This document shows positions 1 to 64,000 of a stretch of 64,000 nt of DNA, in pieces. Location: the IMG/VR virus record IMGVR_UViG_3300027899_000001, positions 341,017 to 405,016 of that record; one strand, written 5' to 3'. Numbering within the stretch: position 1 is the first letter of the stretch; the number at the start of each line of letters is the position of its first letter. The notes under the pieces were generated by a model, which saw nothing but the letters and a program-made list of their open reading frames with translations, was not told where the DNA came from and made no database searches. The position numbers and the translations under genes were made by a program.

Positions 1-896
1 TTGGGGTCAATTCCCATACTTTGATAATGTTTAATAACTTTTTCTGCAAAATGAAATGGATTTCCACTATCATGTCTTACACCATCAAAAAGCTTTGAGA
101 ATTTTTTTCCAAATGATTTAAAGAATGATTCTGTTGTAAATGTATCTGTAAGAGCAATTCCAAGATCACCTTGATAAACATTTGACCAGTTTTCAAGAGC
201 TAAAAAATTTGCTTGTTTAAATCCATATTTTGCAGCATGAAACATAAACCATTCATGTGCATGAGTTCCTATTGGAGTAAGATTAAACATATGAGCAAAG
301 TGTACATTAGAAGTTCCATTAAAATTATCTCTCATACTAAATGCTAAATCTTCTACAACTTCTTTTTGATTTTCATATGAATATCTTCTACGAGTTCCAA
401 ATTCAGAAATCTTAACTCCATGATTATTAAATAATGCAGCTTTTTTTAGATTATTTTGTTCTCTTTCTACTCTTGAATTTATTTTTTCTCCCGTCATTTT
501 AAAATACAATTCAGATATAAGAGCAAGAAGTGGAACTTCCCAAAGAATTGTACGATACCAGTAGCCTTCTACAGTTACTTGAAGTTCACTTCCATTTTGT
601 ATAACTCCAACTTCTGAAGGATTATATCTATATCCTGCCAAAAAATCAAAATACGCAGGATCGATATATTTACATTTAGTTTCAAAGAAGTGTTTTTCTG
701 CAGTCAAAAGTTTAAGAGAAGACATATGAGAAATTTGTAATCTTAGTTCTTCTGCAAATCCTTCTGGAAAATTTACTTTTGAACGAACTATTAATGCATA
801 TTTAACTTTTGCTCTTGGAAAAAGTTTTAACACTGCATTCATCATACTAAATTTATAAAGATCGTTATCGAGTATTGATGTAATTATAGGTTCCAT
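1..896 (-). CDS. pncB: Nicotinate phosphoribosyltransferase (runs off left edge of window)
   Basis: Manual translation from ATG at 896: MEPIITSILDNDLYKFSM...SEFGTRRRYS...GTSNVHFA...PIGTHAHEW...ALTDTF...DGVRHDSGNP, all NAPRTase motifs. Absent from ORF track because the stop is outside the window. Confidence 0.95.
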   Translation of the reverse strand, partial: MEPIITSILDNDLYKFSMMNAVLKLFPRAKVKYALIVRSKVNFPEGFAEELRLQISHMSSLKLLTAEKHFFETKCKYIDPAYFDFLAGYRYNPSEVGVIQNGSELQVTVEGYWYRTILWEVPLLALISELYFKMTGEKINSRVEREQNNLKKAALFNNHGVKISEFGTRRRYSYENQKEVVEDLAFSMRDNFNGTSNVHFAHMFNLTPIGTHAHEWFMFHAAKYGFKQANFLALENWSNVYQGDLGIALTDTFTTESFFKSFGKKFSKLFDGVRHDSGNPFHFAEKVIKHYQSMGIDP

Positions 897-897
897 T

Positions 898-1365
898 TTA
901 TATTTTTTTAGCATGAAAATAAGTGACTCCATCAATTTCTGTCATATCAAGAATTTTAAATTGATATGCACTAAATAATGCTGTTACAATTCTTGGTGTT
1001 AACGATCTATCAATTTTATTATCTAATAAATTAAATATAACATCTATAAGCTTTCCATATAATATATGAGTTTTTAAACTCAACATAGGTTTACTTGCTA
1101 TAAATTTTCCATATACATAAGTATTCTTTTTTAAAAGATTATTAAAATCTTTAATAGTATCGTCTAAATATTTAATTTCATTTAATTTTTTAAGATGAAC
1201 AAGCGTTTTAATTCCTTTTAGTTCATCTTTATCATAGAAATAAAAATGTTTTCCCGAAAGAAATAAAACTTTTTCATCTTTAACTTTTTTATGTTTTTGC
1301 ACATATGCATGCATAACATGATCATATGTTTCATCTTTATATTGAATATCATTAAAACTTTTCAT
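898..1365 (-). CDS. Hypothetical protein
   Basis: 155-aa ORF tightly packed in the operon. Confidence 0.7.
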   Translation of the reverse strand: MKSFNDIQYKDETYDHVMHAYVQKHKKVKDEKVLFLSGKHFYFYDKDELKGIKTLVHLKKLNEIKYLDDTIKDFNNLLKKNTYVYGKFIASKPMLSLKTHILYGKLIDVIFNLLDNKIDRSLTPRIVTALFSAYQFKILDMTEIDGVTYFHAKKI

Positions 1366-1367
1366 TA

Positions 1368-1733
1368 TTATCTTATTCTAAATGTATCAAAAAATGTTCT
1401 AAACGATAGTCTTTTTTTCAAAATTATTGTTTCAGATACGTATTGAGTATCATTTTCATAATATTTTGTTCCTTTAGGAATTATGAATTTAAATACAGTT
1501 AAGTAAGAATGAGCATCATCTGCCGCAATTTTAAAACTTTTATATGAATGATAGCCTATGTTAATAGAAACTTGATCATAATAAAAAGTAGCATCAAATT
1601 CTACTTTTTTATTTAAAAGATTTTTAGTATATTGAAAATCTGTAAACCAAGATATTCCTCTTCTAGTCATAGTTTTATAACAAACTATATCTTTTTTTGC
1701 TGTTTTAAGAACATTTTTTCCAGTAAAACACAT
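1368..1733 (-). CDS. Hypothetical phage protein
   Basis: 121-aa ORF; KKDIVCYK...GYHSY...FIIPKGTKYY pattern. Confidence 0.7.
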   Translation of the reverse strand: MCFTGKNVLKTAKKDIVCYKTMTRRGISWFTDFQYTKNLLNKKVEFDATFYYDQVSINIGYHSYKSFKIAADDAHSYLTVFKFIIPKGTKYYENDTQYVSETIILKKRLSFRTFFDTFRIR

Positions 1734-1744
1734 ATTTTTAATTT

Positions 1745-2649
1745 TTAAAAGATTAGACTTCCTTCATCATCCCAACGACAATATAATTTACTATTTTCTC
1801 TTAAGATAACATATTTAAGAGATTCGTTATTGCCTTTAGACATACAATCATCATCAATAACAACTGACATTCCATTTATAGAATAAACTTTTGCACCAAA
1901 CGGAAGAGTATAAAGAAATTCACCATTTCCCGCCTTTTTAGGAAACATTCTCTCAGTTCCTATATATGCATTTTCTCCTGTAATATATTTCTTAATAGCA
2001 CTTATAGTTTCGTCTTTACATGCATTTTCTTTAACCCATTCACCTTCGTCATTTATAATAAATCCATCTTTATCTAACTCATAATATATTTTTCTAAAAG
2101 TAACTTGATTTGCACCAAGAAATTTACATCTAGCTATAATTTCTTTTGGAGTATGATTATCATATTCTTTTAACATATTAAGACTTAAACGAATATTAAA
2201 TCCTCGTGATTTAAGTAAAGAAATTAATTCTGATAAGTTAAATTTTAATTTTTTAGAAACTCCAATTATATTTAAATTATTTTCATCAGAAAAAATATCA
2301 GCAACAGAAAGACTTATCGTATTTACTTGAAGTTTTTGTAATAATCAATATTATCATCATCTAATAATACTCCAGTAGTTTGTAACTCAACATTAGGAAA
2401 TGGATAATTTAAATCTTTAAATAAAACAGATAAAACTTTTAAGAAATTTGTATTTTGCAAAGCTTCTCCTGTTCCTGTAAGAATACAAGTATTTACTCCA
2501 TTCATTACAGCATACTTAATACGTTTTTCTATTTGAATATACATAAAAGTATCTTCATATGGAGAATCATGCATTCTACTTACACAAAATGGACATTTAT
2601 TTACACAACTTTTTGTAGGAACTACGATAGAAATTGTCTAAATGTTCAT
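1745..2649 (-). pseudogene. Radical SAM protein interrupted by TAG at codon 4 and a -1 frame break near 2332-2345
   Basis: ATG AAC ATT TAG ACA ATT... continues in frame to CVNKCPFC (CxxxCxxC), ILTGTGEAL and ELQTTG. The -1 frame then continues QKLQVNTISLS... into the listed 1745..2176 ORF. Confidence 0.8.
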
Positions 2650-2715
2650 ATATTAATTATTATTGTGTAAATATAATACTAATTTCTGAATTAAAAAAAT
2701 ATTTTGCTATTTATT

Positions 2716-3366
2716 TTAAATATTTCCTATAAAAGAAAGTGTAAGAGAATCTACATAATAAACTTTAGCTTGTGTAAAAGCTTCTATAGTTTCTGACAAA
2801 TCTGAATTTATTGATTTACACGCATCTTCAATAACATATGTATTAAAACCTTCCATTGCTGCATCTATTGCAGTTTCTTTCACACAATAATCTAGAGCTA
2901 AACCACATACGTAAACTTCAACTACATTTCTTTCATTAAGAAAATCTTGAAGTTTTTTAGGAGCATCTGGATTTATTATTTTTGATCTATCAAATGCACT
3001 ATAAACATGATTATTCCTTTCCATGCCTTTTTTAAAGATATAAAAATCTTTTTTGCATTTTGATAAATTCAGATCTGGATGAAATGAAGCACCTAATGTA
3101 TCTGCTACACAATGATCAGGCCAAAGAATATCTTTTTCTCCATTTTCTCTTACGTAACTATCGTAAACAGAAGCTCCGGGATGTTGTGAGGCGAAAGCAT
3201 CCATTTCTGGATCATGCCAATCTTGTGTAAATATAACTAAATCAAATCTTTCAAGGAGATCATTAACTACGGGTACAATTTTGTCTCCATCTGGTACTGC
3301 TAGTGATCCTCCAGGGCAAAAATCTCTTTGCAAATCGATCACTATTAATGCTTTTTTCTTTATCAT
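2716..3366 (-). CDS. pncA: Nicotinamidase/pyrazinamidase (isochorismatase family)
   Basis: IDLQRDFCPGGSLAV, TQDWH, WPDHCV, KG...YSAF, GLALDYCV motifs. Confidence 0.95.
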   Translation of the reverse strand: MIKKKALIVIDLQRDFCPGGSLAVPDGDKIVPVVNDLLERFDLVIFTQDWHDPEMDAFASQHPGASVYDSYVRENGEKDILWPDHCVADTLGASFHPDLNLSKCKKDFYIFKKGMERNNHVYSAFDRSKIINPDAPKKLQDFLNERNVVEVYVCGLALDYCVKETAIDAAMEGFNTYVIEDACKSINSDLSETIEAFTQAKVYYVDSLTLSFIGNI

Positions 3367-3367
3367 A

Positions 3368-3526
3368 TCATCTTATAGTTTGAATTTCATATTCATCATA
3401 TCCATCTCTTGATTCATCTGAATCTATACATACAATTTCTAATCCAAATGATTGTAAAGCGTCTGATATATTGTCTACAATTTCATCAGCTCTATCATCA
3501 TAATCTACTCTAAATTTTGATTTCAT
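3368..3526 (-). CDS. Small acidic hypothetical protein (52 aa)
   Basis: Manual translation MKSKFRVDYDDRADEIVDNISDAL...; fills the gap between nadE and pncA with overlapping stop/start. Confidence 0.6.
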   Translation of the reverse strand: MKSKFRVDYDDRADEIVDNISDALQSFGLEIVCIDSDESRDGYDEYEIQTIR

Positions 3527-4458
3527 AATTCTTCCTTTTTATTTTTAACATATCTATTGTATATACTATTTTCATTTTCTATTATATCGTGTCTATATAT
3601 ATTGACAGGATTATTTCTTTTGAATTGAGATTTTAAATGTCGTTGAATGACAGAGTGTTGACGCATTTTATTAATTTCATCCATATATACTGCATTAACA
3701 GTTGGTGAATGTTTTTCAATAAAGTCTAAATATTCTTTAAGTATTCTATCAACTTCTTTATAACCATCTCTAGAATTTCCTGTCCAGTCTGGCATTATTT
3801 GTCCAAGATCTCCAAGATTTGTAACTCCAAGGCCATCAGTTGCAAGTGCAGTTATCGTATTTATTATTGTACTTCCTGCTTCATAATTTCCAGCATATTC
3901 ATTCATAGTTAACCATTCTGCCATATCATATACTTCTGTTTTCCAAAGATTTTGTATCATACCATAATCACCTACATCACCATGAAGAGTCCAAAAACCA
4001 AGAAGAAATTCTGTATAATTATCAGTAGAAAGAACTATTCCACGATGATATGAAGCTAAATCATACAAATAAATCATACGCAGTCTTGCTTTAAGATTTC
4101 CATTACGTATACGACTTGATGAACCTTCAGGATTAGGCGCATGAAACAGCATATTAGATTCCATTTTGGAATACATAAAATTATATTCTTCTTCAACGCT
4201 ATGCTCTAAGAATTTTGTACAAAATACTTTTCCTGTTAATTTGGCTCTTTCTAATTCTTCTGGTTGATTTGAACTTACTGGCAAACTTCTTCCTATAAGT
4301 GGAATATTTAATTCATCACAAACTGGTCTAGCAAGTGCTGCGCAAAGACAACTATCTATTCCACCTGAAATCCCTATAATAAGAGACTTTATATTATTGT
4401 TTGTAATATACAGACTTAATTCTTTTCGAATATTCGATACTGCTATTTGATAATTCAT
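3523..4458 (-). CDS. nadE: NH3-dependent NAD+ synthetase
   Basis: GISGGIDS PP-loop, GNLKARLRM, TDNYTE...GFWTLHGD, LWKTEVY; no glutaminase domain. Confidence 0.93.
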   Translation of the reverse strand: MNYQIAVSNIRKELSLYITNNNIKSLIIGISGGIDSCLCAALARPVCDELNIPLIGRSLPVSSNQPEELERAKLTGKVFCTKFLEHSVEEEYNFMYSKMESNMLFHAPNPEGSSSRIRNGNLKARLRMIYLYDLASYHRGIVLSTDNYTEFLLGFWTLHGDVGDYGMIQNLWKTEVYDMAEWLTMNEYAGNYEAGSTIINTITALATDGLGVTNLGDLGQIMPDWTGNSRDGYKEVDRILKEYLDFIEKHSPTVNAVYMDEINKMRQHSVIQRHLKSQFKRNNPVNIYRHDIIENENSIYNRYVKNKKEEL

Positions 4459-4466
4459 ATTATTTT

Positions 4467-4700
4467 TTATTTACGTATTATCCAAAATAATAACCAAAGT
4501 ATAGTCGTGGGTATCCAAATTGCCCAAGTAAATATTGAAAATTTTTCACTATTTTTTGCCCAACATAAAAATGTTAAAATAGCAGAAGTAGCACTCATTA
4601 AAAATAATACACCTGGATAAATAGGGATAAAAAGATTTCCTACTATTAAAATTACAGTAGTAATTATTAAAGCCATTGTGAAATTTTCAAAAATTTTCAT
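4467..4700 (-). CDS. Small membrane protein
   Basis: Three hydrophobic segments. Confidence 0.6.
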   Translation of the reverse strand: MKIFENFTMALIITTVILIVGNLFIPIYPGVLFLMSATSAILTFLCWAKNSEKFSIFTWAIWIPTTILWLLFWIIRK

Positions 4701-4727
4701 ATTTATTTGTGTTTAATTATTAAAAAA

Positions 4728-5231
4728 TTATAAATCATTTTCTTTGTGTTTACACCAAGTTAGATATTCATCTTGATCTCTTATCCATTGTAATAATTCT
4801 GGATCAGTAACTTGTTCATGTTCTATTTTAGACCATAATTCGTTATCTCTTTCATTTTTATCATATTGATTAACGAAATATATTTTCTTAATTCCCGCTG
4901 CTATTATATTTTTCAAACATTCACTGCAAGGTTCAAGTATACAATAAAGTTCTGCTTCTTCAATAGCAATTCCATGTTTGGCTGCAAAATTAATAGCATT
5001 CATTTCAGCATGAACCTCATATTTTTTAGACCAATTATGATGGGCTTCTCTATCAGTTAGAAAATTATAATTAGGAAAATGATCACAACAATTTTCAAAT
5101 CCTTTAGGTGTCCCATTTATTCCCGTGGAAATAATTCTTCTATCATGAACAATAAGAGCTCCCACTTGTCTTGAGACACATTTAGATTCTTGTCCAAGTA
5201 AATATGCTGTTTTAAGAAAGAAATGTTTCAT
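4728..5231 (-). CDS. dCMP deaminase
   Basis: SKCVSRQVGA, HAEMNAI, EPCSEC zinc-binding motifs. Confidence 0.92.
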   Translation of the reverse strand: MKHFFLKTAYLLGQESKCVSRQVGALIVHDRRIISTGINGTPKGFENCCDHFPNYNFLTDREAHHNWSKKYEVHAEMNAINFAAKHGIAIEEAELYCILEPCSECLKNIIAAGIKKIYFVNQYDKNERDNELWSKIEHEQVTDPELLQWIRDQDEYLTWCKHKENDL

Positions 5232-5479
5232 TTGAATTCTGCTTCTAAATTTCTTAAATGTTCATTAGTATATTCGTATTCTATTTTATCTTCATAATCA
5301 TAAAGATATATTTTATCTTTACATACTTTTGTTATTTTACACTTAAAATTTTTCCAAGAATAACAATTATATAAATTATCTACAACTCCTGACCAATTAT
5401 ATTTTTTACCTTCAACTAGTTGAAAACCATCATGAGTTACAAATATCTTTTTGGGTTTTTTCTTAAATGGATTTTTCAT
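5228..5479 (-). CDS. Hypothetical protein
   Basis: 83-aa ORF with ATGA-type overlaps on both sides. Confidence 0.6.
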   Translation of the reverse strand: MKNPFKKKPKKIFVTHDGFQLVEGKKYNWSGVVDNLYNCYSWKNFKCKITKVCKDKIYLYDYEDKIEYEYTNEHLRNLEAEFK

Positions 5480-5679
5480 GGTCTTAAGCTTTTTTGTTCA
5501 TTTTCTTCTCCATCGCCATCCATTAAAGTAGCAATCATGTTAATAGATTCAAGAATAGATTGTCTTAACATTTTAATCCAAGTTTCATAATCCTCTACTT
5601 TTGTGATATTAGGACGAATTGTTACGTTTTTTAGATTTTCACAAACAGTTTTAAGCACTTTCTTTTCTAACTTTTCCAT
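5476..5679 (-). CDS. Hypothetical protein
   Basis: 67-aa ORF, first gene after a promoter motif. Confidence 0.6.
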   Translation of the reverse strand: MEKLEKKVLKTVCENLKNVTIRPNITKVEDYETWIKMLRQSILESINMIATLMDGDGEENEQKSLRP

Positions 5680-5765
5680 ATTGTTATTTGTTTATTATAA
5701 TGCTAATATATAAAAAATATGAATACGATGTGATTTTTTGTTGTTAATTTTTTGTTAAAAAAGCA

Positions 5766-5789
5766 AAAGGGAGAATTTCTTCTCCCTTT
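5766..5789 (-). terminator. Intrinsic terminator after Ro60 gene
   Basis: aaagggaga-N6-tctcccttt hairpin followed by a U-rich tail on the minus strand. Confidence 0.75.
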
Positions 5790-5797
5790 CTATTCTA

Positions 5798-7501
5798 TTA
5801 GATTTCAATCTTGTTGATTTCATCTATGATTACCTGTGGGTTTATTTCAACCTGAGGAATCTTTTCGTAGATGTCTTGACCGTAGCCGTAAAGACGGAAT
5901 ACTCTGTTTCCACCCTTTATAGGAGCAGTTGCTGCATATCCGCATACGTTGATGATGTATACGTATGGTGTTCCGAACTTCTTGCAGTATCCTGCATAAG
6001 AATTTTCTACATTGCTGTATCCATCCTGTTCGTCAGAGATGATAAGAATTCTATCGTACTGCTTGTTAGTTCTTTCAAACAACTTGAAGCAAGAACCGAA
6101 ATCTGTACCGTGACCGCAACATCCGTTGTAGGACATGAACTTCTGCTTTAACGTATTGATTGAATCGATTGGGTTCCAACCTACAATCTGTTCAGCAGTA
6201 GAAGCGAAATGGTATACATCTCCACCAACACCCTTTGCAAATGTTGCAGCTACAAGTGCAGCCTTGTCAGCTGGCTTCTTATTGATAGCCTTCTTAGGGT
6301 CACCATTAAGATAAATGCTGGAGTATCCACCTTTCATAGAACCTGATGTATCGAATACAACTGCTGTTCTACCTTCTGGAAGCAAGTTCTGAAGGTTTGG
6401 AATTGACAATTCATATGCTGTTGAAAGTGCCTTTGCAACCTTAGCCAACTGTGTTCCGTTGAATTCAAGTGTCATCACTTCAAGAGCAATGTCAATCTGG
6501 TGTGGCCATACAAGAGACTTACGGATGAATTCCTTTTCAACAAGTAAATCGCACGCCTTGTCAAGAAGAACAGTATCATTGGTCTTAAGAATGTTACGTA
6601 CGTTACGAAGTAATGCAAGGTACCCAATCTTCTTAGTTTCAATAAGTTCCTTGTAGTTTTCAGTCTTAGCTTCATTAAGTTCAACAGTTGCCTGTTCCTT
6701 AGTGATAGTTCCAGCCTTAACCTTTTCAGCTACAACCTTTCCTGCTTCAGTATTCTTATCTTCAACAGTGTTGAACTGCTTAAGAACGCCAAGAACAAGA
6801 GCCTTAAGAGTTGGAAGACCAACATTACCATTTTCAGGTGCATCTAAAAGATATTCATCCTTTTCGAACTTAGTACCCTTAACAGCCTTCAAGTATTCAG
6901 CTTCTGATACAAATACTGTTCCATTTATAGGTGTTTCATGTGGGTGCACTAAGTTAACGATGTCAACAAGGCTTACACCACGTGACTTCATCTGGTACTT
7001 AGCTAACTGATATGCATCTGCATGTTCAATTGCATCCTTGAATCCCTTCTTAATAGCGTTTGGAATTGGTGCTTCTACACCATTCTTAGCCTGGTAACAT
7101 GCAAGAATTTCTGCCATGTCATCAAGACGATAAACGATACCTCCACGATTTTCCTTACGGTCTCTCTTAGAGAAGAATCTCTTAGCGATTTCAGAACCTG
7201 CAAGGTGAGGGATTAATTCTACTGCACCGTAATGAGTAACAGAACGCTGTCCAAATACTGTACGTGCATAGATAAGTGCCTTAGCTGCGAATAATGCATT
7301 CTTCTGCGCAACTCTATTGATAACTTCACGGAATCTCTTTTCACGTTCAGTTTCCTTTTCGTAATAAGTATTATCTAAACCAGTAGATAAAATACCAATT
7401 AATTCATGTTCTGGCTTCTGTGTTAAACCAGTTCCACCCTGTAAAGTTACAGTTTCCTTAACTTCTGGGTTGCTTACTCTCTTTTCATTGTACTTTGACA
7501 T
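5798..7501 (-). CDS. rsr: Ro60-related TROVE + vWA RNA-binding protein
   Basis: TROVE features (YARTVFGQRSV, YQLAKY, LVDIVNLVHP, GYLALLRNVRNI) and vWA MIDAS DTSGSM, GTD, IISDEQ. Confidence 0.92.
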   Translation of the reverse strand: MSKYNEKRVSNPEVKETVTLQGGTGLTQKPEHELIGILSTGLDNTYYEKETEREKRFREVINRVAQKNALFAAKALIYARTVFGQRSVTHYGAVELIPHLAGSEIAKRFFSKRDRKENRGGIVYRLDDMAEILACYQAKNGVEAPIPNAIKKGFKDAIEHADAYQLAKYQMKSRGVSLVDIVNLVHPHETPINGTVFVSEAEYLKAVKGTKFEKDEYLLDAPENGNVGLPTLKALVLGVLKQFNTVEDKNTEAGKVVAEKVKAGTITKEQATVELNEAKTENYKELIETKKIGYLALLRNVRNILKTNDTVLLDKACDLLVEKEFIRKSLVWPHQIDIALEVMTLEFNGTQLAKVAKALSTAYELSIPNLQNLLPEGRTAVVFDTSGSMKGGYSSIYLNGDPKKAINKKPADKAALVAATFAKGVGGDVYHFASTAEQIVGWNPIDSINTLKQKFMSYNGCCGHGTDFGSCFKLFERTNKQYDRILIISDEQDGYSNVENSYAGYCKKFGTPYVYIINVCGYAATAPIKGGNRVFRLYGYGQDIYEKIPQVEINPQVIIDEINKIEI

Positions 7502-7545
7502 AGTGTACCTCCTTTTTTTACTATTAGTTTATACTAAAGAATTAA

Positions 7546-7776
7546 TTAACATATTACTATAAAATGTTTTCTGTTTTCATTATCTTCACACTTAACAGGC
7601 ATGAATCTTTTATCTTCATAATCTTCTCTTGCAACTTGCATCCAACCATTTTCGGTTCCTGCTGGATTGTCTCTATTTGCTACCTCAAGTATTTCTTCAT
7701 CAGTAGCGTCCCATTCTGCGCAAACTTGCATATAACATATGCCTATCATCGGCTGTGAAACTATTACTCTTTCCAT
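7546..7776 (-). CDS. Hypothetical protein, co-transcribed upstream of Ro60
   Basis: 76-aa ORF with MQVC...NPAGTENGW...C...H...C pattern. Confidence 0.7.
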   Translation of the reverse strand: MERVIVSQPMIGICYMQVCAEWDATDEEILEVANRDNPAGTENGWMQVAREDYEDKRFMPVKCEDNENRKHFIVIC

Positions 7777-7795
7777 ATTAAATTTTATTAAAAAT

Positions 7796-7834
7796 AAAAA
7801 AGCCTGAGTAATTTTTTACGATTTCTCAGGCTTT
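7796..7834 (-). terminator. Intrinsic terminator in the leader of the Ro60 operon
   Basis: AAAGCCUGAG...CUCAGGCUUU 10-bp stem followed by UUUAUUUUU on the minus strand. Confidence 0.8.
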
Positions 7835-7878
7835 GCAATATAATCATAAAGTTCAAGTTATGAGCTATGCAAATAAAA

Positions 7879-7955
7879 GTTGAGAAATCTGAGAAGAGTT
7901 TAAATTGAAAATTCTAATAAAGATCGTTCGATGTAACTCTTTCTCTTACTACAAT
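7879..7955 (-). ncRNA. Y-RNA-like element, copy 1 (Ro60 operon leader)
   Basis: UUGUAGUAA-GAGAAAGAGU-UACAUCG...ACUCUUCUC-AGA-UUUCUCAA; ends pair; conserved with three other copies. Confidence 0.65.
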
Positions 7956-8098
7956 CAATTATATTATTATATATAAAGTCAAAAACTCTTTGTTTTTAGA
8001 CTTAGTGTTAAAATTTTGTTAAAGATTTATTTATTAAAATTATAGTGTAAATATAATAAAAATTCTTGACAGAAAAAACTTTTTATGTTAAAATTTTG

Positions 8099-8692
8099 TT
8101 AAAATAATGAAATATTTTTGGTACGATGTAATAATCCATATATTATAAATGCATGACCCATCTTTTTATTTGGATCTGTAATAACATCCATAAGAGATTT
8201 ATTCATCTTAACATGATTGTATCCATCAAAATCTATCAAATAAATATCTCGTTTTTCAGTTTTATATAATTCTAAAAGTTGCTTATATGCTTCGCTTTGT
8301 AATAAAGCTCTTTTATAAATAGGAATGTAAATTTTAATTCTTGCTTGAATATATGATAATTTTTCTCCATCCCAATAACTATATAAAGGTTTTGCATCTC
8401 TACCCATAGGATATCTGTGAGCAAAATTATCATTCCATATTTTTTCAGCCCATTCAAAATATGCTGGAGAAGGATCGCCTTTTTCATCTACAAATTCTTT
8501 ATATACCTTTGATGCTTGCCAGGCGTTTTCTACATTCTTTGCATAATATCCTTTATACAAATGCCCGCCCGGAAGAACAAAAGGAGATAAACCTTGAGTC
8601 CAATTTCCTGAACCTGCTCTTGAAGTTGTATTAATTACTACTGCGCCCTCAGGTATCTCATACCTTTTAGCGTATGATTCTACGTATAACAT
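8099..8692 (-). CDS. Conserved hypothetical protein (DUF6939-like, possibly NADAR-related)
   Basis: TTSR...LSPF...NVENAWQASKVY...YIQARIKIYIPIY...GHA pattern; family assignment from memory. Confidence 0.55.
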   Translation of the reverse strand: MLYVESYAKRYEIPEGAVVINTTSRAGSGNWTQGLSPFVLPGGHLYKGYYAKNVENAWQASKVYKEFVDEKGDPSPAYFEWAEKIWNDNFAHRYPMGRDAKPLYSYWDGEKLSYIQARIKIYIPIYKRALLQSEAYKQLLELYKTEKRDIYLIDFDGYNHVKMNKSLMDVITDPNKKMGHAFIIYGLLHRTKNISLF

Positions 8693-8883
8693 AGTGTAAA
8701 TATAATAAAAAATTCTGAATTGAAAATATTTATGTGTTAAAATTTTGTTAAAATGATGAAACTAAACTTTATAGTTAATATATAAATTATATAACCTTGT
8801 ACTTGGGGGTTTAGTGTTTGAAAGAACATTCGAGTTGGAGAAATACCAACGAATAAATTCTCAAATATAAAATAACATAAGGA

Positions 8884-9753
8884 ATGAAAATAAATTACTC
8901 AACTCAAAGGGTAACTGTGCCCACTGTATACGTGACCAAAGGTCGCCAAAGAGTAAAACAGTATGATAACACAATCTATCTTAAAAATGGAGACGAATTC
9001 GAAATAGAATTATTCAATCCATTACAATCTAAAGTTTTAGCGAAAATTGAACTCAACGGAAAGTATCTTGGTGCTGGAATAGTTTTACGTCCAGGTGAAA
9101 GAATGTTTCTTGAAAGATACATCGAAGAGTCCAGAAAATTCATGTTTCAAACATATGAAGTTGATGGTGGTGATACTAATGTTCAAGAAGCTATTAAACT
9201 TAATGGAGTATTAGAGGTTAAATTTTATAAAGAAACTGCACCTTCACAACCATATTACAGAAGTTCTACTATAACTTACACAACCAATCCAAGTTGGACA
9301 GTAACACCTACTTATACACATTATAATACAACAATAGGATATTCTGGTGTAAAAAGTTCAAAAGGAGACATAGAAAATCCTGGTGTTGTTTTTGGTAATG
9401 CTACTACTTTATCATGTTCTGTGGATAATACAAAATCATATGTAGATAGTATGCCCATTGGAGGTGAAGGATTAGGATTTGCGGGATGCGCTGATTTTTC
9501 AAGAGACTTTGCTCCACAAGAACAAACAATAGAAACTGGAAGAGTAGAAAAAGGTTCAAAATCAGATCAAGAATTTTCTACAGATAATACGCAATTTGAT
9601 GTTTATTATAGTTGGAGAAGTGTTTGGAAAATTCTTCCAGAATCTCAAAAGCCACTTATGTCTGAAGACTTAAAAGTATTTTGTACAAATTGTGGAGCTA
9701 AAAGAAAAAAATCTTCTCATAAATTTTGCCCAAACTGTGGCAACCAATTTTAA
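8884..9753 (+). CDS. Hypothetical protein with C-terminal zinc ribbon
   Basis: 289 aa, ends CTNC...FCPNCG. Confidence 0.8.
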   Translation: MKINYSTQRVTVPTVYVTKGRQRVKQYDNTIYLKNGDEFEIELFNPLQSKVLAKIELNGKYLGAGIVLRPGERMFLERYIEESRKFMFQTYEVDGGDTNVQEAIKLNGVLEVKFYKETAPSQPYYRSSTITYTTNPSWTVTPTYTHYNTTIGYSGVKSSKGDIENPGVVFGNATTLSCSVDNTKSYVDSMPIGGEGLGFAGCADFSRDFAPQEQTIETGRVEKGSKSDQEFSTDNTQFDVYYSWRSVWKILPESQKPLMSEDLKVFCTNCGAKRKKSSHKFCPNCGNQF

Positions 9754-9787
9754 TTATTAACTAAACACAAGGTTATATAAAAAACTA

Positions 9788-9811
9788 AAGAGGACTTTAA
9801 GTCCTCTTTTT
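9788..9811. terminator. Bidirectional terminator between convergent genes
   Basis: aaagaggac-ttaa-like loop-gtcctcttt with A and T tracts on either side. Confidence 0.75.
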
Positions 9812-10137
9812 TATGAATATAATTCATCAATTTTATTTTGAATATTAGATTTTGGACATAATCCTACTTGATGCCAAATATTACCGCCATCCTTAAAAAA
9901 TATCAATGTGGGAATACTTCGTATACCAAATAATTTAGTAACTTCATGACTTTCATCTACGTTACATTTAACAACTTCTATTTTTTGGTTTTCTTCTGAA
10001 AGTTCTTCCATAATTGGACCTAATACTCTACAAGGTCCACACCATTCTGCCCAAAAATCAACTATTATAGATTTTCCCGAATCTATAAGAATTTCTTTAT
10101 AATTTTTATCAGTTATTTCTCTCATATTATAATTCAT
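9811..10137 (-). CDS. trxA: Thioredoxin
   Basis: VDFWAEWCGPC, IRSIPT. Confidence 0.95.
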   Translation of the reverse strand: MNYNMREITDKNYKEILIDSGKSIIVDFWAEWCGPCRVLGPIMEELSEENQKIEVVKCNVDESHEVTKLFGIRSIPTLIFFKDGGNIWHQVGLCPKSNIQNKIDELYS

Positions 10138-10312
10138 TTATTAAAATTTGTGCTGCTATTTCACAATCATATTCATTTTCATATACGTGTGTACTTGCTC
10201 CTTTAACTACTGTACCATCTAAAGATTTTACTACAAACTCAAAATCATTATAAATAGGATGACAATGTATCTCAATCATATACCCATTATATTCGTAGTT
10301 TTTATTTATCAT
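10127..10312 (-). CDS. Hypothetical protein, paralog of 10309..10509
   Basis: Both begin M.N....YNGY.I.I and end E..A...IN.L. Confidence 0.65.
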   Translation of the reverse strand: MINKNYEYNGYMIEIHCHPIYNDFEFVVKSLDGTVVKGASTHVYENEYDCEIAAQILINEL

Positions 10313-10509
10313 GATACTATCCAGCCATCTTTATTTGCGGTTAAACGATTTATATACAGTTTTGCATGTAATTCAGCTTCTGATGGATATGGAAAACTTG
10401 GTCCTGTTGGTGTAATTATTTTTCCATCTTTCATAATAGTATACTGATAAGCTGTATGCGTTTCATTAATACTAATAAGATATCCGTTATAAACAATGTT
10501 ATTTTCCAT
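10309..10509 (-). CDS. Hypothetical protein, paralog of 10127..10312
   Basis: Shared YNGY.I.I and EAELHAKLYINRL pattern. Confidence 0.65.
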   Translation of the reverse strand: MENNIVYNGYLISINETHTAYQYTIMKDGKIITPTGPSFPYPSEAELHAKLYINRLTANKDGWIVS

Positions 10510-10522
10510 AATTTATTTATTT

Positions 10523-10599
10523 TGGTTGTCCCGGCAAGGCTCGAACTTGAAGTCTTCAGAATCAAAATCTGACGTGTTAACCGATTACACCACGGGACA
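10523..10599 (-). tRNA. tRNA-Gln(UUG), CCA encoded
   Basis: Cloverleaf UGUCCCG/CGGGACA, anticodon arm UCAGA-UUUUGAU-UCUGA, T loop UUCGAGC. Confidence 0.9.
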
Positions 10600-11241
10600 A
10601 TTTATAAAATCTAATAATTTTTCTATTGTAAAATATTTCAATTCATAATATGGTATTCTATATATTCTCCATCCTTTAGATCTTAAAAAATTATCTTTTT
10701 TCATATCATGTTCAACCCTTTTTAATCCGTTAGTAAAATGAGGTTCTCCATCATATTCAATAGCAATTTTTTGATCAACAAAAGCAAAATCTATAAAATA
10801 AGGATAAATTGGATATTCATTTATAATTGAATATTTTTCATAAAAACTATTATCTTTAAGCATTTTATTTATTATGCTTTCTCCTTTACTCATCAATCTT
10901 TTATGTCTATTTGTAAAAGTTGAAATATTATTTTCATCAGATAAATAGTCAAAACGTTTTTGTCTTAAAATTTCTTTAGATTGTTCGTTATGATGTTTAT
11001 CCTTGAATGCGTTAGTTATGTTTCCTTCTTTATAATTTTGTTTTAATGTGTTTGATTGTTGTAAAATAGACGCATTATTATGTTTTGTTTTTCCTTTTGC
11101 CCAGTGTATTTTTTCACCAGTTTTCAATGTTTTTCCCGTATCATGTGCTTTACCTTCTTCTGTATGAGTCCTCCAAATATGGCCTTTAATTCCATATTTA
11201 TTATATTCTTTTTCGCAATAAGGACATTTCATACAATACAT
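10585..11241 (-). CDS. Free-standing endonuclease (C2H2 finger + DUF559/Vsr-like domain)
   Basis: CPYC...HIWRTH; YFIDFAF...IAIEYDGEPH...D..L...GWRIYRI. Confidence 0.85.
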   Translation of the reverse strand: MYCMKCPYCEKEYNKYGIKGHIWRTHTEEGKAHDTGKTLKTGEKIHWAKGKTKHNNASILQQSNTLKQNYKEGNITNAFKDKHHNEQSKEILRQKRFDYLSDENNISTFTNRHKRLMSKGESIINKMLKDNSFYEKYSIINEYPIYPYFIDFAFVDQKIAIEYDGEPHFTNGLKRVEHDMKKDNFLRSKGWRIYRIPYYELKYFTIEKLLDFINCPVV

Positions 11242-11247
11242 TTAATT

Positions 11248-11325
11248 TGGTAGCGGGGAAGGGAATCGAACCCCTGTAGTACGGGTTATGAGCCCGAGCT
11301 GGAACCGTCTCCAGTCCACCCCGCG
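11248..11325 (-). tRNA. tRNA-Met(CAU), initiator type, CCA encoded
   Basis: C1:A72 mismatch, GGG/CCC anticodon stem, loop CUCAUAA. Confidence 0.92.
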
Positions 11326-11331
11326 ATATTT

Positions 11332-11538
11332 CTAAAAAGTTTTAATGTCTAGAGGATTGCTTAAATCAAGATGATCCTCTTTAACAATATAAGTTCTTCC
11401 AATCGATTTTTGTGAAAAATAACTCTCAAGTAATTCTCCTAATCTAAGATTTGTGTATTGATTTGGATTACTTTCTTTAGATAAAAGAATTTTCACTGCA
11501 TCTGATCTGTGAATTTCAAAAAAAGTATTTTCTGACAT
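11332..11538 (-). CDS. Hypothetical protein
   Basis: 68-aa ORF after a TATATAA promoter; ends in TAG just before tRNA-Met. Confidence 0.6.
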   Translation of the reverse strand: MSENTFFEIHRSDAVKILLSKESNPNQYTNLRLGELLESYFSQKSIGRTYIVKEDHLDLSNPLDIKTF

Positions 11539-11587
11539 ATTTTTAAGTATTTATATTTTATATATCAAAAATTCTAAAAGTTTTGAG

Positions 11588-11875
11588 TTAATTATAGGTA
11601 ACATTTATCGATTTCATAACCAATTTAGCAAGTTTTTTAGGCTTTTGTTTAGGATAACGTAAATACCATTGCGCACCATTTCTTCCATGAAATGAACCAT
11701 AAATTCCATAAAACATTACTTCTTTTATATAACGATTCATTGAATTATAGGTATAATCGCCGATAACTTTAGTTAAAGGAAATATTTTTCCTTTACGTTT
11801 TTCTGATTTCCAAATCTTAAGAATTTTCTTAATTTTTGTTTTTACTTGCTCCTGTGTATATGTTTTATGTCTCAT
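11588..11875 (-). CDS. Hypothetical basic protein
   Basis: 95-aa ORF. Confidence 0.6.
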   Translation of the reverse strand: MRHKTYTQEQVKTKIKKILKIWKSEKRKGKIFPLTKVIGDYTYNSMNRYIKEVMFYGIYGSFHGRNGAQWYLRYPKQKPKKLAKLVMKSINVTYN

Positions 11876-11885
11876 GATTTTATAA

Positions 11886-12293
11886 TTATTTTCTATCGCC
11901 TTTTAATTTCTGATCTATATCTAAAGGATTTCCAGTATCATGTTGCATACCTTTACCTTGATAAATTGAAAATTCTGCATCTTCACATTGACTAACATAA
12001 CTCATCCAATATCCCCAGTCTGAATATGCATCTGTTTCCCATATTTCAATATCTCCTGCATGAACAGTATAAGTTGTATGCATTCCAATTCCAAGTGTAC
12101 GTTCACCAAGAAAGTCTTCTACTCTATAGTCATAAACATCTACAATTATAGCTCCTGGAAAATCATTGTAAATAGTAATTGTACCTGTATGATTTTCTTC
12201 ACATGGTTCTTTATCTCCACAAGAAAAAATTCCAATAATAGCAATCATAAATAATGATGCTATAAATAATTTAAAAAAGTTTGATCGTTTCAT
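11886..12293 (-). CDS. Putative lipoprotein
   Basis: Signal peptide with lipobox IFSC followed by acidic residues. Confidence 0.7.
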   Translation of the reverse strand: MKRSNFFKLFIASLFMIAIIGIFSCGDKEPCEENHTGTITIYNDFPGAIIVDVYDYRVEDFLGERTLGIGMHTTYTVHAGDIEIWETDAYSDWGYWMSYVSQCEDAEFSIYQGKGMQHDTGNPLDIDQKLKGDRK

Positions 12294-12312
12294 TTGTTAT
12301 CATATTTAATTA

Positions 12313-12813
12313 TTAATAATTTTTGAATAAAGGAATTCCTAATGTTAATTCACCTGTCCATACTCCAGTATATTCATTCCATCCATATCCTATTCCTGCT
12401 TTAAAATATACTCTATTACCGTTATATTTTGAACCTACCATAACTATAGTTACTGGCTCTGTTCCTCCATAACCATAACTATCTTCATATTGATAACCAT
12501 CAGATGCTACACCCACTGATAAATAAAAAGTATAAATATCAGTTGGAGGTCCACTATATAAAGAAGCAGCAAATCCAAAAGAATTTATATTTTCTCCAGT
12601 CATAGGCATTGTAGTTGGCATCCAACCTCCTGTTAGTCCAAATAATCCTGATTGAAAGTCTGCGCCAACCACTCCATCAAGCCAAGAATATCCTCCGTGA
12701 ATACTTAAAGCATATGGTGTATGAGTTGTTAAATCATTTGTTTGTTGCGCATTTAATGTTGATGAAATGAATACAGACATCATCAAGCAAAAAACAAAAA
12801 GAAATTTTTTCAT
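12313..12813 (-). CDS. Putative outer-membrane beta-barrel protein
   Basis: Cleavable signal peptide (..LNA/QQ), alternating Gly/aromatic beta strands, C-terminal LTLGIPLF. Confidence 0.65.
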   Translation of the reverse strand: MKKFLFVFCLMMSVFISSTLNAQQTNDLTTHTPYALSIHGGYSWLDGVVGADFQSGLFGLTGGWMPTTMPMTGENINSFGFAASLYSGPPTDIYTFYLSVGVASDGYQYEDSYGYGGTEPVTIVMVGSKYNGNRVYFKAGIGYGWNEYTGVWTGELTLGIPLFKNY

Positions 12814-12910
12814 GTGTATAAATGTTTAGTTAATAAAAAATTTATATTTATATATATGTTAAAAGTTTTATATTTTGATGTAAACAAAATGATATTTGAT
12901 GTAAAATTTG

Positions 12911-12983
12911 TCCCTCTAGAGAGATTCGAACTCTCGACACGCGGGATTAGAAGCCGCTGGTCTGACCACTGACCTATAGAGGG
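12911..12983 (-). tRNA. tRNA with anticodon CUA (amber suppressor)
   Basis: 73-nt canonical cloverleaf CCCUCUA UA GGUC AGUGGUCA GACC A GCGGC UUCUAAU CCCGC GUGUC GAGAG UUCGAAU CUCUC UAGAGGG A; standard numbering puts CUA at 34-36; C31:C39 mismatch. Confidence 0.8.
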
Positions 12984-13011
12984 TAAAAGAGGGCATTTAA
13001 CCCTCATTGTT

Positions 13012-13338
13012 TTATTCTTTTTTTGTATGAAATTCTATACATTTATTTATTGCGTTTGGATATTGATTAAGAGGGTGATTTTCTTCAGGGTAATGATTTT
13101 CAATCTGTGAGAATTTTTTTCCTCTCATTAATCCATATGCTGCATATTTAATTCTTAATTCTAATCCGCCTACGTAAGATTTCCATGCGGCGTCTTTAGG
13201 TTCTATAATTCTTTCACCTTTTAAATGAACAGTCTTTCTTTGATTTTTCATAGCTCTTTGTAATGCTGCGCTTTGTTTAATATCTTTTTTTAAAGATTCG
13301 ATTGCGACTTTATCGATTGTTTTTTCTATTGTTTCCAT
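13012..13338 (-). CDS. Hypothetical protein in amber module
   Basis: 108 aa, YAAYGLMRGKKFSQIE segment; lies between the amber leader peptide and the CUA tRNA. Confidence 0.8.
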   Translation of the reverse strand: METIEKTIDKVAIESLKKDIKQSAALQRAMKNQRKTVHLKGERIIEPKDAAWKSYVGGLELRIKYAAYGLMRGKKFSQIENHYPEENHPLNQYPNAINKCIEFHTKKE

Positions 13339-13417
13339 AATGATTATTTTATTTTAGTTATTAAATTAATTGATCAAGGACATAATGTCTTTGAGATTGT
13401 CTTCGATAACCTAATCA

Positions 13418-13444
13418 TTAGGGAGATCTAATCTAGTGTGTCAT
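13418..13444 (-). promoter_or_regulatory. Putative leader peptide M-T-H-(TAG)-I-R-S-P-stop
   Basis: ATG ACA CAC TAG ATT AGA TCT CCC TAA TGA with A-rich start context (ttaaaactATG). Confidence 0.55.
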
Positions 13445-13507
13445 AGTTTTAAGTTTTAATTTAGTTTAAATCTAATAAAAATTTTTGATATAATTTTATT
13501 GTATATA

Positions 13508-13858
13508 TTAAAGTTTTGTTAATGTTTCTTCTTTTAAAGCTAATGGTAAATTGGATGTTAATTTATGAGATCTTTCTCCAGGTTCAATAGCGATCGCAGT
13601 TAATTGATTTCCAATATCTGGTTCAAGAAACGTTGTATACTTTAAATCGTAAAATTTAATTTTTTCTAAAAGGTGTTTAAGTTGTTGTTCATTTTCAACA
13701 GATAAGAATATCAAATACTTAGAATTAGTATTCCATTCCTTTGCGATTTCTGGATGTTCATGTTGAAATTCAATTGCAGCATGTGCGGCTTGAACTGCCT
13801 GATAACCCGGAGTTAAATCTCTACGGGTAATAACAATTAATTTGTGTATCTATTTCAT
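13508..13858 (-). CDS. pth2: Peptidyl-tRNA hydrolase type 2-like protein with in-frame TAG at codon 3
   Basis: MK*IHKLIVITRRDLTPGYQAVQAAHAAIEF...W...LIFLSVENEQQL...FLEPDIGNQLTAIAIEP...SNLPLA; the ORF track caught only the last 68 aa. Confidence 0.8.
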
Positions 13859-13859
13859 T

Positions 13860-13937
13860 TTATTTACTATTTTTTTTATAACTTACATAAAGTATAAGTA
13901 ATACTACTATTGATATAATTATGATAATTGTTCCCAT
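13860..13937 (-). CDS. 25-aa single-pass membrane peptide
   Basis: MGTIIIIISIVVLLILYVSYKKNSK; stop 1 nt before the pth2 ATG. Confidence 0.45.
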   Translation of the reverse strand: MGTIIIIISIVVLLILYVSYKKNSK

Positions 13938-13951
13938 ATTTTATTATATAT

Positions 13952-14065
13952 TTAAATTGAAAAAAGTTTCATAATTAATATAACTAACATAATTCCTATC
14001 ATACTCCAAAAAACTACTTTATAGGAATAAGATTTGTCTCTATTGTAATAATCTTCACTTTTCAT
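13952..14065 (-). CDS. 37-aa membrane peptide
   Basis: MKSEDYYNRDKSYSYKVVFWSMIGIMLVILIMKLFSI; ATGA overlap with upstream gene. Confidence 0.5.
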   Translation of the reverse strand: MKSEDYYNRDKSYSYKVVFWSMIGIMLVILIMKLFSI

Positions 14066-14379
14066 TTGTATTCTTCTCCAGATATATCTACTAGTGCTTT
14101 AGGAATAAAAATTTCATCTTGTCCTTCATACCATTCATTTGGCCAATTATCAATATCTAATATTGGTCTTTTAAATGCTTTTTTAATTTCTTTTCTAACC
14201 CATTTTAAATCTTTAATAGAAGTATGTTCAACCATTAAACTCTTATCTGAATAACTTGTTGGAACATCGTTTTTATCATAATAAACTTCTGATATGGAAA
14301 AATATCTTTCTTTTCCTTTTGCATATCTTCCAGTTATTACTCTAAAATTCCAATGATGTTGAGGTTTATATTTTTTCAT
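14062..14379 (-). CDS. Hypothetical phage protein
   Basis: WNFRV...FSISEVYYD...KAFKRPIL pattern. Confidence 0.7.
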   Translation of the reverse strand: MKKYKPQHHWNFRVITGRYAKGKERYFSISEVYYDKNDVPTSYSDKSLMVEHTSIKDLKWVRKEIKKAFKRPILDIDNWPNEWYEGQDEIFIPKALVDISGEEYK

Positions 14380-14402
14380 GATGTTGAGGTTTATATTTTT
14401 TC
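14353..14402. repeat. 25-bp perfect tandem duplication
   Basis: atgatgttgaggtttatattttttc x2, spanning the start of the 14062..14379 gene. Confidence 0.9.
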
Positions 14403-14403
14403 A

Positions 14404-14580
14404 TTAAAAATCATCTTCTAAATAATATACAAAATCATAAATATCTGCTACCATAGTTTCTTGTAAACATACATCGCAAGTATCTTCCCAAAATGATGCT
14501 ACACCTGCTAAAGTTTTGCCTTGTTTTTTAGCGCACTTTTCGCAAATTTGGACAATCATTTTTCTATCATTCTTTGACAT
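14404..14580 (-). CDS. Small Cys-rich hypothetical protein
   Basis: CEKC...CDVC; start reassigned to MSKNDRK. Confidence 0.55.
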   Translation of the reverse strand: MSKNDRKMIVQICEKCAKKQGKTLAGVASFWEDTCDVCLQETMVADIYDFVYYLEDDF

Positions 14581-14851
14581 CTTCTTCCTTTTTGACATCT
14601 TCTTCTTTTTTAGTATTTTCAATTATTTTTGGTCCTCTTCCTGTCATAACACCAAGAACTATTACCGCAACGATATCTAAAAATACTGTTAATCCTTGTA
14701 CATCATTAATTGTACCTCCGGCAGATCCTACACTAAGTCCAATTAAAAAACCCACAAATAATGCAGCGCCTAAAGGAATTAAAGCATACCATCTCCAACC
14801 TTTACGCCAAGCTAAAATAGTTAGAACTATTTGAAGAATAAATAAAATCAT
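14567..14851 (-). CDS. Small membrane protein
   Basis: Three hydrophobic segments, KKEEDV repeated tail. Confidence 0.7.
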   Translation of the reverse strand: MILFILQIVLTILAWRKGWRWYALIPLGAALFVGFLIGLSVGSAGGTINDVQGLTVFLDIVAVIVLGVMTGRGPKIIENTKKEEDVKKEEDVKE

Positions 14852-14884
14852 AATTTTATTTTATTAAATGAATACTAAAAATTG

Positions 14885-14966
14885 TGGCCAAAAAGGGACT
14901 CGAACCCTTACGTCTTTCAACACATGCTTTTGAGGCATACGCGTCTACCAATTTCGCCATCTGGCC
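14885..14966 (-). tRNA. tRNA-Leu(CAA)
   Basis: GGCCAGA/UUUGGCC acceptor, loop CUCAAAA, long variable arm, A73. Confidence 0.9.
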
Positions 14967-15265
14967 AGGCTAGCCTCCGCCGATCTTTCATCAGTTTCTT
15001 TTGTTAAACCTTTTCTCCAATTTCTTTTTCCTACAAATCCGTCTATAGCTGGTTTTCCTTCTCTATGAATTAAACAGTGTAAAAAATGTGAATTTAAACT
15101 TTGATGATTATTGAATTCTTTTTCACATTCGCATCTATATAAATTTTCATTAATTTTATATTTTGATGGTTGTTTTTCTTTTTTAACATAGATTTTACAA
15201 AAAGTTTTATGCCCATTTATTCCTTGAGAACTTTCAAATTCTCTTCCACATTCACACTTATACAT
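14945..15265 (-). pseudogene. Truncated zinc-finger endonuclease remnant
   Basis: Two YKCECG.EF...HC repeats and WRKGLTKETDER, no nuclease domain; frame runs into tRNA-Leu. Confidence 0.6.
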
Positions 15266-15318
15266 TTTTAATTTATATATTCATAAACAAATTTGGGAGA
15301 GTCAATGATTATTCTATG

Positions 15319-15406
15319 TGCTCTTGAAGGGGATCGAACCCTCAATCCTTTTTAAGGCATTAATTTTTGAGACTAACGTGTATTTCCTATTTTCCACCAC
15401 AAGAGC
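15319..15406 (-). tRNA. tRNA-Leu(CAA), second copy
   Basis: GCUCUUG/CAAGAGC acceptor, UUAGU-CUCAAAA-AUUAA, long variable arm. Confidence 0.85.
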
Positions 15407-15421
15407 AAAATTTATTTTTTG

Positions 15422-15495
15422 TACTGCGTGCGGAGCTCGAATCCGCGAATTCAGGATTGAAAGTCCTGTGTGTTAACCAACTTCACCAACGCAGC
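15422..15495 (-). tRNA. tRNA-Glu(UUC)
   Basis: CAGGA-CUUUCAA-UCCUG anticodon arm, full cloverleaf. Confidence 0.88.
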
Positions 15496-15504
15496 ATATT
15501 TAAT

Positions 15505-15615
15505 TTCAGAAATTCTGAGAATCGAGAATCACCGTGAAACTTTTGTCTATCACAAGGATGCCAACCCACCCTTCAACTGTTTTAACGCCGAGTTGGGGTC
15601 GCTTTATCAGTTGCA
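15505..15615 (-). ncRNA. Unidentified structured RNA with pseudoknot potential
   Basis: GC-rich island; CAACUG/CAGUUG stem, loop CCAACUC complementary to downstream GGGUUGG, two further hairpins. Confidence 0.45.
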
Positions 15616-15627
15616 TTTAATAACTTA

Positions 15628-15757
15628 AAAAAATCGTTACAAGGAATCAAACCCTGTTATTTCTTCGCTGAGTCCATACTATAGCTAGGATTATTCATTT
15701 ACTTCATAGATTTCACTACCTCTTGGTTTTTAAGCGAATCGAGGATAACGATTTTTT
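15628..15757 (-). ncRNA. tRNA-like structured RNA (acceptor stem + T arm, expanded core)
   Basis: AUCGUUA/UAACGAU stem stacked on CAGGG-UUUGAUU-CCUUG; internal CCUC/GAGG hairpin whose loop UUCGCU can pair with AGCGAA. Confidence 0.5.
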
Positions 15758-15772
15758 ATTTTTTCAAAGAAC

Positions 15773-16003
15773 TTATAATAATCTTTTATCTTTTTTATAT
15801 TTTTTAAATTCTACGTCTGTATCTATTGTTGTATCTAATTTATCTTTGTATTCTTTCATTAACCATTTTGCAAATCCCAATTTTAATTTAGTAGTTTCAA
15901 GATCATCAATAGTAAATAACATATTATATTGTATTGAATAATCTGCTCTATCTATTAAACTATCCAATTGATCTGTTATAACTTTTGATACTGATCCTGT
16001 CAT
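15773..16003 (-). CDS. Hypothetical protein
   Basis: 76-aa ORF; C-terminus resembles 16013..16213. Confidence 0.6.
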   Translation of the reverse strand: MTGSVSKVITDQLDSLIDRADYSIQYNMLFTIDDLETTKLKLGFAKWLMKEYKDKLDTTIDTDVEFKKYKKDKRLL

Positions 16004-16012
16004 ATTATATTT

Positions 16013-16213
16013 TTATCTATTTAAAAATTTATTCCAAATTTCATCTGCATCAATTTCTTTATTTAAATTTCCTTTAAGCTCTAAAATAAGAAATTTTACG
16101 AAATTAATATCTTTATTCATAATAGCCACATCTTTTGTATTCATTGATAATACTTCTTGAACATCAGATAAATGACTCATTGCTATTAAAGACGCTGTTG
16201 TTTTCATTATCAT
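16013..16213 (-). CDS. Hypothetical protein
   Basis: 66-aa ORF, SHLSDVQE...INFVKFLI. Confidence 0.65.
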   Translation of the reverse strand: MIMKTTASLIAMSHLSDVQEVLSMNTKDVAIMNKDINFVKFLILELKGNLNKEIDADEIWNKFLNR

Positions 16214-16272
16214 TTTTTATTTTATAGTGTAAATATAATAAAAAGATTTGACAGAAAAAAATATTTAAGCAA

Positions 16273-16578
16273 CTATTTTTCAGTTTCTACAAAATTTTCA
16301 TCTATAAAATTTGATAACTTTTTTGCTTCTGTTGGAGTTAATAAAATTTCATCTAAATGCATTTTACCTGTTTTCATATAGTGCCACATTACTTTCAATT
16401 TATCCCAAAATCTCGGTTTTTCTGAATAATTTCCATAACTAAACATTGCTAAAGTAAATTCTTGTCTTACTCTAGTTGTTTTAGATATCGTATCGTCAAA
16501 GTATTCTGTTTCACTTTGTACTACTAATAAATGTGCTCCACATTCACATTCAATTATGGTTTTCTTTGTTTCTTCCAT
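16273..16578 (-). CDS. Hypothetical protein
   Basis: 101-aa ORF with CECGAH. Confidence 0.7.
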   Translation of the reverse strand: MEETKKTIIECECGAHLLVVQSETEYFDDTISKTTRVRQEFTLAMFSYGNYSEKPRFWDKLKVMWHYMKTGKMHLDEILLTPTEAKKLSNFIDENFVETEK

Positions 16579-16808
16579 TATTGTTCTATTTTATATAAAT
16601 TATTATTAAATTCAAAATGATCTCCACAACAATTCTGAGATCCATCATCGTTTTCTAGTTCGCAAAATTGTTGTGTAGAACTTATAAACTTATGAATACA
16701 ATAATCACATTTAAATTCATGATTTTTAAAATCTACACAGTATTTTGAACATAAATGTTTATCATGTTCATATATGCAAGTCGTACAGTTTTTAGCAATA
16801 GTAATCAT
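16578..16808 (-). CDS. Cys-rich hypothetical protein
   Basis: Start reassigned to MITIAKNC because the listed start lies inside tRNA-Tyr. Confidence 0.6.
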   Translation of the reverse strand: MITIAKNCTTCIYEHDKHLCSKYCVDFKNHEFKCDYCIHKFISSTQQFCELENDDGSQNCCGDHFEFNNNLYKIEQ

Positions 16809-16823
16809 AATTTTAAATATTTG

Positions 16824-16904
16824 TGCCGCCGGAGGGACTCGAACCCCCAAGCCTTTCGGGTCTGATCTACAGTCAGGTGAGCCAACCAATTGCTCAACGT
16901 CGGC
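16824..16904 (-). tRNA. tRNA-Tyr(GUA)
   Basis: Loop CUGUAGA, long variable arm, A73. Confidence 0.88.
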
Positions 16905-16944
16905 GTTTGGCTGTCTTTCCAGCCTGTCATTATCAATTCGTGAA

Positions 16945-17136
16945 TTATATTAATTTAACATTAATTGCATTCAATCCTTTTGGTCCTTCTTTTAAATCGA
17001 ATTCGACTTTGTCGTTTTCGTTAATAGTATCTACACATCCTGTTACGTGTACAAAATACTCTTTAGAATCTCTGTTGTCTTTGATAAATCCAAATCCTTT
17101 AACTGAGTTAAAAAATTTTACTGTTCCTTCATTCAT
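16945..17136 (-). CDS. csp: Cold-shock protein
   Basis: GTVKFFN..KGFGFI, FVHV, GPKGLNAINV. Confidence 0.95.
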   Translation of the reverse strand: MNEGTVKFFNSVKGFGFIKDNRDSKEYFVHVTGCVDTINENDKVEFDLKEGPKGLNAINVKLI

Positions 17137-17184
17137 ATTATTAATTTATTTTAATTAGCATAGACACTATGTCTATGTTTACTT

Positions 17185-17550
17185 TTAACCATGTTCCATT
17201 TGTGAGTCATATTCAATTGCTTCAATAACTGAAACTGTTATATCTTTTATATCATCTATTTCTTTTATTTCCTTTTCCCAAAAGTGATTTGATATAAGTC
17301 TAGAATCTAATTCTTCATAGTTTACAATTTCTGTATATCCTGCTCCATAACCACTTCTTTTATTATATTCTGCTCTTTGGCTTATCCAATCATTTAGGGC
17401 GTCAATAAACATATCTCTTTTCATTTTTATTAAACAAAATTTATCGTCAGAATAATATCCATAATTACCTGGTAGCCATACATAATCTTCATCTGCTAAA
17501 ACTATTGTTAAACCATCAAAATTAAATGTTACTAATTCTTTTTCTTTCAT
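17185..17550 (-). CDS. Hypothetical protein
   Basis: 121-aa ORF. Confidence 0.65.
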   Translation of the reverse strand: MKEKELVTFNFDGLTIVLADEDYVWLPGNYGYYSDDKFCLIKMKRDMFIDALNDWISQRAEYNKRSGYGAGYTEIVNYEELDSRLISNHFWEKEIKEIDDIKDITVSVIEAIEYDSQMEHG

Positions 17551-18350
17551 GATATTAATTTTTTAAATTCTTCTATTTGTTTATATAATTTTTCTTTATT
17601 AATTTCATTTATAGGGTTAACCCATTTTATTCTAATAACTTTCCACTCATGCTGTAATAAAAAATCATCTTTTATTTTATCTTTTTCTTTTCGTTCTTCA
17701 TGTTGTTTTCCATCTATTTCTAAAGCTATTTTTTTATCTACAAATGCAAAATCAATCCACCATCTATTAACTTTATAGTCTCTATGCCATCCAGTTATAT
17801 TTTCATTTTCAAATAAAGATATAAAGTATTTTTCAGGATATGATGGCGCATTATCTTTTCTAGATTTCCATCCTATAAAAGTTCCGTTTGCAATTCTTTC
17901 GTGTGCTTTATCAGAAATCTTTTTCTTAGCAGATTCACTACAACCATGGTGTTTTCTTGCACATTCTCTAGAACAATATATTCGCCTTTTATATCTTGTT
18001 TTATATTCTTTTTTACATTCAGGACATATTTTTTGAATATATTCTAATGATAATATATCAGTTTCATGCTGTTTATACCTTAGAGTTTTTCCTATTTTTT
18101 CTTTAGTTTCTTTACTTAATATACGTTTTTTATTGTTGAAAGAATTTGAACAGCTTTTAGAACAAAAAGTACTATAGCGATGTTTATAATCAAAACCAAC
18201 ATTACAATTTTTACATTTTTTAGGAGCTTTATTATATTCAGCTATTCTTTTTTGTTTTAATAATGATAGTTTTTCTCTTCCTTTTTTAAATGCATTTCTT
18301 GCATTTTCTTGATGTTTTAATGAACCTTGATAATTTTTATCTTTAGACAT
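17547..18350 (-). CDS. Free-standing endonuclease (Cys-rich N-terminus + DUF559/Vsr-like domain)
   Basis: CKNC..FCSKSC, CPEC..YCSREC; SYPEKYF, WIDFAF...LEIDGKQH. Confidence 0.85.
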   Translation of the reverse strand: MSKDKNYQGSLKHQENARNAFKKGREKLSLLKQKRIAEYNKAPKKCKNCNVGFDYKHRYSTFCSKSCSNSFNNKKRILSKETKEKIGKTLRYKQHETDILSLEYIQKICPECKKEYKTRYKRRIYCSRECARKHHGCSESAKKKISDKAHERIANGTFIGWKSRKDNAPSYPEKYFISLFENENITGWHRDYKVNRWWIDFAFVDKKIALEIDGKQHEERKEKDKIKDDFLLQHEWKVIRIKWVNPINEINKEKLYKQIEEFKKLIS

Positions 18351-18410
18351 ATTGTTTTTATATTATATATCTAAAAATTAGTCGAGTTTTAATTATTCGA
18401 ACAAAAAATG

Positions 18411-18490
18411 TAGGGTGAACGGGATTCGAACCCGCGTAAAAACTCCTGATCCCAAATCAGGCGAGATAAACCTGGCTCCTCTACCACCCT
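18411..18490 (-). tRNA. tRNA-Pro(UGG)
   Basis: CCUGA-UUUGGGA-UCAGG anticodon arm. Confidence 0.88.
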
Positions 18491-18498
18491 ATTTATTG

Positions 18499-18582
18499 TG
18501 CTCTCTGTCGGACTCGAACCGACATCCATTTAAGGACAGCTTCTTAGGCTGATGCGTCTTATTCCAGTTGCGCCAAGAGAGC
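18499..18582 (-). tRNA. tRNA-Leu(AAG)
   Basis: CAGC-CUAAGAA-GCUG arm; body nearly identical to tRNA-Leu(UAG) at 18678. Confidence 0.85.
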
Positions 18583-18588
18583 ATTTTG

Positions 18589-18673
18589 TGCCTCTGAAGG
18601 GAGTCGAACCCTCATGGTCTTTCGACCCACGGATTTTAAGTCCGTTGCGTACTACCAATTTCGCCACAGAGGC
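18589..18673 (-). tRNA. tRNA-Leu(UAA)
   Basis: ACGGA-CUUAAAA-UCCGU, long variable arm. Confidence 0.92.
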
Positions 18674-18677
18674 ATTG

Positions 18678-18761
18678 TGCTCTCTGTCGGACTCGAACCG
18701 ACATCCAACTAAGGCGTGCTCCTAAGGCACGTGCGTCTTAATCCAGTTGCGCCAAGAGAGC
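18678..18761 (-). tRNA. tRNA-Leu(UAG)
   Basis: CGUGC-CUUAGGA-GCACG. Confidence 0.9.
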
Positions 18762-18791
18762 AAAAATCAACATGTCAAAGACCTAAAATTG

Positions 18792-18864
18792 TGGAGCAAA
18801 TTGTATCGAAACAATACCTTATGTTCTTCAGACATACGTGACACACCTATTACACCATTGCTCC
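18792..18864 (-). tRNA. tRNA-Phe(GAA), atypical T arm
   Basis: UAUGU-CUGAAGA-ACAUA; T arm AUUGU-UUCGAU-ACAAU lacks G53:C61. Confidence 0.75.
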
Positions 18865-18867
18865 ATT

Positions 18868-18918
18868 TATGGCTGGTGATTTGAATCCCATTTAATCGTT
18901 CTACCTTAACGAACCATA
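18868..18918 (-). ncRNA. Mini tRNA-like element lacking an anticodon arm
   Basis: UAUGGUU/AGCCAUA stem, D-like hairpin CGUU-AAGGUAG-AACG, T-like UUCAAAU loop. Confidence 0.45.
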
Positions 18919-18929
18919 TTTTTTATTTG

Positions 18930-19010
18930 CTGCCCTGAGTGGATTCGAACCACTATCCCAAGTTTCAAAGACTCAGATAATTAACTTTCGCACCTTTATA
19001 CGACAGGGCA
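18930..19010 (-). tRNA. tRNA-Gln(UUG) with enlarged D loop
   Basis: U1:A72, G73, loop CUUUGAA; D region contains extra GCGAAAGU. Confidence 0.8.
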
Positions 19011-19012
19011 AT

Positions 19013-19086
19013 AAACTGAGAAATTCGGTTAGAGCATTTTTTCTAATTTCCAGGTTTCGAAGTATCTCTTTACCTTACTACAGTTT
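19013..19086 (-). ncRNA. Y-RNA-like element, copy 2
   Basis: AAACUGUAGUAA-GGUAAAGAGA-UACUUCG...GCUCUAACC-GAA-UUUCUCAGUUU; fills the spacer between two tRNA-Gln genes. Confidence 0.65.
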
Positions 19087-19087
19087 G

Positions 19088-19162
19088 CTGTTCTACCTGG
19101 ATTCGAACCAGGATGGACCTGGCTTCAGAGGCCAGCGCGATATCCAGTTACGCTATAGAACA
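19088..19162 (-). tRNA. tRNA-Gln(CUG)
   Basis: CUGGC-CUCUGAA-GCCAG, U1:A72, G73. Confidence 0.9.
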
Positions 19163-19166
19163 ATTT

Positions 19167-19248
19167 AAGTTGAGAAATGTGGAGTGAGTGTCTTTTTTAT
19201 TAGATTTGCATGTCTTTTACGAAGTAACTCATTTCCTTACTACAACTT
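19167..19248 (-). ncRNA. Y-RNA-like element, copy 3
   Basis: AAGUUGUAGUAA-GGAAAUGAGU-UACUUCG...ACUCACUCC-ACA-UUUCUCAACUU. Confidence 0.65.
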
Positions 19249-19905
19249 TATATTAAATATTTTTTCATAATTTTGAATATCTGATAAAAATATCATTTCA
19301 ATATTATTATAATTACTCAAAATATATCTCATTTTCTTTTTATCTTCTTCTTCATATCTTCCTTTAACTTCAAAGAACTTTTTTAAATTTGGACACCAAA
19401 AATCTGGATAATATGTGTGAATTTCCCCGAATTCATTTGTCCAAGATAAACCATCAGAAAAAGGCTTTATCCAATCTTTATCTATAATATTTAAAATAAC
19501 TGCGAAACGTTTTTCATAGGTTCCTTGTACTTTTATCTTTGTTCCATCAGGTTTTATAATTTCATACCATTTACATTTTCCGCCAGTTATCCATCCTTTA
19601 TTATTTATAGATATTTTTCTTTTTGTTTCTAAATCTCTTGGACCATTTTTTCTTCCTTTCAATTTAGAAGGTCTTCCTTTTTTAGTATCCCAAACTCTAT
19701 TTTCAGAATGAATAGCCCAAATATGAAATTTTACGCCTCTAGGATTATCATATTCTTTTTCACATATTGGACATTTATGAAAACCATTAGGTTGTTTATA
19801 AATATTAACTTTATTTTGTCTATTACCACATTTTTCATAATGTTTCTTAAAATTTGATAAACTTATTTCTTTATTACATTTATCACAAATTCTTTTATTT
19901 ACCAT
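19240..19905 (-). CDS. Free-standing endonuclease (zinc fingers + TnsA-like PD-(D/E)XK)
   Basis: CDKC..H...C, CPIC..H...H; QGTYE, YYPDF...FEVKG. Confidence 0.85.
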   Translation of the reverse strand: MVNKRICDKCNKEISLSNFKKHYEKCGNRQNKVNIYKQPNGFHKCPICEKEYDNPRGVKFHIWAIHSENRVWDTKKGRPSKLKGRKNGPRDLETKRKISINNKGWITGGKCKWYEIIKPDGTKIKVQGTYEKRFAVILNIIDKDWIKPFSDGLSWTNEFGEIHTYYPDFWCPNLKKFFEVKGRYEEEDKKKMRYILSNYNNIEMIFLSDIQNYEKIFNIKL

Positions 19906-19951
19906 ATTTTTATTTTATATATTCATATAGTAATTCTTTAATTTACTACTT

Positions 19952-20000
19952 AATGTAACACTTGTTCATTACTACATTGCTGAGAAAGCCGAAAAGTGTG
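19952..20000 (-). ncRNA. Circularly permuted Y-RNA-like element, copy 4
   Basis: ACACUUUUC-GGC-UUUCUCA GCAA UGUAGUAAU-GAACAAGUGU-UACAUU: the two conserved strands in reversed order joined by a GNRA loop. Confidence 0.6.
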
Positions 20001-20029
20001 TAATTAGCTTTTAACTTTTCCCCCATTTG

Positions 20030-20112
20030 AGACCGAGAAGGGATTCGAACCCTTGTGAGCTTTCGCTAATGGTTTTGCAGACCATCCTTTTCAACCACTC
20101 AAGCACTCAGTC
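20030..20112 (-). tRNA. tRNA-Cys(GCA) with long variable arm
   Basis: AUGGU-CUGCAAA-ACCAU, U73, variable arm AGC-GAAA-GCU. Confidence 0.85.
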
Positions 20113-20145
20113 AAATTTTATTCCAATATTTCAAATAACTTATAA

Positions 20146-20181
20146 TGCAAATATAATACTAATTTCTGAATTAAAAAAATA
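20146..20181 (-). promoter_or_regulatory. Bacteroidota sigma-A-type promoter (TAnnTTTG) upstream of tRNA array; representative of about 16 similar sites
   Basis: Minus-strand TTTTTTTAATTCAGAAATTAGTATTATATTTGCA; near-identical motifs at about 2667, 8045, 8694, 16227, 20228, 26715, 32798, 35664, 36946, 38563, 41096, 42163 (minus) and 42385, 43402 (plus), nearly all just upstream of a gene start. Confidence 0.7.
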
Positions 20182-20298
20182 TTTTTGCATTTATTTTCTA
20201 TTTTTTTTACTTATCTTAAAAATTGTATACAAATATAAACAATAATCTTGATATAAAAAAATAATTTAACACTTATTTTAAAGAACTATATAAACAAA

Positions 20299-20323
20299 GA
20301 ACCCTCCGTATTTTGGAGGGTTC
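20299..20323 (-). terminator. Terminator of putative attenuator upstream of tRNA array
   Basis: GAACCCUCC-AAAAUAC-GGAGGGUUC followed by UUUGUUUAU. Confidence 0.75.
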
Positions 20324-20351
20324 AGAAAGGAGTATATAATAAATGATATTA

Positions 20352-20462
20352 TTACCTACGCTTAACTATTCCCTCCGTTTTAACAAAATAACATAACGGT
20401 AGCTGCTCGCTAACTTGTGGGAGTTGTTGTGAAAAAGAAGAATATGTAGGTTTCAATATCAT
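20352..20462 (-). promoter_or_regulatory. Putative 36-aa leader peptide
   Basis: MILKPTYSSFSQQLPQVSEQLPLCYFVKTEGIVKRR*; contains ACGGAGGG duplicating the terminator 3' strand. Confidence 0.5.
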
Positions 20463-20554
20463 CACTTAATATTTCTTAATTTTAATATATATCAATGTAT
20501 ATTTGTAAATTATATATACTGAATGCAAAAAGTTTTAAAAAAATGAAAAATAAT

Positions 20555-20776
20555 TTAATCATTAAAAATTTTAACCAAATATAATGCTTCTTGTCTTTGT
20601 AAAAGTTCTTCATTTAATCTATCATGCAGATCTTCTATATTTACTAAACCATTCTTTTTGGCTGCTTTAACGTAATTATTTATTAGAACCTTACAATTAG
20701 TTATCTGATCTTCATTTTGACAAGAATTTATAATTCCTAATATTTTTTTAACTGGTACAGAATTTTTATTTTTCAT
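20555..20776 (-). CDS. Hypothetical protein
   Basis: 73-aa ORF. Confidence 0.65.
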   Translation of the reverse strand: MKNKNSVPVKKILGIINSCQNEDQITNCKVLINNYVKAAKKNGLVNIEDLHDRLNEELLQRQEALYLVKIFND

Positions 20777-20793
20777 GGCATTATATAATTTTT

Positions 20794-21192
20794 TTATTTC
20801 ATTGTTATCTTATACGTGTGACTATCATCTAAAGAATACGGAGTTCCTCTTCTAGTATAAACACGAACTTCATAAATTCTATCAGACATATTTACACTAC
20901 TAAAGTCTAATTTTATTTTAACTACTTCTATAGAAATATTTTTAGCCCATTTATATGTGTTAAAATTAAAAAAATCACCCGTTATTATTTTTCCTAATAA
21001 TTTTTGTTTAAATAATTTGCGTAATTGAGCACGTCTTTTTTTAATTATAGTACTAATGTCTTTTTGTACATTTGTATAATATATTTCATTTTGATCTCTT
21101 AAAATAAAATTCTCTTTGTATCCTATACCCATATCTTTTACTGGATCGGAATCTTCAACAAATTTTTCATTTATATGTTCTTTAACTATCAT
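20794..21192 (-). CDS. EKF-SDP-MGIG leader family protein
   Basis: N-terminus MIVKEHINEKFVEDSDPVKDMGIG shared with five other ORFs. Confidence 0.8.
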   Translation of the reverse strand: MIVKEHINEKFVEDSDPVKDMGIGYKENFILRDQNEIYYTNVQKDISTIIKKRRAQLRKLFKQKLLGKIITGDFFNFNTYKWAKNISIEVVKIKLDFSSVNMSDRIYEVRVYTRRGTPYSLDDSHTYKITMK

Positions 21193-21195
21193 AAT

Positions 21196-21602
21196 TTAAA
21201 TCATTCTTAATGTATACATATTTTTGTAGTCTTCTAAAACAAAAGAATTTCCATCTTCATCATATACGCGAACTTCAGAAAGAGTATCACACCCATATCC
21301 ATCATGAAAACTTACTCTTATTCTAACTACATTTACAGTTTTATTTTTTAGTGGTCTATAATAATCTCCTTTTTTAACTAAAAAAGTTCCTGTCATTTCT
21401 TTACCAACTAGTTTTTCTTTTAATTCTTTACGTAAAGTTTTTCTATATTTTTCTACTATCTTTTGAAATTGTTGATATGTGTATGAACCATATTCTTTTT
21501 TTGTTTAGAAAAATCATATTCTTCCTTATGACCTATACCCATTTGACGAATAGGATCACCTTCTTCTTTAAACTTTTCAAATATATGTTCTTTAACTATC
21601 AT
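21196..21602 (-). pseudogene. EKF-SDP-MGIG leader family protein split by a -1 frame break at A_AAA_AAG (21495-21501)
   Basis: MIVKEHIFEKFKEEGDPIRQMGIG... frame ends at TAG; the -1 frame joins the 21196..21396 ORF and restores similarity to both paralogous neighbours. Confidence 0.75.
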
Positions 21603-21889
21603 GCGGGTATTCTCCAATGTGTTTTTAAAAATTCTTCTTCAGTATTAAAAGTTGTTATATCAATATTTTTTGTTATTATAAAATTATACCATAATTGTTC
21701 CCATTGATCAACATTTTGTAATTTTCCTGCTTTGTGTCTTTTCATTAGATCTTTTACATAATTCCAATTATTTATAATTTCTAAAACAGTTTCATTATGA
21801 ATTATATATTCAGGCACGGACTGTTGAGCTTGCATATTTTGTTGTCCTGGTCCAAAGAACGCTTGAAAAAAATGTGGTGGTTGTTGCAT
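21599..21889 (-). CDS. Hypothetical protein, Gln-rich N-terminus
   Basis: 96-aa ORF. Confidence 0.6.
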   Translation of the reverse strand: MQQPPHFFQAFFGPGQQNMQAQQSVPEYIIHNETVLEIINNWNYVKDLMKRHKAGKLQNVDQWEQLWYNFIITKNIDITTFNTEEEFLKTHWRIPA

Positions 21890-21896
21890 ATTTATT

Positions 21897-22289
21897 TTAT
21901 TTAGCTGTTATTACATATTCTTGTTCACCCCAACTAGAGGTATTCATATTATATTTTCTTCCTTTATTTGATGTTACTATTAATTCTCTTACATATCCAT
22001 AATCTAAATCTACTACAACTTCAACACTTTTTATTAATAATGATCTTGTCATTTCTTTATATTCTGTAAAAAAATCACCCGTCACAATTTTTCCAACAAA
22101 TTTTTCACTCAGTTCTTTTTGTAATGAACTTTCCATTATTTTTAAAAGTTTTCTTTTTTCTTTATTAAATTTTTTCGCGTGAGTTGTACATAACACTTCC
22201 ATATCAATTTTTTCTTTGTATCCTATACCCATATCGTGTATAGGATCAGATTGTTCCTGAAATTTTTCAAATATGAAGTGAGCTTTCAT
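21897..22289 (-). CDS. EKF-SDP-MGIG leader family protein
   Basis: MKAHFIFEKFQEQSDPIHDMGIG; body similar to 20794..21192 (GKI.TGDFF). Confidence 0.8.
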   Translation of the reverse strand: MKAHFIFEKFQEQSDPIHDMGIGYKEKIDMEVLCTTHAKKFNKEKRKLLKIMESSLQKELSEKFVGKIVTGDFFTEYKEMTRSLLIKSVEVVVDLDYGYVRELIVTSNKGRKYNMNTSSWGEQEYVITAK

Positions 22290-22294
22290 TTAGA

Positions 22295-23071
22295 TTATTT
22301 TATTTTGAATAATTTTCTAAATAATCCTCGTGATGCTTTATGAGCATCTGCTTTTGCTGATAGATTTTCAGGATTTGAATCAGCATCAATAGCAGTCCAA
22401 ACTTCCCACTGAAATCCCCATTCAGCAAAAGGAAAATAAGTATATCCTTGATCGCCCCATTCTGCTGTCCATGAATTTCTAATAATAAATTTATCTTTAA
22501 GATATCCAGCAACACAAACTGCATGTCCACCTAACATTTCTTGACCAGTAAAATCTGGTTTCCAAAAATCCATTTTATCTGAATTAAATACTGGAAATGC
22601 AATATAACAAGGTCCATTAGCAAATAAAGCTTTTTTAAGTGAATCTACTGTATTGATTTGAGCATATCCTTGAATTTTATATTTAGCTGCTTTAAATTTT
22701 AATTCTGGCGTAATAGCTTTAAATTGTCCATAAGGATAATCTTTTTCTGTAACAATTCCAATCTTATATAAAATATCCATTGTATCTCTTGGTGTCATTC
22801 CAGAAGATTCTTGATTTGATCTTAAATTATATACAAATTGAGGTGATAAATATTCTCTAAGTTCAACATCTGTTAATTCTTCCCATTCTTTAAGTGCTGC
22901 TGCAGTTTGTGCAGAGCATGTACCTTGCTGACCTTGATCTCTTACTGGTCTCATTTGAGGTCTCAAATCCCATATTTCTGGAAGAACTACTCTGTTAGGA
23001 TATATTGATTCTAACATAAAGTCCCTTTTATCTACGGGAGATTTTTCAAGATTAAATAAATACTTTTGCAT
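22295..23071 (-). CDS. Papain-like C1 family cysteine peptidase
   Basis: DQGQQGTCSA, LSPQFVY, GGHAV, IIRNSW...WGDQGY catalytic motifs. Confidence 0.92.
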   Translation of the reverse strand: MQKYLFNLEKSPVDKRDFMLESIYPNRVVLPEIWDLRPQMRPVRDQGQQGTCSAQTAAALKEWEELTDVELREYLSPQFVYNLRSNQESSGMTPRDTMDILYKIGIVTEKDYPYGQFKAITPELKFKAAKYKIQGYAQINTVDSLKKALFANGPCYIAFPVFNSDKMDFWKPDFTGQEMLGGHAVCVAGYLKDKFIIRNSWTAEWGDQGYTYFPFAEWGFQWEVWTAIDADSNPENLSAKADAHKASRGLFRKLFKIK

Positions 23072-23080
23072 ATTATTAAA

Positions 23081-23602
23081 TTATTTTAATTTATCTACTA
23101 CACTTTTTATTTTTTCTGCGCTTTTTATAATGTGATCTAATGTATCTAAAAAATATTGATTAACTGGAGTATACTTATTACGAAAATCTACTGATGATCT
23201 TTTGTCTCCTGGCATAATTTCTTTATCTTGCCATATATTATATACTGGTTCAAAATATATTTTTATTGTTCTATATGAATATGAACTTGGAATGCCTGCA
23301 CCTGTCACTCTATATAATGCCGTAATTATATCTGGAAATTTTACATCATCTTCATACCATAATTGATTAGCGCCTTGTTTTACACAAAATTTAATAAGAT
23401 TTATTCTTTCAAATGTATTTTCTGCATAATGAGTTACTCCGATTACTAATATATCATTATATGTTGATTGAGAAGTAATTTCTTCTCTAGAGTATTCCGG
23501 AAATTTTTTTAATATTTGAGCAAGTGGACCAATACCCATGTCTTTAATAGGATCTGATTCTTCAGAGAATTTTTCATTAAGATATTCACGTACACGGTCC
23601 AT
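23081..23602 (-). CDS. EKF-SDP-MGIG leader family protein
   Basis: MDRVREYLNEKFSEESDPIKDMGIG with unrelated body. Confidence 0.8.
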   Translation of the reverse strand: MDRVREYLNEKFSEESDPIKDMGIGPLAQILKKFPEYSREEITSQSTYNDILVIGVTHYAENTFERINLIKFCVKQGANQLWYEDDVKFPDIITALYRVTGAGIPSSYSYRTIKIYFEPVYNIWQDKEIMPGDKRSSVDFRNKYTPVNQYFLDTLDHIIKSAEKIKSVVDKLK

Positions 23603-23643
23603 GAAGAGATTTTTTATTATATATTCATAGTCCAGAACAGCAA

Positions 23644-23671
23644 AAAACCCTTAGAATCATCTAAGGGTTTT
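23644..23671. terminator. Intrinsic terminator
   Basis: aaaacccttaga-atca-tctaagggtttt. Confidence 0.8.
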
Positions 23672-23690
23672 ATTTTTGAGATAAGGAATA

Positions 23691-23768
23691 CTATTTCTTA
23701 TCAGGTTTTGGTGTCTCTGAATTGCTTGGAAGCATCTTAGTAAGATCTTCAGGCTTCATTCCAATGAA
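23691..23768 (-). pseudogene. Orphaned alternative 3' end of the flotillin gene
   Basis: Translates FIGMKPEDLTKMLPSNSETPKPDKK* versus flotillin end FIGVKPEDAIAMLKPKTEVDKK*. Confidence 0.75.
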
Positions 23769-23832
23769 TTAAAAAAATTTAATGCATTAAGTACCTCAAA
23801 AAATTAAATTTTCATTAATATATAAAATAAAG

Positions 23833-24537
23833 ATGAACTACCAAAAAATTTATGAATCTATAATTCAAAAAGCTAAATCTGAAAATAGAGTAAAACACAA
23901 AGAAGTATATTATGAAAATCATCATATTATGCCTAAATGTTTAGGTGGAAATAACGATATATCAAATTTAATTTTATTAACGGCAAAAGAACATTTTATA
24001 TGTCATAAATTATTAACATATATTTATCCAACGAATAGAAAAATAATATGTGCTTTACATATGATGACATATTCTTGTAATGAAAATTCTATTAAATCTT
24101 CAAGAGATTATAAATTTGTAAAAGAGCTTTTATCAGATAATAGTAAAGGAAAAAAACATCCTATGTTTGGAAAACATCATTCAGAAGATGCAATAAATAA
24201 AATGAAAAAACCACATAAAAAATATTCGAAAGATTATATGTTAAGCTTAAAAGAAATTCGTAAAGGAGAAAAAAATCCTATGTATGGCAAAAAACAAACT
24301 AAAGAATCAAATGAAAAAAATTCTCAATCTCATATAGGAAAAAAACATACAACAGAAAGTAAGAAAAAAATGTCTATAACTCGTATATCAAAACATTTTA
24401 AACATACAGAACAAACAAAAAAGAAACAAGGAGAATGGCAAAAAGGAAAAACATATATAGAACTATATGGAGAAGAAAAGGCATCACAAATGAAAGAAAA
24501 ACAAAGACTTGCTAAATTACAAAAAAATAGGAAGTAA
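23833..24537 (+). CDS. HNH homing endonuclease with NUMOD3 repeats
   Basis: ENHHIMPKCLGG.N...NLILLTAKEHFICHKLL; HPMFGKHHSE, NPMYGKKQT. Confidence 0.9.
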   Translation: MNYQKIYESIIQKAKSENRVKHKEVYYENHHIMPKCLGGNNDISNLILLTAKEHFICHKLLTYIYPTNRKIICALHMMTYSCNENSIKSSRDYKFVKELLSDNSKGKKHPMFGKHHSEDAINKMKKPHKKYSKDYMLSLKEIRKGEKNPMYGKKQTKESNEKNSQSHIGKKHTTESKKKMSITRISKHFKHTEQTKKKQGEWQKGKTYIELYGEEKASQMKEKQRLAKLQKNRK

Positions 24538-24566
24538 TTACTTCCTATTTTTAAATAAATTTAATT

Positions 24567-26126
24567 TTATTTTTTATCTACTTCTGTTTTTGGTTTAAGC
24601 ATAGCTATTGCGTCTTCTGGTTTTACTCCTATAAAATTTAATAAAGATGTCATATCGAAACCTGTTCCTTTTAAACCTTCAAACATTTTAGTAAGTACTT
24701 CTACTGGTATAGTTCCAAATTTTGATGTAGCAGAACCTCCTTCTTTTCCAGATCCAAAATCTACTATTTTAATATCTTTAACATTTCCGAGATGTGATGT
24801 ACTTGCTGCCATAACTCCTGCAAATTCTTTTATAACATTTGGTCCAAGAGTTTGAAGAGCTGACAAAACTTCTAAAAAACGGCCAGTTTGATCAAGTTTT
24901 GCATAAGCTTCAGCTTTTTCCAATGTACCTTTAGCTTCTGCAGAAAGTTTAGCATAAATTGCATTACCTTCAGCCTGTCCTTTTTTCGTAATAATAGCAG
25001 CTTCACCCTCAGCTTCTGCATTCTTTTTCAACACAATTGCCTTAGCTTCACCTTCTGCTTTAATACGCTGTGCTTCTCTTTGTCCTTCAGCTTCAAGAAT
25101 ATAAGCCTGTTTTGCCGCATCTGCATTAATGATTTTCTGTTGTTTTTGAGCTTCAGCTGGAACAATCATTTCAGCTTCATATTGTTTCTGAGTTTTAAGA
25201 GCTCTTTGTTCTTGAACAGCAATATTAGCCTTTTCTGCTGCAGCTTCTGTAGCTGCTCTTGCTTCTACTACATTTTTCATTGCCTGTGCTTGAGATAAAG
25301 GACCAGCCTGATTTGCAATTTCATTCTGTCTATCAGTTTCAGCCTTCATTTCAGCCTTCCTTACATTCATACTTCTATTAGCTTCTGCAATCTTCATTTC
25401 ATTCTGGTTTGCAGCTTCAACTGCTAGTCTATTAGCATCAGTTGTTTTGATTGTAGAATCTCTCAAAGCTTCTGCAGTACCAATTTCTGCGTCTCTCTTG
25501 ATTTCAGCAGTTCTTTTCTTACCAAGGTTAATAATATAACCATCTTTATCAGTTACATTCTGAATGTTAAGAGAATCTACAGTAATACCAAGTTTCTTAA
25601 AATCTTCTGATGCATCTTCAAGAACAGCCTGATTAAGTTTTTGCTTGTCACCGATTAATTCTTCAATAGTCATTTTACCTACTACAGAACGAAGGTGACC
25701 TTCAAGATTTTGAAAAATAATTTTATCAACTTCATCATCATCTTTTCCAAGGAATCTTTCAACTGCGATTTCCAATAGTGCTTTATCACTTGAGAATTTA
25801 GTATTAGCTACGCCTTCTACGGTTGTCATAACTCCGTTTTTATTAGGTGCATTATCCACCTTTATGTTAATTACTCGGTTAGACAAATCCATCATCTGTA
25901 CTTCTTCCAAAAAAGGAAGCTTAAATACACCGCCACCTGTGATAAGACGATATCCTTTCGTGCCACCGCCCGCGGCTTTATTTTTTCTACCATAAAGAAC
26001 AGCAGCTTTATTAGGAGCGATTCGAATATAGTTTTTTACTAGTATGGCTATTAATCCTACTAAAACTATAATGGAAACAAGCGTGATAGCTGCAACAACT
26101 AACATTGATTTTGCTTCTGGGTTCAT
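24567..26126 (-). CDS. Flotillin / SPFH (band 7) family protein
   Basis: N-terminal TM, SPFH domain (LEGHLRSVVGKMTIEE), AEA-rich coiled coil. Confidence 0.92.
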   Translation of the reverse strand: MNPEAKSMLVVAAITLVSIIVLVGLIAILVKNYIRIAPNKAAVLYGRKNKAAGGGTKGYRLITGGGVFKLPFLEEVQMMDLSNRVINIKVDNAPNKNGVMTTVEGVANTKFSSDKALLEIAVERFLGKDDDEVDKIIFQNLEGHLRSVVGKMTIEELIGDKQKLNQAVLEDASEDFKKLGITVDSLNIQNVTDKDGYIINLGKKRTAEIKRDAEIGTAEALRDSTIKTTDANRLAVEAANQNEMKIAEANRSMNVRKAEMKAETDRQNEIANQAGPLSQAQAMKNVVEARAATEAAAEKANIAVQEQRALKTQKQYEAEMIVPAEAQKQQKIINADAAKQAYILEAEGQREAQRIKAEGEAKAIVLKKNAEAEGEAAIITKKGQAEGNAIYAKLSAEAKGTLEKAEAYAKLDQTGRFLEVLSALQTLGPNVIKEFAGVMAASTSHLGNVKDIKIVDFGSGKEGGSATSKFGTIPVEVLTKMFEGLKGTGFDMTSLLNFIGVKPEDAIAMLKPKTEVDKK

Positions 26127-26158
26127 TTGTTTATTTGTATTTAGTTAATATAAGAAAT

Positions 26159-26683
26159 TTAGATTTTTTCAACGATAAGTAAACCTTCTTGTGCTTCAAT
26201 AACTTTAACAGTTTGGCTTTTTCTTAAAGGCTTGTCACTTTTATCTTTACATGTATAATATAAATTATCTACATAAATTTCACCAAGACCTTGATCGCCT
26301 GAAGCAATTGTTATAGTTCCTGATTTTCCTACAAGATTTTTTGCATCTTTCACTTCTCCTGCCTGTTGACTATAAAAGGCTTTAATTATTAGAAAAGCAA
26401 AAAACATCATTACAAATCCTATTAAAAATCCCAAGAATAGTTGTCCGCCTATACTCCAATTAAGAAGAGTTTTAGCACATATACCAGCTACTCCAAATCC
26501 TGCTAGAAAAGCAGAAATAGTACGAATAGAAAATAGACCAGGAGAATCTGTGTCTGTATCTGCATGTCCATCAAAATCGTGATGGAAATCAAAATGTGTA
26601 TCAAAATCGTGGTCTATGCCACCGAAGATTGCTAGAGAAAATACTACCAATCCTACAATAAGAAATACTAAATAAAGTGTCAT
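26159..26683 (-). CDS. NfeD-like flotillin partner (YuaF type)
   Basis: TM helices, His/Asp-rich loop, FLAGFG..G, C-terminal OB-fold LVGKSGTI...GEI...LIVEK. Confidence 0.85.
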   Translation of the reverse strand: MTLYLVFLIVGLVVFSLAIFGGIDHDFDTHFDFHHDFDGHADTDTDSPGLFSIRTISAFLAGFGVAGICAKTLLNWSIGGQLFLGFLIGFVMMFFAFLIIKAFYSQQAGEVKDAKNLVGKSGTITIASGDQGLGEIYVDNLYYTCKDKSDKPLRKSQTVKVIEAQEGLLIVEKI

Positions 26684-26772
26684 TTTTCGTTTGTTTTTAA
26701 TTATTAAATGTTATGTAAATATAAACATTATTCTTGATGTGAAATAATAGTTTTTGTTAATGTTATGTTAAT

Positions 26773-27372
26773 TTATTTAGTTATTTTTTCTTCAACTGTC
26801 ATTGATAACATATCTGCGCAATGTATAAGTCTTACTAATGGATGATCTATAGCTGTATTGTATGCGTAATTCTGAGGAGAATTTGCAAAGTTAACACTCA
26901 TTTCAGTAGCACCCATATGCCATCTTATTGCCATTGCTTCTGCATCTGTAAGTTTCATATATTTTGAAATTAAATGTACGCTTTTTTCTCCATGTCCATA
27001 CGGAAACTTATCTTCTACAACATAAGCAAGATATTTTTCCCATTTATCTTCTGTATTTTTTCTAAATTTTTCTTGTTGTTTATAATAATTTGTTTTACAA
27101 ACATCATGAAATAATGCAGAAATGATAACAGATTCTTTAAGATATTCTAAATCTGGTTTATTACTAATAATAAAATTAAAATTATGAAGTGCAAATTTAA
27201 GCACTAACATAGTATGGTCAAGTAAACCTCCTTCATAGTTTCCATGAAATTTTGTAGAAGCAGGAGCTGTATAAAAATCGGTATCTGTTTGTAACCAATT
27301 TAACAATTCAGTTATTCCCGGTCTTGTAATAAAGGATACTGCTTGATTAAATCCTTCTCTTGATGGTGTCAT
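26773..27372 (-). CDS. HD-domain phosphohydrolase
   Basis: FYTAPASTKFHG...GGLLDH, LFHDVCK, GHGEKSV, AIRWHMG, AD. Confidence 0.9.
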   Translation of the reverse strand: MTPSREGFNQAVSFITRPGITELLNWLQTDTDFYTAPASTKFHGNYEGGLLDHTMLVLKFALHNFNFIISNKPDLEYLKESVIISALFHDVCKTNYYKQQEKFRKNTEDKWEKYLAYVVEDKFPYGHGEKSVHLISKYMKLTDAEAMAIRWHMGATEMSVNFANSPQNYAYNTAIDHPLVRLIHCADMLSMTVEEKITK

Positions 27373-27374
27373 TT

Positions 27375-28046
27375 TTATTTTTGTTTAAATGTTATTAATA
27401 ATTCTTTGTTTTCTATTGAGAAATATGATAAAAGTTCTGTATTTGTTAAATTAAATGTTTCTTGATACATTTTTATATAAGATTGTTGATCTATTGTTTC
27501 TATGATGAATCTTAATTGTTGTTCATAATATAATGAAGTTGCATATCTGTCTCCATATATATTTTCAAATCCATTATCTTGAATTAAATTATCAACATTT
27601 TTCTTTACTAAATATTCGGTTCTTAATAATTGCAAGTAAGGTTCTATAGATTCATTTACATCATTATATGTGCATCTAACTTCTCCATTATCAAATGTGC
27701 CAACATTAAAAATAGATTTAGTATATAACGCCTTGCCCTTTGTTCCTAAATGCGATTCTGCGATTCCTTGTGCTAATACTAATCTAATATCTACTTTATA
27801 TTGTTCACATTTTCGAACTAAAAAATTTACATTAATTTTTGAATCGGGCGCTATATTATCAACCACTTTTTTAACTTCTGTAACTAAATGTTCATGTATC
27901 TGTTGTCTTACAAGTATAGGAAAAACCGTTTGATTTTTACTATAATTTTCTTGTGTGGTCATCGGCGATGAAAAAGTTTTATAATTCGGATTACCAACAT
28001 TTAAGAAAAAAAGTATTATAATTATTATTAAAGTTTTAAAAATCAT
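27375..28046 (-). CDS. Glucosaminidase/lysozyme-like cell wall hydrolase with N-terminal signal
   Basis: LVLAQGIAESHLGT, IFNVG, RYATSLYYE. Confidence 0.75.
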   Translation of the reverse strand: MIFKTLIIIIILFFLNVGNPNYKTFSSPMTTQENYSKNQTVFPILVRQQIHEHLVTEVKKVVDNIAPDSKINVNFLVRKCEQYKVDIRLVLAQGIAESHLGTKGKALYTKSIFNVGTFDNGEVRCTYNDVNESIEPYLQLLRTEYLVKKNVDNLIQDNGFENIYGDRYATSLYYEQQLRFIIETIDQQSYIKMYQETFNLTNTELLSYFSIENKELLITFKQK

Positions 28047-28068
28047 TCATTAAATTTATGTTTGTTTA

Positions 28069-28596
28069 TCACTCAGTAAAGAGTGATATACTTCCAACAT
28101 GATGCTCAAAGTCATCATCTTGAGAAGGTTTAATCGGAGTAATAACCATTACTTCCACATCATGTTCACCATATATTTCATTTATATATCTTTGTGACGT
28201 CGTTAATTTTCCATCTTCTTCAATATGTTTAAGTATCATATAGGCTTTATCTTTAATATGGCCATCAATTAATTTAAGTGCATTGAAAGATAACTCTTCT
28301 TCCTCTTCAACTATTCTAGCTATGCAATTAAGTAATCTGCTTTTTATTAAAATATATTTTCCATAAGGAAGTCCCAAAGAATAATTAAGAACATCTTTTG
28401 AAAAAACGCCACCCTTGCCTCTTCCCCAAGCTTTAAAAAATGTTCCAGTTACATGATCAGGAAGAACCACAGTATGATGGCCTTCAAATAAAGTAACAAT
28501 ATAATTATCTATAACATTTGGAGTAATTTGATCAATAGTAACATCAGTAATTACATCACTTACTTCTTCTCCTGTTTGTATTTTATCTTTCATCAT
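28069..28596 (-). CDS. Hypothetical protein
   Basis: 175-aa ORF. Confidence 0.65.
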   Translation of the reverse strand: MMKDKIQTGEEVSDVITDVTIDQITPNVIDNYIVTLFEGHHTVVLPDHVTGTFFKAWGRGKGGVFSKDVLNYSLGLPYGKYILIKSRLLNCIARIVEEEEELSFNALKLIDGHIKDKAYMILKHIEEDGKLTTSQRYINEIYGEHDVEVMVITPIKPSQDDDFEHHVGSISLFTE

Positions 28597-28799
28597 TTTA
28601 TTTTTATTAGTTTATATGCCATTATTTCTATTAATTCTTTAGCGGTAATAAATTGTTTATCTTCTATTAATTTTTTTACAGTTCCAGACCAAGTACTTGG
28701 ATCAACTATCATATCAGGTTCAGTAAGATATTCATATACCTTTACAAGATTGCCTTCTGTATATTTTTGTACAAGTATTTTTACTCTGGGCTCTTTCAT
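28593..28799 (-). CDS. Hypothetical protein
   Basis: 68-aa ORF with overlapping start/stop. Confidence 0.6.
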   Translation of the reverse strand: MKEPRVKILVQKYTEGNLVKVYEYLTEPDMIVDPSTWSGTVKKLIEDKQFITAKELIEIMAYKLIKIK

Positions 28800-28985
28800 A
28801 AGTTTATTTCTTCTTGTGTTTCAATAACTATAAGCCAATCTATTGTATTATTTCTTCCTGCTACTCTAGCTGGAGTTATGCTTATAACTTTTCCATTTTT
28901 ACCCATTGAATTATTAATGTCCTCTAATTCCTTCATTGTTAAAGATTCATTTTGAGAGGTACATAAGTATACAATTTTTTGCATA

Positions 28986-29180
28986 TTATTCTGATTTACA
29001 AAGTTTATAAGTTTCGTCAAAACACATTTGAAGAGCTAAATTTACATTTTTTCTGGACATGTATCTATAAGTTTCTTCACAACTTCCTTCTACTTGAACA
29101 TCAAAGTTTTCAAAGTTTTCTTTACAAAATACATTTACTTTTTCAACCACTTGTTTATATATTTCTTCTCTTTCCATCAC
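28986..29180 (-). CDS. Hypothetical protein
   Basis: 64-aa ORF with ATGA-type overlap. Confidence 0.55.
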   Translation of the reverse strand: MMEREEIYKQVVEKVNVFCKENFENFDVQVEGSCEETYRYMSRKNVNLALQMCFDETYKLCKSE

Positions 29181-29596
29181 TTTTGATTTATAACTTTTTC
29201 AAATTCTTTTAATTCTTTAATCATTTCATCTGGATAAAATGTAAGAGCATCTCTTACTGTTTTAGGATCTAATTCAAATGCTTTACAATATTCTTTTATT
29301 AAATCATTACTTATATTAAGCTTTTTTTCTTTAACTTCTGCTACTTTTTTAACGCCTTTAGTATATATCCATTTAGGAAGATATCCTTTATAAGTTTTTC
29401 TTAAATATAAATGCCAAAAATCAATAACTGCTTCTTGATTTATTTTATTATGTTGTAAAGCATTTGCTTGAAGAGGATGTTGAATTGCAAATCTTCTATT
29501 ACACATGAAAAAGTGTTTTCTTTTCTCACCAACAGAGAGGTTTAGATATTCACGAGGATTTGTGAAGATAATATCAATAAAAGGAAATAATTCCAT
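29177..29596 (-). CDS. Possible clamp-loader small subunit (T4 gp62-like)
   Basis: FMCNRRFA...AN..., KW..K..., LIKEY pattern and size; replication neighbourhood. Confidence 0.45.
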   Translation of the reverse strand: MELFPFIDIIFTNPREYLNLSVGEKRKHFFMCNRRFAIQHPLQANALQHNKINQEAVIDFWHLYLRKTYKGYLPKWIYTKGVKKVAEVKEKKLNISNDLIKEYCKAFELDPKTVRDALTFYPDEMIKELKEFEKVINQK

Positions 29597-29706
29597 AGTT
29601 TATTAAGTTTTTATTCTAGAGACAGGATTTCCTAGAGAGTTAAAGGTATTAATTATATGGTAGCTAAGAAAAAAGTTTTGCATTTTTTGTTAAAATTTTG
29701 TTAATG

Positions 29707-30087
29707 TTATTTCCAAGGTAAGTTTGTTACAGGGAATAACGTAGTGCCATTTTGAGGTGGTGGAGATTGATATTGTTCATTTTGTGTTATAGCTGGAGGT
29801 GGTTGAGAATTCTTAGTTTTATTATAAGGATTTTTTTCACCCACAGAATCATAATTATAAGTTCTTGTTAAATCTTCTTTAGTAATTATCATAGGTTTTA
29901 CTTCTCTAACTATAAATAATGAGGGTTTATTTTGTATATACTGAACAAACTGCCATTTTCCAGTTTTTTCAACAGTTTCAATAATAGAAGAAAGTAAAAT
30001 TTTCATGTCTGAATAATTTTGTCCTTCAAGTTGAAGAGTTTCAGGAATTAATTTTTGTAATTCTGAAATTGTAACTACGTGTGTCAT
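29707..30087 (-). CDS. Hypothetical protein with Pro/Gln-rich tail
   Basis: 126-aa ORF. Confidence 0.65.
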   Translation of the reverse strand: MTHVVTISELQKLIPETLQLEGQNYSDMKILLSSIIETVEKTGKWQFVQYIQNKPSLFIVREVKPMIITKEDLTRTYNYDSVGEKNPYNKTKNSQPPPAITQNEQYQSPPPQNGTTLFPVTNLPWK

Positions 30088-30106
30088 TTGTTTATGATTT
30101 TAATTA

Positions 30107-31279
30107 TTAAAATAATGCTGTTCCAGATATTCTATCAATTTGTTTGAATATAGATGCTTCATTTTCATTTTTCTTTTCACTAATATATCTAGTTCCTTCA
30201 AGAAGATCTTTCATATTTAAGCTGCTATAATTAACTCGAGGTTTATCAAGTTCTTTTTGTTTAACTTCATTAAATTTATTAATGATTTCTTCTGGAAATA
30301 CATCAGGACTTAACACAACAAGTTTAATTTGTCGTCTAAGTCTATCATCAATTTTGAAGGTGGGCTTAGTTTTAGATACAGCTTTTATTAATTTCATTAC
30401 ATCATTTCTTCTTTCCCATAAAGTATCATGATCCATAAGTTCATCTGATTCTATTTTGATGCCTTCATATATCTTTTCAAATTTAGAATTTGTTATTCTA
30501 ACTTCAACATCTTTTTCATTTAACCAAGTATGTATTGCAGGAATATTATCTCCATCATCTCCACAGAAAATTTTACGAAGCATAATCATTCTTCCATTGA
30601 CAACTTCCATCTTAGTTTTTTCTGCATTTATGATTTTTCTAAAATCTTCTTTATCTACATTTATAGTTCCTTTAAGATTCATGAAATCTACTGCATCTGC
30701 AGTGTTTATCCAATCTTCAAAATGTTGAGGAACATAGAGTTTACGAGAAGAATTTTTTCCTTGCATAAAAGGATTATATACAGTTGTATAAGCTATTTTT
30801 CCTGACTCATATGGCCAAAAACTTACTAACTGTCTCATATCTTCATCACCAGATACGATTATTGCATGTTGATGTTGTTTATGTTGTATTTCATCTGCCC
30901 AAAGAGTTAATAAATCGTCAGATTCGGCTGTAGAAATTCCAGAAACTGTTATTCCGTTATTTTCAGCTATTTTACAAAATTCTTCTAATGCTGAATAAAT
31001 ATTATTCCAGTTTATATTTGTAGATTTTATTCTCTGCGCTTTATAACCATCATTTTCTTCTATTTTTATTTCTTTTCTCCATGAACGATCATCTTTAGTA
31101 AAAATTACTCTAGAAGGGTTGATTAAACGAATTATAGAAGATATATCTATTGATATTTTTCTAATAAGTTGATCTATTTCATTTTGAGAATCAAATGTCA
31201 TTGTTTTAGATCCATACCCAGATATAATAAAAAGACTTCTATATACTAAATTGTTTAAATCAAATAATAAGTTAATCAT
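30107..31279 (-). CDS. 5'-3' exonuclease / T4 RNase H-like flap nuclease
   Basis: LFDLNN..YR, D.RSWRK...YKAQR, ESDD, SGDEDMRQL, GDDGDNIP. Confidence 0.9.
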   Translation of the reverse strand: MINLLFDLNNLVYRSLFIISGYGSKTMTFDSQNEIDQLIRKISIDISSIIRLINPSRVIFTKDDRSWRKEIKIEENDGYKAQRIKSTNINWNNIYSALEEFCKIAENNGITVSGISTAESDDLLTLWADEIQHKQHQHAIIVSGDEDMRQLVSFWPYESGKIAYTTVYNPFMQGKNSSRKLYVPQHFEDWINTADAVDFMNLKGTINVDKEDFRKIINAEKTKMEVVNGRMIMLRKIFCGDDGDNIPAIHTWLNEKDVEVRITNSKFEKIYEGIKIESDELMDHDTLWERRNDVMKLIKAVSKTKPTFKIDDRLRRQIKLVVLSPDVFPEEIINKFNEVKQKELDKPRVNYSSLNMKDLLEGTRYISEKKNENEASIFKQIDRISGTALF

Positions 31280-31283
31280 ATGT

Positions 31284-31985
31284 TTATTTTTTAAATTTAC
31301 AATTGTTAAAATGATATCTTGTCATATTTGGACCCTTTCCAATTAATCCACAATGCGGACATATTTTTTTAATATGTTCATGGTGTTTTCCTATTTGTGC
31401 TGCACTCATTTTTTGTTTTGATTTTTCTGTATGTTTTAATCCTATACGCGAATTAGACATATTATCCTTTATTTGTTTTGATTTTTTTATTCCATAAAAT
31501 TCTTCATACGTTTTTCCTTTGCGTTTTTTATTATATTTTTTTAACCCCCAAGTATGATAATTTTTACCAAATGCTCCATTGTTAGATCCCTGTAGTTTTT
31601 TTCCATTTTTAAACATTCCGTTATGTTTACCAGAACTTTTAATACTTAATTTTTCTTTAGTTTCATAAGACAATGATTTATTTGATCTTAATGATCTTGC
31701 TAATTCATAATCTCTAGCAGAAATATATTTTTTATTTTTATTTACACAAGTCATCATATGAAATGCATATATAATTTTGGTATTTTCGGAATGAATATAA
31801 CACAATAATTTATGACATACATAATGTTCTCTTGCTGTTAATAAAATTTTATTTTCTTTATCATCAGTGCCTCCTATACATTTAGGAATTATATGATGAT
31901 TTTCATAATATTTTCCATTTTCTTTTAATCTATTTTCTAATTTTGCTTTGTTAATTATAGACTCATAAATTTTTTGATAATTCAT
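31284..31985 (-). CDS. HNH homing endonuclease with NUMOD3 repeats
   Basis: ENHHIIPKCIGG...LTAREHYVCHKLL; paralog of 23833..24537; C-terminal CPHC..RYHFNNC. Confidence 0.9.
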   Translation of the reverse strand: MNYQKIYESIINKAKLENRLKENGKYYENHHIIPKCIGGTDDKENKILLTAREHYVCHKLLCYIHSENTKIIYAFHMMTCVNKNKKYISARDYELARSLRSNKSLSYETKEKLSIKSSGKHNGMFKNGKKLQGSNNGAFGKNYHTWGLKKYNKKRKGKTYEEFYGIKKSKQIKDNMSNSRIGLKHTEKSKQKMSAAQIGKHHEHIKKICPHCGLIGKGPNMTRYHFNNCKFKK

Positions 31986-32148
31986 TTTCCTGGATAAATT
32001 TAGTTTCAGGAAGAATATATAAAAATTTTCTTTTATTCATTTTTTTATATTTAATAATTCCGCCGCGTCTCCAATTGTTTAATGTTTGGCGATGAATCTT
32101 AAATATATTTAAAATTTCCCTTTGCGAATATAATTTTTGTTCTTCCAT
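31963..32148 (-). CDS. Small MerR-type helix-turn-helix protein
   Basis: IFKIHRQTLNNWRRGGII, resembling the HTH of IS607 serine transposases; start reassigned to MEEQK. Confidence 0.65.
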   Translation of the reverse strand: MEEQKLYSQREILNIFKIHRQTLNNWRRGGIIKYKKMNKRKFLYILPETKFIQENELSKNL

Positions 32149-32323
32149 ATATTTTATATATTCATGAAATTTATACAAGTTTTTACATCTATGTTAAATT
32201 TATGTTAATTTTTTATATTACCAGTTTTCCAAAAATATTTTATATTTTGTCTTTGTTCTATTGTAAGTGTTTTACCCTTCATAAATTTTATAGAATGTTC
32301 AATATCATCTTTAGTTATTTTTG

Positions 32324-32794
32324 TCATGTATTGAGTTTTTTAATTATTTCTTCACGTTTTCCTGTTTGTTTTATTCCTTCATAAAATCTTGTGCATATTA
32401 CAAATCTTTTTTCTGGAAGCCAAAGAGATAAATCTAAATCATCTACTGCAGTCCAATGAAGAGGTTTTATTCTATTCACATGCTCAAGTATTTCTTCTGA
32501 TCTATATTTTTCCAGTAATTGCATTGTTCTTCCTTTAAGAGATACTGTAACATCTATGGGAGCTTTTTTAACTCCCATCATTTCGACAAATATTTCTTGT
32601 AAAGAAGTCAACGAATAATGATCTTTCCAATCACTTGATAGTATAATATCTGTATCAGTCTCATCTATTATTTCATTCAATACTCTTACTGCTTTTTTAT
32701 TTACTCTATGAACATATCCCCACTTTGTAAGTTTTGGATGTATTTCACTTCCCAATGACAATACACCATCAATATCTAAGTATAGAAATTTCAT
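32324..32794 (-). CDS. HAD-superfamily protein (Swiss Army Knife RNA-repair-like HAD)
   Basis: LYLDIDGVL, IILSSDWK, R..EI, AVDD. Confidence 0.8.
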   Translation of the reverse strand: MKFLYLDIDGVLSLGSEIHPKLTKWGYVHRVNKKAVRVLNEIIDETDTDIILSSDWKDHYSLTSLQEIFVEMMGVKKAPIDVTVSLKGRTMQLLEKYRSEEILEHVNRIKPLHWTAVDDLDLSLWLPEKRFVICTRFYEGIKQTGKREEIIKKLNT

Positions 32795-33242
32795 AATGTA
32801 AATATAATAAAAAATTATGATATTAGAATATAATAGGAGTTAATATTTTGTTAAATTGTAAGATCAATTACTTCTATGTATTCTATTAAAACGCCATGAC
32901 GACTAGTGCCAGAACCAGAACAACTCATAGCATAGTGTACACTTGTTATATTAACTTTAGGATTTTCTTCGATCCATTCATTTATCTCGTTTTCCAACCC
33001 ATCTGATTCGTAATGTTCAAATACTTTTACTTTCATCGTTTTTATGTTTAGTTAATAAATAATCAGAAGTTGAATACATTAAAATCATTGCTCCAACTGC
33101 TAATGTAATTATAGGAACAAAGATTAAATTATGAGGAAATTTATTGTTTCCTATGAAGTATGAAAGTGTTAAAAATAAAAATATTTTTAATTCGCACATC
33201 CAAAAGTATCTCCAATTAATCTTTTGTAAAAACTTTTTCATC

Positions 33243-34199
33243 TTAATAATTTATTATAATTTGTATCTTCATTACACATGCTAATAAAGTAATAAGAGGA
33301 TCTATAACCATATTTCGTTGAGCTTGAAATTCTGCTACTGCAATTATGATCATAGGAATTTTATCTATTTTTGAAGAATGTGTTTTTCTTAAATACTCAA
33401 TAAAATCTAAACCTAAAGCTGATAATGCTTCATCTATTTTAGAAGCATAATTCTCAACTATAAATTTATAATTATCTGCTGGTTTATCTGCTTTTCCTAA
33501 ACATATCTTATATAAATCTTCAAAACTAAAATCAATGTTAAAATTCTTTTCATTAAGTTCTGTAATCTGTTGAAGATGAAAACTTTGAAGTTTATTCATA
33601 AGTCTTCTCATATCTGGAAAATCATTACGAACAAATTTATCAAGAATTTGATCTGTATATGTTATTTTTGCTGCATTCAAAATCAATGTTACTCGTTTCT
33701 TATATTCTTCTATAAGAAATTCTTCTTCCTTATTATCTATTGCATCATAAGAAATACAATTAAAACGGGATTTTATAGGATCTGGAACCTTTGTAAGATT
33801 ATTACAAGATGCAATAAATCTTGCAATACTTGCATATTTTTCCATTGAAGCTTTGAATGCTCCAAAAAATTCTGGCGTTGCTCCATCAATCTCATCAAGA
33901 ATTACACATTTAAGTTTTTCCTTTCCTCCTTCAAGAGATATAGTTGAACAAAAATTTGGAATTTTTTCTCTTAACACTTCGATACCTCTTTCAGAAGATG
34001 CATTTATATACAAAGTTGTATATGGTTGAGCTAAGATAAATAATGTGCTTGTTTTTCCAGTTCCTGCACTTCCATAAAGTAAAAGATTTTGAACAAGCCC
34101 CTGAGATAATTCTGCTTTTATTCTTTTTGGTGCTATTAAAGTTGCTAATTCTTTTGGACGAAATTTTTCTGTGAACAATTCTTTAGCGGTATTACTCAT
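33243..34199 (-). CDS. Clamp-loader AAA+ subunit (T4 gp44 / RFC-like)
   Basis: FTEKFRP, GSAGTGKT, INASSERGI, ILDEID, SRF, PDMR. Confidence 0.93.
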   Translation of the reverse strand: MSNTAKELFTEKFRPKELATLIAPKRIKAELSQGLVQNLLLYGSAGTGKTSTLFILAQPYTTLYINASSERGIEVLREKIPNFCSTISLEGGKEKLKCVILDEIDGATPEFFGAFKASMEKYASIARFIASCNNLTKVPDPIKSRFNCISYDAIDNKEEEFLIEEYKKRVTLILNAAKITYTDQILDKFVRNDFPDMRRLMNKLQSFHLQQITELNEKNFNIDFSFEDLYKICLGKADKPADNYKFIVENYASKIDEALSALGLDFIEYLRKTHSSKIDKIPMIIIAVAEFQAQRNMVIDPLITLLACVMKIQIIINY

Positions 34200-34256
34200 A
34201 TATCGTTTTTGTTTTGTATGTATAAAATAGAACGCAGTTTTTTAAAAATGTGTTAA

Positions 34257-34433
34257 TTAACACTGAACATTAATTTCTGTTCCATCATCTAATCTTATAG
34301 TAGCGAGACAATTTTCATCCATAAATATAAGTGTTCCTTCAAGAACTTCTTGTTTAATGTTTAACCATTGAACTCTTTCGCCCACATTTGATAAATAATC
34401 AAGAAAGGGAATTCTTTTTTGTGTCTTTGTCAT
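34257..34433 (-). CDS. Hypothetical protein (58 aa)
   Basis: Manual translation MTKTQKRIPFLDYLSNVGERVQW...IRLDDGTEINVQC. Confidence 0.55.
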   Translation of the reverse strand: MTKTQKRIPFLDYLSNVGERVQWLNIKQEVLEGTLIFMDENCLATIRLDDGTEINVQC

Positions 34434-34437
34434 GATG

Positions 34438-35034
34438 TTACTGTTTTTTATATAAAATATTAAATTTTTCTAATGCCATTTTAATTCTCTTATCATGTTC
34501 AAACGCCCATTCATATTTATCAATATCTTCAACCGGAATCCAATGCACCATATCTACTTCTTCACTGATAAATTGTTCAATATCTCTTGGAAGTAATTTT
34601 TGTGCAAGCGTAAAATCAAAAGCTAAACAATAATTTAATGCTATATTTTGACGGCATTCTTTAGATTCTGTTTCAACATAAAAAGGTTCTTTATTATTTG
34701 TAAATGCAAGATATTTTGAATAATCTTCAATAAGAAATGAGGTTTCTTCATATAGCTCTCTTCGTACTGCATCCCAGCCATTTTCATTCCAGTCTATGTA
34801 TCCTCCTGGAGCTACCCATTTTCCAGGTTCGTCTCTTATTATTTCAGATCTTTTTTCTCCAAGAACATGCACGCCATCACTAAATTCACCAAATACTATC
34901 GCTACTACTGCAACTGAACGAGATTCCCAAACTTCTCTTTTCTTAAAGAATTTTGAAAGTATCCAATAAATCCATTTTGGAAAAATAAAAACAAAATGGC
35001 AAGAGTTTAATTTATTAGTAAATATCGGTATCAT
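34438..35034 (-). CDS. Nudix hydrolase
   Basis: PGGYIDWNENGWDAVRRELYEETS Nudix box; WAFEH. Confidence 0.9.
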   Translation of the reverse strand: MIPIFTNKLNSCHFVFIFPKWIYWILSKFFKKREVWESRSVAVVAIVFGEFSDGVHVLGEKRSEIIRDEPGKWVAPGGYIDWNENGWDAVRRELYEETSFLIEDYSKYLAFTNNKEPFYVETESKECRQNIALNYCLAFDFTLAQKLLPRDIEQFISEEVDMVHWIPVEDIDKYEWAFEHDKRIKMALEKFNILYKKQ

Positions 35035-35327
35035 TTTTTATTTTTTATATTTTTTATCATTTCTATAAGATTTTCAGCCATGCCTGTTGATTTATCTTTA
35101 CACCCTAATAAATCTTCATACATTCCTAAAAAATCTTCTTCAGATACAGAATTAACTATTACACATTGATATTCTATTCCATATTTTTTTCTACAGTAAG
35201 TATCGAGTTTTGCTTTGGCATGCATTTTAGACATACAATTTTTTATTACCATTTCTTTACCGAAAAAATTTTGAAGTTTGCAATGAACTTCATACTTAAG
35301 TCGATAGGATTTACTATATTCAGCCAT
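35031..35327 (-). CDS. Hypothetical protein
   Basis: 98-aa ORF. Confidence 0.6.
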   Translation of the reverse strand: MAEYSKSYRLKYEVHCKLQNFFGKEMVIKNCMSKMHAKAKLDTYCRKKYGIEYQCVIVNSVSEEDFLGMYEDLLGCKDKSTGMAENLIEMIKNIKNKK

Positions 35328-35329
35328 GA

Positions 35330-35650
35330 CTAAAGTTTATTAATGATATCTAATATGTCATTATATGCTGTAATTTTTCCACGAATAAAATTACGTAAAA
35401 GCTTGTAATCAGGATCAAGTTCTTCATATTCTTTTTCCATTTCATTTTCACGTGTTACTATTTCTTCAACTAGCTTTCCTACAACTTTATCATTTTTAAT
35501 ATCTGAATAAGATTTATCAAATACTATTTTATCTGCAATTGCATCTGCAACAAATTGAGGATTAAAATGACTTGATGCATCAAGTTGTCCTGCCAATGAA
35601 TTTTGAAGAAGAGTTACAATAATTTCTTTTGCCCTTGCGTTATTTTCCAT
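35330..35650 (-). CDS. Hypothetical protein
   Basis: 106-aa ORF ending in TAG just before the next gene. Confidence 0.65.
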   Translation of the reverse strand: MENNARAKEIIVTLLQNSLAGQLDASSHFNPQFVADAIADKIVFDKSYSDIKNDKVVGKLVEEIVTRENEMEKEYEELDPDYKLLRNFIRGKITAYNDILDIINKL

Positions 35651-35701
35651 GATTTTTTATTTATGTAAATATAATCAAAATACTTGATATAAAAAAATAT
35701 A

Positions 35702-35932
35702 TTACCAAGATATTGTTGTTTCCACTGAATTTCCTTTTGACCATACTTCAATATTAAAACCATCTTTTACAAGCCAATCTTTTGTAATCTTAAAAAGATG
35801 TTCATTTATTTCTAATTCAAATTGGCCTTCTCTTACTTTTCTTTCAATATAAGATTTAATACGAGTGTATTGTTCTTGGCCCAATTCTGTACCCCATCCT
35901 TCTGCTTTTTCTCTTGCTTCTTGTGCGTTCAT
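35702..35932 (-). CDS. Hypothetical phage protein
   Basis: MNAQEARE...L..DGF...ISW pattern. Confidence 0.65.
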   Translation of the reverse strand: MNAQEAREKAEGWGTELGQEQYTRIKSYIERKVREGQFELEINEHLFKITKDWLVKDGFNIEVWSKGNSVETTISW

Positions 35933-35933
35933 A

Positions 35934-36200
35934 TTATTTACATTTTTTAATTGTATCGCCTACATTAAATGTTTGACTTATAGCATTTGCAAATGCTGAA
36001 GTGCATACAAAAGATTTAAATGTTCCATCGGCATCTTTTAAAACAAAAGAACCCCATTTTCCCGTTGAATCTTTTGTAGATTCAGCAAACATAATAACAG
36101 GGCATTTCATTCTAGCAAGTACTTGTTCTGGAAAATCTTGTCCACATGAATTTAACATAAATGTTAATAACACTATTAAAATAAAACCTTTAATTTTCAT
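35934..36200 (-). CDS. Putative lipoprotein
   Basis: Lipobox LNSC; ends VGDTI. Confidence 0.6.
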   Translation of the reverse strand: MKIKGFILIVLLTFMLNSCGQDFPEQVLARMKCPVIMFAESTKDSTGKWGSFVLKDADGTFKSFVCTSAFANAISQTFNVGDTIKKCK

Positions 36201-36454
36201 ATTGATTTATTATTTAATTTATCTTCTTTAATCGTAGTTTTTGCAGAATTAACTAGTAGCCATAAACCATCTATAGCCATAGCTAAAGAACATCCTGTAC
36301 AAAATAATGCTACTATCCATACCATCCACCCCGGAGTATTTACATCTATTAAACTTCTTACTACTATGCCCCCAATAACTCCCATTGAAATTGCACCTAA
36401 AATAAGAAACCACCAATAAAATTTAATTCGTTTTCCTGTTATTTCTGTTCTCAT
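36197..36454 (-). CDS. Membrane protein
   Basis: Two TM segments. Confidence 0.65.
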   Translation of the reverse strand: MRTEITGKRIKFYWWFLILGAISMGVIGGIVVRSLIDVNTPGWMVWIVALFCTGCSLAMAIDGLWLLVNSAKTTIKEDKLNNKSI

Positions 36455-36747
36455 TATTTAAGTATTTTAATTTGTTTTGCTAAAAACCATTTTCCACCTT
36501 GACTTGCGGGTCTATTAAATTCTGTGTAATCTTTCATTTCAACTTGTAACCAGACTCTACCTTTATTGCTTAAATGTGGTGCATCTGGATGCTCTGTACA
36601 ATGCCAAAAAGGACGTACCTTATATCCCTTTGTTGGATAAGATTTTGCATCTAACCATACATTTGCTTGTAATTTTTCACTTTTATTTATGAAAAGAGAT
36701 GTAATTTCTCCTGATTTAAGTTGTCTAAATAACTTATATACTATCAT
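36454..36747 (-). CDS. Conserved hypothetical phage protein
   Basis: YKLFR...LFIN...RPFWHC..PDAPHL...QGGKWFLA. Confidence 0.75.
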   Translation of the reverse strand: MIVYKLFRQLKSGEITSLFINKSEKLQANVWLDAKSYPTKGYKVRPFWHCTEHPDAPHLSNKGRVWLQVEMKDYTEFNRPASQGGKWFLAKQIKILK

Positions 36748-37056
36748 TTCTTTAAATCGTTATCAAGTTTATTTAATATTTCCACTCTTGCATTTTCTAT
36801 TTTATACATAATTAAAGCACCAATAGATCCCATAAAAAAGGAATCAGTTGGATGAATAATAGTAAATATCATTAAAATAATTACTAAAGATAAGTAAAAT
36901 AAACTGTAGTCTTTTGTTTTCATGTTATGTATTTTTATTTTGAAAGTTAAATATAATATAAATTCTTGATAAATAAAAATATTTAATGAATATTTTTTTC
37001 AAAAAATTAAAACAACTTATATTATTTTTTATATAAAATTTATATAATGATTAATC

Positions 37057-37860
37057 ATGAAAGATTTTAGAAAAACAGAAAATGGATTTTTTATTTGTGA
37101 AGAATGTGGGATAATAACTAAAAGAAAATCTGGGTTAAGTAAACATATTAATATTCATCATATTAATGTAAAAACATATTTTGATAAATGGATAAAAGAT
37201 ATCGATGATGATAAATGTAAAATATGTAAAAAAGAAACTAAATATCTTAACATAAAAACTGGATATAAAAATACTTGTTGTAAAAAATGCGAAAATTTAT
37301 ATAAACATAATAGAACAAAAGAAGAGTGTATTAAAAAATATGGAGTAGAACACCCTTTGCAAGATATATCTATAAATGAAAAACAAAAACAATCAATGAT
37401 AAATGTTTGGGGTGTAAGTAATCCTGGCCAATCAAATGAATTAAAATTAAAAAAGAAAAAAACTTTTGTATTAAGATATAAGTGTGAAAATCCTTTACAA
37501 ATTAAAACAATATTTTATAAAACTCAAATATCTGGATATAATTGTAAATTATTCAAAAATACTACTATTTATTATAGAGGCTCATATGAATTAGATTTTT
37601 TAGAAAAATATTATGACATATACCCCGATATTGAAAACGGTCCATCTATTAAATATAAAATCGGTGTAAAAAATAAAATATATTATCCGGACTTTTTTAT
37701 TCCGTCATTAAATCTTATAATTGAATGTAAAAATTCGTATTTAGCTAAAAAAGATAAAAAACTTATAAAGATTAAAGAAAATGCATGTATTGAAAACGGT
37801 TTTAATTATTGTATTATAATAAATAAACAATATGAAAATTTAAGATGGCTCAAGAATTAA
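37057..37860 (+). CDS. Free-standing endonuclease (zinc fingers, KYGV repeats, PD-(D/E)XK)
   Basis: CEEC..HINIHH; KKYGVEHPLQ; RGSYELDF, YYPDFFI...IIECKN. Confidence 0.85.
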   Translation: MKDFRKTENGFFICEECGIITKRKSGLSKHINIHHINVKTYFDKWIKDIDDDKCKICKKETKYLNIKTGYKNTCCKKCENLYKHNRTKEECIKKYGVEHPLQDISINEKQKQSMINVWGVSNPGQSNELKLKKKKTFVLRYKCENPLQIKTIFYKTQISGYNCKLFKNTTIYYRGSYELDFLEKYYDIYPDIENGPSIKYKIGVKNKIYYPDFFIPSLNLIIECKNSYLAKKDKKLIKIKENACIENGFNYCIIINKQYENLRWLKN

Positions 37861-38541
37861 TCCTATTCCTGAAATATTTTTTATATTTAATTTTATTTTA
37901 TTTTCTTTAAATGTCTTTCGTAAATAAGATAAATAAACATCACAAGATCTACCAGCAAAATAATCATTTGGTTTTCTCCAAACTTTTTCAAGTATAACTT
38001 CTTTTCTTACAACTTGTCCGTAATTTATTGCTAATACTTCAAGTATACTACCTTCTTTAGGAGAAAGCTCTTTAACTTCTTTTCCGTTATAAGAAAGAAT
38101 TCTACGAGTTGGATCATAAACACATTTTGCAAATTCAATTTTATCATGCATTTTAACTGTAAGTTTCTGAAGAACTTCAAATGTTTTTGTGTATGAAAGA
38201 ATATTATGTACAACTGATTTGACAAATACATTATATGCAGCATCTCCTTCAAATTTCATGGGTTCATTCACATAAATATCAGCAGGAACAGTAAAAGTTA
38301 ATTCATTTACAATAATTCCTATGATAGGAGTATATGGCGTACTTTTTTTAATAAAACCTACAGCCTTTTTGAAAAATAGAGTATCGTTTGATAAAATATA
38401 AGCTTCTGCACTGCCTTGCTCAATTTGTTCAAATAAAACATGTTCCATTTTTGCCCCAATTATTTCGTGGCCAGATTCTTTTGCGAATCTTATAAACATA
38501 TTTAACAAATCAGTGTTTTCTGTATTCACTACAATTTTCAT
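37840..38541 (-). CDS. OmpR/PhoB-family winged-helix regulator (RprY-like) with degenerate receiver domain
   Basis: LSPKEGSIL..L...G.VV.KE.IL.KVW...DYFAGRSCDVYLSYLRK...KNISGIG; N-terminal domain appears to lack the canonical acidic pocket. Confidence 0.85.
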   Translation of the reverse strand: MKIVVNTENTDLLNMFIRFAKESGHEIIGAKMEHVLFEQIEQGSAEAYILSNDTLFFKKAVGFIKKSTPYTPIIGIIVNELTFTVPADIYVNEPMKFEGDAAYNVFVKSVVHNILSYTKTFEVLQKLTVKMHDKIEFAKCVYDPTRRILSYNGKEVKELSPKEGSILEVLAINYGQVVRKEVILEKVWRKPNDYFAGRSCDVYLSYLRKTFKENKIKLNIKNISGIGLILEPS

Positions 38542-38601
38542 ATGTATTTTGTTAATTTATAATGCAAATATAAACAAAATCTTTGAATTAAAAAAATATT
38601 T

Positions 38602-38641
38602 GTTAAAAATTAATTAAGATTTAATGTTAATGTTTTGTTAA
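38602..38641. promoter_or_regulatory. Double GTTAA-N6-GTTAA direct-repeat box upstream of the regulator gene; representative of 11 sites
   Basis: (G/A)TTAA half-sites at 38602/38613 and 38626/38637, 11-bp period. Confidence 0.6.
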
Positions 38642-38853
38642 TGTTCTTTTATGTAATGAGAAATTACACTTACAAGTGCATCAGATTCTTCTTGAGTAAA
38701 TTCTCCATTTTTTACGGCTTCTGTCATTCTTTTTTTCACATCTCTAAGATATAAAAAATCGCTTAATTTTTCAAATATGAATATTAATATACATAATCCG
38801 GTAATAGACATTGTGATAATAAATAAAATGTTATTCATTGTTATAATATTAAA

Positions 38854-39636
38854 TTAAAATCCTAAGTGTTTTCTACGAACATATTCAAGATCATATGAAG
38901 TTGTTGTTAATGGAAATTCTGGATTATTAAAAGGATAATGCCATGGCCACATAGTCCTCCAATGTACTCCCCATTTTTTAGTAAGATATTCAAAATTTAT
39001 AATATTTACTTCATTTATTCTATTCCATAAAGCTTCATCACATCTTTTCGTTTGAGCTCCTGTTTTATAATAATCTGTTCCTCCGCCATGATAATATACA
39101 TGATCAAGCCCCATTACTCTTTTTATTGGATTATGTTTAAGTCTCATTATATAATCAGCATCTTCTCCATATGCAGGATATAAATTTTCATCAAATAATC
39201 CATATTTTTGAACGACCCAATCTTTTATAAGAAAAAGTTCCCAAGATCCAACTTCAGGAAAATCTCCAGGAGAACTATGAACTATACCTACTTCAGGATC
39301 ACTTGCTTTTTCCATCATTTCATCTAAAAATCCCGGTGTAAATTCAATATCATGATTACAAATTATCCAATAAGGAGCATTCATAAAACATTTTATTATT
39401 AAATTCCATGCGCCAGAACATCCTACATTTGCGGGCATATGCGTAACAATTATATTTTTAATATAAGGATGTGGAATTTTTGCAATATTATCAAGTTCTT
39501 CAATTAATTGACCACGACCGTTATTATCAAATATTACTAGTGTATCAGTAGGATAATCAACACTATCGATTAATTTTTGTATCCAATGTGGTCCATTAAC
39601 TATGGCAGTTCCTATTACAGGAATAGATGTATTCAT
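38854..39636 (-). CDS. Glycosyltransferase family 2
   Basis: IFDNNG, NVGCSGAWN, ICNHDI, GLFDENLYPAYGEDADY. Confidence 0.88.
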   Translation of the reverse strand: MNTSIPVIGTAIVNGPHWIQKLIDSVDYPTDTLVIFDNNGRGQLIEELDNIAKIPHPYIKNIIVTHMPANVGCSGAWNLIIKCFMNAPYWIICNHDIEFTPGFLDEMMEKASDPEVGIVHSSPGDFPEVGSWELFLIKDWVVQKYGLFDENLYPAYGEDADYIMRLKHNPIKRVMGLDHVYYHGGGTDYYKTGAQTKRCDEALWNRINEVNIINFEYLTKKWGVHWRTMWPWHYPFNNPEFPLTTTSYDLEYVRRKHLGF

Positions 39637-39647
39637 AAATTAATTTA

Positions 39648-40421
39648 TTAAAAACCTAAATATTTTTGTCTCATAAAATAAATGTCAAATGAATATGTAG
39701 TTAATTGCATTCTTGGATCATTGAAAGGTGTTTGATATGGATTAGTTTCCCAGTCATATCCCCATTTTCTATCAATGTAATTAAGATTTAGACTATTTAC
39801 ATATTTTAATTTTTCTGATAAAGAAGGATCACTTTTTTTAGTATTTTCGCCTGTTTTATAATAATCAGTGCTTAATCCGTGATAATAAGGCTTACTTAAT
39901 TTATATATAGCTTTTAATGGATATATTTTTAATCTTATAGCATAATCTAAATCTTCACAATAAGCAGGATACAAATTTTCATCAAATAAGCCTCTATATT
40001 GAATACTCCAATCTCTGATTAAAAATAAGTCATAACTTCCATCTCCAGTATCACCCGGTTTTCCAAAAATTATACCTACATCTAAATGTTTATTTGCGGT
40101 TTCTACCATTTCTTCTAAAAGTCCTGATGAAAATGATATATCATGATTACAAAAAATCCAGTAAGGAGCATTCATATAACATTTTATAGTTAAATTCCAT
40201 GATGCTGCTAAACCTATATTAGCAGGCATATGTGTTACTGTAATTTTTTTAATAAACTTATGAGTCATTTTTTTCATATTATCTAACTCTTCGTCTATTT
40301 CTCCTCTGCCATTGTTATTAATAATGACAAGATTATCTACTGGATAATCTATGCTTGCAATTAAACGATATAACCAATATGGATCATTAACTATTGCAGT
40401 GCTTATTACTGGTATTGACAT
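39648..40421 (-). CDS. Glycosyltransferase family 2, tandem paralog
   Basis: Same motifs as 38854..39636 with high similarity. Confidence 0.88.
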   Translation of the reverse strand: MSIPVISTAIVNDPYWLYRLIASIDYPVDNLVIINNNGRGEIDEELDNMKKMTHKFIKKITVTHMPANIGLAASWNLTIKCYMNAPYWIFCNHDISFSSGLLEEMVETANKHLDVGIIFGKPGDTGDGSYDLFLIRDWSIQYRGLFDENLYPAYCEDLDYAIRLKIYPLKAIYKLSKPYYHGLSTDYYKTGENTKKSDPSLSEKLKYVNSLNLNYIDRKWGYDWETNPYQTPFNDPRMQLTTYSFDIYFMRQKYLGF

Positions 40422-40468
40422 AATTAAAAAAATTAGTGAATTATAATATATATAATCACTAAAAAATA

Positions 40469-40514
40469 GAAGTTTCCGGCGGGGTAGGTCTATATCATGT
40501 ATGCCGGAAACTTC
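40469..40514 (-). terminator. Strong hairpin, probable terminator
   Basis: gaagtttccggc...gccggaaacttc 12-bp stem, 22-nt loop, followed by UAUUUUUU on the minus strand. Confidence 0.55.
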
Positions 40515-40975
40515 TGAAAAATATTATATTACTTTGAAAAGAAAAAGAGAAAAAGATAATAAACAAATTCCTAATAAAGTTAGATAACCTATTCGTATAG
40601 GTCTTTTGAAATCTGCCCACTCTTTTGATAACTTTTTCATTACAATATAATAGCTTATGCCTACTATTGTTAAGAGTACTACTAAATTTAGTAATTGAGG
40701 CAAAATGCTTCTTAAAAAGTCCATAATTTTAATTATTAAAGTTAGCGAATTTTACGAATAAGAATGTGTTTAGAAAGAACCATATATACGTTACAAGATT
40801 CAGTGATGTTGTAAACATGAAGTTCATTTTTAACTTTATCAATTCCTTTAATTTGTACAAGGTCATTAGCGTGAGTAATATAAACTCCGTCTTTTTTCAA
40901 TTCGTCTACTGGAAGAGATGGGTCTTTAAGTATTGGTTTCATATTGTAAATATTAAATTAAAACTTCAAATTATT

Positions 40976-41059
40976 TGCTCCAATATATAGATTCGAACTA
41001 TAAGCCTTTTCAGGTTCCTGGCCTCTATTTGGGCTCTCATCCAAATGAGTAAAGGAGTA
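40976..41059 (-). ncRNA. Degenerate tRNA-like element
   Basis: D arm CUCA-UUUGGA-UGAG, T arm UAUAG-UUCGAAU-CUAUA, partial acceptor stem, no canonical anticodon loop; has an upstream promoter motif. Confidence 0.5.
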
Positions 41060-41390
41060 TATTTTTAATTTTAAAGAACTGTTGTATTAATTATAGTGTA
41101 AATATAATACAAATATTTGATACAAAAAAATATTTTTCCATTTATTTTAACAAAATCTTAATTATTTTTCTACAGCCATTAAAAGTTCAAGATCTTTAAA
41201 AACTGCTTCTACTATTTTTATTTTATCTTTATAAGCTGAAATATGAGCATCCATTACAGTTGTTAAATAATCTGCGCCTGTTTGTTTTTTAAGTTTTTCT
41301 ATTTCAGCAATAGCATTTTCATATACAGTTATTAAACTTGTATATTTCTCAATGATTCTTTCGTACTCTTCTTTTTGTGTCATGATATTT

Positions 41391-42152
41391 TTATTTTAAT
41401 CGATTAAAAAATAATTCTGGTTTAAGTATTTCTTCTACAGTTGGAGGTTTATTATGAGCTAATATTTGTATTCCTTTTTTGAGCCCATATTTATCTAAAA
41501 AATCTCGTAAAAAATAATAAGAATAAACATATTTATTATTCACTTCATTATTTTTATCTAATAAATCTTCTATAGTTTGAGGAATTTGAATTTTATCTAA
41601 TGGTGAACATTCCTTTAAATGATACACAACATATTCGCACGTACCTTCTTCTATAAAATCTGCACTAAATTGAGAATTATAGGTTGAAACTGTTCTTAAT
41701 ATTTGATATTCTGGAGAAACTGATAAACTATCATTTTTCATCAGTATTGTTAGCTGATGAAAATATACGTGTGTTAATTCATGAAATACAACTGCTTTAA
41801 CACTTCTTTCTCTATATGAAGTTAGCATTTTTCGAAATTTAGATAAATCTTTATATTCATAACAAAGATATTTTTCTCTATTGGTTATAGCTATATCATT
41901 AGGAGGATAAAATTCGCCTAAATTATCTTCAGGAGAATCACCCAAGTCATCGGTATAAAGATTAACATCATATAATGTATCTATTTTATATTCATATTCT
42001 TTAATAAGACTTTCATTATTATCTTCAATATATTTTGTTATTCCATATCTTGAAGGTGCATGAAGATTATTATACATAATATCCTTTTGAAAAGGAGATA
42101 TCATAATAAGCCATAAAATAAAAATACCTACAAGATTATTGATACTATTCAT
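41391..42152 (-). CDS. Putative secreted zinc metallopeptidase
   Basis: N-terminal hydrophobic segment; VFHELTH and FIEEG gluzincin-like motifs. Confidence 0.7.
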   Translation of the reverse strand: MNSINNLVGIFILWLIMISPFQKDIMYNNLHAPSRYGITKYIEDNNESLIKEYEYKIDTLYDVNLYTDDLGDSPEDNLGEFYPPNDIAITNREKYLCYEYKDLSKFRKMLTSYRERSVKAVVFHELTHVYFHQLTILMKNDSLSVSPEYQILRTVSTYNSQFSADFIEEGTCEYVVYHLKECSPLDKIQIPQTIEDLLDKNNEVNNKYVYSYYFLRDFLDKYGLKKGIQILAHNKPPTVEEILKPELFFNRLK

Positions 42153-42469
42153 ATATATTTTTTACAAATATAAACCAAATTCTTGAATAAAAAAAATATT
42201 TTTATATTTATTTTAGTAACTATACCATTTTAATATACGTGTCGCGCGAGGGTTTTTATGATTCAGTCTAGAGTATCTGCATTCCTAGAGGGCTTTAGTC
42301 TTCAGTTATATGCAGTCAGTGAAAATAGTTTCGCACCAAAATTAATGTTCTGTTAAAAATAATTTAAAAATAAATGCATAAATATTTTTTTATTACATTA
42401 ATATTGTTTATATTTGTTCTCAACATAAATATATAAAGTAATGAATGCAATACTAAACAAATAAACAAG

Positions 42470-42991
42470 ATGGAAGTAATTAACAAATTAATATTCAAAA
42501 AGGCTTCAGGGGAAGTCGTTGATAATGTAGAAAAATATGTTAAGGATTGGACTAAAGAAAATCCTTATGGAAAAATTATTGTTGGATGTGATAGTCAAGT
42601 ACATGGACGCAGAATCAAATATTCAATAATTATTTGTATGCATTTTATTGACAGAATGCAGGTTGGTCACGGATGTCACTTATTAATATGTGATATTTGG
42701 GAAAAACGAATGAATAAATCTCAAGTTGATGAAATGCCATCTAAACTTTGGAAAGAAGCTGAATTTGCATTACAGACTGCAGAATTGGTAAATGGAACAG
42801 ATGAATACTTCAAAAATCATATAGAAGTTCATTTGGATTTTAATTCAATTGCTGAATCTAATTCACATCAAAATCTATCCAATAGAATGTATGCATCTGG
42901 TATAGGATTGCTAAGTGGATATGGATATAAGGTTTTTGGAAAGCCTTTCGCAAAAATTTCCTCAAACTGTGCAGACCATTTCTGCAGATAA
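42470..42991 (+). CDS. RNase H-like YkuK (DUF458) family protein
   Basis: IIVGCDSQ, KLWKEAE, IEVHLDFN, KPFA..S..ADH. Confidence 0.85.
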   Translation: MEVINKLIFKKASGEVVDNVEKYVKDWTKENPYGKIIVGCDSQVHGRRIKYSIIICMHFIDRMQVGHGCHLLICDIWEKRMNKSQVDEMPSKLWKEAEFALQTAELVNGTDEYFKNHIEVHLDFNSIAESNSHQNLSNRMYASGIGLLSGYGYKVFGKPFAKISSNCADHFCR

Positions 42992-43058
42992 TTCAAAAGC
43001 CCGTATTTCTCGGGCCTTTTTTAATTTTAATATAGATGAATAAATATAATAAAAGGCC

Positions 43059-43397
43059 ATGAAAAAACTTCTTATTATTTTATTATTATCTTTAAGTTTA
43101 ATATCTTGCAGTAAATATTATACAATGGTTATCTATGATAGAACGTATCCTGCGGCAGATTCTGAAATAGCATATGCAGATTTATATCAACATTTGAAAT
43201 CATATAATATGGAATCTATTCCACTTGATAAATGGATTTATAATGACATGCAACATGATACTATTCATATTACTCAAAAAATGGCAGCAAAAGAAATAGG
43301 TAAAAAAGATAATGTATTATTTGTATTTACAGAATTTAAGTATCCAAAATCTTCATATTATAAATTTGTTATAAGATATACAGGAAAAAAGTACTAA
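43059..43397 (+). CDS. Putative lipoprotein
   Basis: MKKLLIILLLSLSLISC lipobox. Confidence 0.7.
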   Translation: MKKLLIILLLSLSLISCSKYYTMVIYDRTYPAADSEIAYADLYQHLKSYNMESIPLDKWIYNDMQHDTIHITQKMAAKEIGKKDNVLFVFTEFKYPKSSYYKFVIRYTGKKY

Positions 43398-43437
43398 ATT
43401 ATTTTTTTATATCAAGTATTTTGTTTATATTTGTATA

Positions 43438-43902
43438 ATGAAAATCTTAATCACAGGAAGAAGAAATTTTAATAAAATGATGGAATACAATGGTATCACT
43501 GATGCTAATGTAGAACAACATGATGATACTATGTTTATTTCAATCGTAAGTCCCGTAGAACCAGATTTATCTAAAAAAGATAATTCAGATTCCTATTTCA
43601 AAGAATGCCATTCAAATGTAAAAGTAATGTCTTTTGGAGATTATATGGATAGTGAAGCTAAAAGCAATCCTAATGTATTCACAAAAGAACAGGCTAAGGA
43701 ACTTTATGAGTTTATTATTAAAAATAAAGATAAGAAAATGGCCATTTTGCACTGTGGCGCTGGAATTTCAAGAAGTGGAGCAATCGGCACTTTCTTATTT
43801 GAAAATTTTGGTGATGGCAATTACGAAGAATTCAAAAGAAAAAATCCTCAAATTTGTCCTAATCCAAGAGTTCTTAGATTACTTAATGAATGTAAGAAAT
43901 GA
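43438..43902 (+). CDS. Cys-based (tyrosine/dual-specificity) phosphatase
   Basis: HCGAGISRS (CX5R), PNPRV. Confidence 0.88.
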   Translation: MKILITGRRNFNKMMEYNGITDANVEQHDDTMFISIVSPVEPDLSKKDNSDSYFKECHSNVKVMSFGDYMDSEAKSNPNVFTKEQAKELYEFIIKNKDKKMAILHCGAGISRSGAIGTFLFENFGDGNYEEFKRKNPQICPNPRVLRLLNECKK

Positions 43903-44654
43903 TATTAACAGAAGATCAATTACTGATGTTAAATAAATGTGTAGCTCAGGGGCCTATAGATAAGGCCTCTGTAGTTATATTTGGCAATGAGTTTGGAACT
44001 GCTGGTGGAGAAGGTGATACTGAAAGATGTGTTAATAGATTTATGCATGAATTTGCCACAAGAAAATTATTACAAATAGGTGAAGGATTTTCAACAATAG
44101 AAATAGACTCGCCACCTGTAAACTCAACTTTTCTTCAGTTCATTTCAAGATTTATGTTAGCACGTAAATATAAAGATGAAAGATTTTTCGGTGAGTTGTC
44201 AGAAGAAGGAAAAGTAGTTCTTAATAAGTATATAATGTATGACCTTTATAGAAAAGATAGTGCTATAATAAATCTCAGACCACTACCGCGTCACACAGAA
44301 AGGCATTGGGACTACTCTAATATAGATGAAAAGGAATATAATAGGCAATACAATTTTAGCCTTAAGAAGCCTTTGAATGACAAGTATAAAGAGATAAGAT
44401 TGACAGCTATGAAAGAAGCTTTTCAATTAGCCAAGAATGCTTTGATATTAGGATCAGGCGATAAAGATAATAAAAAGAAATTTTTTGAAACGATATATCC
44501 TGATATTAAATTTGAAGAATACATATTACTTGGAAATGTAAAGATATACGTATCAGAATTTCCTAAAATAATTCTTTCAAATTACTATGATCATAGAAGT
44601 GGTGTAGGATTAAATGGATTGAAAGAAATCTATAGATTTGTTAATACCCTTTAG
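43899..44654 (+). CDS. Hypothetical protein (possible UDG-like fold)
   Basis: 251 aa; G.....VIFGNEFG and NLRPLP pattern. Confidence 0.6.
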   Translation: MILTEDQLLMLNKCVAQGPIDKASVVIFGNEFGTAGGEGDTERCVNRFMHEFATRKLLQIGEGFSTIEIDSPPVNSTFLQFISRFMLARKYKDERFFGELSEEGKVVLNKYIMYDLYRKDSAIINLRPLPRHTERHWDYSNIDEKEYNRQYNFSLKKPLNDKYKEIRLTAMKEAFQLAKNALILGSGDKDNKKKFFETIYPDIKFEEYILLGNVKIYVSEFPKIILSNYYDHRSGVGLNGLKEIYRFVNTL

Positions 44655-45177
44655 GTCTAGTATGAATATCACTTATACAATCGCAAACATCTAAAATATC
44701 GTCTCTTGTAAATTCACCAGGATTTTGTGCGCAATAAATTACTCCACTAAGACTGACATGACCTGGCATCTTTTTTCTTGGAGGATGTACTATTTCTGGA
44801 AAATATTTTAATGATGATATTTTATTGTCTTGAAAAGAAAAATATCCATATATTTCTCTTGGACATCCTTTTAATGATGTCATATCATTACCCATTATAT
44901 TAAATTCACCATCTATCACTCCAAATTTTATATAATAGGGGAAATTTCCTAAATGCTGATTACGTAAATCTACACTACCATATACATCTATAGTTCCATC
45001 TATATTGAATGTATATTGATTTTCTGTGAAACCGTGTCTTTCAAAAAATGCAGTATTTTTACCTATGTATTTATCTAACCATCTTTTTTGAATAGTTTTT
45101 AATCCAATTCCTAAATCATGAATTGGATCGCTTTCTTCTGAAAACCTTTCAGTAATATATTCTCGTACTAATTTCAA
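44641..45177 (-). CDS. EKF-SDP-MGIG leader family protein with LRR-like body
   Basis: TTG start overlapping the upstream TGA; KLVREYITERFSEESDPIHDLGIG; MTSLKGCP and ISSLKYFP repeats. Confidence 0.75.
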   Translation of the reverse strand: MKLVREYITERFSEESDPIHDLGIGLKTIQKRWLDKYIGKNTAFFERHGFTENQYTFNIDGTIDVYGSVDLRNQHLGNFPYYIKFGVIDGEFNIMGNDMTSLKGCPREIYGYFSFQDNKISSLKYFPEIVHPPRKKMPGHVSLSGVIYCAQNPGEFTRDDILDVCDCISDIHTRPKGY

Positions 45178-45611
45178 GTTTTTTCTATAATTTTGAAGTA
45201 TTCTGCCCAAGTAGAATACTTTTCGTCGCTATATAATATCGCTAATCCTAAATAATTTTTTTCTAAATTATAGCCTTTTTTTATTTCTTTTTTACAATAA
45301 TTAAAAAACTCATTATCTCCAAAAAATGCTATATATAATTCTAGTGATTTAGAATGTTTTTTACTTTTAACAACTACTCCTTTTATATCTTCTTTTGCCC
45401 ACGGAAGGAAATTTTTTCCAAGAGTATCAGATGGTGAAAAATACATTTTTTTAAGATTTGAGGGTGTATCTGCATTATAAAAATCTTTTTTAACTTTTAT
45501 TGTATCTCCCCTTTTAATATTGCCGAATCCCATCGTTCCTATACCCATATCAGCAATAGGGTCGCTTTCTTCTGTAAATTTCTCGTTAATATTTTCTCGT
45601 ACTATGCGCAT
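45174..45611 (-). CDS. EKF-SDP-MGIG leader family protein
   Basis: MRIVRENINEKFTEESDPIADMGIG. Confidence 0.8.
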   Translation of the reverse strand: MRIVRENINEKFTEESDPIADMGIGTMGFGNIKRGDTIKVKKDFYNADTPSNLKKMYFSPSDTLGKNFLPWAKEDIKGVVVKSKKHSKSLELYIAFFGDNEFFNYCKKEIKKGYNLEKNYLGLAILYSDEKYSTWAEYFKIIEKT

Positions 45612-45673
45612 CTTCTTTTTTATTTTATTTATTCCAGATTAGAATGAATAAATAAATAAAATAAATCGCGAAT

Positions 45674-48600
45674 ATGCAATTTTCAAATTTCTCTAGATTA
45701 GATGAAGGATTAGCAATCACATTATATAACACGGTTCCTATTGAAAATGTAGGAACTCTTAAGTATTTTACAGATAATTCGCAAGGTACTTTTACAAAAA
45801 AAGAATTTTGTTGGTCATTTAATAATGAGTATTGGTCTGCATGGGAAACACTTACTCAAAATGGTATATCTTCAATAAACACATATGGCAATTATTATTT
45901 ATTTGTAAAAATTAGATATACATTAAGTTCTGCTGGTTCGGGAACAGTTAGCACATTTAATCTTAATTATCTTAATGGAAGTGCAACTTCTACATCTCCT
46001 GCATATTTTCACGGTGATATTGAATCACGAGATACATCTGCAGTTATTATTCATGATATTATACAATCGTTTGATGTAATTCCAATTGTTGATGCATGCA
46101 CATTAAGTGGATATGTAGGTAATTATTATTTAGATAGATCACACCATAAAGGTCAACAGCCTATTACTTCTATTACGGGATTACAAAGCGCTTTGAATAC
46201 TATAACAACTACTCAGGGAATACAAGGTATTCAGGGAATAATAGGAACTCAAGGAATTGAAGGGTTACAGGGAATTCAGGGTATTCAAGGAATAGGAACA
46301 CCTGGAACTCAAGGTTCTCAAGGAACTCAGGGAACACAAGGAACTCAGGGAGCACAAGGCGCTCAAGGAACTCAGGGAACACAAGGAACTCAGGGAAGAC
46401 AAGGTATTCAGGGTTCTCAGGGGACCCAAGGAACTCAAGGAACACAGGGTACTCAAGGAACTCAAGGTGCTCAAGGAATACAGGGAACACAAGGAACACA
46501 AGGTACTCAGGGAATTCAAGGAACACAAGGAACACAAGGGACTCAGGGAACACAAGGCACTCAAGGAATTCAAGGAATTCAAGGAATTCAAGGAATGTAC
46601 GGAATTCAAGGAATACAAGGAATATCTTTTAGCGATGCATCTTTATCACTTTATGTTCCTTATACTGGAGCAACTCAAGATTTATCATTAAATAATCATT
46701 CTATAAAATCAATCGATGCAATTATATTTAATCAAAATATAACTATGCCTCGTCAAAATGGACAATTATTTTATGATACATCAAATTATACTCTTGGACT
46801 TCATACAGCTGATGATGTAACACTTCAACTTGGTCAAGAACAAGTAATGGTAGTACATAATGATACAGGAAACACTATTTATAATGGTGAAGTAGTTTAT
46901 ATTACAGGCACATATAATGTTGATATTCCTAATGTTGATTTAGCTAAAGCTGATATATTCAGTACCGCTGCTGCTATTGGTGTTGCAACACAAAATATTA
47001 ATCCAGGAGCAATAGGATTAATAACAACTAATGGCATTGTACATGATGTAAGTACTGGAGGATATACACCAGGACAATTTTTATATTTATCAGATATAAG
47101 TGCTGGAGGTCTTACGCCAACAGCCGTTATATCACCGAGTATATGGGTAAGAGTTGCTAAAGTTATACAAGCAAGTGATACTGCTGGTTCTATATTAGTT
47201 TATGTACAAATAGGAAGATCAATTACAACATTATATGATGTTGGAATAATTAATCCTCAATTAGATGAAACTCTAAAATGGAATGGAAGCAGATGGATAA
47301 ATTCTACAGGATCTACTGTATCTGCAGGTGCAGGTGTAATTTATTTTTTATCTGATGAAATTTCTGATATATCTACATATGAATCTGCATCTCACGTTCC
47401 TTCTGCTAATCCTGAAGTAATAGAATATAAAGTAATTAATTCTAGTACGCATTTAGTAATTGATAATTATGCATCAGAACCTAGTAGTGGTTTAGGAATA
47501 TCTTTAATAGATGGAGGAATATGGGAATTTAATACATTTGCATCTGTTGCAGATTCATTATCAGCAACATCAGAAATAAAAACATTTGTATATAAAAGAG
47601 ATTATTTAGGCGTTGAAACTTCTTTATTTAGTGTAACAACTGGAGATATAAATTCAGAAACTGTAATGCTTTATACGACTACAAGTGTACAGCCATCATT
47701 TGTAGTTAACTCAAGTGATAGACTTATATTTAGATATGAAGCATGGACTGATTCTTCTATTGATGTTTCAATTAATCTTTATCATTGTGGAAATACTAAT
47801 TATACTCATATACATACACCACTTGCAACACGTCATAATGATTTGGCAGGATTACAGGGGGGATTACCTGATCAATTTTTTCATGTTAATAGAGCACAAC
47901 TTACTGTAATAGAAAATACCTCTGGAGTTAATACAGGAAATCAAGATCTTAGCCCTTATGCTGTTACAGTAAATGTTAATTCATCAATAAACGATGTTAG
48001 ATCAACTTATATACCAGATTCATCTTTGGGCAATGAATCATTTTATTATGATGTATCTAATTATTTACAATCAAGTGCGGGTTCAGGCGTAGGTATTGTT
48101 GGAAAATGGAAATACGAAAATATAATATCTGATGCTGATCCCGGAACAGGATATTTTAGATTAAATAATGCAGATCCTTCATTAGCAACATATGCATATA
48201 TAAATAATTTTAATTTAGGTGGTGCAGATGTAAAAAATATATTATTAAAACTTAAAGTTGGTGACAATTTTTATGTTCAAAAATTACCAGATTCTGCTGA
48301 ATATGCTACATATGTATTAACTGCTGATGCTTCAAGTGCAACAAGTTATATAAAATTAGCTGTTAATTCTATTAATTCATCAGGCTCATCTTTTAGTGAT
48401 AAAAAGGAATTTGGTTTTATATTTTTATTTACAAGTTCGACAGTAGGAGCTCAAGGGATTCAAGGTGTACAAGGAACTCAAGGAACACAGGGTACTCAAG
48501 GGACTCAAGGAACTCAAGGTGTTCAAGGGACTCAGGGAACTCAGGGAATTCAAGGTACAGATGGAATTCAAGGTATTCAAGGTACTCAAGGAACACAAGG

Positions 48601-49561
48601 AACACAGGGAACTCAAGGAATTCAAGGTATAGATGGAATTCAAGGTATTCAAGGTACTCAAGGGATTCAAGGTGCCCAAGGAACTCAAGGCGCTCAAGGT
48701 ATAGATGGAATTCAAGGTGTTCAAGGTACTCAAGGAACACAGGGAACTCAAGGTACTCAAGGAACACAGGGAACTCAAGGAATTCAAGGTATAGATGGAA
48801 TTCAAGGTATTCAAGGTACTCAAGGGACGCAAGGTGTCCAAGGAACACAGGGAACTCAAGGAACACAAGGTGCTCAAGGAACGCAAGGAACGCAGGGAAT
48901 TCAAGGAGTTCAAGGAGTTCAAGGAGTTCAAGGAGTTCAGGGAAGACAAGGAACTCAGGGTACACAAGGAACTCAAGGTGTTCAAGGAAGACAAGGAATT
49001 CAAGGAATACAAGGATTAGATGGATTATATGCTGCTCAAGGAGTTCAAGGTACTCAAGGAATTCAAGGTCCTTCAGATGGTGCACAAGGTACTCAAGGAA
49101 TTCAAGGAATTCAAGGTATTCAAGGTGTTCAAGGTGTTCAAGGTGTTCAAGGTGTTCAAGGAAGACAAGGAACTCAAGGAACTCAAGGAAGACAAGGAGC
49201 TACATCAGATGCACGTGTTAAAAAGAATGTTCGTCCATACGTTGATGGTATTAATATAATAGACCAAATAGAACCTGTTATATATCAATGGAATGGTTTA
49301 TTTGGAACTCCAACAGATGATAAAGATGTTGTAGGAGTAATTGGAAATGACCTTGAAAGAATACTTCCTACTGCAGTTTATAGAATTAAAGGAAAATTAG
49401 TTGAAGATGGTGTTGAATCTGAAGTAGTTCAAATTGATTATCAACCAGTTATTTTAGCTCTAGTAAATGCAGTAAAAGAATTAAGTAAAAAAGTATATAA
49501 TCTTGAAAAAGAAATGAGACTTTCAAAAGGAGCTCAAGGTGTACAGGATTTATTAAAATAA
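45674..49561 (+). CDS. Collagen-like tail fibre with C-terminal intramolecular chaperone (peptidase S74-like)
   Basis: Two (G-X-Q)n tracts; SDARVKKNV...P.IYQWN...GVIG.DLE.ILP.AV...LVNAVKEL chaperone signature. Confidence 0.88.
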   Translation: MQFSNFSRLDEGLAITLYNTVPIENVGTLKYFTDNSQGTFTKKEFCWSFNNEYWSAWETLTQNGISSINTYGNYYLFVKIRYTLSSAGSGTVSTFNLNYLNGSATSTSPAYFHGDIESRDTSAVIIHDIIQSFDVIPIVDACTLSGYVGNYYLDRSHHKGQQPITSITGLQSALNTITTTQGIQGIQGIIGTQGIEGLQGIQGIQGIGTPGTQGSQGTQGTQGTQGAQGAQGTQGTQGTQGRQGIQGSQGTQGTQGTQGTQGTQGAQGIQGTQGTQGTQGIQGTQGTQGTQGTQGTQGIQGIQGIQGMYGIQGIQGISFSDASLSLYVPYTGATQDLSLNNHSIKSIDAIIFNQNITMPRQNGQLFYDTSNYTLGLHTADDVTLQLGQEQVMVVHNDTGNTIYNGEVVYITGTYNVDIPNVDLAKADIFSTAAAIGVATQNINPGAIGLITTNGIVHDVSTGGYTPGQFLYLSDISAGGLTPTAVISPSIWVRVAKVIQASDTAGSILVYVQIGRSITTLYDVGIINPQLDETLKWNGSRWINSTGSTVSAGAGVIYFLSDEISDISTYESASHVPSANPEVIEYKVINSSTHLVIDNYASEPSSGLGISLIDGGIWEFNTFASVADSLSATSEIKTFVYKRDYLGVETSLFSVTTGDINSETVMLYTTTSVQPSFVVNSSDRLIFRYEAWTDSSIDVSINLYHCGNTNYTHIHTPLATRHNDLAGLQGGLPDQFFHVNRAQLTVIENTSGVNTGNQDLSPYAVTVNVNSSINDVRSTYIPDSSLGNESFYYDVSNYLQSSAGSGVGIVGKWKYENIISDADPGTGYFRLNNADPSLATYAYINNFNLGGADVKNILLKLKVGDNFYVQKLPDSAEYATYVLTADASSATSYIKLAVNSINSSGSSFSDKKEFGFIFLFTSSTVGAQGIQGVQGTQGTQGTQGTQGTQGVQGTQGTQGIQGTDGIQGIQGTQGTQGTQGTQGIQGIDGIQGIQGTQGIQGAQGTQGAQGIDGIQGVQGTQGTQGTQGTQGTQGTQGIQGIDGIQGIQGTQGTQGVQGTQGTQGTQGAQGTQGTQGIQGVQGVQGVQGVQGRQGTQGTQGTQGVQGRQGIQGIQGLDGLYAAQGVQGTQGIQGPSDGAQGTQGIQGIQGIQGVQGVQGVQGVQGRQGTQGTQGRQGATSDARVKKNVRPYVDGINIIDQIEPVIYQWNGLFGTPTDDKDVVGVIGNDLERILPTAVYRIKGKLVEDGVESEVVQIDYQPVILALVNAVKELSKKVYNLEKEMRLSKGAQGVQDLLK

Positions 49562-49570
49562 ATAAAAACT

Positions 49571-49846
49571 ATGAAATTATTCGGAAAAGAAATTGGAAGA
49601 GATAAACTATTACATTTTGTTTCAGGATTTATTCTTGGAATATTAGGAATATGCATAACATTAATATTTACTTCAAAAATAATTTTATTAACTTTTTTTG
49701 GTATAGCTCTTCCAACATTTGTAGGAATATTAAAAGAGTTACGTGATAGTTATGGAGCAGGACAAGTAGAAATGCTAGATGCTGCATTTACTATATTTGG
49801 AGGTATGTTAGCGACCATATTGATTTTATTATTTATTTTATTATAA
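49571..49846 (+). CDS. Small membrane protein (DKLLHF motif)
   Basis: DKLLHF...GILKELRD...D...T..GG with TM segments. Confidence 0.7.
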   Translation: MKLFGKEIGRDKLLHFVSGFILGILGICITLIFTSKIILLTFFGIALPTFVGILKELRDSYGAGQVEMLDAAFTIFGGMLATILILLFILL

Positions 49847-49902
49847 GAAATTTTAATATCATGCGAGAGAAAATATAAATATTGATAAATATAATAAAAA
49901 CT

Positions 49903-50334
49903 ATGTGTTTATTTAGAAGCAGTTCAAGTTCACAAGGAGCACAAGGTCGTCAAGGTGCGCAGGGCACACAAGGTATACAAGGAATTCAAGGTATTAAAGG
50001 TGCTCAGGGAATTTCGGGAATTTCAGGAACTACTGGCTTACAAGGTATTCAAGGATCGATTGGAGACGGTGTTACAAAATTATACGTTGACGGTTCATTG
50101 AATTCAAGAGATGCTTCAATAAATAGTATTTTTAATATCATAAATAATAAACTTGATGCAACTTCTATATTTTATACAAAAATACAATCAGATTCTTTAT
50201 ATTATAAAATAGTTGCAAAGCCACTTAGTTCAACTTCTCCGGGACTTGTTGGATATATAGCTTTTGATTCAAGTTATTTATATGCATGCGTATCAACAAA
50301 TAAGTGGACAAGAACAGTAATGTCTGCTTGGTAA
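49903..50334 (+). CDS. Short collagen-like virion protein
   Basis: G-X-Q tract; C-terminal P.SS.SPG..G.IAFD..YLY.C...NKW.R fibre-type domain; start reassigned to ATG 49903. Confidence 0.75.
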   Translation: MCLFRSSSSSQGAQGRQGAQGTQGIQGIQGIKGAQGISGISGTTGLQGIQGSIGDGVTKLYVDGSLNSRDASINSIFNIINNKLDATSIFYTKIQSDSLYYKIVAKPLSSTSPGLVGYIAFDSSYLYACVSTNKWTRTVMSAW

Positions 50335-50381
50335 AATAAAATAAATTCAAAAGTTATACTTTTAAGGACGAGACAATCTAT

Positions 50382-53300
50382 ATGAAATCAATAATACTAA
50401 GATATTTAGGAAAGATATTAAGATTTGCCAATAAAGTTTTTAGAGTTCCTCATTATAATCTTGTTTTAGAATTTGTAACTAATGCTGGAATTGGTCAGAC
50501 ATTTGATGCATCAATAGGAGTAATACCAGACATTATTCTTAAATGGGATTTGGGTGATGCATCAACAGTTTTTGCAAATTCTGTAAATCATAATTATACG
50601 TATAATGGAAATAAAACTGTCAAAGTATATTCAGACAATGTAAATGATATCACTGCTATAATACAACGTGTAGGGGGTACTAGTGGTACATTTATAACAG
50701 GAACTTTAGATATATCCGCACTTACTAATTTAAATTCTTTATTTATATATGAAGCAAGTTTGAATAAAATACTTAATCCAGTTTCATCGCAAGTATTTAG
50801 ATATTATAGTATATTGGATTCTGGTTTAACTGGAACTTTAGATGTTTCAGGACTTACAGGATTAGGTGGAGATTTTGAAGTTTATAATAATCCAAATCTT
50901 ACACAGATACTTAATCCAGATTCATCTCAAGTATTTACGTCTTATTATGCATATGATTGTAATTTGACTGGAATTTTAGATATTTCAGGACTTACCGGAT
51001 TAGGTGGAGATTTTGAAGTTTATAATAATCCAAATCTTACACAGATACTTAATCCGGATTCGTCTCAAGTATTTGAATATTATTTTGCATATGATTGTAA
51101 TTTAACTAGAACATTAGATTTAAGAGGACTTATAGGATTAGGTGGACAGTTTGATGTTGCGCCAAGTCCGAATCTTATTGAAATACTTAATCCAGATTCA
51201 TCTCAATTATTTACAGGATATTATGCATATGATTGTAGTCTTAATGGAACTTTAGACTTAAGAGGACTTACAGGATTAGGTGGAGATTTTCAAGTTAATA
51301 ATAATCCAAATCTTACACACATACTTAATCCAGATTCATCTCAAGTATTTGTTGGTTATTATGCATATCAATGTAATTTAACAGATACTTTGGATCTTCG
51401 AGGACTTACAGGATTGGGCGGATATTTTGGTGTTGATAATAATCCAAATCTTACACAGATACTTAATCCAAATTCATCTCAAGTATTTTATTGGTATATG
51501 GCATATGATTGTGATTTAACTGGAACTTTAGATGTATCAGGACTTACAGGATTAAGTGGAGATTTTCAAGTTAATAATAATCCAAATCTTACACAAATAT
51601 TTAATCCAACTTCTTCTCAAATATTTAATACTTATTATGCATATGATTGCAGTCTTAATGGAACTTTAGATGTTTCGGGACTTACGGGATTGTGTGGACG
51701 ATTTCACGTTTACAATAATCGTAATTTAACTCAAATACTTAATCCAGATTCATCTCAAGTATTTACACGATATTGGGCATATCAGTGTAACTTAACTGGA
51801 ACTTTAGATTTACGAGGACTTACAGGATTAGGTGGAGATTTTGAAGTTTTTGATAATCCAAATCTTACGCAGATACTTAATCCGGATTCATCTCAATTAT
51901 TTACGTGGTATGTAGCATGCAATTGTAACCTAACTGGAACTCTAGATGTATCGTCTTTAAGTGGTTTAGGTGGTTGGTATCATAGATTTGATATTCATAA
52001 TAATCCAAATTTAACATCTATATTATTGCCTACAGCAAGTTTAGAATTTGTATATTTTCATGCTTATGATTGTTCTTTAGATTTATTTACAGTTAATGAT
52101 ATATTTGCTAAATTAAATACATGGTATAGCAGTAACACTCCAACGTATTCATTGTATGTAAATCTAAGCGGCGGCAAAAACATGCCGCCTACAGGAAGCT
52201 ATTCTAATTCTGATATAGTTAGCTTATATTCTATATTTGCGGGTGCTGGACAGACTCTTGAAATAATTATAAATCAAGAAGAATTTATAACTAAGTGGAA
52301 GACAGACAATGATGGCTCAACAAACTCGACATCTATAGGTATTCCAACTACAGGTTCGGGATATGACTGCAGTATCTTTTGGGGTGATGGCAGTATAGGT
52401 AGTTATACTGGGTCACCCGAATTAATAACTCATGATTATGGAGAAGCTAGTACATACACAGTTAAAATCTCGGGAACATTTCCAAGGATATTCTTTAATT
52501 ATGAAAATGACTGTCTGAAGTTAGTGGAATTAGTAAACTGGGGTGTAGGTGAGTGGGACTCAATGGAAGCAGCATTTGCTGGATGCGAGAACATGGTCGC
52601 AACTTACGTAGATGTGCCAAGAACATCGAGCGTAACTAATATGGTAGCGATGTTTGATAGTTGTTATTTATTTAATGGAAAAGTAGATTTTGATACATCT
52701 AATGTAACAAATATGGATGGCATTCTTTCTTCATGTTATCTATTTAATCAATCAGTATCAAAATTTAATACATTAAATGTAACAAATATGTTTATGATGT
52801 TTAATTATTGTTTTGCATTTAATCAATTAGTTTCAAATTTTGACACATCTAATGTAACTAATATGGCAGCGATGTTTAATAGTTGTTATTTATTTAATCA
52901 ATCTGTTTCCAATTTTGATACATCAAAAGTAACACGCATGGATTATATGTTTGCTTATTGTTTTGCATTTAATCAATTAGTTTCAAATTTTGACACATCT
53001 AATGTAACAAATATGGATGGCATTCTTTCTTCATGTTATCTATTTAATCAATCTGTTTCCAATTTTGATACATCAAAAGTAACACGCATGGATTATATGT
53101 TTGCTGGTTGTTATGTATTTAATCAATCACTTGTTAATTTTGATACATCGAAAGTAATAGATATGCAATATATGTTTTATGATGCTTCTTCATTTAATCA
53201 ATCATTGGCTACTTTCAATGTTCAAGATGTGTCTTACATGGATGATATGCTCAATGGCGCTAATGCATGGTCCACACCTAACTATGACTCTACACTTATT

Positions 53301-56300
53301 GCTTGGGCAGGTGAAACAAGTACTTATACTGATAATTTTGAATCGTATGCAGTAGACACATCACTTGCAGGAAATAGCAGATGGTTTGAATTGGATAATT
53401 GGTTATCTCCTATGATTAGAGATGTTAGTTCTAATAAAGTAATATCATTTGAAGAAGATTGGCGCATTTCAGGTATAGATGTATCATCTAAAGATATTGC
53501 TGTTAGCTTTAAGTTTATATCAACATACACAGAAGAAACTACATATTTTATGATTTCTATATTTGGTAATATTGAATATACATCTGCAGGGATATGGTTA
53601 GTTTGGGCAAATGATGGTGTGTATGTTTATTTTAGAATGTTCGGAGAGTCAGCAGCATATGGACAGTTATTAAGAACTATTCCATATAATAATGGTGATA
53701 TTGTAACTATCACTAAAAATGGTAGTTATGTTAATTTTTATTGTAATGGCGTAATTGATTCTTCTTTTGGTCAACATAGCCTGCATCCTGAGTGGGGAGA
53801 TAAAGGAGAATACATTATATCTAACATAGATACTAGTAATGGAGTAATATGGATTGAAGGAACAGAAAATGCTGGGCATAGTTTTCAAGTTGATGATTTT
53901 TCTATAATTGCAACAAATCTTCAACCCAATGTTAACTTTCATGCTGGAGATGCTATGTATACTTGGGGAGCTCCAACAGTTTCAAGAGGAATTTTGACAA
54001 GCCCTCCTAACAATTGGACAATTACAGATGGTGGTCAATTACCAATTTTTCAATTTGTGACTAATGCATCAACTGATATATTTGACCCATCTATTGGAGT
54101 TTCTGCAGGAACTTTAGTATGGGATTTAGATGATGCATCTTCAGCCGTAGTTGCAAATAGTTTAGAACATACATATACAAGTGCAGGAAATAAAACCGTG
54201 ACAATATATGCAGGAAGTGTTAGTGAGTATAGCAGTATTACTTCCATAGAAATAAATACAGATAATATAGTAGGAGTTTTAGATATTTCATCATTTTATA
54301 ATTTAGGAAGTTGGTTTACTGCTAGTCGTAATTCACTTCTTACACATATACTTAATCCAGATTCATCTCAGGTATTTGATATAGGATATGCTGCATATGG
54401 TTGTGATTTAACGGGAACTTTAGATGTATCAGGACTTACAGGATTAGGTGGATATTTTGATGTTGATAGTAATTCAAATCTAACTCAGATACTTAATCCC
54501 TTTTCATCACAAGTGTTTACATATTATTATGCGTATAGTTGTGATTTAACTGGAACTTTAGATTTACAAGGACTTACAGGATTAGGCGGAGAGTTTCAAG
54601 TTTTTAATAATTCAAATTTAACTTCTATACTTAATCCAGATTCATCTCAAATATTTGATGGATATTCAGCAAGAGATTGTAGTTTAGCCGGAACTTTAGA
54701 CTTAAGAAGTTTAACAAATTTAGGTGGACTTACTCAATGGATTGAATTCGAAAAGAATTCTAATCTTACACAGATACTTTTTCCGAATTCGCCTCAACCT
54801 ATTAAAGAAGGATTAAGTGCTTGGAATTGTAATCTAACTGGAACACTAGACATATCAGGACTTACGGGATTAGGTGGATGGTTTTCTGTTAGTTCTAATC
54901 CAAATCTAACTCAGATACTTAATCCAGTTTCATTTCAAATCTTCACCTGGTATTCTGCACGTAATTGTAATTTAACTGGAACATTAGATTTAACAGGACT
55001 TACGGGATTAGGAGGAGTTTTTCACGCTGATAGTAATTCAAATCTTACACAAATACTTAACCCCGATTCATCTCAAATATTTAATACTTATTTTGCATAT
55101 AATTGTAATTTAACTGGAACTTTAGATGTATCAGGACTTACAGGATTAAGTGGAGATTTTCAAGTTAATAATAATCCAAATCTTACACAAATACTTAATC
55201 CAGATTCATCTCAAGTATTTATATATTATTATGCATATAATTGTAGCTTATCAGGAACTTTAGATGTATCTGGACTTACAAGTTTAGGCGGAGAATTTGA
55301 TGTCTATAATAATCCAAATCTTATACAGATATTATTTCCAGATTCATCTCAAGTATTTACAGATTTTGCATTAAGTTCTAATAATCTAACTGGAACCTTA
55401 GATTTAACAGGGCTTACAGGTTTTTGTAAATGGTTTTATGCGCATAATAATCCAAATCTTATACAAATACTTAATCCAGATTCATCACAAATATTTGAAA
55501 TTTATTGGGCACATGATTGTAATTTAACAGGAATATTAGATGTTTCATCACTTACTGGATTAGGGGGAGATTTTAAAATTTATAACAATTCAAATCTTAC
55601 TTCAATATTATTACCAACAATAAATCAAGAATTTACAACATTTAATGCTAATAACTGTGCTCTAGATGCATCTGCTGTCGATGATATTTTATATAAACTT
55701 GATACTTGGTATTCTAGTAATCCGCCAACAACTACTTTAACACTTAATCTTGCTGATGGTAATAACATGTCACCTACAGATGGAAGTTCTAATGCAAATC
55801 TGATTCACTTACAATCTGTGTTTACAAGTGCTGGAAAAACTTTAAATGCAAGTATAAACGATTATATATTTAAGCTTGTAACAGATGCTTCATCAAGAGC
55901 ATTTGACCCAACAATAACTACTTCTGCTGGAACTCTTCACTGGGATTTAGGAGATGGTTATATAATAGATTCAAATAATTTTAGTTATAATTATACATTA
56001 CCTGGAAATAAAACTGTTAAAGTGTATAAAGGAACAACTAACGGAAGATCTGGTATTACACAAATAATACTTGACGAGGATAATTTAATTGGAACTTTAG
56101 ATTTAAGAGGACTTACAAAATTACAGGGATATTTTACTGTTGCTTATAATTCAAATCTCACACGGATACTTAATCCAGTTTCATCAGAAGTATTTACTAC
56201 TTATCATGCGTATTTTTCTAATTTAACTGGAACGTTGGATGTTTCAGGACTTACAGGATTAGGAGGATATTTTAATGTTGGAATTAACCCAAATCTTACA

Positions 56301-57254
56301 CAGATACTTAATCCAGTTTCATCTCAATTATTTAATGAATATTATGTATATTCATCTAATTTAACTGGAACGTTAGATTTACGAGGACTTACGGGATTAG
56401 GTAAAGAATTTGCTGTTGGTAATAATCCAAATCTTACACAAATACTTAATCCAGATTCATCACAAGTATTTACAGGTTATGCTGCGCAGGCGTGTAATTT
56501 AACTGATACTTTAGATTTAAGAGGACTTACGGGATTGGGAGGGCGTTTCAGTATTAGTACTAATCCTAATCTTACTCAAATACTTAATCCAGATTCATCT
56601 CAAGTATTTATTACTTATATAGCATATGGTTGTAATTTAACTGGAACTTTAGATGTAACAGGACTTACAGGATTAGGTGGAGAGTTTAAAGTATATAATA
56701 ATCCAAATCTTACACAAATACTTAATCCAGATTCATCTCAAGTATTTACTGGTTATGATGTAGATGCTTGTAATCTAACTGGAACCTTAGATTTAAGAGG
56801 ACTTACAGGATTAGGTGGATACTTTGATGCTACTAATAATCCAAATCTTACTCAAATACTCAATCCCGTTTCATCTCAAACATATGAATATGGTTATTAT
56901 GCTTATGATTGTAATTTAACAGGTATTTTAGATGTTTCAGGACTTACTGGATTAGGCAGAGATTTTCAAGTTTATAACAATTCAAATCTAACATCGATAT
57001 TATTACCTACTATAAATCAAGAATTTAGTCAATTTCATGCTTACGATTGTTCTTTAGATTCATTCACAGTTAACGATGTATTTGCAAAATTTGATACTTG
57101 GTATTCTAGCAATCCGCCAACGCAAAGTTTACAAATTTATTTGAAAGGTGGAAATAATGCATCTCCAACAGACGGATCTTCTAACACAAATATCGTTCAT
57201 TTAGAATCTATATTTAGTGGAGCTGGAAAAACATTTACTTATAATATCAACTGA
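50382..57254 (+). CDS. Giant LRR-like repeat protein with PKD-like and BspA/DUF285 repeats, probable virion adhesin
   Basis: Three arrays of about 44-aa repeats CNLTGTLD..GLTGLGG.F.V.NNPNLTQILNPDSSQVF..Y.AY; WDLGD PKD-like modules; FDTSNVTNM..MF..C..FNQ repeats. Confidence 0.85.
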   Translation: MKSIILRYLGKILRFANKVFRVPHYNLVLEFVTNAGIGQTFDASIGVIPDIILKWDLGDASTVFANSVNHNYTYNGNKTVKVYSDNVNDITAIIQRVGGTSGTFITGTLDISALTNLNSLFIYEASLNKILNPVSSQVFRYYSILDSGLTGTLDVSGLTGLGGDFEVYNNPNLTQILNPDSSQVFTSYYAYDCNLTGILDISGLTGLGGDFEVYNNPNLTQILNPDSSQVFEYYFAYDCNLTRTLDLRGLIGLGGQFDVAPSPNLIEILNPDSSQLFTGYYAYDCSLNGTLDLRGLTGLGGDFQVNNNPNLTHILNPDSSQVFVGYYAYQCNLTDTLDLRGLTGLGGYFGVDNNPNLTQILNPNSSQVFYWYMAYDCDLTGTLDVSGLTGLSGDFQVNNNPNLTQIFNPTSSQIFNTYYAYDCSLNGTLDVSGLTGLCGRFHVYNNRNLTQILNPDSSQVFTRYWAYQCNLTGTLDLRGLTGLGGDFEVFDNPNLTQILNPDSSQLFTWYVACNCNLTGTLDVSSLSGLGGWYHRFDIHNNPNLTSILLPTASLEFVYFHAYDCSLDLFTVNDIFAKLNTWYSSNTPTYSLYVNLSGGKNMPPTGSYSNSDIVSLYSIFAGAGQTLEIIINQEEFITKWKTDNDGSTNSTSIGIPTTGSGYDCSIFWGDGSIGSYTGSPELITHDYGEASTYTVKISGTFPRIFFNYENDCLKLVELVNWGVGEWDSMEAAFAGCENMVATYVDVPRTSSVTNMVAMFDSCYLFNGKVDFDTSNVTNMDGILSSCYLFNQSVSKFNTLNVTNMFMMFNYCFAFNQLVSNFDTSNVTNMAAMFNSCYLFNQSVSNFDTSKVTRMDYMFAYCFAFNQLVSNFDTSNVTNMDGILSSCYLFNQSVSNFDTSKVTRMDYMFAGCYVFNQSLVNFDTSKVIDMQYMFYDASSFNQSLATFNVQDVSYMDDMLNGANAWSTPNYDSTLIAWAGETSTYTDNFESYAVDTSLAGNSRWFELDNWLSPMIRDVSSNKVISFEEDWRISGIDVSSKDIAVSFKFISTYTEETTYFMISIFGNIEYTSAGIWLVWANDGVYVYFRMFGESAAYGQLLRTIPYNNGDIVTITKNGSYVNFYCNGVIDSSFGQHSLHPEWGDKGEYIISNIDTSNGVIWIEGTENAGHSFQVDDFSIIATNLQPNVNFHAGDAMYTWGAPTVSRGILTSPPNNWTITDGGQLPIFQFVTNASTDIFDPSIGVSAGTLVWDLDDASSAVVANSLEHTYTSAGNKTVTIYAGSVSEYSSITSIEINTDNIVGVLDISSFYNLGSWFTASRNSLLTHILNPDSSQVFDIGYAAYGCDLTGTLDVSGLTGLGGYFDVDSNSNLTQILNPFSSQVFTYYYAYSCDLTGTLDLQGLTGLGGEFQVFNNSNLTSILNPDSSQIFDGYSARDCSLAGTLDLRSLTNLGGLTQWIEFEKNSNLTQILFPNSPQPIKEGLSAWNCNLTGTLDISGLTGLGGWFSVSSNPNLTQILNPVSFQIFTWYSARNCNLTGTLDLTGLTGLGGVFHADSNSNLTQILNPDSSQIFNTYFAYNCNLTGTLDVSGLTGLSGDFQVNNNPNLTQILNPDSSQVFIYYYAYNCSLSGTLDVSGLTSLGGEFDVYNNPNLIQILFPDSSQVFTDFALSSNNLTGTLDLTGLTGFCKWFYAHNNPNLIQILNPDSSQIFEIYWAHDCNLTGILDVSSLTGLGGDFKIYNNSNLTSILLPTINQEFTTFNANNCALDASAVDDILYKLDTWYSSNPPTTTLTLNLADGNNMSPTDGSSNANLIHLQSVFTSAGKTLNASINDYIFKLVTDASSRAFDPTITTSAGTLHWDLGDGYIIDSNNFSYNYTLPGNKTVKVYKGTTNGRSGITQIILDEDNLIGTLDLRGLTKLQGYFTVAYNSNLTRILNPVSSEVFTTYHAYFSNLTGTLDVSGLTGLGGYFNVGINPNLTQILNPVSSQLFNEYYVYSSNLTGTLDLRGLTGLGKEFAVGNNPNLTQILNPDSSQVFTGYAAQACNLTDTLDLRGLTGLGGRFSISTNPNLTQILNPDSSQVFITYIAYGCNLTGTLDVTGLTGLGGEFKVYNNPNLTQILNPDSSQVFTGYDVDACNLTGTLDLRGLTGLGGYFDATNNPNLTQILNPVSSQTYEYGYYAYDCNLTGILDVSGLTGLGRDFQVYNNSNLTSILLPTINQEFSQFHAYDCSLDSFTVNDVFAKFDTWYSSNPPTQSLQIYLKGGNNASPTDGSSNTNIVHLESIFSGAGKTFTYNIN

Positions 57255-57325
57255 CATCAATCAACCAAATAAAAAGAAATATATAAAATAAATTAAAGTA
57301 ATTTTTTCTATAACTTAAGTAACTT

Positions 57326-58633
57326 TCATTCAAATTGATAACACAGAATCTTACTTTTTATAGAGTCCATCTGAAAAACTTTAAAAAGAGAACTTTCTTC
57401 TAAAGAAACTCGATACTTCAGTTTCGAGTTTTTTGTGTGCTTAAACAGTTCTGTCCAGTCTTTAACTTCTTTGCCCAATTGTTTCTTCCATAGATTATTG
57501 AGTAAAGTTTTGATAGAAAATTCTGGATAAAATTGTTTATTTTTTAAAATTATGACGTTAAATCCTCTTCTTGCTATCTCAAGTGACGCATTAATTGGAT
57601 CAAAATAACTATATTGTGTATTGCCAATTATTGATGTGTACATCGGATTCACTTTAAAAACTTTCATTCCTAAGTTAGTTACACGCTTTGTCAAGTTCTT
57701 AATGAAATAGTCTCTTTTCCATAAGTTTTTAGTGAGTCTGTTAAGTATATGACTTTTATCTAAATTGGCTTTGGCGAGGTTCTTAAGATCCTCAACAAAG
57801 ACGAAACGACATTTGAATTGTTTTGCAAGTAAACTTATATGTTTAGCTGCTAATATAGTTTCATGCTTGAGCTTGTTATTAAGATATTTAAAACGTTTAC
57901 TGTCAGAACTGTTATTTTCATTTAAAATTTTATCAATTAATAACTTAAAGTCAAAACACTGAGTATGCAATATCATCTCATTCTCTTTAATAGAAATTCC
58001 TATATAATTAGGATTTAAATCAATACCCATGTAAACTTGTTGGTTTAATTCTACTTTTTCTTTGAGTTCTTCATAAGTAAAATAAACATAAGATTCATTT
58101 AGCCTTACACCTACAGTCAAATCATTAGAACTTGACATTTGTTCAATAAACTGAAGTTTTTGACGATAGTTCTTTTTCATTGGTTGAAGATCAAGACTTA
58201 AATGTTTAGTTCTATTAATTTTAAAAACAAGTTTATTTTCAGAAAGCATTCTTAGATCAAAACTTCTATTACCTCTTTGAAGTTTTTCTCCTTGAGCATT
58301 GATTGATAGTAACCGTTTCTTTTTAATTTCTTCTTTAGATATTTGGTTTTTAATTCGTTGAGCAAAAACTTTTGTACCACCAAAAATAACTTTTTTGTCT
58401 TTGTTCTTTTTCAATACTGCTAAACCTTCTAAGATTGCACATTGTGTTAACCAACAGCCTAAATCTTGAACGTTGTTAAGATTTTTAAGCTCAACTCTAA
58501 TGTTCTTTTGTGAAAACCCCTCTTTGGCTCTATTATAAGCAGATTTAACGATAGAAGAATATTGATGTCTTAAATCATTAATTATTTTAGAATTCTCTTC
58601 AGAAGTTTTATATGGAACTTTAATAGTTATCAA
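57326..58633 (-). mobile_element. tnpB: Solo TnpB-family RuvC nuclease gene (IS200/IS605 or IS607 derived)
   Basis: RuvC motifs MGIDLNP, VFVEDL, VNPMYTS...DPINASLEIARRG; opposite strand to flanking structural genes; no transposase adjacent. Confidence 0.85.
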
Positions 58634-58834
58634 TTTAAACTTGGGCTGTATCTTCTTTATTTATATATTCGTTTTCTTCTTGAAATTTAATATAATATCT
58701 TTATCTTTAGTTAATTCTTATTGGATGTATTTTTCTTTATTTACCAGATAAAACGTATGTAATGAAAATATTTTTAATAAAGAGTCTATAACGGCTCTTT
58801 TATTTTGAATAAATAAATAAAATTAATATATTTC

Positions 58835-61800
58835 ATGCAATACGTATTTAATGATCGACGTACATTTATTACTACTATAGAATTTCGAAATACGGTTCCT
58901 ATCTTAAATATAGAAAGGCTCCGTTCGTTTCGTGAAGAGGGTGTTACAGGAAATTTTACTAAAAAAGAATTTCGCTGGTCTTTTGATAACGTTTCTTGGC
59001 AGCCTTGGCAAACACTTACTCAAGCGAATTTATGTGCTATTAATTTTTTAGATCAAAATTATTTCTATCTTCATATTAAATATACTCGTGCTACTGTTAT
59101 TTCTGGAAACATAAATTCTTTTTATATTACTTATGATTCTCGACAAATAACTCCGCCATCGCCTCTTGATGCATCAATTATAGATGCAGATCTTTTACAA
59201 GGAGAAGATGGTGCTTATTATCTTAATTTACATAATCATTATGGCGGATTATCTGCGGGTACTTTGGATGTTCATAATATAGGTTCTGGTATAGGAGTAT
59301 GGAGTAATACAGTATTTGATCCTTCAATTACTAATATCTATTTAAGAAGTATTACTGGAGAAGGCGCAGCAGAAGTTAATTTACAAGGAAATAATATTGT
59401 TGTTAGTATAAATGCTTCTTTTGGCGGAGAAGTAAATGTAGGAAGAAATGAAGGATCTGGAGATGTAAGTATTTATTTAGGAAAAGAACTTTCAGATCTT
59501 CTTTTTAGAACATTTAAGGGTAGTGATCGTATTATAGTTTCTTATTTTGATCCAAGTACAATTCAACTAGATGCATCATTAGGTGATTTAGTTTCTTATT
59601 CATATATAGATGGTTCTTTATTAGAACGTGATATATCAATAGGTAACATTTATAATAATGGAGTTATCGCCGGCATATATCTCCGCGAATCTTCAATAGG
59701 AACGGGATTTACGTGGACAAATGGCTATCTTGATGTTAGTGGAGGAGGCGATGTCACTAAAGTATACGTAGACGGTTCTTTGAGTGCACGAGATATATCG
59801 ATAGCCTATATTGTAAGTAACTATATACCTAATGCTTCTTTAAGCTCAGATTTTCAGTGGATTGATGGTTCTTTGTTTATATCGACCAGTGCTCAGGGAA
59901 TTCAAGGAACACAGGGAACTTCAGGAATTCAAGGAACACAGGGAACTTCAGGAATTCAAGGAACACAGGGTATTGATGGCTCTCAAGGTGCTCAAGGAAT
60001 TCAGGGTATTCAAGGAATAGGAACACCTGGAACTCAAGGAACTCAAGGAACTCAAGGTGCTCAAGGAATTCAGGGTATTCAAGGAATAGGAACACCTGGA
60101 ACTCAAGGAACTCAAGGAACTCAAGGTGCTCAAGGAATTCAGGGTATTCAAGGAATAGGAACACCTGGAACTCAAGGAACTCAAGGAACTCAAGGAACTC
60201 AAGGTGCTCAAGGAATTCAGGGTATTCAAGGAATACAGGGTATTGATGGCTCTCAAGGTTCTCAAGGAATTCAAGGTATTCAAGGAATAGGAACACCCGG
60301 AACTCAAGGAACTCAAGGTATAATTGGAACTCAAGGTGCTCAGGGAATAATTGGTTCTCAAGGAACACAAGGTGCTCAAGGTATAACTGGAACTCAAGGA
60401 ACACAAGGTATAACTGGATCTCAAGGTACACAAGGAATTCAAGGTATTCAAGGAACTCAGGGAACTCAAGGAACACAAGGAGCGCAAGGATATCAAGGAA
60501 CTCAAGGAACACAAGGAGCGCAAGGATATCAAGGAACTCAAGGTATAACTGGATCTCAAGGAATTCAAGGTATAACTGGATCTCAGGGAACTCAAGGTGC
60601 TCAGGGAACTCAAGGTGCTCAGGGAATTCAAGGAATTCAAGGAATACAGGGAATTCAAGGAATACAGGGAACACAAGGTGCTCAAGGTATAACTGGAATA
60701 CAAGGAACACAAGGTGTTCAAGGAATACAGGGAACACAAGGTGCTCAAGGTATAACTGGAATACAAGGAACACAAGGTGTTCAAGGAATAGATGGTACTC
60801 AAGGTATTCAAGGTATTCAAGGAATAATAGGAACTGGATCTCAAGGTACACAAGGAATTCAAGGTACAATTGGAGAAACTGGCGCAGCAGGAACGGGTTT
60901 ATATAACAGAGGAAATTGGGAACCTTCAACATATTATCAAGGAGATTATACATTTTATGAAGCTTCTACTGGAAGTTCTGTAATTTCTATGTGGATTATT
61001 AATATTGATACTTCTTCATATAATTCTTTTGTAGAACCTTATATTGATTCTTCTGTTTGGATAGAATTTACAGCTCCTCAAGGTGCTCAAGGAACTCAAG
61101 GAACTCAAGGTGCTACTGGTTCTCAAGGAATACAAGGAATTTCAGGTATTCAAGGCATAGATGGATTACAAGGTGTTCAAGGAACTCAAGGAATACAAGG
61201 AATACAAGGTGCCATTGGTTCTCAAGGCATTCAAGGTCAACAAGGAATTCAAGGAACTCAGGGAATACAAGGTGCTCAAGGCATTCAAGGAACTCAGGGA
61301 ACCCAAGGAATTCAAGGAACACAGGGAACACAAGGAACTCAGGGAATACAAGGTGCTCAAGGCATTCAAGGAACTCAGGGAACCCAAGGAACTCAGGGAA
61401 CCCAAGGAATTCAAGGAACACAGGGAACACAAGGAACTCAAGGAACTCAAGGAATACAAGGAACTCAAGGAACTCAAGGAATACAAGGAACTCAGGGAAC
61501 ACAAGGAACACAAGGAACTCAAGGAACACAAGGTGCTCAAGGCATTCAAGGAACTCAAGGAACACAAGGAACTCAAGGCATTCAAGGAACTCAGGGAACA
61601 CAAGGAACTCAAGGAACGCAAGGAACTCAAGGAATTCAAGGAATAACAGGCTTGCTTAATGATGTTTCTATTAACGCAATTTATACATATGATGATAGAA
61701 GATGGATAGATATAAATCGCACAGGTTTTATAAATGAAGATTTAGTTAGTGTTGGATTTGACCCGTCAACTTATGTAGTTACTTTACAACCTGTTGGAGG

Positions 61801-64000
61801 TCCAACATGGACTTTTATGAAAGCTGGTATAGAATATACTGTAACTGGCGATGTTTCTGTTCTTGTAGGAAACCCTCCTCCTAAAGGAATAAATTATATT
61901 GTTATAGATAATATAAATGGAACATTATCTTGTTCACAAATAGGTTGGTCTTTATTAGATTCAACTCTTCCCGTATGTACACTTTTATGGGATTCTTCTA
62001 ATTCTCCAACATATCAATTTGCAGAAGAACGACATCAATCTTTAATGGATAGAAGAACTCATGCGTATCTTCATTTTACAATAGGAACAAGATTTATGAG
62101 TGGTGGAGTTCTTTCAGGACCAACAGTTGGTCCTGCGAATACAAACGTAGCAAATACATTTGGTATTAGTGTAACAAGTATTGCAGATGAAGATATGTTT
62201 GAAAATCTTCCAGCTTTAACAAGACCAGATGGAAGTTCAAATGCGTATACAATTTTTTATAGAACAAACGCATCAACATGGTCATGGATAGATTCATCAG
62301 TACCTTATTTATGGGGGGCAAATAATAGAATCTTATATGATAATGGTGTAGGAGTAATGACTGACGCTCCAAATACAAATAATAGATGGTATAATTATTA
62401 TGTTTTATTTACAAATTTATCAGGAAGAGCAAGATATAGTTTAATTTCGGGACGAAATGTCTTTACATCATTAACACTTGCACAAGCTGAAGATCCAAGA
62501 AATTTTGACATGACAGGATTTCCTATAGTAGAAAGTGTTATTGGATATCAGTTTTCTTGGCAATATGTAAATACTAATACAAATTTAGGAAAAGTTTATT
62601 TAGCAGCAACACCTGTAAAAATTAATGCTGCAACGATAACAGCAGTAGGTTCAGCTTTGGGCGCTCAGGGTGCTCAAGGAATTCAGGGAATAGATGGTGC
62701 TCAAGGTATTCAAGGTATAACTGGTATTCAAGGTGCTCAAGGAATTCAGGGAATAGATGGTGCTCAAGGTATTCAAGGTATAACTGGTATTCAGGGAACA
62801 CAAGGAATTCAAGGAACACAAGGAACTCAGGGAACACAAGGTGCTCAAGGAATTCAAGGAACACAAGGTCAACAAGGCATTCAAGGTCAACAAGGCATTC
62901 AAGGTCAACAAGGAATCCAAGGAACTCAGGGAACACAAGGTGCTCAAGGAATCCAAGGCCAACAAGGCATTCAAGGCCAACAAGGCATTCAAGGTCAACA
63001 AGGAATCCAAGGAACTCAGGGAACACAAGGAACTCAGGGAACACAAGGTGCTCAAGGCATTCAAGGTCAACAAGGAATCCAAGGAACACAAGGAACTCAG
63101 GGAACACAAGGAACTCAGGGAACACAAGGTGCTCAAGGAATCCAAGGTCAACAAGGCATTCAAGGTCAACAAGGCATTCAAGGTCAACAAGGAATCCAAG
63201 GAACACAAGGAACTCAGGGAACACAAGGAACTCAGGGAACACAAGGTGCTCAAGGCATTCAAGGAATTCAGGGAACACAAGGAACTCAAGGAACACAAGG
63301 TGCTCAAGGAATTCAAGGTCAACAAGGTATTCAAGGTCAACAAGGTATTCAAGGTCAACAAGGCATTCAAGGAACTCAGGGAACACAAGGTGCTCAAGGA
63401 ATTCAAGGAACACAAGGTCAACAAGGCATTCAAGGCATTCAAGGTCAACAAGGCATTCAAGGTCAACAAGGCATTCAAGGTCAACAAGGCATTCAAGGTC
63501 AACAAGGAATCCAAGGAACTCAGGGAACACAAGGTGCTCAAGGCATTCAAGGAACTCAGGGAACACAAGGAACTCAGGGAACTCAGGGAACACAAGGTGC
63601 TCAAGGAATTCAAAGTCAACAAGGAATCCAAGGAACTCAGGGAACTCAGGGAACACAAGGTGCTCAAGGAATTCAAGGTCAACAAGGAATTCAAGGAACT
63701 CAGGGAACTCAAGGAACACAAGGTGCTCAAGGAATTCAAGGTCAACAAGGAATTCAAGGTCAACAAGGAATCCAAGGAACTCAGGGAACACAAGGAACTC
63801 AGGGAACACAAGGTGCTCAAGGCATTCAAGGTCAACAAGGCATTCAAGGTCAACAAGGCATTCAAGGTCAACAAGGCATTCAAGGTCAACAAGGAATCCA
63901 GGGAACTCAGGGAACACAAGGTGCTCAAGGAATCCAAGGCCAACAAGGCATTCAAGGCCAACAAGGCATTCAAGGTCAACAAGGAATCCAAGGAACTCAG
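58835..64000 (+). CDS. Very large collagen-like fibre protein (over 1700 aa, runs off right edge)
   Basis: ATG 58835; N-terminus paralogous to 45674 gene (NTVPI.N...FTKKEF.WSF.N..W..W.TLTQ); G-X-Q tracts at about 59890-60880, 61080-61650 and 62660-64000 are all in the same frame as the ATG. Confidence 0.88.

What the first reader, a model, noticed from the sequence alone, without database searches (positions are those of the whole stretch)
7879..20000. Four-member family of Y-RNA-like elements linked to a phage Ro60
Seen: elements at 7879-7955, 19013-19086, 19167-19248 and 19952-20000 share UGUAGUAA-[stem]-UAC(A/U)U on one strand and [9-nt stem]-NNN-UUUCUCA on the other. The stems change with compensation (GAGAAAGAGU/ACUCUUCUC, GGUAAAGAG/CUCUAACC, GGAAAUGAGU/ACUCACUCC, GAACAAGUGU/ACACUUUUC), and the terminal helix carries a single bulged U. 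Copies 2 and 3 abut tRNA-Gln genes, so tRNA processing would release them. Established: Ro60/Rsr binds a bulged terminal helix of Y RNAs encoded near its gene. Inference: these are compact Y RNAs lacking the tRNA-like domain of YrlA, possibly a distinct class.
Basis: partly seen in the sequence, partly recalled or inferred. Interest (0 to 1): 0.82.

Follow-up and report, generated by a model that had tools for sequence, protein, structure and literature searches.

The report
Ro60-linked Y-like RNAs in giant phage
Three short structured RNA genes, plus the broken stump of a fourth, in a 405-kb phage belong to a large uncatalogued RNA family that clusters beside phage Ro60 genes and inside phage tRNA arrays, and they are most likely the Y-RNA partners of that protein.

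Summary
Three co-linear elements (E1 7956-7878, E2 19086-13, E3 19248-19167, minus strand) share a covarying structure. A 4-6 bp closing helix with an invariant bulged U is followed by a UAA / AAN-UUU internal loop, then a 3+5 bp helix, then an invariant UUAC(U/A)UCG.

A model built from nine copies finds about 160 distinct relatives in uncultured phage contigs. In 70 of 80 phage Ro60 (TROVE) loci at least one copy is present. All are on the Ro60 strand, at a median of 330 nt from the gene, far closer than tRNA genes are (0/2000 permutations).

The window protein is a true Ro60 homologue by profile and by fold.

Relatives carry the same module around no insert, a nested tRNA, a YrlA-like permuted tRNA-like domain, or as a capped hairpin inside a CCA-ended tRNA-like RNA. 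E4 is the truncated 5' part of that last type, cut by a homing-endonuclease-like ORF.

The YrlA signature GNCGAAN0-1G is absent and no Rfam family matches.

Verdict: a new variant of a known kind (Y RNA-like partners of phage Ro60). Ro60 binding and expression are untested.

The parts
7878..7956 (-). E1: compact Y-like RNA, 371 nt upstream of the Ro60 gene. The bulged U is at 7951, the UAA loop at 7948-7946, and UUU-CU-CAAC at 7887-7879.
   Evidence: R1 scores 82.2 bits; pattern match; sequence read.
7800..7836 (-). Hairpin followed by a U-run after E1. It is a likely intrinsic terminator of an E1 transcription unit.
   Evidence: RNAfold gives -14.9 kcal/mol with a following U-tract. The tool's terminator scan did not call it because the loop is 16 nt.
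5798..7501 (-). Ro60 (TROVE + vWA/MIDAS) gene, 567 aa.
   Evidence: Pfam TROVE 4.7e-9. The profile hits phiLo phiRo60 at 1.4e-41, Rsr at 8e-17, human RO60 at 4e-16 and Xenopus Ro60 at 6e-14. The AF2 model has pLDDT 83 and the top 13 Foldseek PDB hits are all Ro60 proteins. The MIDAS residues D384-x-S386-G-S388 are invariant.
19013..19086 (-). E2: compact Y-like RNA wedged between tRNA-Gln(CUG) and a tRNA-Gln(UUG)-like gene. The bulged U is at 19080.
   Evidence: R1 scores 80.2 bits. In the syntenic locus L009 only a 20-nt spacer lies between the two tRNA-Gln genes.
19167..19248 (-). E3: compact Y-like RNA that ends 4 nt before tRNA-Gln(CUG). The bulged U is at 19242.
   Evidence: R1 scores 90.7 bits. 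Its homologue L009:797-887 is in the same position.
19952..20026 (-). E4: truncated 5' part of a 'P-class' tRNA-like RNA. It holds the acceptor 5' strand GGGGGAA (20024-20018), an A-rich linker, and the Y-module as a hairpin capped by GCAA (19999-19958; bulged U at 19974), followed by UUACAU. The T arm, the acceptor 3' strand and the CCA are missing.
   Evidence: Alignment with intact copies. R2 scores 31 bits here against 92.9 bits for intact L009:586-718. No complementary acceptor strand exists in the window.
19240..19905 (-). Homing-endonuclease-like ORF (221 aa, zinc-finger plus PD-(D/E)XK-like). It occupies the place of the 3' part of the P-class gene.
   Evidence: Weak Pfam hits to Phage_endo_I, zf-HYPF and DUF7487. 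Synteny with L009, which has no ORF at this position.
19087..19162 (-). tRNA-Gln(CUG), flanked by E3 on its 5' side and E2 on its 3' side.
   Evidence: ARAGORN; Rfam tRNA 56.9 bits.
18930..19010 (-). Degenerate tRNA-Gln(UUG)-like gene that abuts the 3' end of E2.
   Evidence: Rfam tRNA 19.3 bits, below threshold. It folds as a cloverleaf with z = -2.5. ARAGORN does not call it.
20029..20112 (-). tRNA-Cys, lying 2 nt upstream of the E4 unit.
   Evidence: ARAGORN; Rfam tRNA 57.2 bits. The order is the same in L009.

Best explanation
E1, E2 and E3 are genes for small non-coding RNAs of a phage-specific Y RNA-like family, the RNA partners of the phage-encoded Ro60.

Each RNA closes its 5' and 3' ends into a helix with an invariant bulged U. 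An asymmetric internal loop (UAA opposite AAN-UUU) follows, then a 3+5 bp helix, then an invariant single-stranded UUAC(U/A)UCG. I call this conserved 'Y-module' the proposed Ro60-binding platform.

The variable distal part is a short A-rich loop in the window's copies. In relatives it is a tRNA or a tRNA-like domain. It would gate Ro60 or tether it to other factors, as Y RNAs do with PNPase.

E1 is probably its own transcription unit, with a terminator before the Ro60 gene. E2 and E3 are co-transcribed with the tRNA array and released by RNase P and RNase Z cuts at the adjoining tRNAs.

E4 is the remnant of a fourth architecture: a tRNA-like RNA with a free CCA end that carries the Y-module as a capped hairpin. 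A homing-endonuclease-like gene has cut it off.

Shown here: the structure (by covariation), the RNA strand, the family's extent, its specific linkage to Ro60 genes, and the Ro60 identity of the protein.

Inferred, not shown: Ro60 binding, which part of the module is contacted, expression and processing, and the downstream function.
For: Structure and strand:
- 13 of 14 pairs are compensatory and 94.8% of cells are paired, with 0/500 shuffles reaching this.
- G-U pairs outnumber A-C 84 to 27 on the TROVE/tRNA strand.

Linkage to Ro60:
- 70 of 80 phage TROVE loci carry at least one element. Six of the ten without one have under 1.2 kb of upstream sequence.
- All 141 hits are on the TROVE strand and 108 lie within 2 kb of the gene, with TROVE identity to the window protein as low as 35%.
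- The nearest element is a median 330 nt from TROVE. An equal number of randomly chosen same-strand tRNA genes gives 2310 nt, and 0/2000 permutations come as close.
- A TROVE-blind pattern scan of viral contigs gave 50 model-positive contigs, of which 27 have TROVE confirmed.
- The same pattern in bacterial genomes gave 1 weak, false hit in 590 kb.

The protein is Ro60.

Parallels with described Y RNAs:
- The location rule (within 2 kb, same strand), a 5'/3' stem, and YUAY after the stem (UUAC here) match (PMC4201824).
- A subset has a T-AS-D tRNA-like domain.
- The closest solved homologue, phiLo phiRo60, binds short stem-bulge-stem hairpin RNAs encoded upstream of its gene (PMC12135203).

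Processing context:
- 77 of 164 distinct elements abut a tRNA gene within 15 nt.
- E1 is followed by a hairpin plus U-run.
Against: - There is no direct evidence of transcription or of Ro60 binding.
- The bacterial Ro60-site signature GNCGAAN0-1G is absent (0/164). CGAA at the UCG position occurs in only 31 of 164 copies.
- There is no match to any Rfam family.
- Single-sequence folds are no more stable than shuffles.
- Strand concordance with TROVE is partly trivial, because the tRNA arrays and TROVE are co-oriented.
- For 23 of the 50 model-positive contigs the presence of TROVE could not be determined.
- Many copies lie more than 10 kb from TROVE inside tRNA arrays, so a tRNA-related role independent of Ro60 is not excluded.
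Confidence: 0.7

Rival explanations
1. The module is a processing or stability element of phage tRNA arrays. In this reading it is a leader-trailer helix recognised by an RNase or some other phage protein, and it has nothing to do with Ro60. Its proximity to TROVE arises only because TROVE sits in tRNA regions.
For: - 77 of 164 elements abut tRNA genes.
- 17 enclose an ARAGORN-recognised tRNA, some scoring 57-59 bits on the Rfam tRNA model.
- E2-E4 lie 11.5-12.5 kb from TROVE.
Against: - Elements are much closer to TROVE than tRNA genes are (median 330 nt against 2310 nt, 0/2000 permutations). Even the nearest of all tRNAs is a median 782 nt away.
- 94 of 164 copies enclose nothing.
- E1 and many other TROVE-proximal copies have no adjacent tRNA.
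- About half of the nested tRNAs duplicate an anticodon present elsewhere in the same locus.
Confidence: 0.15
2. The module is a cis-regulatory leader of the Ro60 mRNA, for example an autoregulatory binding site in the 5' UTR, rather than a stand-alone RNA.
For: In many loci the nearest copy ends only 80-130 nt before the TROVE start codon and lies on the same strand.
Against: - 37 of 141 copies lie downstream of TROVE, and many lie kilobases away in tRNA arrays.
- Most genomes have several copies.
- E1 is separated from TROVE by a hairpin plus U-run and a short ORF.
Confidence: 0.06
3. The elements are DNA-level repeats, for example targets or footprints of the homing endonucleases that pepper the tRNA array, or a miniature mobile element.
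For: - Homing-endonuclease-like ORFs lie at 10588-11241, 17550-18350, 19243-19905 and 23833-24534.
- One of them abuts E4 and E3.
Against: - The compensatory changes preserve pairing rather than sequence.
- The G-U over A-C bias (84 against 27) marks one transcribed strand.
- The loop sequences are conserved over Ro60 divergence down to 35% identity.
Confidence: 0.04
4. It is a small self-cleaving ribozyme. Circular permutation, as seen in E4, is typical of hammerhead and twister ribozymes.
For: - Permuted and linear topologies of the same conserved core both exist.
- Ribozymes are known next to phage tRNAs (my own knowledge).
Against: - No ribozyme family in Rfam matches even at E <= 10.
- The permutation is fully explained by the P-class tRNA-like architecture, whose acceptor stem covaries.
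- No candidate cleavage-site geometry was found.
Confidence: 0.02

Closest known systems
Bacterial YrlA / YrlB / Yrn2 Y RNAs (Chen et al. 2014, PMC4201824)
   Same: - They are encoded within 2 kb of the Ro60 gene on the same strand, with several per genome.
- The 5' and 3' ends pair into a stem with a conserved 5'-strand motif.
- YUAY follows the stem.
- One class carries a tRNA-like domain in the order (V)-T-AS-D, and another class (YrlB, Yrn2) is a simple hairpin.
- Phage examples, 22 of them, were already listed.
   Different: - The signature GNCGAAN0-1G is absent (0/164).
- The conserved elements here are instead G-U(bulge)-AG-UAA, UUU-CU and UUAC(U/A)UCG.
- Many copies are embedded in tRNA arrays.
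- Two extra architectures exist: a normal-order tRNA nested in the module, and a CCA-ended tRNA-like RNA with a capped module.
- The family is found so far only in uncultured large phages.
Thermus phage phiLo Yrl1/Yrl2 with phiRo60 (PMC12135203; PDB 9KOP, 9L5Y)
   Same: - phiRo60 is the closest solved homologue of the window protein (1.4e-41).
- Its partner RNAs are short stem-bulge-stem hairpins without a tRNA-like domain, encoded just upstream of the Ro60 gene. This is the arrangement of E1.
   Different: - The phiLo RNAs were defined by a CGAA motif about 10 nt from the 5' end, which contributes to binding.
- Here UCG is invariant, but it lies after the helix and is followed by AA in only about a fifth of copies.
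- Protein identity is only about 20%.
Metazoan Y RNAs (Rfam Y_RNA)
   Same: They share the overall logic: a terminal helix with a single bulged pyrimidine on the 5' strand next to an internal loop, and a variable distal loop.
   Different: There is no sequence or covariance-model similarity (no Rfam hit). Metazoan Y RNAs are also Pol III transcripts with La-binding tails.
Circularly permuted tRNA genes and the tmRNA tRNA-like domain (my own knowledge; a lead only, not tested)
   Same: The P-class relatives and the T-AS-D relatives are tRNA-shaped RNAs whose parts are in permuted order or interrupted by a large hairpin. Most have an encoded CCA end.
   Different: No BHB splice motif, no tag reading frame and no G3-U70 pair were seen. 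The tmRNA model does not match the P-class loci.

Membership tests
Y RNA in the functional sense (a Ro60-bound ncRNA) | Encoded close to the Ro60 gene on the same strand (the criterion used for bacteria and phages: within 2 kb) | tested here: met
   E1 lies 371 nt upstream of the gene. Family-wide, 108 of 141 copies lie within 2 kb and all are on the same strand. The median nearest distance is 330 nt, against 2310 nt for random tRNAs.
Y RNA in the functional sense (a Ro60-bound ncRNA) | The 5' and 3' ends form a conserved, bulged helix next to an internal loop | tested here: met
   The covarying helix has an invariant bulged U and conserved UAA / UUU loop strands.
Y RNA in the functional sense (a Ro60-bound ncRNA) | Physically bound by Ro60 | not testable with these tools
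   This needs EMSA or RIP-seq with the protein encoded at 5801-7501.
Y RNA in the functional sense (a Ro60-bound ncRNA) | Accumulates as a discrete small RNA | not tested
YrlA (Chen et al. 2014) | GNCGAAN0-1G motif near the 5' end | tested here: not met
   0 of 164 distinct copies have it in the first 45 nt, and only 4 have it anywhere.
YrlA (Chen et al. 2014) | tRNA-like domain with T, AS and D stem-loops | tested here: not met
   The window copies E1-E3 have none, and 0 of 94 compact copies have a T-loop motif. 58 of 70 long relatives do, some in T-AS-D order.
YrlA (Chen et al. 2014) | Conserved YUAY following the stem | tested here: met
   At the UUAC position U is 100%, A 93% and C 100%.
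phiLo-type Yrl hairpins | Stem-bulge-stem hairpin carrying a CGAA motif | tested here: inconclusive
   The stem-bulge-stem shape is met. UCGAA occurs at the conserved UCG in 31 of 164 copies (E1 and E2 yes, E3 no), and it sits distal to the helix rather than in it.
Any described RNA family (Rfam 15, including Y_RNA, ribozymes and tmRNA) | Covariance-model match | tested here: not met
   Only tRNA, and GOLLD or tmRNA elsewhere, were found. Nothing was found on the elements even at E <= 10.
Ro60 / Rsr protein family (the neighbouring gene) | TROVE HEAT-repeat ring plus a vWA domain with a MIDAS motif | tested here: met
   Pfam TROVE. Full-length profile match to phiRo60 and C-terminal two-thirds matches to Rsr and RO60. 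The AF2 model's best 13 PDB neighbours are all Ro60 proteins. DxSGS is invariant.

The most novel reading that the evidence does not exclude
The conserved module is a portable 'Ro60 handle' that huge phages graft onto tRNA scaffolds in at least four topologies: bare, wrapped around a normal tRNA, around a permuted tRNA-like domain, and as a capped hairpin replacing an arm of a CCA-ended tRNA-like RNA.

If so, phage Ro60 is being coupled directly to the tRNA world. It might act in surveillance or protection of the phage's own tRNA pool, or it might deliver tRNA decoys against host anticodon nucleases or tRNA-handling enzymes. The P-class RNAs might even be substrates for CCA-adding or aminoacylation enzymes while bound to Ro60.
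Probability: 0.3. Interest if true: 0.8.

Novelty: new variant of a known kind. Interest (0 to 1): 0.62.

Why it matters
Ro60/Y RNA complexes are conserved from bacteria to humans, yet their bacterial and viral biology is known from only a handful of species.

This family gives about 160 natural sequence variants of one putative Ro60-binding module. It has clear invariant nucleotides to mutate and four natural distal architectures to compare, and it comes from phages that also carry dozens of tRNAs.

If binding is confirmed, three things follow:
- It defines a second sequence solution for Ro60 recognition, one without GNCGAAG.
- It shows that Y RNAs can be produced as parts of tRNA operons.
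- It makes the proposed link between Ro60, tRNA mimicry and phage-host conflict over tRNAs directly testable.

It also supplies two covariance models that could annotate a currently unannotated RNA class in viral metagenomes.

Tried and rejected
- Rfam at gathering and at permissive thresholds, on the elements and on relatives: only tRNA, GOLLD and tmRNA were found, with no Y RNA or ribozyme family.
- A plus-strand reading as a hairpin-ribozyme-like loop B (AGAAA / UUAC). I dropped it because G-U pairs outnumber A-C 84 to 27 on the minus strand, the cap of E4 is a GNRA loop only on the minus strand, and no loop A or cleavage site exists.
- A short ORF starting at the AUG of AUGGGGGAAAAG and running through E4. 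I rejected it because neither the AUG nor the reading frame is conserved among relatives. The purine run is instead the 5' strand of a covarying acceptor stem.
- A group I intron carrying the endonuclease ORF. There is no intron model hit, and no 3' exon (T arm plus complementary acceptor strand) exists anywhere in the window.
- An N-terminal extension of the Ro60 ORF through a recoded stop. The upstream ATG at 7776 is out of frame.
- Megablast of 16 kb against GenBank phages: no match. The best GenBank phage Ro60 is 33.6% identical, from an uncultured 635-kb phage, and that phage also has an element 575 nt upstream of the gene. Vibrio and Streptomyces phage Ro60 loci have none.
- A bacterial genome scan with the DNA pattern returned chance matches only.
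- The sigma-70 promoter scan was uninformative.
- Mapping the phiRo60 RNA-contact residues onto the window protein showed no position-for-position conservation, so I did not use it.

Full report
**What is in the window**

All tRNA genes (14), the TROVE gene (5798-7501) and the four elements lie on the minus strand. Read on that strand, E1 (7956-7878), E2 (19086-19013) and E3 (19248-19167) have the same plan:
- a closing helix of 4-6 bp;
- a bulged U;
- two more pairs (AG with CU);
- an internal loop with UAA on the 5' side and NNN-UUU on the 3' side;
- a 3-bp helix, a small 2x1 loop and a 5-bp helix;
- UUAC(U/A)UCG;
- a variable A/U-rich loop ending in an A-run.

The joint pattern occurs three times, against 0.03 expected. 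An unfiltered covariance-model scan of the whole window finds only these three.

E3 ends 4 nt before tRNA-Gln(CUG). E2 begins 1 nt after that tRNA's discriminator base and ends 2 nt before a degenerate tRNA-Gln(UUG)-like gene. E1 stands alone, 371 nt upstream of the TROVE start, and is followed by a hairpin plus U-run.

**The structure is real and the RNA strand is the minus strand**

On the nine first copies, RNAalifold predicts 14 pairs, 7 of them with compensatory changes.

On 71 distinct copies collected without reference to TROVE:
- 94.8% of cells are paired, against 76.1% in shuffles (0/500 shuffles reach this);
- 13 of 14 pairs have double changes;
- sliding the partner columns drops pairing to 38-61%.

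G-U pairs outnumber A-C 84 to 27 on this strand. Single-sequence folding energies are unremarkable (z = +0.14 to -1.36), as expected for A/U-rich helices. The case therefore rests on covariation.

Across 115 distinct copies the invariant or near-invariant positions are the bulged U (100%), the following A/G-G, the loop U-A-A (85/84/98%), U-A-C-U-U-C-G (100/93/100/83/100/100/96%), and U-U-C on the 3' side (99/97/98%).

**The neighbouring protein is Ro60**

- Pfam TROVE is above its cut-off.
- A profile of 39 phage homologues matches phiLo phiRo60 over its full length (1.4e-41). It also matches Deinococcus Rsr, human RO60 and Xenopus Ro60 (8e-17 to 6e-14).
- The AlphaFold model (pLDDT 83.4) has as its best 13 PDB neighbours only Ro60, Rsr and phiRo60 entries.
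- The vWA MIDAS residues DxSGS are invariant.

**Linkage to Ro60**

The window belongs to a 405-kb IMG/VR contig. More than 420 viral stretches encode relatives of the protein, and I examined the best 80 loci with 10-kb flanks.

Model R1 finds 141 elements in them:
- all are on the TROVE strand;
- at least one is present in 70 of 80 loci, and six of the ten empty loci have under 1.2 kb of upstream sequence;
- 108 lie within 2 kb of the gene;
- TROVE identity to the window protein goes as low as 35%.

TROVE sits in tRNA-rich regions, so I ran a control. In 56 loci the nearest element is a median 330 nt from TROVE. The same number of randomly chosen same-strand tRNA genes gives a median of 2310 nt, and 0 of 2000 permutations come as close. 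Even the nearest of all tRNAs is a median 782 nt away.

In the reverse direction, a TROVE-blind DNA pattern scan of viral contigs gave 101 model hits in 50 contigs. TROVE is confirmed on 27 of these, and for the other 23 only part of the contig was seen (manual tally).

The same kind of pattern in 596 Gb of bacterial genomes returned chance matches only. One weak model hit in 590 kb lacked the 3' motif, TROVE and tRNAs.

The best GenBank phage relative of the protein (33.6% identical, an uncultured 635-kb phage) also has an element 575 nt upstream. Vibrio and Streptomyces phage Ro60 loci do not.

**The family has four architectures, and this explains element 4**

Of 164 distinct copies, 94 are compact (70-110 nt) and none has a T-loop motif. 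The other 70 are long, and 58 of these have one. The long ones are of two kinds:
- The module encloses a tRNA in normal order, for example L168:12414-12555. The Rfam tRNA model scores 57-59 bits inside three of them (L168, L155, L140).
- The module encloses a permuted tRNA-like domain with the T arm first, then a closed acceptor-like hairpin, then the D arm, for example L125:9766-9918 and L005:972-1155. This is the order described for YrlA (PMC4201824).

In the fourth kind, which I call P-class, the order of the module's halves is reversed and the 'closing' helix is capped by a short loop, often GNRA. The whole hairpin then sits inside a tRNA-like RNA made of:
- a purine-rich acceptor 5' strand (GGGGAAG-like);
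- an A-rich linker;
- the module hairpin;
- UUACNUCG;
- a further hairpin;
- a T arm;
- the complementary acceptor 3' strand;
- usually ACCA.

RNAalifold supports 21 pairs for this form, 16 with compensatory changes, including G-C to C-G swaps in the acceptor stem. Model R2 finds 21 strong copies (63-126 bits) in the TROVE loci, all on the TROVE strand.

Window element 4 aligns with the first about 75 nt of this RNA (20026-19952) and then stops. It scores 31 bits, against 92.9 bits for the intact copy in L009. No complementary acceptor strand or spare T arm exists in the window.

L009 (Ro60 77% identical) is syntenic. Its order is tRNA-Cys, intact P-class RNA, the E3 homologue, tRNA-Gln(CUG), then tRNA-Gln(UUG), with no ORF in between. 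In the window, a 221-aa homing-endonuclease-like ORF (19905-19243) occupies the place of the missing 3' part.

E4 is therefore a truncated gene whose module hairpin is still intact. E2 is an extra copy that L009 lacks.

**Comparison with what is known**

Y RNAs next to bacterial and phage Ro60 genes are established. YrlA-type RNAs were reported in 254 bacteria and 22 phages. They are defined by GNCGAAN0-1G near the 5' end, YUAY after the stem, and a V-T-AS-D tRNA-like domain. Hairpin-type second Y RNAs (YrlB, Yrn2) lack that domain (PMC4201824).

phiLo phiRo60 binds two short stem-bulge-stem RNAs encoded upstream of its gene. A CGAA motif contributes three- to four-fold to affinity (PMC12135203).

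Jumbo phages are known to encode TROVE proteins (PMC7824862).

The present family shares several features with these: the location rule, the 5'/3' stem, YUAY, tRNA mimicry in a subset, and hairpin-only members. It differs in four respects:
- it lacks GNCGAAN0-1G (0/164);
- it has its own invariant nucleotides;
- it is embedded in tRNA arrays (77 of 164 abut a tRNA);
- it shows two architectures not described for Y RNAs.

The 5'-strand G-U-A-G-U-A-A-G could be a diverged counterpart of G-N-C-G-A-A-G. This is my inference only. Full-text searches found no paper describing this family.

**Mechanism proposed**

Established for other Ro60 proteins: Ro60 binds the bulged stem of Y RNAs, and the distal part of the Y RNA gates the ring or tethers partners such as PNPase.

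Inferred here:
- The phage Ro60 binds the conserved module.
- E1 is transcribed on its own and terminated at about 7795.
- E2 and E3 are cut out of the tRNA precursor by RNase P and RNase Z.
- Different distal parts (an A-rich loop, a tRNA, a tRNA-like domain) adapt Ro60 to different partners.

Which of the two conserved blocks contacts the protein is open. The candidates are the bulge/UAA/UUU block and the UUACUUCG block.

**Limits**

- There is no binding assay.
- The whole-contig co-occurrence of the family with TROVE was not measured.
- E-values from the shortened model calibration are rough.

Noticed in passing
window 12910-12983 (-): A tRNA with a CUA anticodon (called 'Pyl' by ARAGORN; Rfam tRNA 59.8 bits). 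It is an amber suppressor, which suggests that TAG may be recoded in part of this 405-kb phage genome.
   Followed up: no
window 10588-11241 (-), 17550-18350 (-), 19243-19905 (-), 23833-24534 (+): Four homing-endonuclease-like ORFs lie in and next to the tRNA array (DUF559/REase_MTES_1575 twice, a weak Phage_endo_I-like hit, and NUMOD3). One of them has replaced the 3' part of an RNA gene (E4).
   Followed up: partly
window 18930-19010 (-) and 18866-18910 (-): A tRNA-Gln(UUG)-like gene has about 11 extra nucleotides between the D arm and the anticodon stem. It is below the Rfam tRNA threshold and ARAGORN does not call it. It is followed by a short segment with an acceptor-like pairing and a D-arm-like hairpin but no anticodon arm. 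These may be decaying tRNA genes or further tRNA mimics.
   Followed up: partly
window 7800-7836: The terminator-like hairpin after E1, when read on the plus strand, is CUG-AG-UAA ... UUU-CU-CAG. It imitates the proximal half of the Y-module without the bulged U (R1 14.8 bits, E 1.7). This may be coincidence or a degenerate antisense copy.
   Followed up: no
L140:8489-8905 and L140:20889-21296: A GOLLD RNA (277 bits) lies between Y-like elements and 1.1 kb upstream of a phage Ro60 gene. A tmRNA gene lies in the same locus. The adjacency of GOLLD to Ro60 and Y-like RNAs may be worth a systematic look.
   Followed up: no
L168:12414-12555, L155:5801-5945, L140:7779-7920 and others: tRNAs that score as genuine (57-59 bits) are nested inside the Y-module. 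Their anticodon is duplicated elsewhere in the same locus in about half of the cases. It is unclear whether these are functional tRNAs with a Ro60 handle or mimics.
   Followed up: partly
window 2716-5231 (-), 9811-10137 (-), 22295-23071 (-), 24567-26683 (-): Auxiliary genes lie around the locus: NAD synthase, an isochorismatase-family (nicotinamidase-like) protein, dCMP deaminase, thioredoxin, a papain-family peptidase, and an SPFH/NfeD pair.
   Followed up: no
L171:3453-3563 (phage csAssE-Sib, OR575929.1): In this phage, UUACUUCGAAAAUUAG precedes the tRNA-Tyr gene, about 250 nt upstream of its 'Ro sixty-related protein' gene. The R1 hit is weak (16.5 bits, E 0.54). It may be a very diverged relative of the module.
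   Followed up: no

What the first reader, a model, noticed from the sequence alone, without database searches (positions are those of the whole stretch)
13405..13444. Leader peptide MTH*IRSP with arrest-like C-terminus and mutually exclusive hairpins
Seen: only after amber readthrough does the ribosome make I-R-S-P-stop. CUAAU spanning the TAA can pair either upstream with AUUAG (inside the leader) or downstream with AUUAGG. Established: R-x-P-P/RAGP motifs and Pro-stop endings stall ribosomes (SecM, ApdA, TnaC). Inference: readthrough-dependent stalling remodels the RNA and controls the 108-aa ORF and suppressor tRNA, and the stalled peptidyl-tRNA would be a Pth substrate. The stems are short (5 bp), so the structural part is weak.
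Basis: partly seen in the sequence, partly recalled or inferred. Interest (0 to 1): 0.72.

Follow-up and report, generated by a model that had tools for sequence, protein, structure and literature searches.

The report
Leader peptide that senses amber suppression
A tiny upstream reading frame in a 405-kb freshwater phage has a stop codon built into it that matches the phage's own suppressor tRNA, and it appears to switch on the next gene only when that tRNA reads the stop codon, which would make it a natural sensor of stop-codon suppression.

Summary
The micro-ORF is real. On the minus strand it reads ATG 13444, TAG 13435-13433, Arg-Ser-Pro, TAA 13420-13418. In this genome alone it is no more than chance: 1 hit against about 0.5 expected.

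Comparison with relatives changes the picture. Of 69 distinct upstream regions of homologues of the 108-aa gene, 63 carry the same in-frame design: M-K-x-x-STOP-x-x-x-[R/K]-x-P-STOP.
- The eight out-of-frame control arrangements give 0 or 1 hit each.
- Arg, Ser and Pro codons vary synonymously.
- The internal stop is TAG wherever the linked suppressor tRNA is CUA (38 loci).
- It is TAA in the only two loci with a UUA tRNA, and these are two independent switches.

A covarying 12-bp helix instead pairs the last Pro codon, the terminal stop and the next 6 nt with the start codon of the 108-aa gene.

Best reading: readthrough of the internal stop carries the ribosome to an arrest-like R-x-P-stop, where it covers the helix arm and frees the start codon.

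The neighbouring PTH2-like gene carries the same internal stop at codon 3. Stalling and the switch itself are inferred, not shown. The function of the 108-aa protein is unknown. I found no prior description.

The parts
13508..13858 (-). PTH2-like hydrolase gene. It starts ATG AAA TAG (TAG at 13852-13850), then I-H-K-L-I-V-I-T-R-R-D-L.
   Evidence: Pfam PF01981, E = 1.3e-9, matching from residue 1 of the piece after the TAG. NCBIfam Pth2, 8.8e-8. The internal stop near the start (codon 3 in most) is present in about 30 relatives, and is TAA in the two UUA-tRNA loci.
13418..13444 (-). Leader ORF M-T-H-TAG-I-R-S-P-TAA
   Evidence: Sequence. The same in-frame design occurs in 63 of 69 distinct upstream regions of homologues. 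Out-of-frame controls give 0-1 hit.
13433..13435 (-). Internal ('sensor') amber codon of the leader
   Evidence: TAG in 61 leaders and TAA in 2. The codon matches the linked tRNA anticodon in 40 of 40 loci, Fisher p = 0.0013. The tree indicates two independent switches.
13421..13429 (-). Arg-Ser-Pro codons, an arrest-like C-terminus directly before the stop
   Evidence: Arg codons AGA 41, CGA 12, CGC 3, AGG 1. Final Pro uses all four codons. The penultimate residue is Pro, Ser (both codon families), Gly or Ala. Lys replaces Arg in 5 loci.
13412..13423 (-). 5' arm of the long-range helix (CCC UAA UGAUUA): last Pro codon, terminal stop and the next 6 nt
   Evidence: MFE fold of the window. Register table with compensatory changes. 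Cognate versus non-cognate duplex energies.
13374..13394 (-). Hairpin inside the loop between the two arms (9-bp imperfect stem)
   Evidence: A similar hairpin is present in L026. Its role is unknown.
13335..13346 (-). 3' arm of the helix (UAAUCAUUAUGG). It contains the AUG (13338-13336) and the G at +4 of the 108-aa gene.
   Evidence: In relatives the AUG is fully paired in the MFE fold of 50 of 62 regions.
13012..13338 (-). 108-aa gene, the regulated cargo, of unknown function
   Evidence: More than 900 relatives, all labelled hypothetical; the longest contigs that hold them are 250-405 kb. AF2 model pLDDT 92, all-helical, with no significant fold or family match.
12910..12983 (-). Amber suppressor tRNA (anticodon CUA)
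   Evidence: ARAGORN. Rfam tRNA, 59.8 bits.

Best explanation
This is a translational switch that reports whether the phage's suppressor tRNA is decoding its stop codon.

The mRNA between the PTH2-like gene and the 108-aa gene carries an 8-13-codon leader ORF. By default, a 12-bp helix pairs the last Pro codon, the terminal stop and the next 6 nt of the leader with the start codon region of the 108-aa gene (-8 to +4), so that gene is not translated.

Without suppression, ribosomes end at the internal TAG. In most relatives this lies 15 nt upstream of the helix, too far for the ribosome to open it.

When the suppressor tRNA outcompetes RF1 at the TAG, the ribosome continues to [R/K]-x-P-stop. 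With Pro-tRNA in the P site and the stop in the A site, its mRNA channel covers the whole 5' arm. Slow termination at this arrest-like ending keeps the start codon of the 108-aa gene open for initiation.

The PTH2-like gene is gated more simply, by the same stop codon at codon 3.

Shown here: the conserved in-frame ORF, peptide-level conservation of R-x-P, the match between internal stop and anticodon, and the covarying helix.

Inferred: the stalling, the ON polarity, and any role of the hydrolase in clearing short peptidyl-tRNAs.
For: (1) Conservation. 57 strict and 6 relaxed leaders among 69 distinct upstream regions. One more is cut by a contig end, one region is too short to judge, and four lack a leader and have a homing endonuclease gene in its place.

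(2) Reading frame. 57 in-frame hits against 0-1 in each of eight out-of-frame controls. No leader lacks the internal stop.

(3) Peptide-level selection. Arg is encoded by AGA, CGA, CGC and AGG. Ser uses both codon families. Pro uses all four codons. Lys substitutes for Arg in some loci.

(4) Internal stop versus anticodon. 38 TAG/CUA, 2 TAA/UUA, 0 discordant, p = 0.0013. L008 and L099 are not sisters on the protein tree; starred branches force two changes. Their tRNAs resemble different CUA tRNAs, and in both loci the PTH2-like gene also switched to TAA.

(5) Helix energies. Cognate arm pairs average -14.6 kcal/mol, non-cognate pairs -9.8 and shuffled arms -4.8. None of 10,000 permutations reaches the cognate mean.

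(6) Helix extent. Twelve register positions are 85-100% paired, with AU/UA/GC/GU alternation at positions 7, 8, 10 and 11 and a UGA/UCA swap. Pairing drops to 23-38% beyond position 11.

(7) Full-length folds. The helix appears in the MFE fold of 61 of 62 distinct regions and of the window.

(8) Geometry. Spacing from the internal stop to the helix is 15 nt in 43 leaders, 12 in 6, 18 in 6 and 9 in 2.

(9) Stop context. The base after the internal stop is a purine in 54 of 57 leaders, against 19 of 40 TAGs that end long ORFs in this genome, p = 1e-7.

(10) Ribosome-binding site. A canonical AAGGAG lies 6 nt before the leader ATG in one clade.

(11) Precedents.
- RAPP-like arrest motifs include RGSP and RAP-stop (PMC10987492).
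- An Arg near the C-terminus blocks the release factor in the AMD1 readthrough-stall (PMC13025110).
- Poly-Pro C-termini are the worst context for termination (PMC6412442).
Against: - There are no experimental data. No RNA run holding this sequence was listed, so co-transcription of leader and gene is assumed.
- Most RAPP-like sequences in ordinary proteins do not stall (PMC10987492), and peptides of 8-13 residues are too short to reach the mid-tunnel.
- In the window the internal stop is only 9 nt from the helix, so a ribosome terminating at the TAG might already fray it.
- In L065 the terminal stop is also TAG, and in L008 it is TAA like the internal one.
- The permutation test ignores relatedness among the sequences.
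- A promoter inside the 60-180-nt loop would bypass the switch.
- The genome is not TAG-recoded, so what the suppressor is for, and why the 108-aa protein should depend on it, is unexplained.
Confidence: 0.7

Rival explanations
1. Same switch, but without a true arrest. Any ribosome that reads through the TAG melts the helix in passing, as in translational coupling by unfolding. The R-x-P ending only slows termination slightly, or is kept for another reason such as dependence on EF-P.
For: The helix and internal-stop evidence is the same. Most RAPP-like motifs do not stall on their own (PMC10987492). The peptide is very short.
Against: [R/K]-x-P directly before the stop is conserved at the amino-acid level across 63 leaders, with synonymous codon turnover. 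That is hard to explain if dwell time were irrelevant.
Confidence: 0.15
2. Opposite or different polarity. Readthrough and stalling lower expression of the 108-aa gene (for example through cleavage of the stalled mRNA), or the helix serves RNA processing or stability. The gene is then normally translated from a transcript that starts inside the loop.
For: There is no transcript map. The loop is long, highly structured and rich in palindromes that could be protein-binding sites or promoters.
Against: The helix buries the AUG itself in 50 of 62 folds. Its 5' arm coincides with the stretch of mRNA a terminating ribosome would hold. This is the classic arrangement of an ON switch.
Confidence: 0.08
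3. RNA-only element. The conserved block is a structured RNA or protein-binding site, the short M-K-x-x-stop ORF is all that is translated, and the apparent I-x-I-R-P-P coding is incidental.
For: Part of the block (CCN UAA ...) is constrained by base pairing.
Against: The Arg codon and the penultimate codon lie outside the helix. They change between codon families (AGA/CGA/CGC; AGY/TCN) while keeping the amino acid. The frame from ATG through the internal stop to the terminal stop is kept in 57 loci, against 0-1 in frame-shifted controls. The internal stop follows the tRNA anticodon.
Confidence: 0.04
4. Chance micro-ORF in AT-rich intergenic DNA, with the local 5-bp hairpins proposed by the first reader.
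For: About 0.5 such ORFs are expected per genome by chance. The local fold has z = +0.53.
Against: The ORF is conserved at the same position across proteins only 45-79% identical. The local hairpins are absent in relatives.
Confidence: 0.01

Closest known systems
Leader-peptide translational attenuation (ermC/ermB, cat and cmlA leaders; secM-secA). From own knowledge.
   Same: A short upstream ORF, a ribosome held at a defined codon, and an RNA helix hiding the downstream start site that the held ribosome disrupts.
   Different: The input is neither an antibiotic nor secretion force. It is decoding of an in-frame stop codon by a phage suppressor tRNA. The helix is long-range (a 60-180-nt loop) and pairs the leader's own stop codon with the AUG.
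RAPP-like arrest peptides (SecM RAGP, ApdA/ApdP RAPP, ApcA RAPG, RQH family; PMC10987492)
   Same: Arg two residues before the P-site residue, followed by Pro. Variants seen here (RPP, RGP, RSP, RAP-stop, RGSP) overlap motifs listed in that paper (RGSP, RAP*, RGPP, RPPP).
   Different: The A site holds a stop codon, not a Pro codon. There is no signal or transmembrane segment and no sec/yidC context. The peptide is only 8-13 residues and phage-encoded. Stalling is untested.
AMD1 C-tail readthrough-stall (PMC13025110)
   Same: [quoted passage not shown] An Arg close to the C-terminus blocks the release factor.
   Different: AMD1 is eukaryotic. Its readthrough is spontaneous rather than tRNA-programmed, its tail needs a tunnel clamp and is far longer (the second stop is 384 nt downstream), and it acts on its own mRNA without a helix switch.
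Termination-arrest leaders TnaC and PepNL (PMC11890864; TnaC from own knowledge)
   Same: A leader peptide that stalls at its stop codon with peptidyl-tRNA in the P site (Pro-tRNA in TnaC). PepNL links arrest to stop-codon readthrough.
   Different: In PepNL readthrough cancels the arrest. Here readthrough of an earlier stop is needed to reach the arrest site. TnaC acts on Rho termination, not on a helix over the start site.
Engineered amber codon in a leader peptide (the unnatural-amino-acid 'transcriptional switch', PMC6412442 section 6)
   Same: A TAG placed in a leader peptide makes expression of the downstream gene depend on amber suppression.
   Different: That switch is synthetic and acts through transcription termination. 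This one is natural, conserved and acts on translation initiation.
prfB (RF2) autoregulation and lambda bar minigenes. From own knowledge; minigenes also in PMC2490762.
   Same: prfB uses an early in-frame stop codon as a gauge of termination efficiency. ATG-NNN-stop minigenes load Pth with short peptidyl-tRNAs.
   Different: prfB escapes by a +1 frameshift inside one gene. No toxicity or drop-off has been shown here.

Membership tests
Leader-peptide translational attenuator (erm / secM type) | Short translated ORF upstream of the regulated gene on the same strand | tested here: met
   The in-frame ATG, internal stop, R-x-P and terminal stop are conserved in 63 of 69 regions. Frame-shifted controls give 0-1 hit. 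A Shine-Dalgarno sequence precedes the leader in one clade.
Leader-peptide translational attenuator (erm / secM type) | RNA helix that sequesters the downstream translation start | tested here: met
   A 12-bp helix covers the AUG. Compensatory changes occur at 4 or more positions. Cognate pairs are more stable than non-cognate pairs. The helix is present in 61 of 62 MFE folds.
Leader-peptide translational attenuator (erm / secM type) | The stall site places the ribosome on one arm of that helix | tested here: met
   By geometry only. The helix arm begins at the last sense codon (P site) and runs 12 nt, while the internal stop lies 15 nt upstream in 43 of 57 leaders.
Leader-peptide translational attenuator (erm / secM type) | Demonstrated ribosome stalling and induction | not testable with these tools
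   This needs toeprinting or reporter assays. No RNA run holding the sequence was listed.
RAPP-like arrest peptides (SecM/ApdA/RQH) | C-terminal R-[AG]-[PG]-P motif, with arrest before the last Pro codon | tested here: not met
   The motif is [R/K]-[PSGA]-P followed by a stop codon, not a Pro codon. It is related in form only.
RAPP-like arrest peptides (SecM/ApdA/RQH) | Located upstream of secA, secDF or yidC, with an N-terminal export signal | tested here: not met
   The downstream gene is a 108-aa helical protein with no family match. The leader has 8-13 residues and no hydrophobic segment.
Stop-codon-recoded phage (code 15 type) | Suppressor tRNA gene present | tested here: met
   tRNA with CUA anticodon at 12983-12910.
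Stop-codon-recoded phage (code 15 type) | In-frame TAG in many genes, and much better coding density when TAG is read as sense | tested here: not met
   Reading TAG as sense adds only 23 frames of 150 codons or more and 4% more codons. TAG ends 40 of 415 long frames (some of them off-frame artefacts of repeat genes). TAG near a start codon is found in only 2-3 credible genes. Relatives' loci show no excess of internal TAG over the TGA control.
PTH2 peptidyl-tRNA hydrolase (neighbouring gene) | Sequence match to the family above the curated cut-off | tested here: inconclusive
   Pfam PF01981 scores 38.7 bits against a cut-off of 23. NCBIfam Pth2 scores 32 bits against a cut-off of 126. The best PHROG match has no annotated function. 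Catalytic residues were not checked.

The most novel reading that the evidence does not exclude
Huge freshwater phages carry a self-monitoring nonsense-suppression module made of a suppressor tRNA, a PTH2-like hydrolase, a leader and a 108-aa protein. A leader peptide with a built-in stop codon measures, in real time, how well the phage's own suppressor tRNA competes with the host release factor. It turns this into translation of a dedicated protein through a readthrough-then-arrest mechanism. The internal stop co-evolves with the anticodon. This would be the first natural sensor of suppressor-tRNA activity. It would also mark the 108-aa family and the hydrolase as unknown players in managing stop-codon readthrough in phages that still use the standard code.
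Probability: 0.6. Interest if true: 0.9.

Novelty: new variant of a known kind. Interest (0 to 1): 0.85.

Why it matters
Phage suppressor tRNAs and stop-codon recoding are widely reported, but how a phage senses or controls the level of suppression is unknown. This element offers a testable answer. It is compact (about 110 nt in this window), has a clear logic and a built-in evolutionary control, since TAG goes with CUA and TAA with UUA.

It would add a new input, tRNA-mediated readthrough, to the family of arrest-peptide switches. It would be a prokaryotic counterpart to the AMD1 readthrough-stall. It would also be the natural version of amber-codon leader switches that synthetic biologists built by design.

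It flags two protein families as linked to suppression: the 108-aa helical protein, with more than 900 members and no annotation, and a divergent PTH2-like hydrolase. Finally, it raises the question of what a suppressor tRNA is for in a phage that keeps the standard code.

Tried and rejected
- **Local hairpins.** The 56-nt fold has z = +0.53. The hairpins are not conserved. Rejected.
- **Rfam.** Only the tRNAs matched in 12000-15000.
- **Promoter and terminator scan.** Promoter-like sites are at background level. One terminator-like hit is the loop hairpin, read on the other strand.
- **Genome-wide search for further leaders of this type.** None besides this one.
- **Gating by TAG near the start codon as a general feature of the genome.** Only the PTH2-like gene is clear, with one radical-SAM candidate.
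- **Function of the 108-aa protein.** Pfam, PHROGs, NCBIfam, a PDB profile search, Foldseek against PDB and AFDB clusters, and the ESM Atlas gave nothing significant.
- **Complex of the PTH2-like protein with the 108-aa protein.** The tool returned 'no answer', which is evidence neither way.
- **RNA-seq support.** One DNA run of a freshwater metagenome holds the region. No RNA run was listed.
- **Amino-acid identity of the suppressor tRNA.** There is no close paralogue among the genome's 39 tRNAs. Left open.
- **Genome collection scan.** Only two hits, both on contigs labelled as metagenome-assembled bacterial genomes; one is the 362-kb contig also held in the viral collection, so these are probably mis-binned phage.
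- **Literature.** Six searches found no description of this element.
- **Not done.** I did not run the count of structure pairs or build a covariance model, because the variable 60-180-nt loop makes a single alignment unreliable. The register table was used instead.

Full report
**What is in the window.** Genes in this region run on the minus strand. In the direction of transcription the order is as follows:
- a PTH2-like gene, 13858-13508
- a 169-nt spacer
- a 108-aa ORF, 13338-13012
- a short hairpin
- a tRNA with anticodon CUA, 12983-12910

The window is the last 64 kb of a single 405,016-bp contig with 28.8% GC and 39 tRNA genes. The one public run that holds it is a freshwater metagenome.

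**Chance and the local hairpins.** The ORF pattern occurs once in the 405-kb genome. Shuffled genomes give 0-2 hits, about 0.5 on average. Alone, it proves nothing.

- The downstream one would leave a 1-nt loop, so it cannot form.
- The 56-nt segment folds no better than shuffles (z = +0.53).
- In relatives the pentamer complement is present in only 3 and 5 of 62 regions, and no leader region has a significant local fold.

**Conservation of the leader.** Homologues of the 108-aa protein were used to fetch 108 loci from viral and metagenome collections. The family has more than 900 members. All are labelled hypothetical, and the longest contigs that hold them are 250-405 kb.

Of 69 distinct upstream regions:
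- 57 contain ATG, 1-8 codons, a stop, 1-6 codons, Arg-x-Pro, stop, all in one frame
- six more have Lys-Pro-Pro or Arg-Gly-Ser-Pro
- one leader is cut by the contig end
- one region is too short to judge
- four lack a leader and have a NUMOD4/HNH homing endonuclease gene directly upstream instead

The consensus is M-K-[D/H]-[T/K/L]-TAG-[I/V/M]-x-[I/T]-R-P-P-TAA.

Eight control patterns, with the ATG or the R-x-P block shifted out of frame, give 0 or 1 hit against 57. No leader lacks the internal stop.

The codons show selection on the peptide:
- Arg is AGA 41, CGA 12, CGC 3, AGG 1.
- The final Pro uses all four codons.
- The penultimate residue is Pro, Ser (AGY and TCN), Gly or Ala.
- Lys replaces Arg in five loci.

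One clade has AAGGAG 6 nt before the leader ATG.

**The internal stop follows the tRNA.** The internal stop is TAG in 61 leaders and TAA in two (L008, L099). Among the 40 loci where a suppressor tRNA lies within the fetched DNA, those two are exactly the ones whose tRNA has anticodon UUA rather than CUA (Fisher p = 0.0013).

On a tree of the 108-aa proteins the two are far apart. Well-supported branches force two changes, and 0% of bootstrap trees unite them. Their tRNAs resemble different CUA tRNAs. This is good evidence that the internal stop is decoded by the linked tRNA.

The base after the internal stop is a purine in 54 of 57 leaders, against 19 of 40 for TAGs that end long ORFs in this genome. 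The first base after UAG is known to affect RF1 recognition (PMC6412442). Here, selection for an Ile or Val codon cannot be separated from selection on that base.

**The real RNA structure.** Folding 186 nt of the window pairs CCCUAAUGAUUA (13423-13412) with UAAUCAUUAUGG (13346-13335), and the second stretch contains the AUG of the 108-aa gene (z = -2.4).

Across relatives:
- The leader's 3' end and its own start region form a duplex of -14.6 kcal/mol on average. Non-cognate pairs give -9.8 and shuffled arms -4.8. None of 10,000 permutations reaches the cognate mean.
- In the commonest register (34 unique arm pairs), twelve consecutive positions are 85-100% paired, starting at the first C of the last Pro codon. 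Positions 7, 8, 10 and 11 alternate between AU, UA, GC and GU.
- A UGA terminal stop is matched by UCA before the AUG.
- Beyond position 11, pairing falls to 23-38%.
- Other clades keep the pairing in a shifted register. For example, GUUUCCAUUU just after the stop pairs with AAAUGGAAAC.
- The helix appears in the MFE fold of 61 of 62 full-length regions, and the AUG is fully paired in 50.

**How it most likely works.** The 5' arm runs from the last sense codon through the stop and 6 nt beyond. From general knowledge of ribosome footprints, this is the stretch of mRNA that a ribosome holds when Pro-tRNA is in the P site and the stop is in the A site.

The internal stop lies 15 nt upstream of the arm in 43 of 57 leaders, 12 nt in 6, 18 nt in 6 and 9 nt in 2, including this window. 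A ribosome that terminates there should therefore leave the helix closed.

Only readthrough brings a ribosome onto the arm. An ending that terminates slowly would keep the start codon of the 108-aa gene exposed.

The [R/K]-x-P-stop ending fits known arrest chemistry:
- RAPP-like motifs have Arg two residues before the P-site residue, and listed variants include RGSP and RAP-stop (PMC10987492).
- In the AMD1 readthrough-stall, an Arg close to the C-terminus blocks the release factor's GGQ loop (PMC13025110).
- Poly-Pro C-termini are the poorest termination context in E. coli (PMC6412442).

The stalling, the ON polarity and co-transcription are inferences. No RNA run holding this sequence was listed.

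**The neighbouring hydrolase.** The PTH2-like gene begins ATG AAA TAG (13858-13850). Homology to PTH2 starts right after the TAG. In about 30 relatives it likewise begins M-K-TAG-[V/I]-K-L-V-T-V-T-R, sometimes after a longer N-terminal peptide. In L008 and L099 it begins M-T-TAA.

Two adjacent genes are therefore tied to the same tRNA, one directly and one through the leader. Whether the hydrolase clears short peptidyl-tRNAs from the leader or from ATG-AAA-TAG, in the manner of minigenes (PMC2490762), is speculation.

**What remains unexplained.**
- The genome is not recoded. Reading TAG as sense adds little, and TAG ends 40 of 415 long frames, some of them off-frame artefacts of repeat genes. 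The relatives' loci show no excess of internal TAG over a TGA control. The suppressor's known clients are therefore essentially its own module, plus possibly a radical-SAM gene.
- The 108-aa protein folds confidently as a helical protein (pLDDT 92) but matches nothing.
- A predicted complex with the hydrolase gave no answer.

**Comparison with what is known, and verdict.** In architecture this is a leader-peptide translational attenuator with an arrest-like ending. The new features are:
- the input, which is decoding of a built-in stop by a phage suppressor tRNA
- the readthrough-then-arrest order
- the pairing of the leader's own stop codon with the downstream AUG

The closest natural analogue in concept is AMD1. 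The closest engineered one is an amber codon placed in a leader peptide (PMC6412442). Six literature searches found no description of this element.

The proposed hairpins and the control of the tRNA are not supported.

Noticed in passing
window 13858-13508 (-), TAG at 13852-13850: The PTH2-like gene itself starts ATG AAA TAG. An in-frame stop near the start (codon 3 in most) is present in about 30 relatives, and is TAA in the two loci with a UUA tRNA.
   Followed up: yes
window 2649-2323 (-), TAG at 2640-2638: A radical-SAM-like gene begins M-N-I-TAG-T-I-S-I-V-V-P-T-K-S-C-V-N-K-C-P-F-C. The Pfam Radical_SAM match starts at profile position 1, five residues after the TAG. This may be a third gene that depends on the suppressor. 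The following ORF (2176-1745) could be its continuation.
   Followed up: partly
L004:2151-2924 (also L014/L015, L017-L019, L027, L040; L021-L023): Relatives without a leader have a NUMOD4/HNH_3 homing endonuclease gene directly upstream of the 108-aa gene. In L021-L023 this gene runs in frame into the leader, so its stop codon is the leader's internal TAG.
   Followed up: partly
window 13394-13374 (-); loops of L003, L007, L008, L013, L016, L020 and others: The 60-180-nt loop between the helix arms is strongly structured. In many relatives it is filled with short palindromes such as TTCGCAA-N-TTGCGAA and CGTTACGCAA..TTGCGTAACG. These could be stabilising hairpins or protein-binding sites.
   Followed up: no
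whole genome (G000), tRNAs between 313179 and 361128: All 39 tRNA genes lie within a 48-kb span. The genome keeps the standard code (TAG ends 40 of 415 long frames, some off-frame artefacts) yet carries an amber suppressor. It is unclear what the suppressor serves beyond its own module.
   Followed up: partly
L064, L065, L074, L092: One clade has a canonical AAGGAG 6 nt before the leader ATG, K-P-P instead of R-P-P, no Shine-Dalgarno sequence before the 108-aa gene, and a helix shifted to just after the leader's stop. In L065 the terminal stop is also TAG.
   Followed up: partly
window 13005-12989 (-): A GAGGG-N7-CCCUC hairpin followed by UUUU lies between the stop of the 108-aa gene and the first base of the suppressor tRNA. 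It could be a weak terminator or a processing signal.
   Followed up: no
leaders in general: The codon after the leader's terminal stop is very often a second stop (TGA, TAA or TAG). This is partly forced by pairing with AUUAUUAUGG, but it may also back up termination, notably in the UUA-tRNA loci (TAA-TAA and TAG-TAA).
   Followed up: no

What the first reader, a model, noticed from the sequence alone, without database searches (positions are those of the whole stretch)
19952..20000. Circularly permuted copy of the Y-like motif closed by a GNRA tetraloop
Seen: the two conserved strands occur in reversed order and are joined by GCAA where the other copies have free 5'/3' ends, while their mutual pairing is retained. 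It sits between tRNA-Cys and an endonuclease gene. Inference: natural permutation supports the motif as a real structural module and makes it an internal, cis-acting protein-binding site on the tRNA precursor or endonuclease mRNA.
Basis: seen in the sequence. Interest (0 to 1): 0.7.

Follow-up and report, generated by a model that had tools for sequence, protein, structure and literature searches.

The report
Truncated tRNA-shaped permuted Y-like RNA
The 49-base feature is real: it is the core of a circularly permuted, tRNA-shaped version of the phage's Ro60-associated Y-like RNA, a form conserved in other phages, but this copy has lost its 3' third to an inserted endonuclease gene and is probably a remnant.

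Summary
Observation confirmed. On the minus strand, 20000..19952 carries the family's 3'-type strand (UUUCUCA), then GCAA, then its 5'-type strand (UGUAGUAA). Ten base pairs are kept between the flanks.

A covariance model built only from other phages finds this site at 55 bits, E about 7e-10. It is the only hit in the 405 kb genome.

It is not a junction of two copies. Eleven intact relatives, including orthologs downstream of tRNA-Cys (L173, L306, L166), show a discrete 120-136 nt RNA in tRNA order: a 7 bp acceptor stem, the Y module in place of the anticodon arm, a hairpin in the variable-arm position, a T arm, discriminator A and usually an encoded CCA. The capping helix covaries (CA/UG, UG/CA, CU/AG). 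In one subgroup the cap is always GNRA (GCAA or GUAA).

This is the circular permutation of the standard YrlA-like form, which is also present here next to a TROVE/Ro60 gene.

The window's copy is about 90% identical to L173 up to UACAU (19953). A homing-endonuclease cassette then replaces the invariant CG, the variable-arm hairpin, the T arm and the acceptor 3' strand.

A designed cis-acting site on the precursor or mRNA is not supported. The best reading is a recently truncated gene remnant.

The parts
20029..20112 (-). tRNA-Cys (GCA), 84 nt with a long variable arm. It lies directly upstream of the element. A tRNA-Cys lies upstream of the permuted element in L173, L306, L166 and L178 too, directly or after a short spacer.
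20018..20024 (-). GGGGGAA, the acceptor-stem 5' strand of the tRNA-order Y-like RNA. Its 3' partner is missing from this genome.
   Evidence: 7/7 or 6/7 pairing with the 3' strand in 11 intact relatives. No UUCCCCC within 3 kb downstream. No partner with a T arm anywhere in the genome.
20001..20017 (-). A-rich linker with a small D-arm-position hairpin (AGUU-AAA-AGCU). It is conserved with L173 and L306.
   Evidence: The L306 minimum-free-energy fold shows this hairpin.
19990..19999 (-). 3'-type strand of helix P2. ACACUU is P2b and UUCG is P2a.
19983..19989 (-). Conserved internal-loop strand GC-UUUCU. It corresponds to the 3' strand RRN-UUUCU of the standard copies.
19975..19982 (-). Residual helix P1 (CA/UG, 2 bp) capped by the GNRA tetraloop GCAA. 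In standard copies P1 is closed by the RNA's 5' and 3' flanks.
   Evidence: P1 is 100% paired with three pair combinations. The cap is GCAA or GUAA in 8 sequences and 8-10 nt in the others.
19969..19974 (-). Conserved internal-loop strand UAGUAA. It corresponds to the 5' strand of the standard copies.
19958..19968 (-). 5'-type strand of P2: UGAA (P2a), bulged C, AAGUGU (P2b).
19953..19957 (-). UACAU, the remnant of the invariant UAC-N-UCG box. Homology with orthologs ends between 19953 and 19952, which is the truncation point.
   Evidence: Invariance of the box.
19906..19952 (-). 5' flank of the endonuclease cassette. It includes a degenerate standard-type 5' strand, AGUAGUAAAUUAAAGAAUUAC, at 19930-19950. 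A similar AGUAGUAAA-containing leader precedes the homologous endonuclease gene in L173.
19240..19905 (-). 221-aa zinc-finger plus nuclease ORF, a putative free-standing homing endonuclease. It replaces the 3' third of the element. Its stop codons UAG UAA lie inside the 5' strand of copy c2.
   Evidence: weak Pfam matches, below the cut-offs. Homolog at a different site in L173.
19164..19251 (-). Standard Y-like copy c2, short form, followed by tRNA-Gln(CUG).
   Evidence: 75.7 bits
19010..19089 (-). Standard Y-like copy c3, short form, between tRNA-Gln and a degenerate tRNA.
   Evidence: 74.2 bits
7874..7960 (-). Standard Y-like copy c1. It stands alone, with promoter-like repeats upstream and a terminator downstream, and lies upstream of the Ro60 gene.
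   Evidence: 71.2 bits
5798..7501 (-). 567-aa TROVE-domain protein, a Ro60 homolog and the presumed protein partner of the family.
   Evidence: (TROVE 36.4 bits, cut-off 23). (PDB 9L5Y/9KOP, Thermus phage Ro60, E 5e-14).

Best explanation
The 49-mer is the Y module of a tRNA-order Y-like RNA gene: helix P2, a conserved internal loop (UAGURA opposite UUUCU), a 2 bp P1 and a GNRA cap.

This phage family encodes one RNA design in two connectivities. In the standard, YrlA-like form the 5' and 3' ends close P1, and the top of P2 carries UAC-N-UCG followed either by a short loop or by a tRNA-like domain whose acceptor stem is closed by a loop. In the tRNA-order form the acceptor stem is open, usually with an encoded A-CCA end, and P1 is closed by a loop. 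The Y module therefore sits where a tRNA has its anticodon arm.

The intact form sits among tRNA genes, abutting or close to its neighbours. It would be released by the enzymes that trim tRNA ends (inferred). The Y module would bind the phage Ro60 protein (inferred from gene linkage and from the YrlA analogy).

In this window a homing-endonuclease cassette has replaced everything 3' of UACAU. The copy has lost the invariant CG, the hairpin in the variable-arm position, the T arm, the acceptor 3' strand and CCA. It is most likely a recently disabled remnant that is transcribed between tRNA-Cys and the endonuclease ORF.
For: Shown:
- The standard family has covarying P1 and P2 helices: 14 seed copies, score 0.476 against 0.190 shuffled. 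There are 103 hits, 73 unique.
- Long standard members have the YrlA layout of variable arm, T arm, acceptor with CCA, loop, acceptor, D arm.
- A Ro60/TROVE gene lies next to c1. TROVE-like ORFs occur in 2 of 3 other family-bearing phage fragments, one of them below the Pfam cut-off. In one, a family hit lies just upstream of the ORF.
- There are 11 intact tRNA-order members. Acceptor stems pair 7/7 in 8 and 6/7 in 3. T arms pair 5/5 in 8. Nine of the 11 end in A-CCA.
- Where the upstream sequence was read, they follow a tRNA directly or after a short spacer, and no standard 5' strand lies between.
- The permuted core covaries: 93.4% of cells paired, score 0.418 against 0.197 shuffled, slid controls at most 0.10.
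- Model R2, built without the window, hits the window at 55 bits.
- The window is about 90% identical to L173 from the tRNA-Cys 3' end through UACAU. Homology then stops, and a cassette homologous to an endonuclease gene located elsewhere in L173 begins.
- No acceptor 3' partner exists in the genome.
- Without that partner, the orphan GGGGGAA strand is predicted to pair into the module.
Against: - No RNA data exist. The only public run is the source DNA sample, kept as contigs. Transcription, processing and Ro60 binding are all inferred.
- P1, P2 and both loop strands are fully intact in the remnant, so residual binding activity cannot be excluded.
- The role of UAC-N-UCG in protein contact rests on analogy with the GNCGAA/CGAA motif of YrlA and phage Yrl RNAs. 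The match to that motif is inexact.
- No Rfam family matches any form.
- No relative lacking the endonuclease at exactly this genome's locus was found. The pre-insertion state is inferred from L173, L306 and L166.
Confidence: 0.75

Rival explanations
1. One reading: the permuted module is a working internal, cis-acting Ro60-binding site on the pre-tRNA or endonuclease transcript. It might, for example, recruit Ro60 and an exonuclease to process or control that transcript.
For: - The module's helices and both conserved loop strands are intact.
- A terminator lies upstream of the promoter-like repeats. No terminator-like site was found from tRNA-Cys through the endonuclease ORF and copy c3, so co-transcription is plausible.
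- Endonuclease genes often sit beside these elements.
Against: - All intact relatives are separate tRNA-shaped RNAs with their own ends.
- Homology to orthologs stops abruptly at the cassette.
- The CG that is invariant in all 73 standard and all 11 intact permuted copies is lost.
- The predicted fold of the remnant favours pairing of the orphan acceptor strand into the module.
- No second example of a truncated-plus-endonuclease arrangement was found.
Confidence: 0.15
2. The feature is only the junction of two adjacent truncated standard copies. The 3' strand would belong to one copy and the 5' strand to the next.
For: - Tandem standard copies are common. Examples are c6-c4 in this genome and pairs in L012 and L148.
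- Model R2 also picks up such junctions at about 28 bits.
- I saw a weak similarity of the flanking A/U-rich stretches.
Against: - Standard model R1 finds no copy on either side: best 3.6 bits with filters off.
- The 4 nt linker leaves no room for two P1 strands.
- The two strands share the rare U-A pair in P2b. That pair type occurs in about 1 of 73 standard copies, so they are cognate partners.
- Orthologs place an acceptor 5' strand upstream and a T arm with an acceptor 3' strand downstream, between neighbouring tRNA genes.
Confidence: 0.03
3. The module is real, but it is not a Ro60 site. The family could be spacer or processing structures of tRNA arrays, targets of homing endonucleases, or partners of another tRNA-binding factor.
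For: - Most copies lie between tRNA genes, far from the TROVE gene.
- The motif does not match the published GNCGAA consensus exactly.
- No Rfam Y RNA family matches.
- One family-bearing fragment showed no TROVE gene, but that fragment is only 8% complete.
Against: - Stand-alone copies with their own promoter and terminator sit directly upstream of TROVE genes on the same strand, here and in L310.
- The long forms reproduce the YrlA architecture.
- The Ro60 homolog's nearest solved relative is a phage Ro60 shown to bind CGAA-containing Yrl RNAs (PMC12135203).
Confidence: 0.25

Closest known systems
YrlA (bacterial and phage Y RNA-like A; Chen et al. 2014, PMC4201824; structure preprint 10.1101/312249)
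   Same: - It is encoded next to a Ro60/TROVE gene on the same strand.
- A long stem is formed by the 5' and 3' ends.
- A conserved ..CGAA-type box lies on the 5' strand.
- The effector domain mimics tRNA, with variable, T and D arms and an acceptor stem closed by a loop. This is seen in the long standard members of this family.
- The authors already describe YrlA as resembling a circularly permuted tRNA.
   Different: - The feature studied here has the opposite connectivity. The acceptor stem is open, usually with an encoded CCA, and the Ro-type stem is capped by a loop, so the RNA is in tRNA order.
- The conserved internal loop (UAGURA opposite UUUCU) and the UAC-N-UCG box differ from the published GNCGAAN0-1G consensus.
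- Most copies lie inside phage tRNA arrays rather than beside rsr.
- No D arm of normal size is present in the tRNA-order form.
[quoted passage not shown]
   Same: It is a Y RNA whose acceptor stem is open and carries CCA. This is the same end state as the tRNA-order form.
   Different: There the open form is made by cutting a closed-loop precursor into two pieces. Here it is encoded directly as one continuous, permuted gene.
Thermus phage phiLo Ro60 with Yrl1/Yrl2 (PMC12135203; PDB 9L5Y, 9KOP)
   Same: It is a phage-encoded Ro60 with Y-like RNAs just upstream that contain a CGAA motif. The window's TROVE protein matches this protein (E 5e-14).
   Different: The Yrl RNAs are described as stem-bulge-stem RNAs in standard connectivity. 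No tRNA-order isoform or tRNA-array copies are reported.
Circularly permuted tRNA genes of red algae and an archaeon (cited in 10.1101/312249)
   Same: Two connectivities of one tRNA-like fold exist in nature.
   Different: Those genes are permuted precursors that are processed back to normal tRNAs. Here the tRNA-order RNA has no anticodon loop and cannot decode.

Membership tests
YrlA-type Y RNA (applied to the family as a whole) | Encoded within about 4 kb of a Ro60/TROVE gene, on the same strand | tested here: met
   c1 (7960..7874) lies about 370 nt upstream of the TROVE ORF (7501..5798), on the same strand. An R1 hit lies just upstream of the TROVE ORF in L310. The 49-mer itself is about 12.5 kb away.
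YrlA-type Y RNA (applied to the family as a whole) | GNCGAAN0-1G motif near the 5' end (proposed Ro60 contact) | tested here: inconclusive
   The family has an invariant UAC-N-UCG box, often followed by AA, giving UCGAA. It shares CGAA with the published motif but not the leading G. The window's permuted copy has UACAUUA, so the CG is lost.
YrlA-type Y RNA (applied to the family as a whole) | tRNA-like domain with T and D arms and an acceptor stem closed by a loop | tested here: met
   Present in long standard members, for example L148, L170, L011b and this genome's c5. Absent from the short copies c1-c3.
YrlA-type Y RNA (applied to the family as a whole) | Match to a curated RNA family model | tested here: not met
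   No Rfam 15 hit other than tRNA, in the window or in four family-rich loci at E up to 1-10.
YrlA-type Y RNA (applied to the family as a whole) | Bound by Ro60 in vivo or in vitro | not testable with these tools
   This needs pull-down or binding assays.
tRNA-order (permuted) Y-like RNA class defined here (applied to the window's copy) | Core: P2 3'-type strand, UUUCU, P1 with cap, UAGURA, P2 5'-type strand, all with standard pairs | tested here: met
   R2 scores 55 bits with 11 of 11 pairs standard.
tRNA-order (permuted) Y-like RNA class defined here (applied to the window's copy) | Acceptor 5' strand a few nucleotides downstream of the preceding tRNA | tested here: met
   GGGGGAA at 20024..20018, four nucleotides after tRNA-Cys.
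tRNA-order (permuted) Y-like RNA class defined here (applied to the window's copy) | Invariant UAC-N-UCG box after the P2 5'-type strand | tested here: not met
   UACAUUA in the window. All 11 intact members have UAC-N-UCG.
tRNA-order (permuted) Y-like RNA class defined here (applied to the window's copy) | T arm, acceptor 3' strand and discriminator, usually followed by CCA | tested here: not met
   Replaced by the endonuclease cassette. No complementary strand within 3 kb or anywhere in the genome.

The most novel reading that the evidence does not exclude
The tRNA-order Y-like RNAs are a working class of their own. They would be tRNA-shaped Ro60 partners that are cut out of tRNA arrays by the tRNA end-processing enzymes and carry a free CCA end. 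They could then bring Ro60 to tRNA-handling machinery, or act as decoys or repair cofactors in phage-host conflicts over tRNA. They would also represent the missing intermediate between an ordinary tRNA and the permuted YrlA architecture. A further, less likely extension is that the truncated copy in this window still recruits Ro60 in cis to the tRNA-Cys and endonuclease transcript.
Probability: 0.4. Interest if true: 0.8.

Novelty: new variant of a known kind. Interest (0 to 1): 0.62.

Why it matters
Y RNAs and their Ro60 partner are conserved from bacteria to humans. How they arose, and what the tRNA-like half of bacterial Y RNAs does, remain open questions. The authors of the YrlA structure speculated that YrlA derives from tRNA and resembles a circularly permuted tRNA.

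Here both connectivities of one design co-exist in the same phage contigs. The tRNA-order form has an open acceptor stem, usually an encoded CCA, and the Ro-type stem in place of the anticodon arm.

This gives a natural permutation experiment showing that the conserved loop-helix module is an autonomous structural unit. It offers a plausible evolutionary bridge between tRNA and Y RNA. It also provides concrete RNAs for testing whether the Ro60 site is the internal loop, the UCG box or both.

For this particular window the practical message is more modest. The copy is a casualty of homing-endonuclease traffic in a megaphage tRNA array.

Tried and rejected
- Megablast of 17000-23000 against deposited phages gave no match.
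- Rfam, at gathering thresholds and at permissive E-values, gave only tRNAs.
- Fold energies of the 49-mer, the 99-mer and the 72 nt remnant are not better than shuffles. Energy alone neither supports nor refutes the module.
Only L192/L243 were useful. Tighter patterns then worked.
- An exact tRNA-Cys 3' pattern found only a fragment identical to this genome, IMGVR_UViG_3300003860_000007. No very close independent relative is available.
- I first entertained a partial tandem duplication, with overlapping A/U-rich apical pieces on either side of the junction. I dropped it once L173 showed that the downstream piece belongs to the endonuclease cassette.
- MAFFT could not align the full tRNA-order RNAs consistently, because of one-base register shifts and different cap lengths. 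The covariance model was therefore limited to the 52 nt core, seeded from five sequences. It misses L178, which was recognised by hand.
- Laying the only available public run, which is contigs of the source sample, showed no variant without the endonuclease.
- Two scans of 185,579 prokaryote genomes, followed by model R1, found no family member. This is a limited test based on exact patterns.
- No complex prediction was run, because the tool gives no verdict for RNA-protein pairs.

Full report
**Setting**

The window is the last 64 kb of a 405,016 bp virus record with direct terminal repeats and 29-30% G+C. Its minus strand carries a large tRNA array interspersed with nuclease ORFs: 14 tRNA genes in the window and 17 more just upstream. 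The finding lies between tRNA-Cys (20112..20029) and a 221-aa zinc-finger/nuclease ORF (19905..19240).

**The observation**

All of the following is read on the minus strand.
- ACACUU-UUCG at 19999..19990.
- GC-UUUCU at 19989..19983.
- CA at 19982..19981.
- GCAA at 19980..19977.
- UG at 19976..19975.
- UAGUAA at 19974..19969.
- UGAA-C-AAGUGU at 19968..19958.
- UACAU at 19957..19953.

In those copies UGUAGUAAG comes first and UUUCUCA last. The description is therefore accurate: the two conserved strands are in reversed order, joined by a GNRA tetraloop, and ten base pairs are kept between their flanks.

**The standard family**

Pattern scans of viral and metagenome collections, followed by covariance model R1, gave 103 hits, 73 of them unique, in 50 loci. 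The architecture is as follows.
- P1 is formed by 4-5 flanking bases plus UG/CA.
- An internal loop has UAGURA on the 5' side and RRN-UUUCU on the 3' side.
- P2a is followed by an A-rich bulge and then P2b.
- An invariant UAC-N-UCG box follows.
- An apical part of variable size closes the RNA.

P1 and P2 covary. On the 14-copy seed alignment the score is 0.476 against 0.190 for shuffles, with 0 of 500 shuffles reaching it, and slid controls are at most 0.16. The U-A pair at the inner end of P1 switches to A-U in nine copies. UAC-N-UCG is invariant in all 73 unique copies. That includes the 32 copies that were not retrieved through a pattern fixing those bases.

In long members the apical part runs variable arm, T arm, acceptor 3' strand with CCA, a loop, acceptor 5' strand, D arm. 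This is the layout published for YrlA (PMC4201824; 10.1101/312249). This genome holds three short copies (c1-c3) and three long ones just upstream of the window (c5, c4, c6).

**The link to Ro60**

- The ORF at 7501..5798 is a TROVE-domain protein: 36.4 bits against a cut-off of 23.
- Its nearest solved relatives are the Thermus phage phiLo Ro60 entries 9L5Y and 9KOP, at E 5e-14. That protein was shown to bind CGAA-containing Y-like RNAs encoded upstream of its gene (PMC12135203).
- c1 sits about 370 nt upstream of this ORF on the same strand. It has promoter-like repeats before it and a terminator after it.
- Two of three other family-bearing phage fragments also encode TROVE-like ORFs, one of them below the Pfam cut-off. 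In one of them an R1 hit lies just upstream of the ORF.

**Is the permuted piece a junction of two copies?**

Tandem standard copies are common, so this had to be tested. The evidence is against it.
- R1 finds no standard copy on either side, even with filters off on the 161 nt around the site. The best score is 3.6 bits.
- Four linker bases leave no room for two P1 strands.
- The two P2b strands share a U-A pair at a position where about 1 of 73 standard copies has that pair type. They are therefore cognate partners.
- The same arrangement recurs in other phages, embedded in a larger conserved RNA.

**The tRNA-order class**

Eleven intact members were found: L173, L306, L166, L010, L192 (identical to L243), L304 (identical to L305), L144, L307, L156, L165 and L178. 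They share this order.
- A 7 nt acceptor 5' strand.
- A short A-rich linker, with a small D-position hairpin in some members.
- The P2 3'-type strand, then UUUCU.
- A 2-3 bp P1 with a cap.
- UAGURA, then the P2 5'-type strand.
- UAC-N-UCG.
- A hairpin in the variable-arm position, seen in the members inspected (L010, L192, L304, L173, L156).
- A 5 bp T arm with a 7 nt loop.
- The acceptor 3' strand and discriminator A.
- CCA, in 9 of the 11.

Acceptor stems pair 7/7 in eight members and 6/7 in three. T arms pair 5/5 in eight. Where the upstream sequence was read, they follow a tRNA gene directly or after a short spacer, and no standard 5' strand lies between. In L304/L305 a coding region precedes the element instead.

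P1 occurs as CA/UG, UG/CA and CU/AG. P2b occurs in at least six complementary versions. The cap is GCAA or GUAA in the eight sequences of two subgroups, and 8-10 nt in the others.

On a model-guided alignment of the cores, 93.4% of cells are paired. The covariation score is 0.418 against 0.197 for shuffles, with 0 of 500 shuffles reaching it, and slid controls are at most 0.10. That alignment is fitted to the model and so leans towards its structure.

Model R2 was built from five of these cores without the window's sequence. It finds the window's copy at 55 bits, E 7.4e-10, as the only hit in the 405 kb genome.

The tRNA-order form is exactly what results from opening a long standard member at its acceptor loop and closing P1 with a loop. 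Both forms occur side by side in the same contigs, for example L144, L156 and L165.

**The window's copy is truncated**

L173 is a syntenic relative. Its order is tRNA-Cys, the element, tRNA-Gln(CUG), a c2-like copy, tRNA-Gln(UUG), a small hairpin, tRNA-Phe. It also carries a suppressor-type tRNA(CUA).

From the 3' part of tRNA-Cys through UACAU the two sequences are about 90% identical. None of the differences breaks a pair, and one of them changes the tetraloop between GUAA and GCAA. Directly after UACAU the homology ends.
- L173 continues with CG, the variable-arm hairpin, the T arm and the acceptor 3' strand.
- The window continues with an A/U-rich leader and the nuclease ORF.

That ORF has a homolog in L173 at a different place, after tRNA-Phe, preceded by a similar AGUAGUAAA-containing leader. 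No sequence complementary to GGGGGAA occurs within 3 kb downstream, and none with a T arm occurs anywhere in the genome.

In the remnant, the orphan acceptor strand is predicted to pair with the module's own UUUCUC and ACUUUU stretches. The minimum free energy is -9.1 kcal/mol, z +0.2. In the intact relatives the minimum-free-energy folds keep the acceptor stem and T arm.

Decay of such elements is seen elsewhere. L158 has an internal deletion of the P2 5'-type strand. L304/L305 have a nuclease-like ORF in place of the upstream tRNA.

**How it most likely works**

Shown:
- The module's structure and its conservation in two connectivities.
- Its placement in tRNA arrays.
- The linkage of the family to a phage Ro60 gene.
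- The truncation of this copy.

Inferred:
- Intact tRNA-order RNAs are released from array transcripts by RNase P and 3'-end processing, because they present a 7 bp acceptor stem, a T arm and usually A-CCA, like a tRNA. As precedent, M. smegmatis YrlA is cleaved by RNase P and receives CCA (PMC4201824).
- The Y module binds the phage Ro60. The loop strands and the UCG box are the candidate contacts.
- The tRNA-like half engages tRNA-handling factors.

For this window, a terminator (20323..20299) followed by promoter-like repeats lies upstream of tRNA-Cys. No terminator-like site was found from there through c3. The remnant is therefore probably transcribed as part of the leader of the nuclease mRNA, but as a by-product of the insertion rather than as a designed site. 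I put about 0.15 on residual cis activity.

**Comparison with what is known**

Phage-encoded Ro60 proteins with adjacent Y-like RNAs are known. Chen et al. 2014 list 22 phages, and phiLo was described in 2025. YrlA has been described as resembling a circularly permuted tRNA, with speculation that some YrlAs might be processed to look more like tRNAs (10.1101/312249).

In three full-text searches and the papers read, I found no description of the following.
- A genomically encoded tRNA-order isoform.
- This family's conserved internal loop.
- The spread of such RNAs through tRNA arrays.

No Rfam family matches. I therefore file it as a new variant of a known kind, with membership in YrlA proper left open. 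The gene-linkage and architecture criteria are met. The consensus-motif criterion is only approximately met. The curated-model criterion is not met. Binding is untested.

**Verdict**

The "natural permutation, real module" inference is supported. The "internal cis-acting site" inference is not supported. The specific copy is a truncated remnant.

Main caveats:
- There is no expression or binding evidence.
- The covariance model for the permuted core was seeded from only five sequences, an effective three.
- Most retrieval depended on exact-pattern scans, which bias apparent invariance. I controlled for this partly, by counting the copies that were not retrieved by pattern.

Noticed in passing
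window 7796-7836 (minus strand), with c1 at 7874-7960; also L012, L016, L018: The terminator after standard copy c1 has a 5' arm, CUGAGAAAUCG, that is complementary to c1's conserved 3' strand GAUUUCUCA. The same pairing recurs with compensating changes in three other phage contigs (GGUUUUCUCA with UGAGAAAACC or UGAGAAGACC). It could be an antiterminator/terminator switch ahead of the 76-aa ORF and the Ro60 gene, possibly responsive to Ro60 binding. Model R1 also hits the plus strand of this hairpin at 17.7 bits.
   Followed up: partly
window 12910-12983 (minus strand); L173 105-179: A suppressor-type tRNA with anticodon CUA, which ARAGORN labels Pyl, is present here and in the related contig. 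The nuclease ORF ends with UAG followed directly by UAA, both inside the conserved UGUAGUAAG of copy c2. Whether UAG is read through in this phage was not examined.
   Followed up: no
window 20029-20112 (minus strand): tRNA-Cys(GCA) is 84 nt with a long variable arm, which is unusual for tRNA-Cys. The orthologous tRNA-Cys in L173 is 74 nt.
   Followed up: no
window 20338-20462 (minus strand): A G+C-richer 125 nt stretch has a long closing stem (9 + 6 bp) formed by its two ends, just upstream of a strong terminator at 20323..20299. The fold z-score is -1.75 and there is no Rfam match. It is a candidate structured RNA of another kind.
   Followed up: partly
window 18866-18937 and 18938-19001 (minus strand); L173 minus strand around 1000-1125: A degenerate tRNA (19.3 bits) sits where L173 has tRNA-Gln(UUG). 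It is followed by a small hairpin with a T-loop-like GGAUUCAAAUC sequence that is conserved between the two phages.
   Followed up: no
window 10585-11241, 17547-18350, 19240-19905 (minus strand); 19930-19950: Three zinc-finger plus nuclease ORFs are scattered through the tRNA array. Two have DUF559/Vsr-like domains over the Pfam cut-off, and the third has only weak nuclease matches. They share DNA repeats. The leader of the third carries a degenerate standard-type 5' strand, AGUAGUAAAUUAAAGAAUUAC, that again breaks off right after UUACU. This hints that the UAC-N-UCG box may be a homing site.
   Followed up: partly
window 8035-8070, 16222-16286, 20140-20204, 20222-20286: A repeated A/T-rich promoter-like element (TGTCAA ... 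TATATTTACACTATAA on the minus strand) precedes c1, tRNA-Cys and another transcription unit. It is probably the phage's own promoter type.
   Followed up: no
L306 about 6040-6160 (plus strand) and L156 (minus strand), just 3' of their tRNA-order copies: A conserved stretch of roughly 110 nt (UAGAUAAACCAGCUUCCGUGCACGC ... GGAAUAAUUAAGGCAAUGUAG ... GCGUAUCAUUGAUCUAACUGGAGUCUAU) follows the tRNA-order RNA in two different subgroups. There was no Rfam hit in L156; L306 was not scanned. It is not present in the window.
   Followed up: no
genome 335965-336087, 339320-339590 and 339596-339832 (just upstream of the window; L136): Three long standard copies (c5, c4, c6) lie in the upstream part of the same tRNA array. 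c5 carries a clear T arm, a closed acceptor stem with CCA, and a D arm. c6 and c4 are tandem, 6 nt apart.
   Followed up: yes
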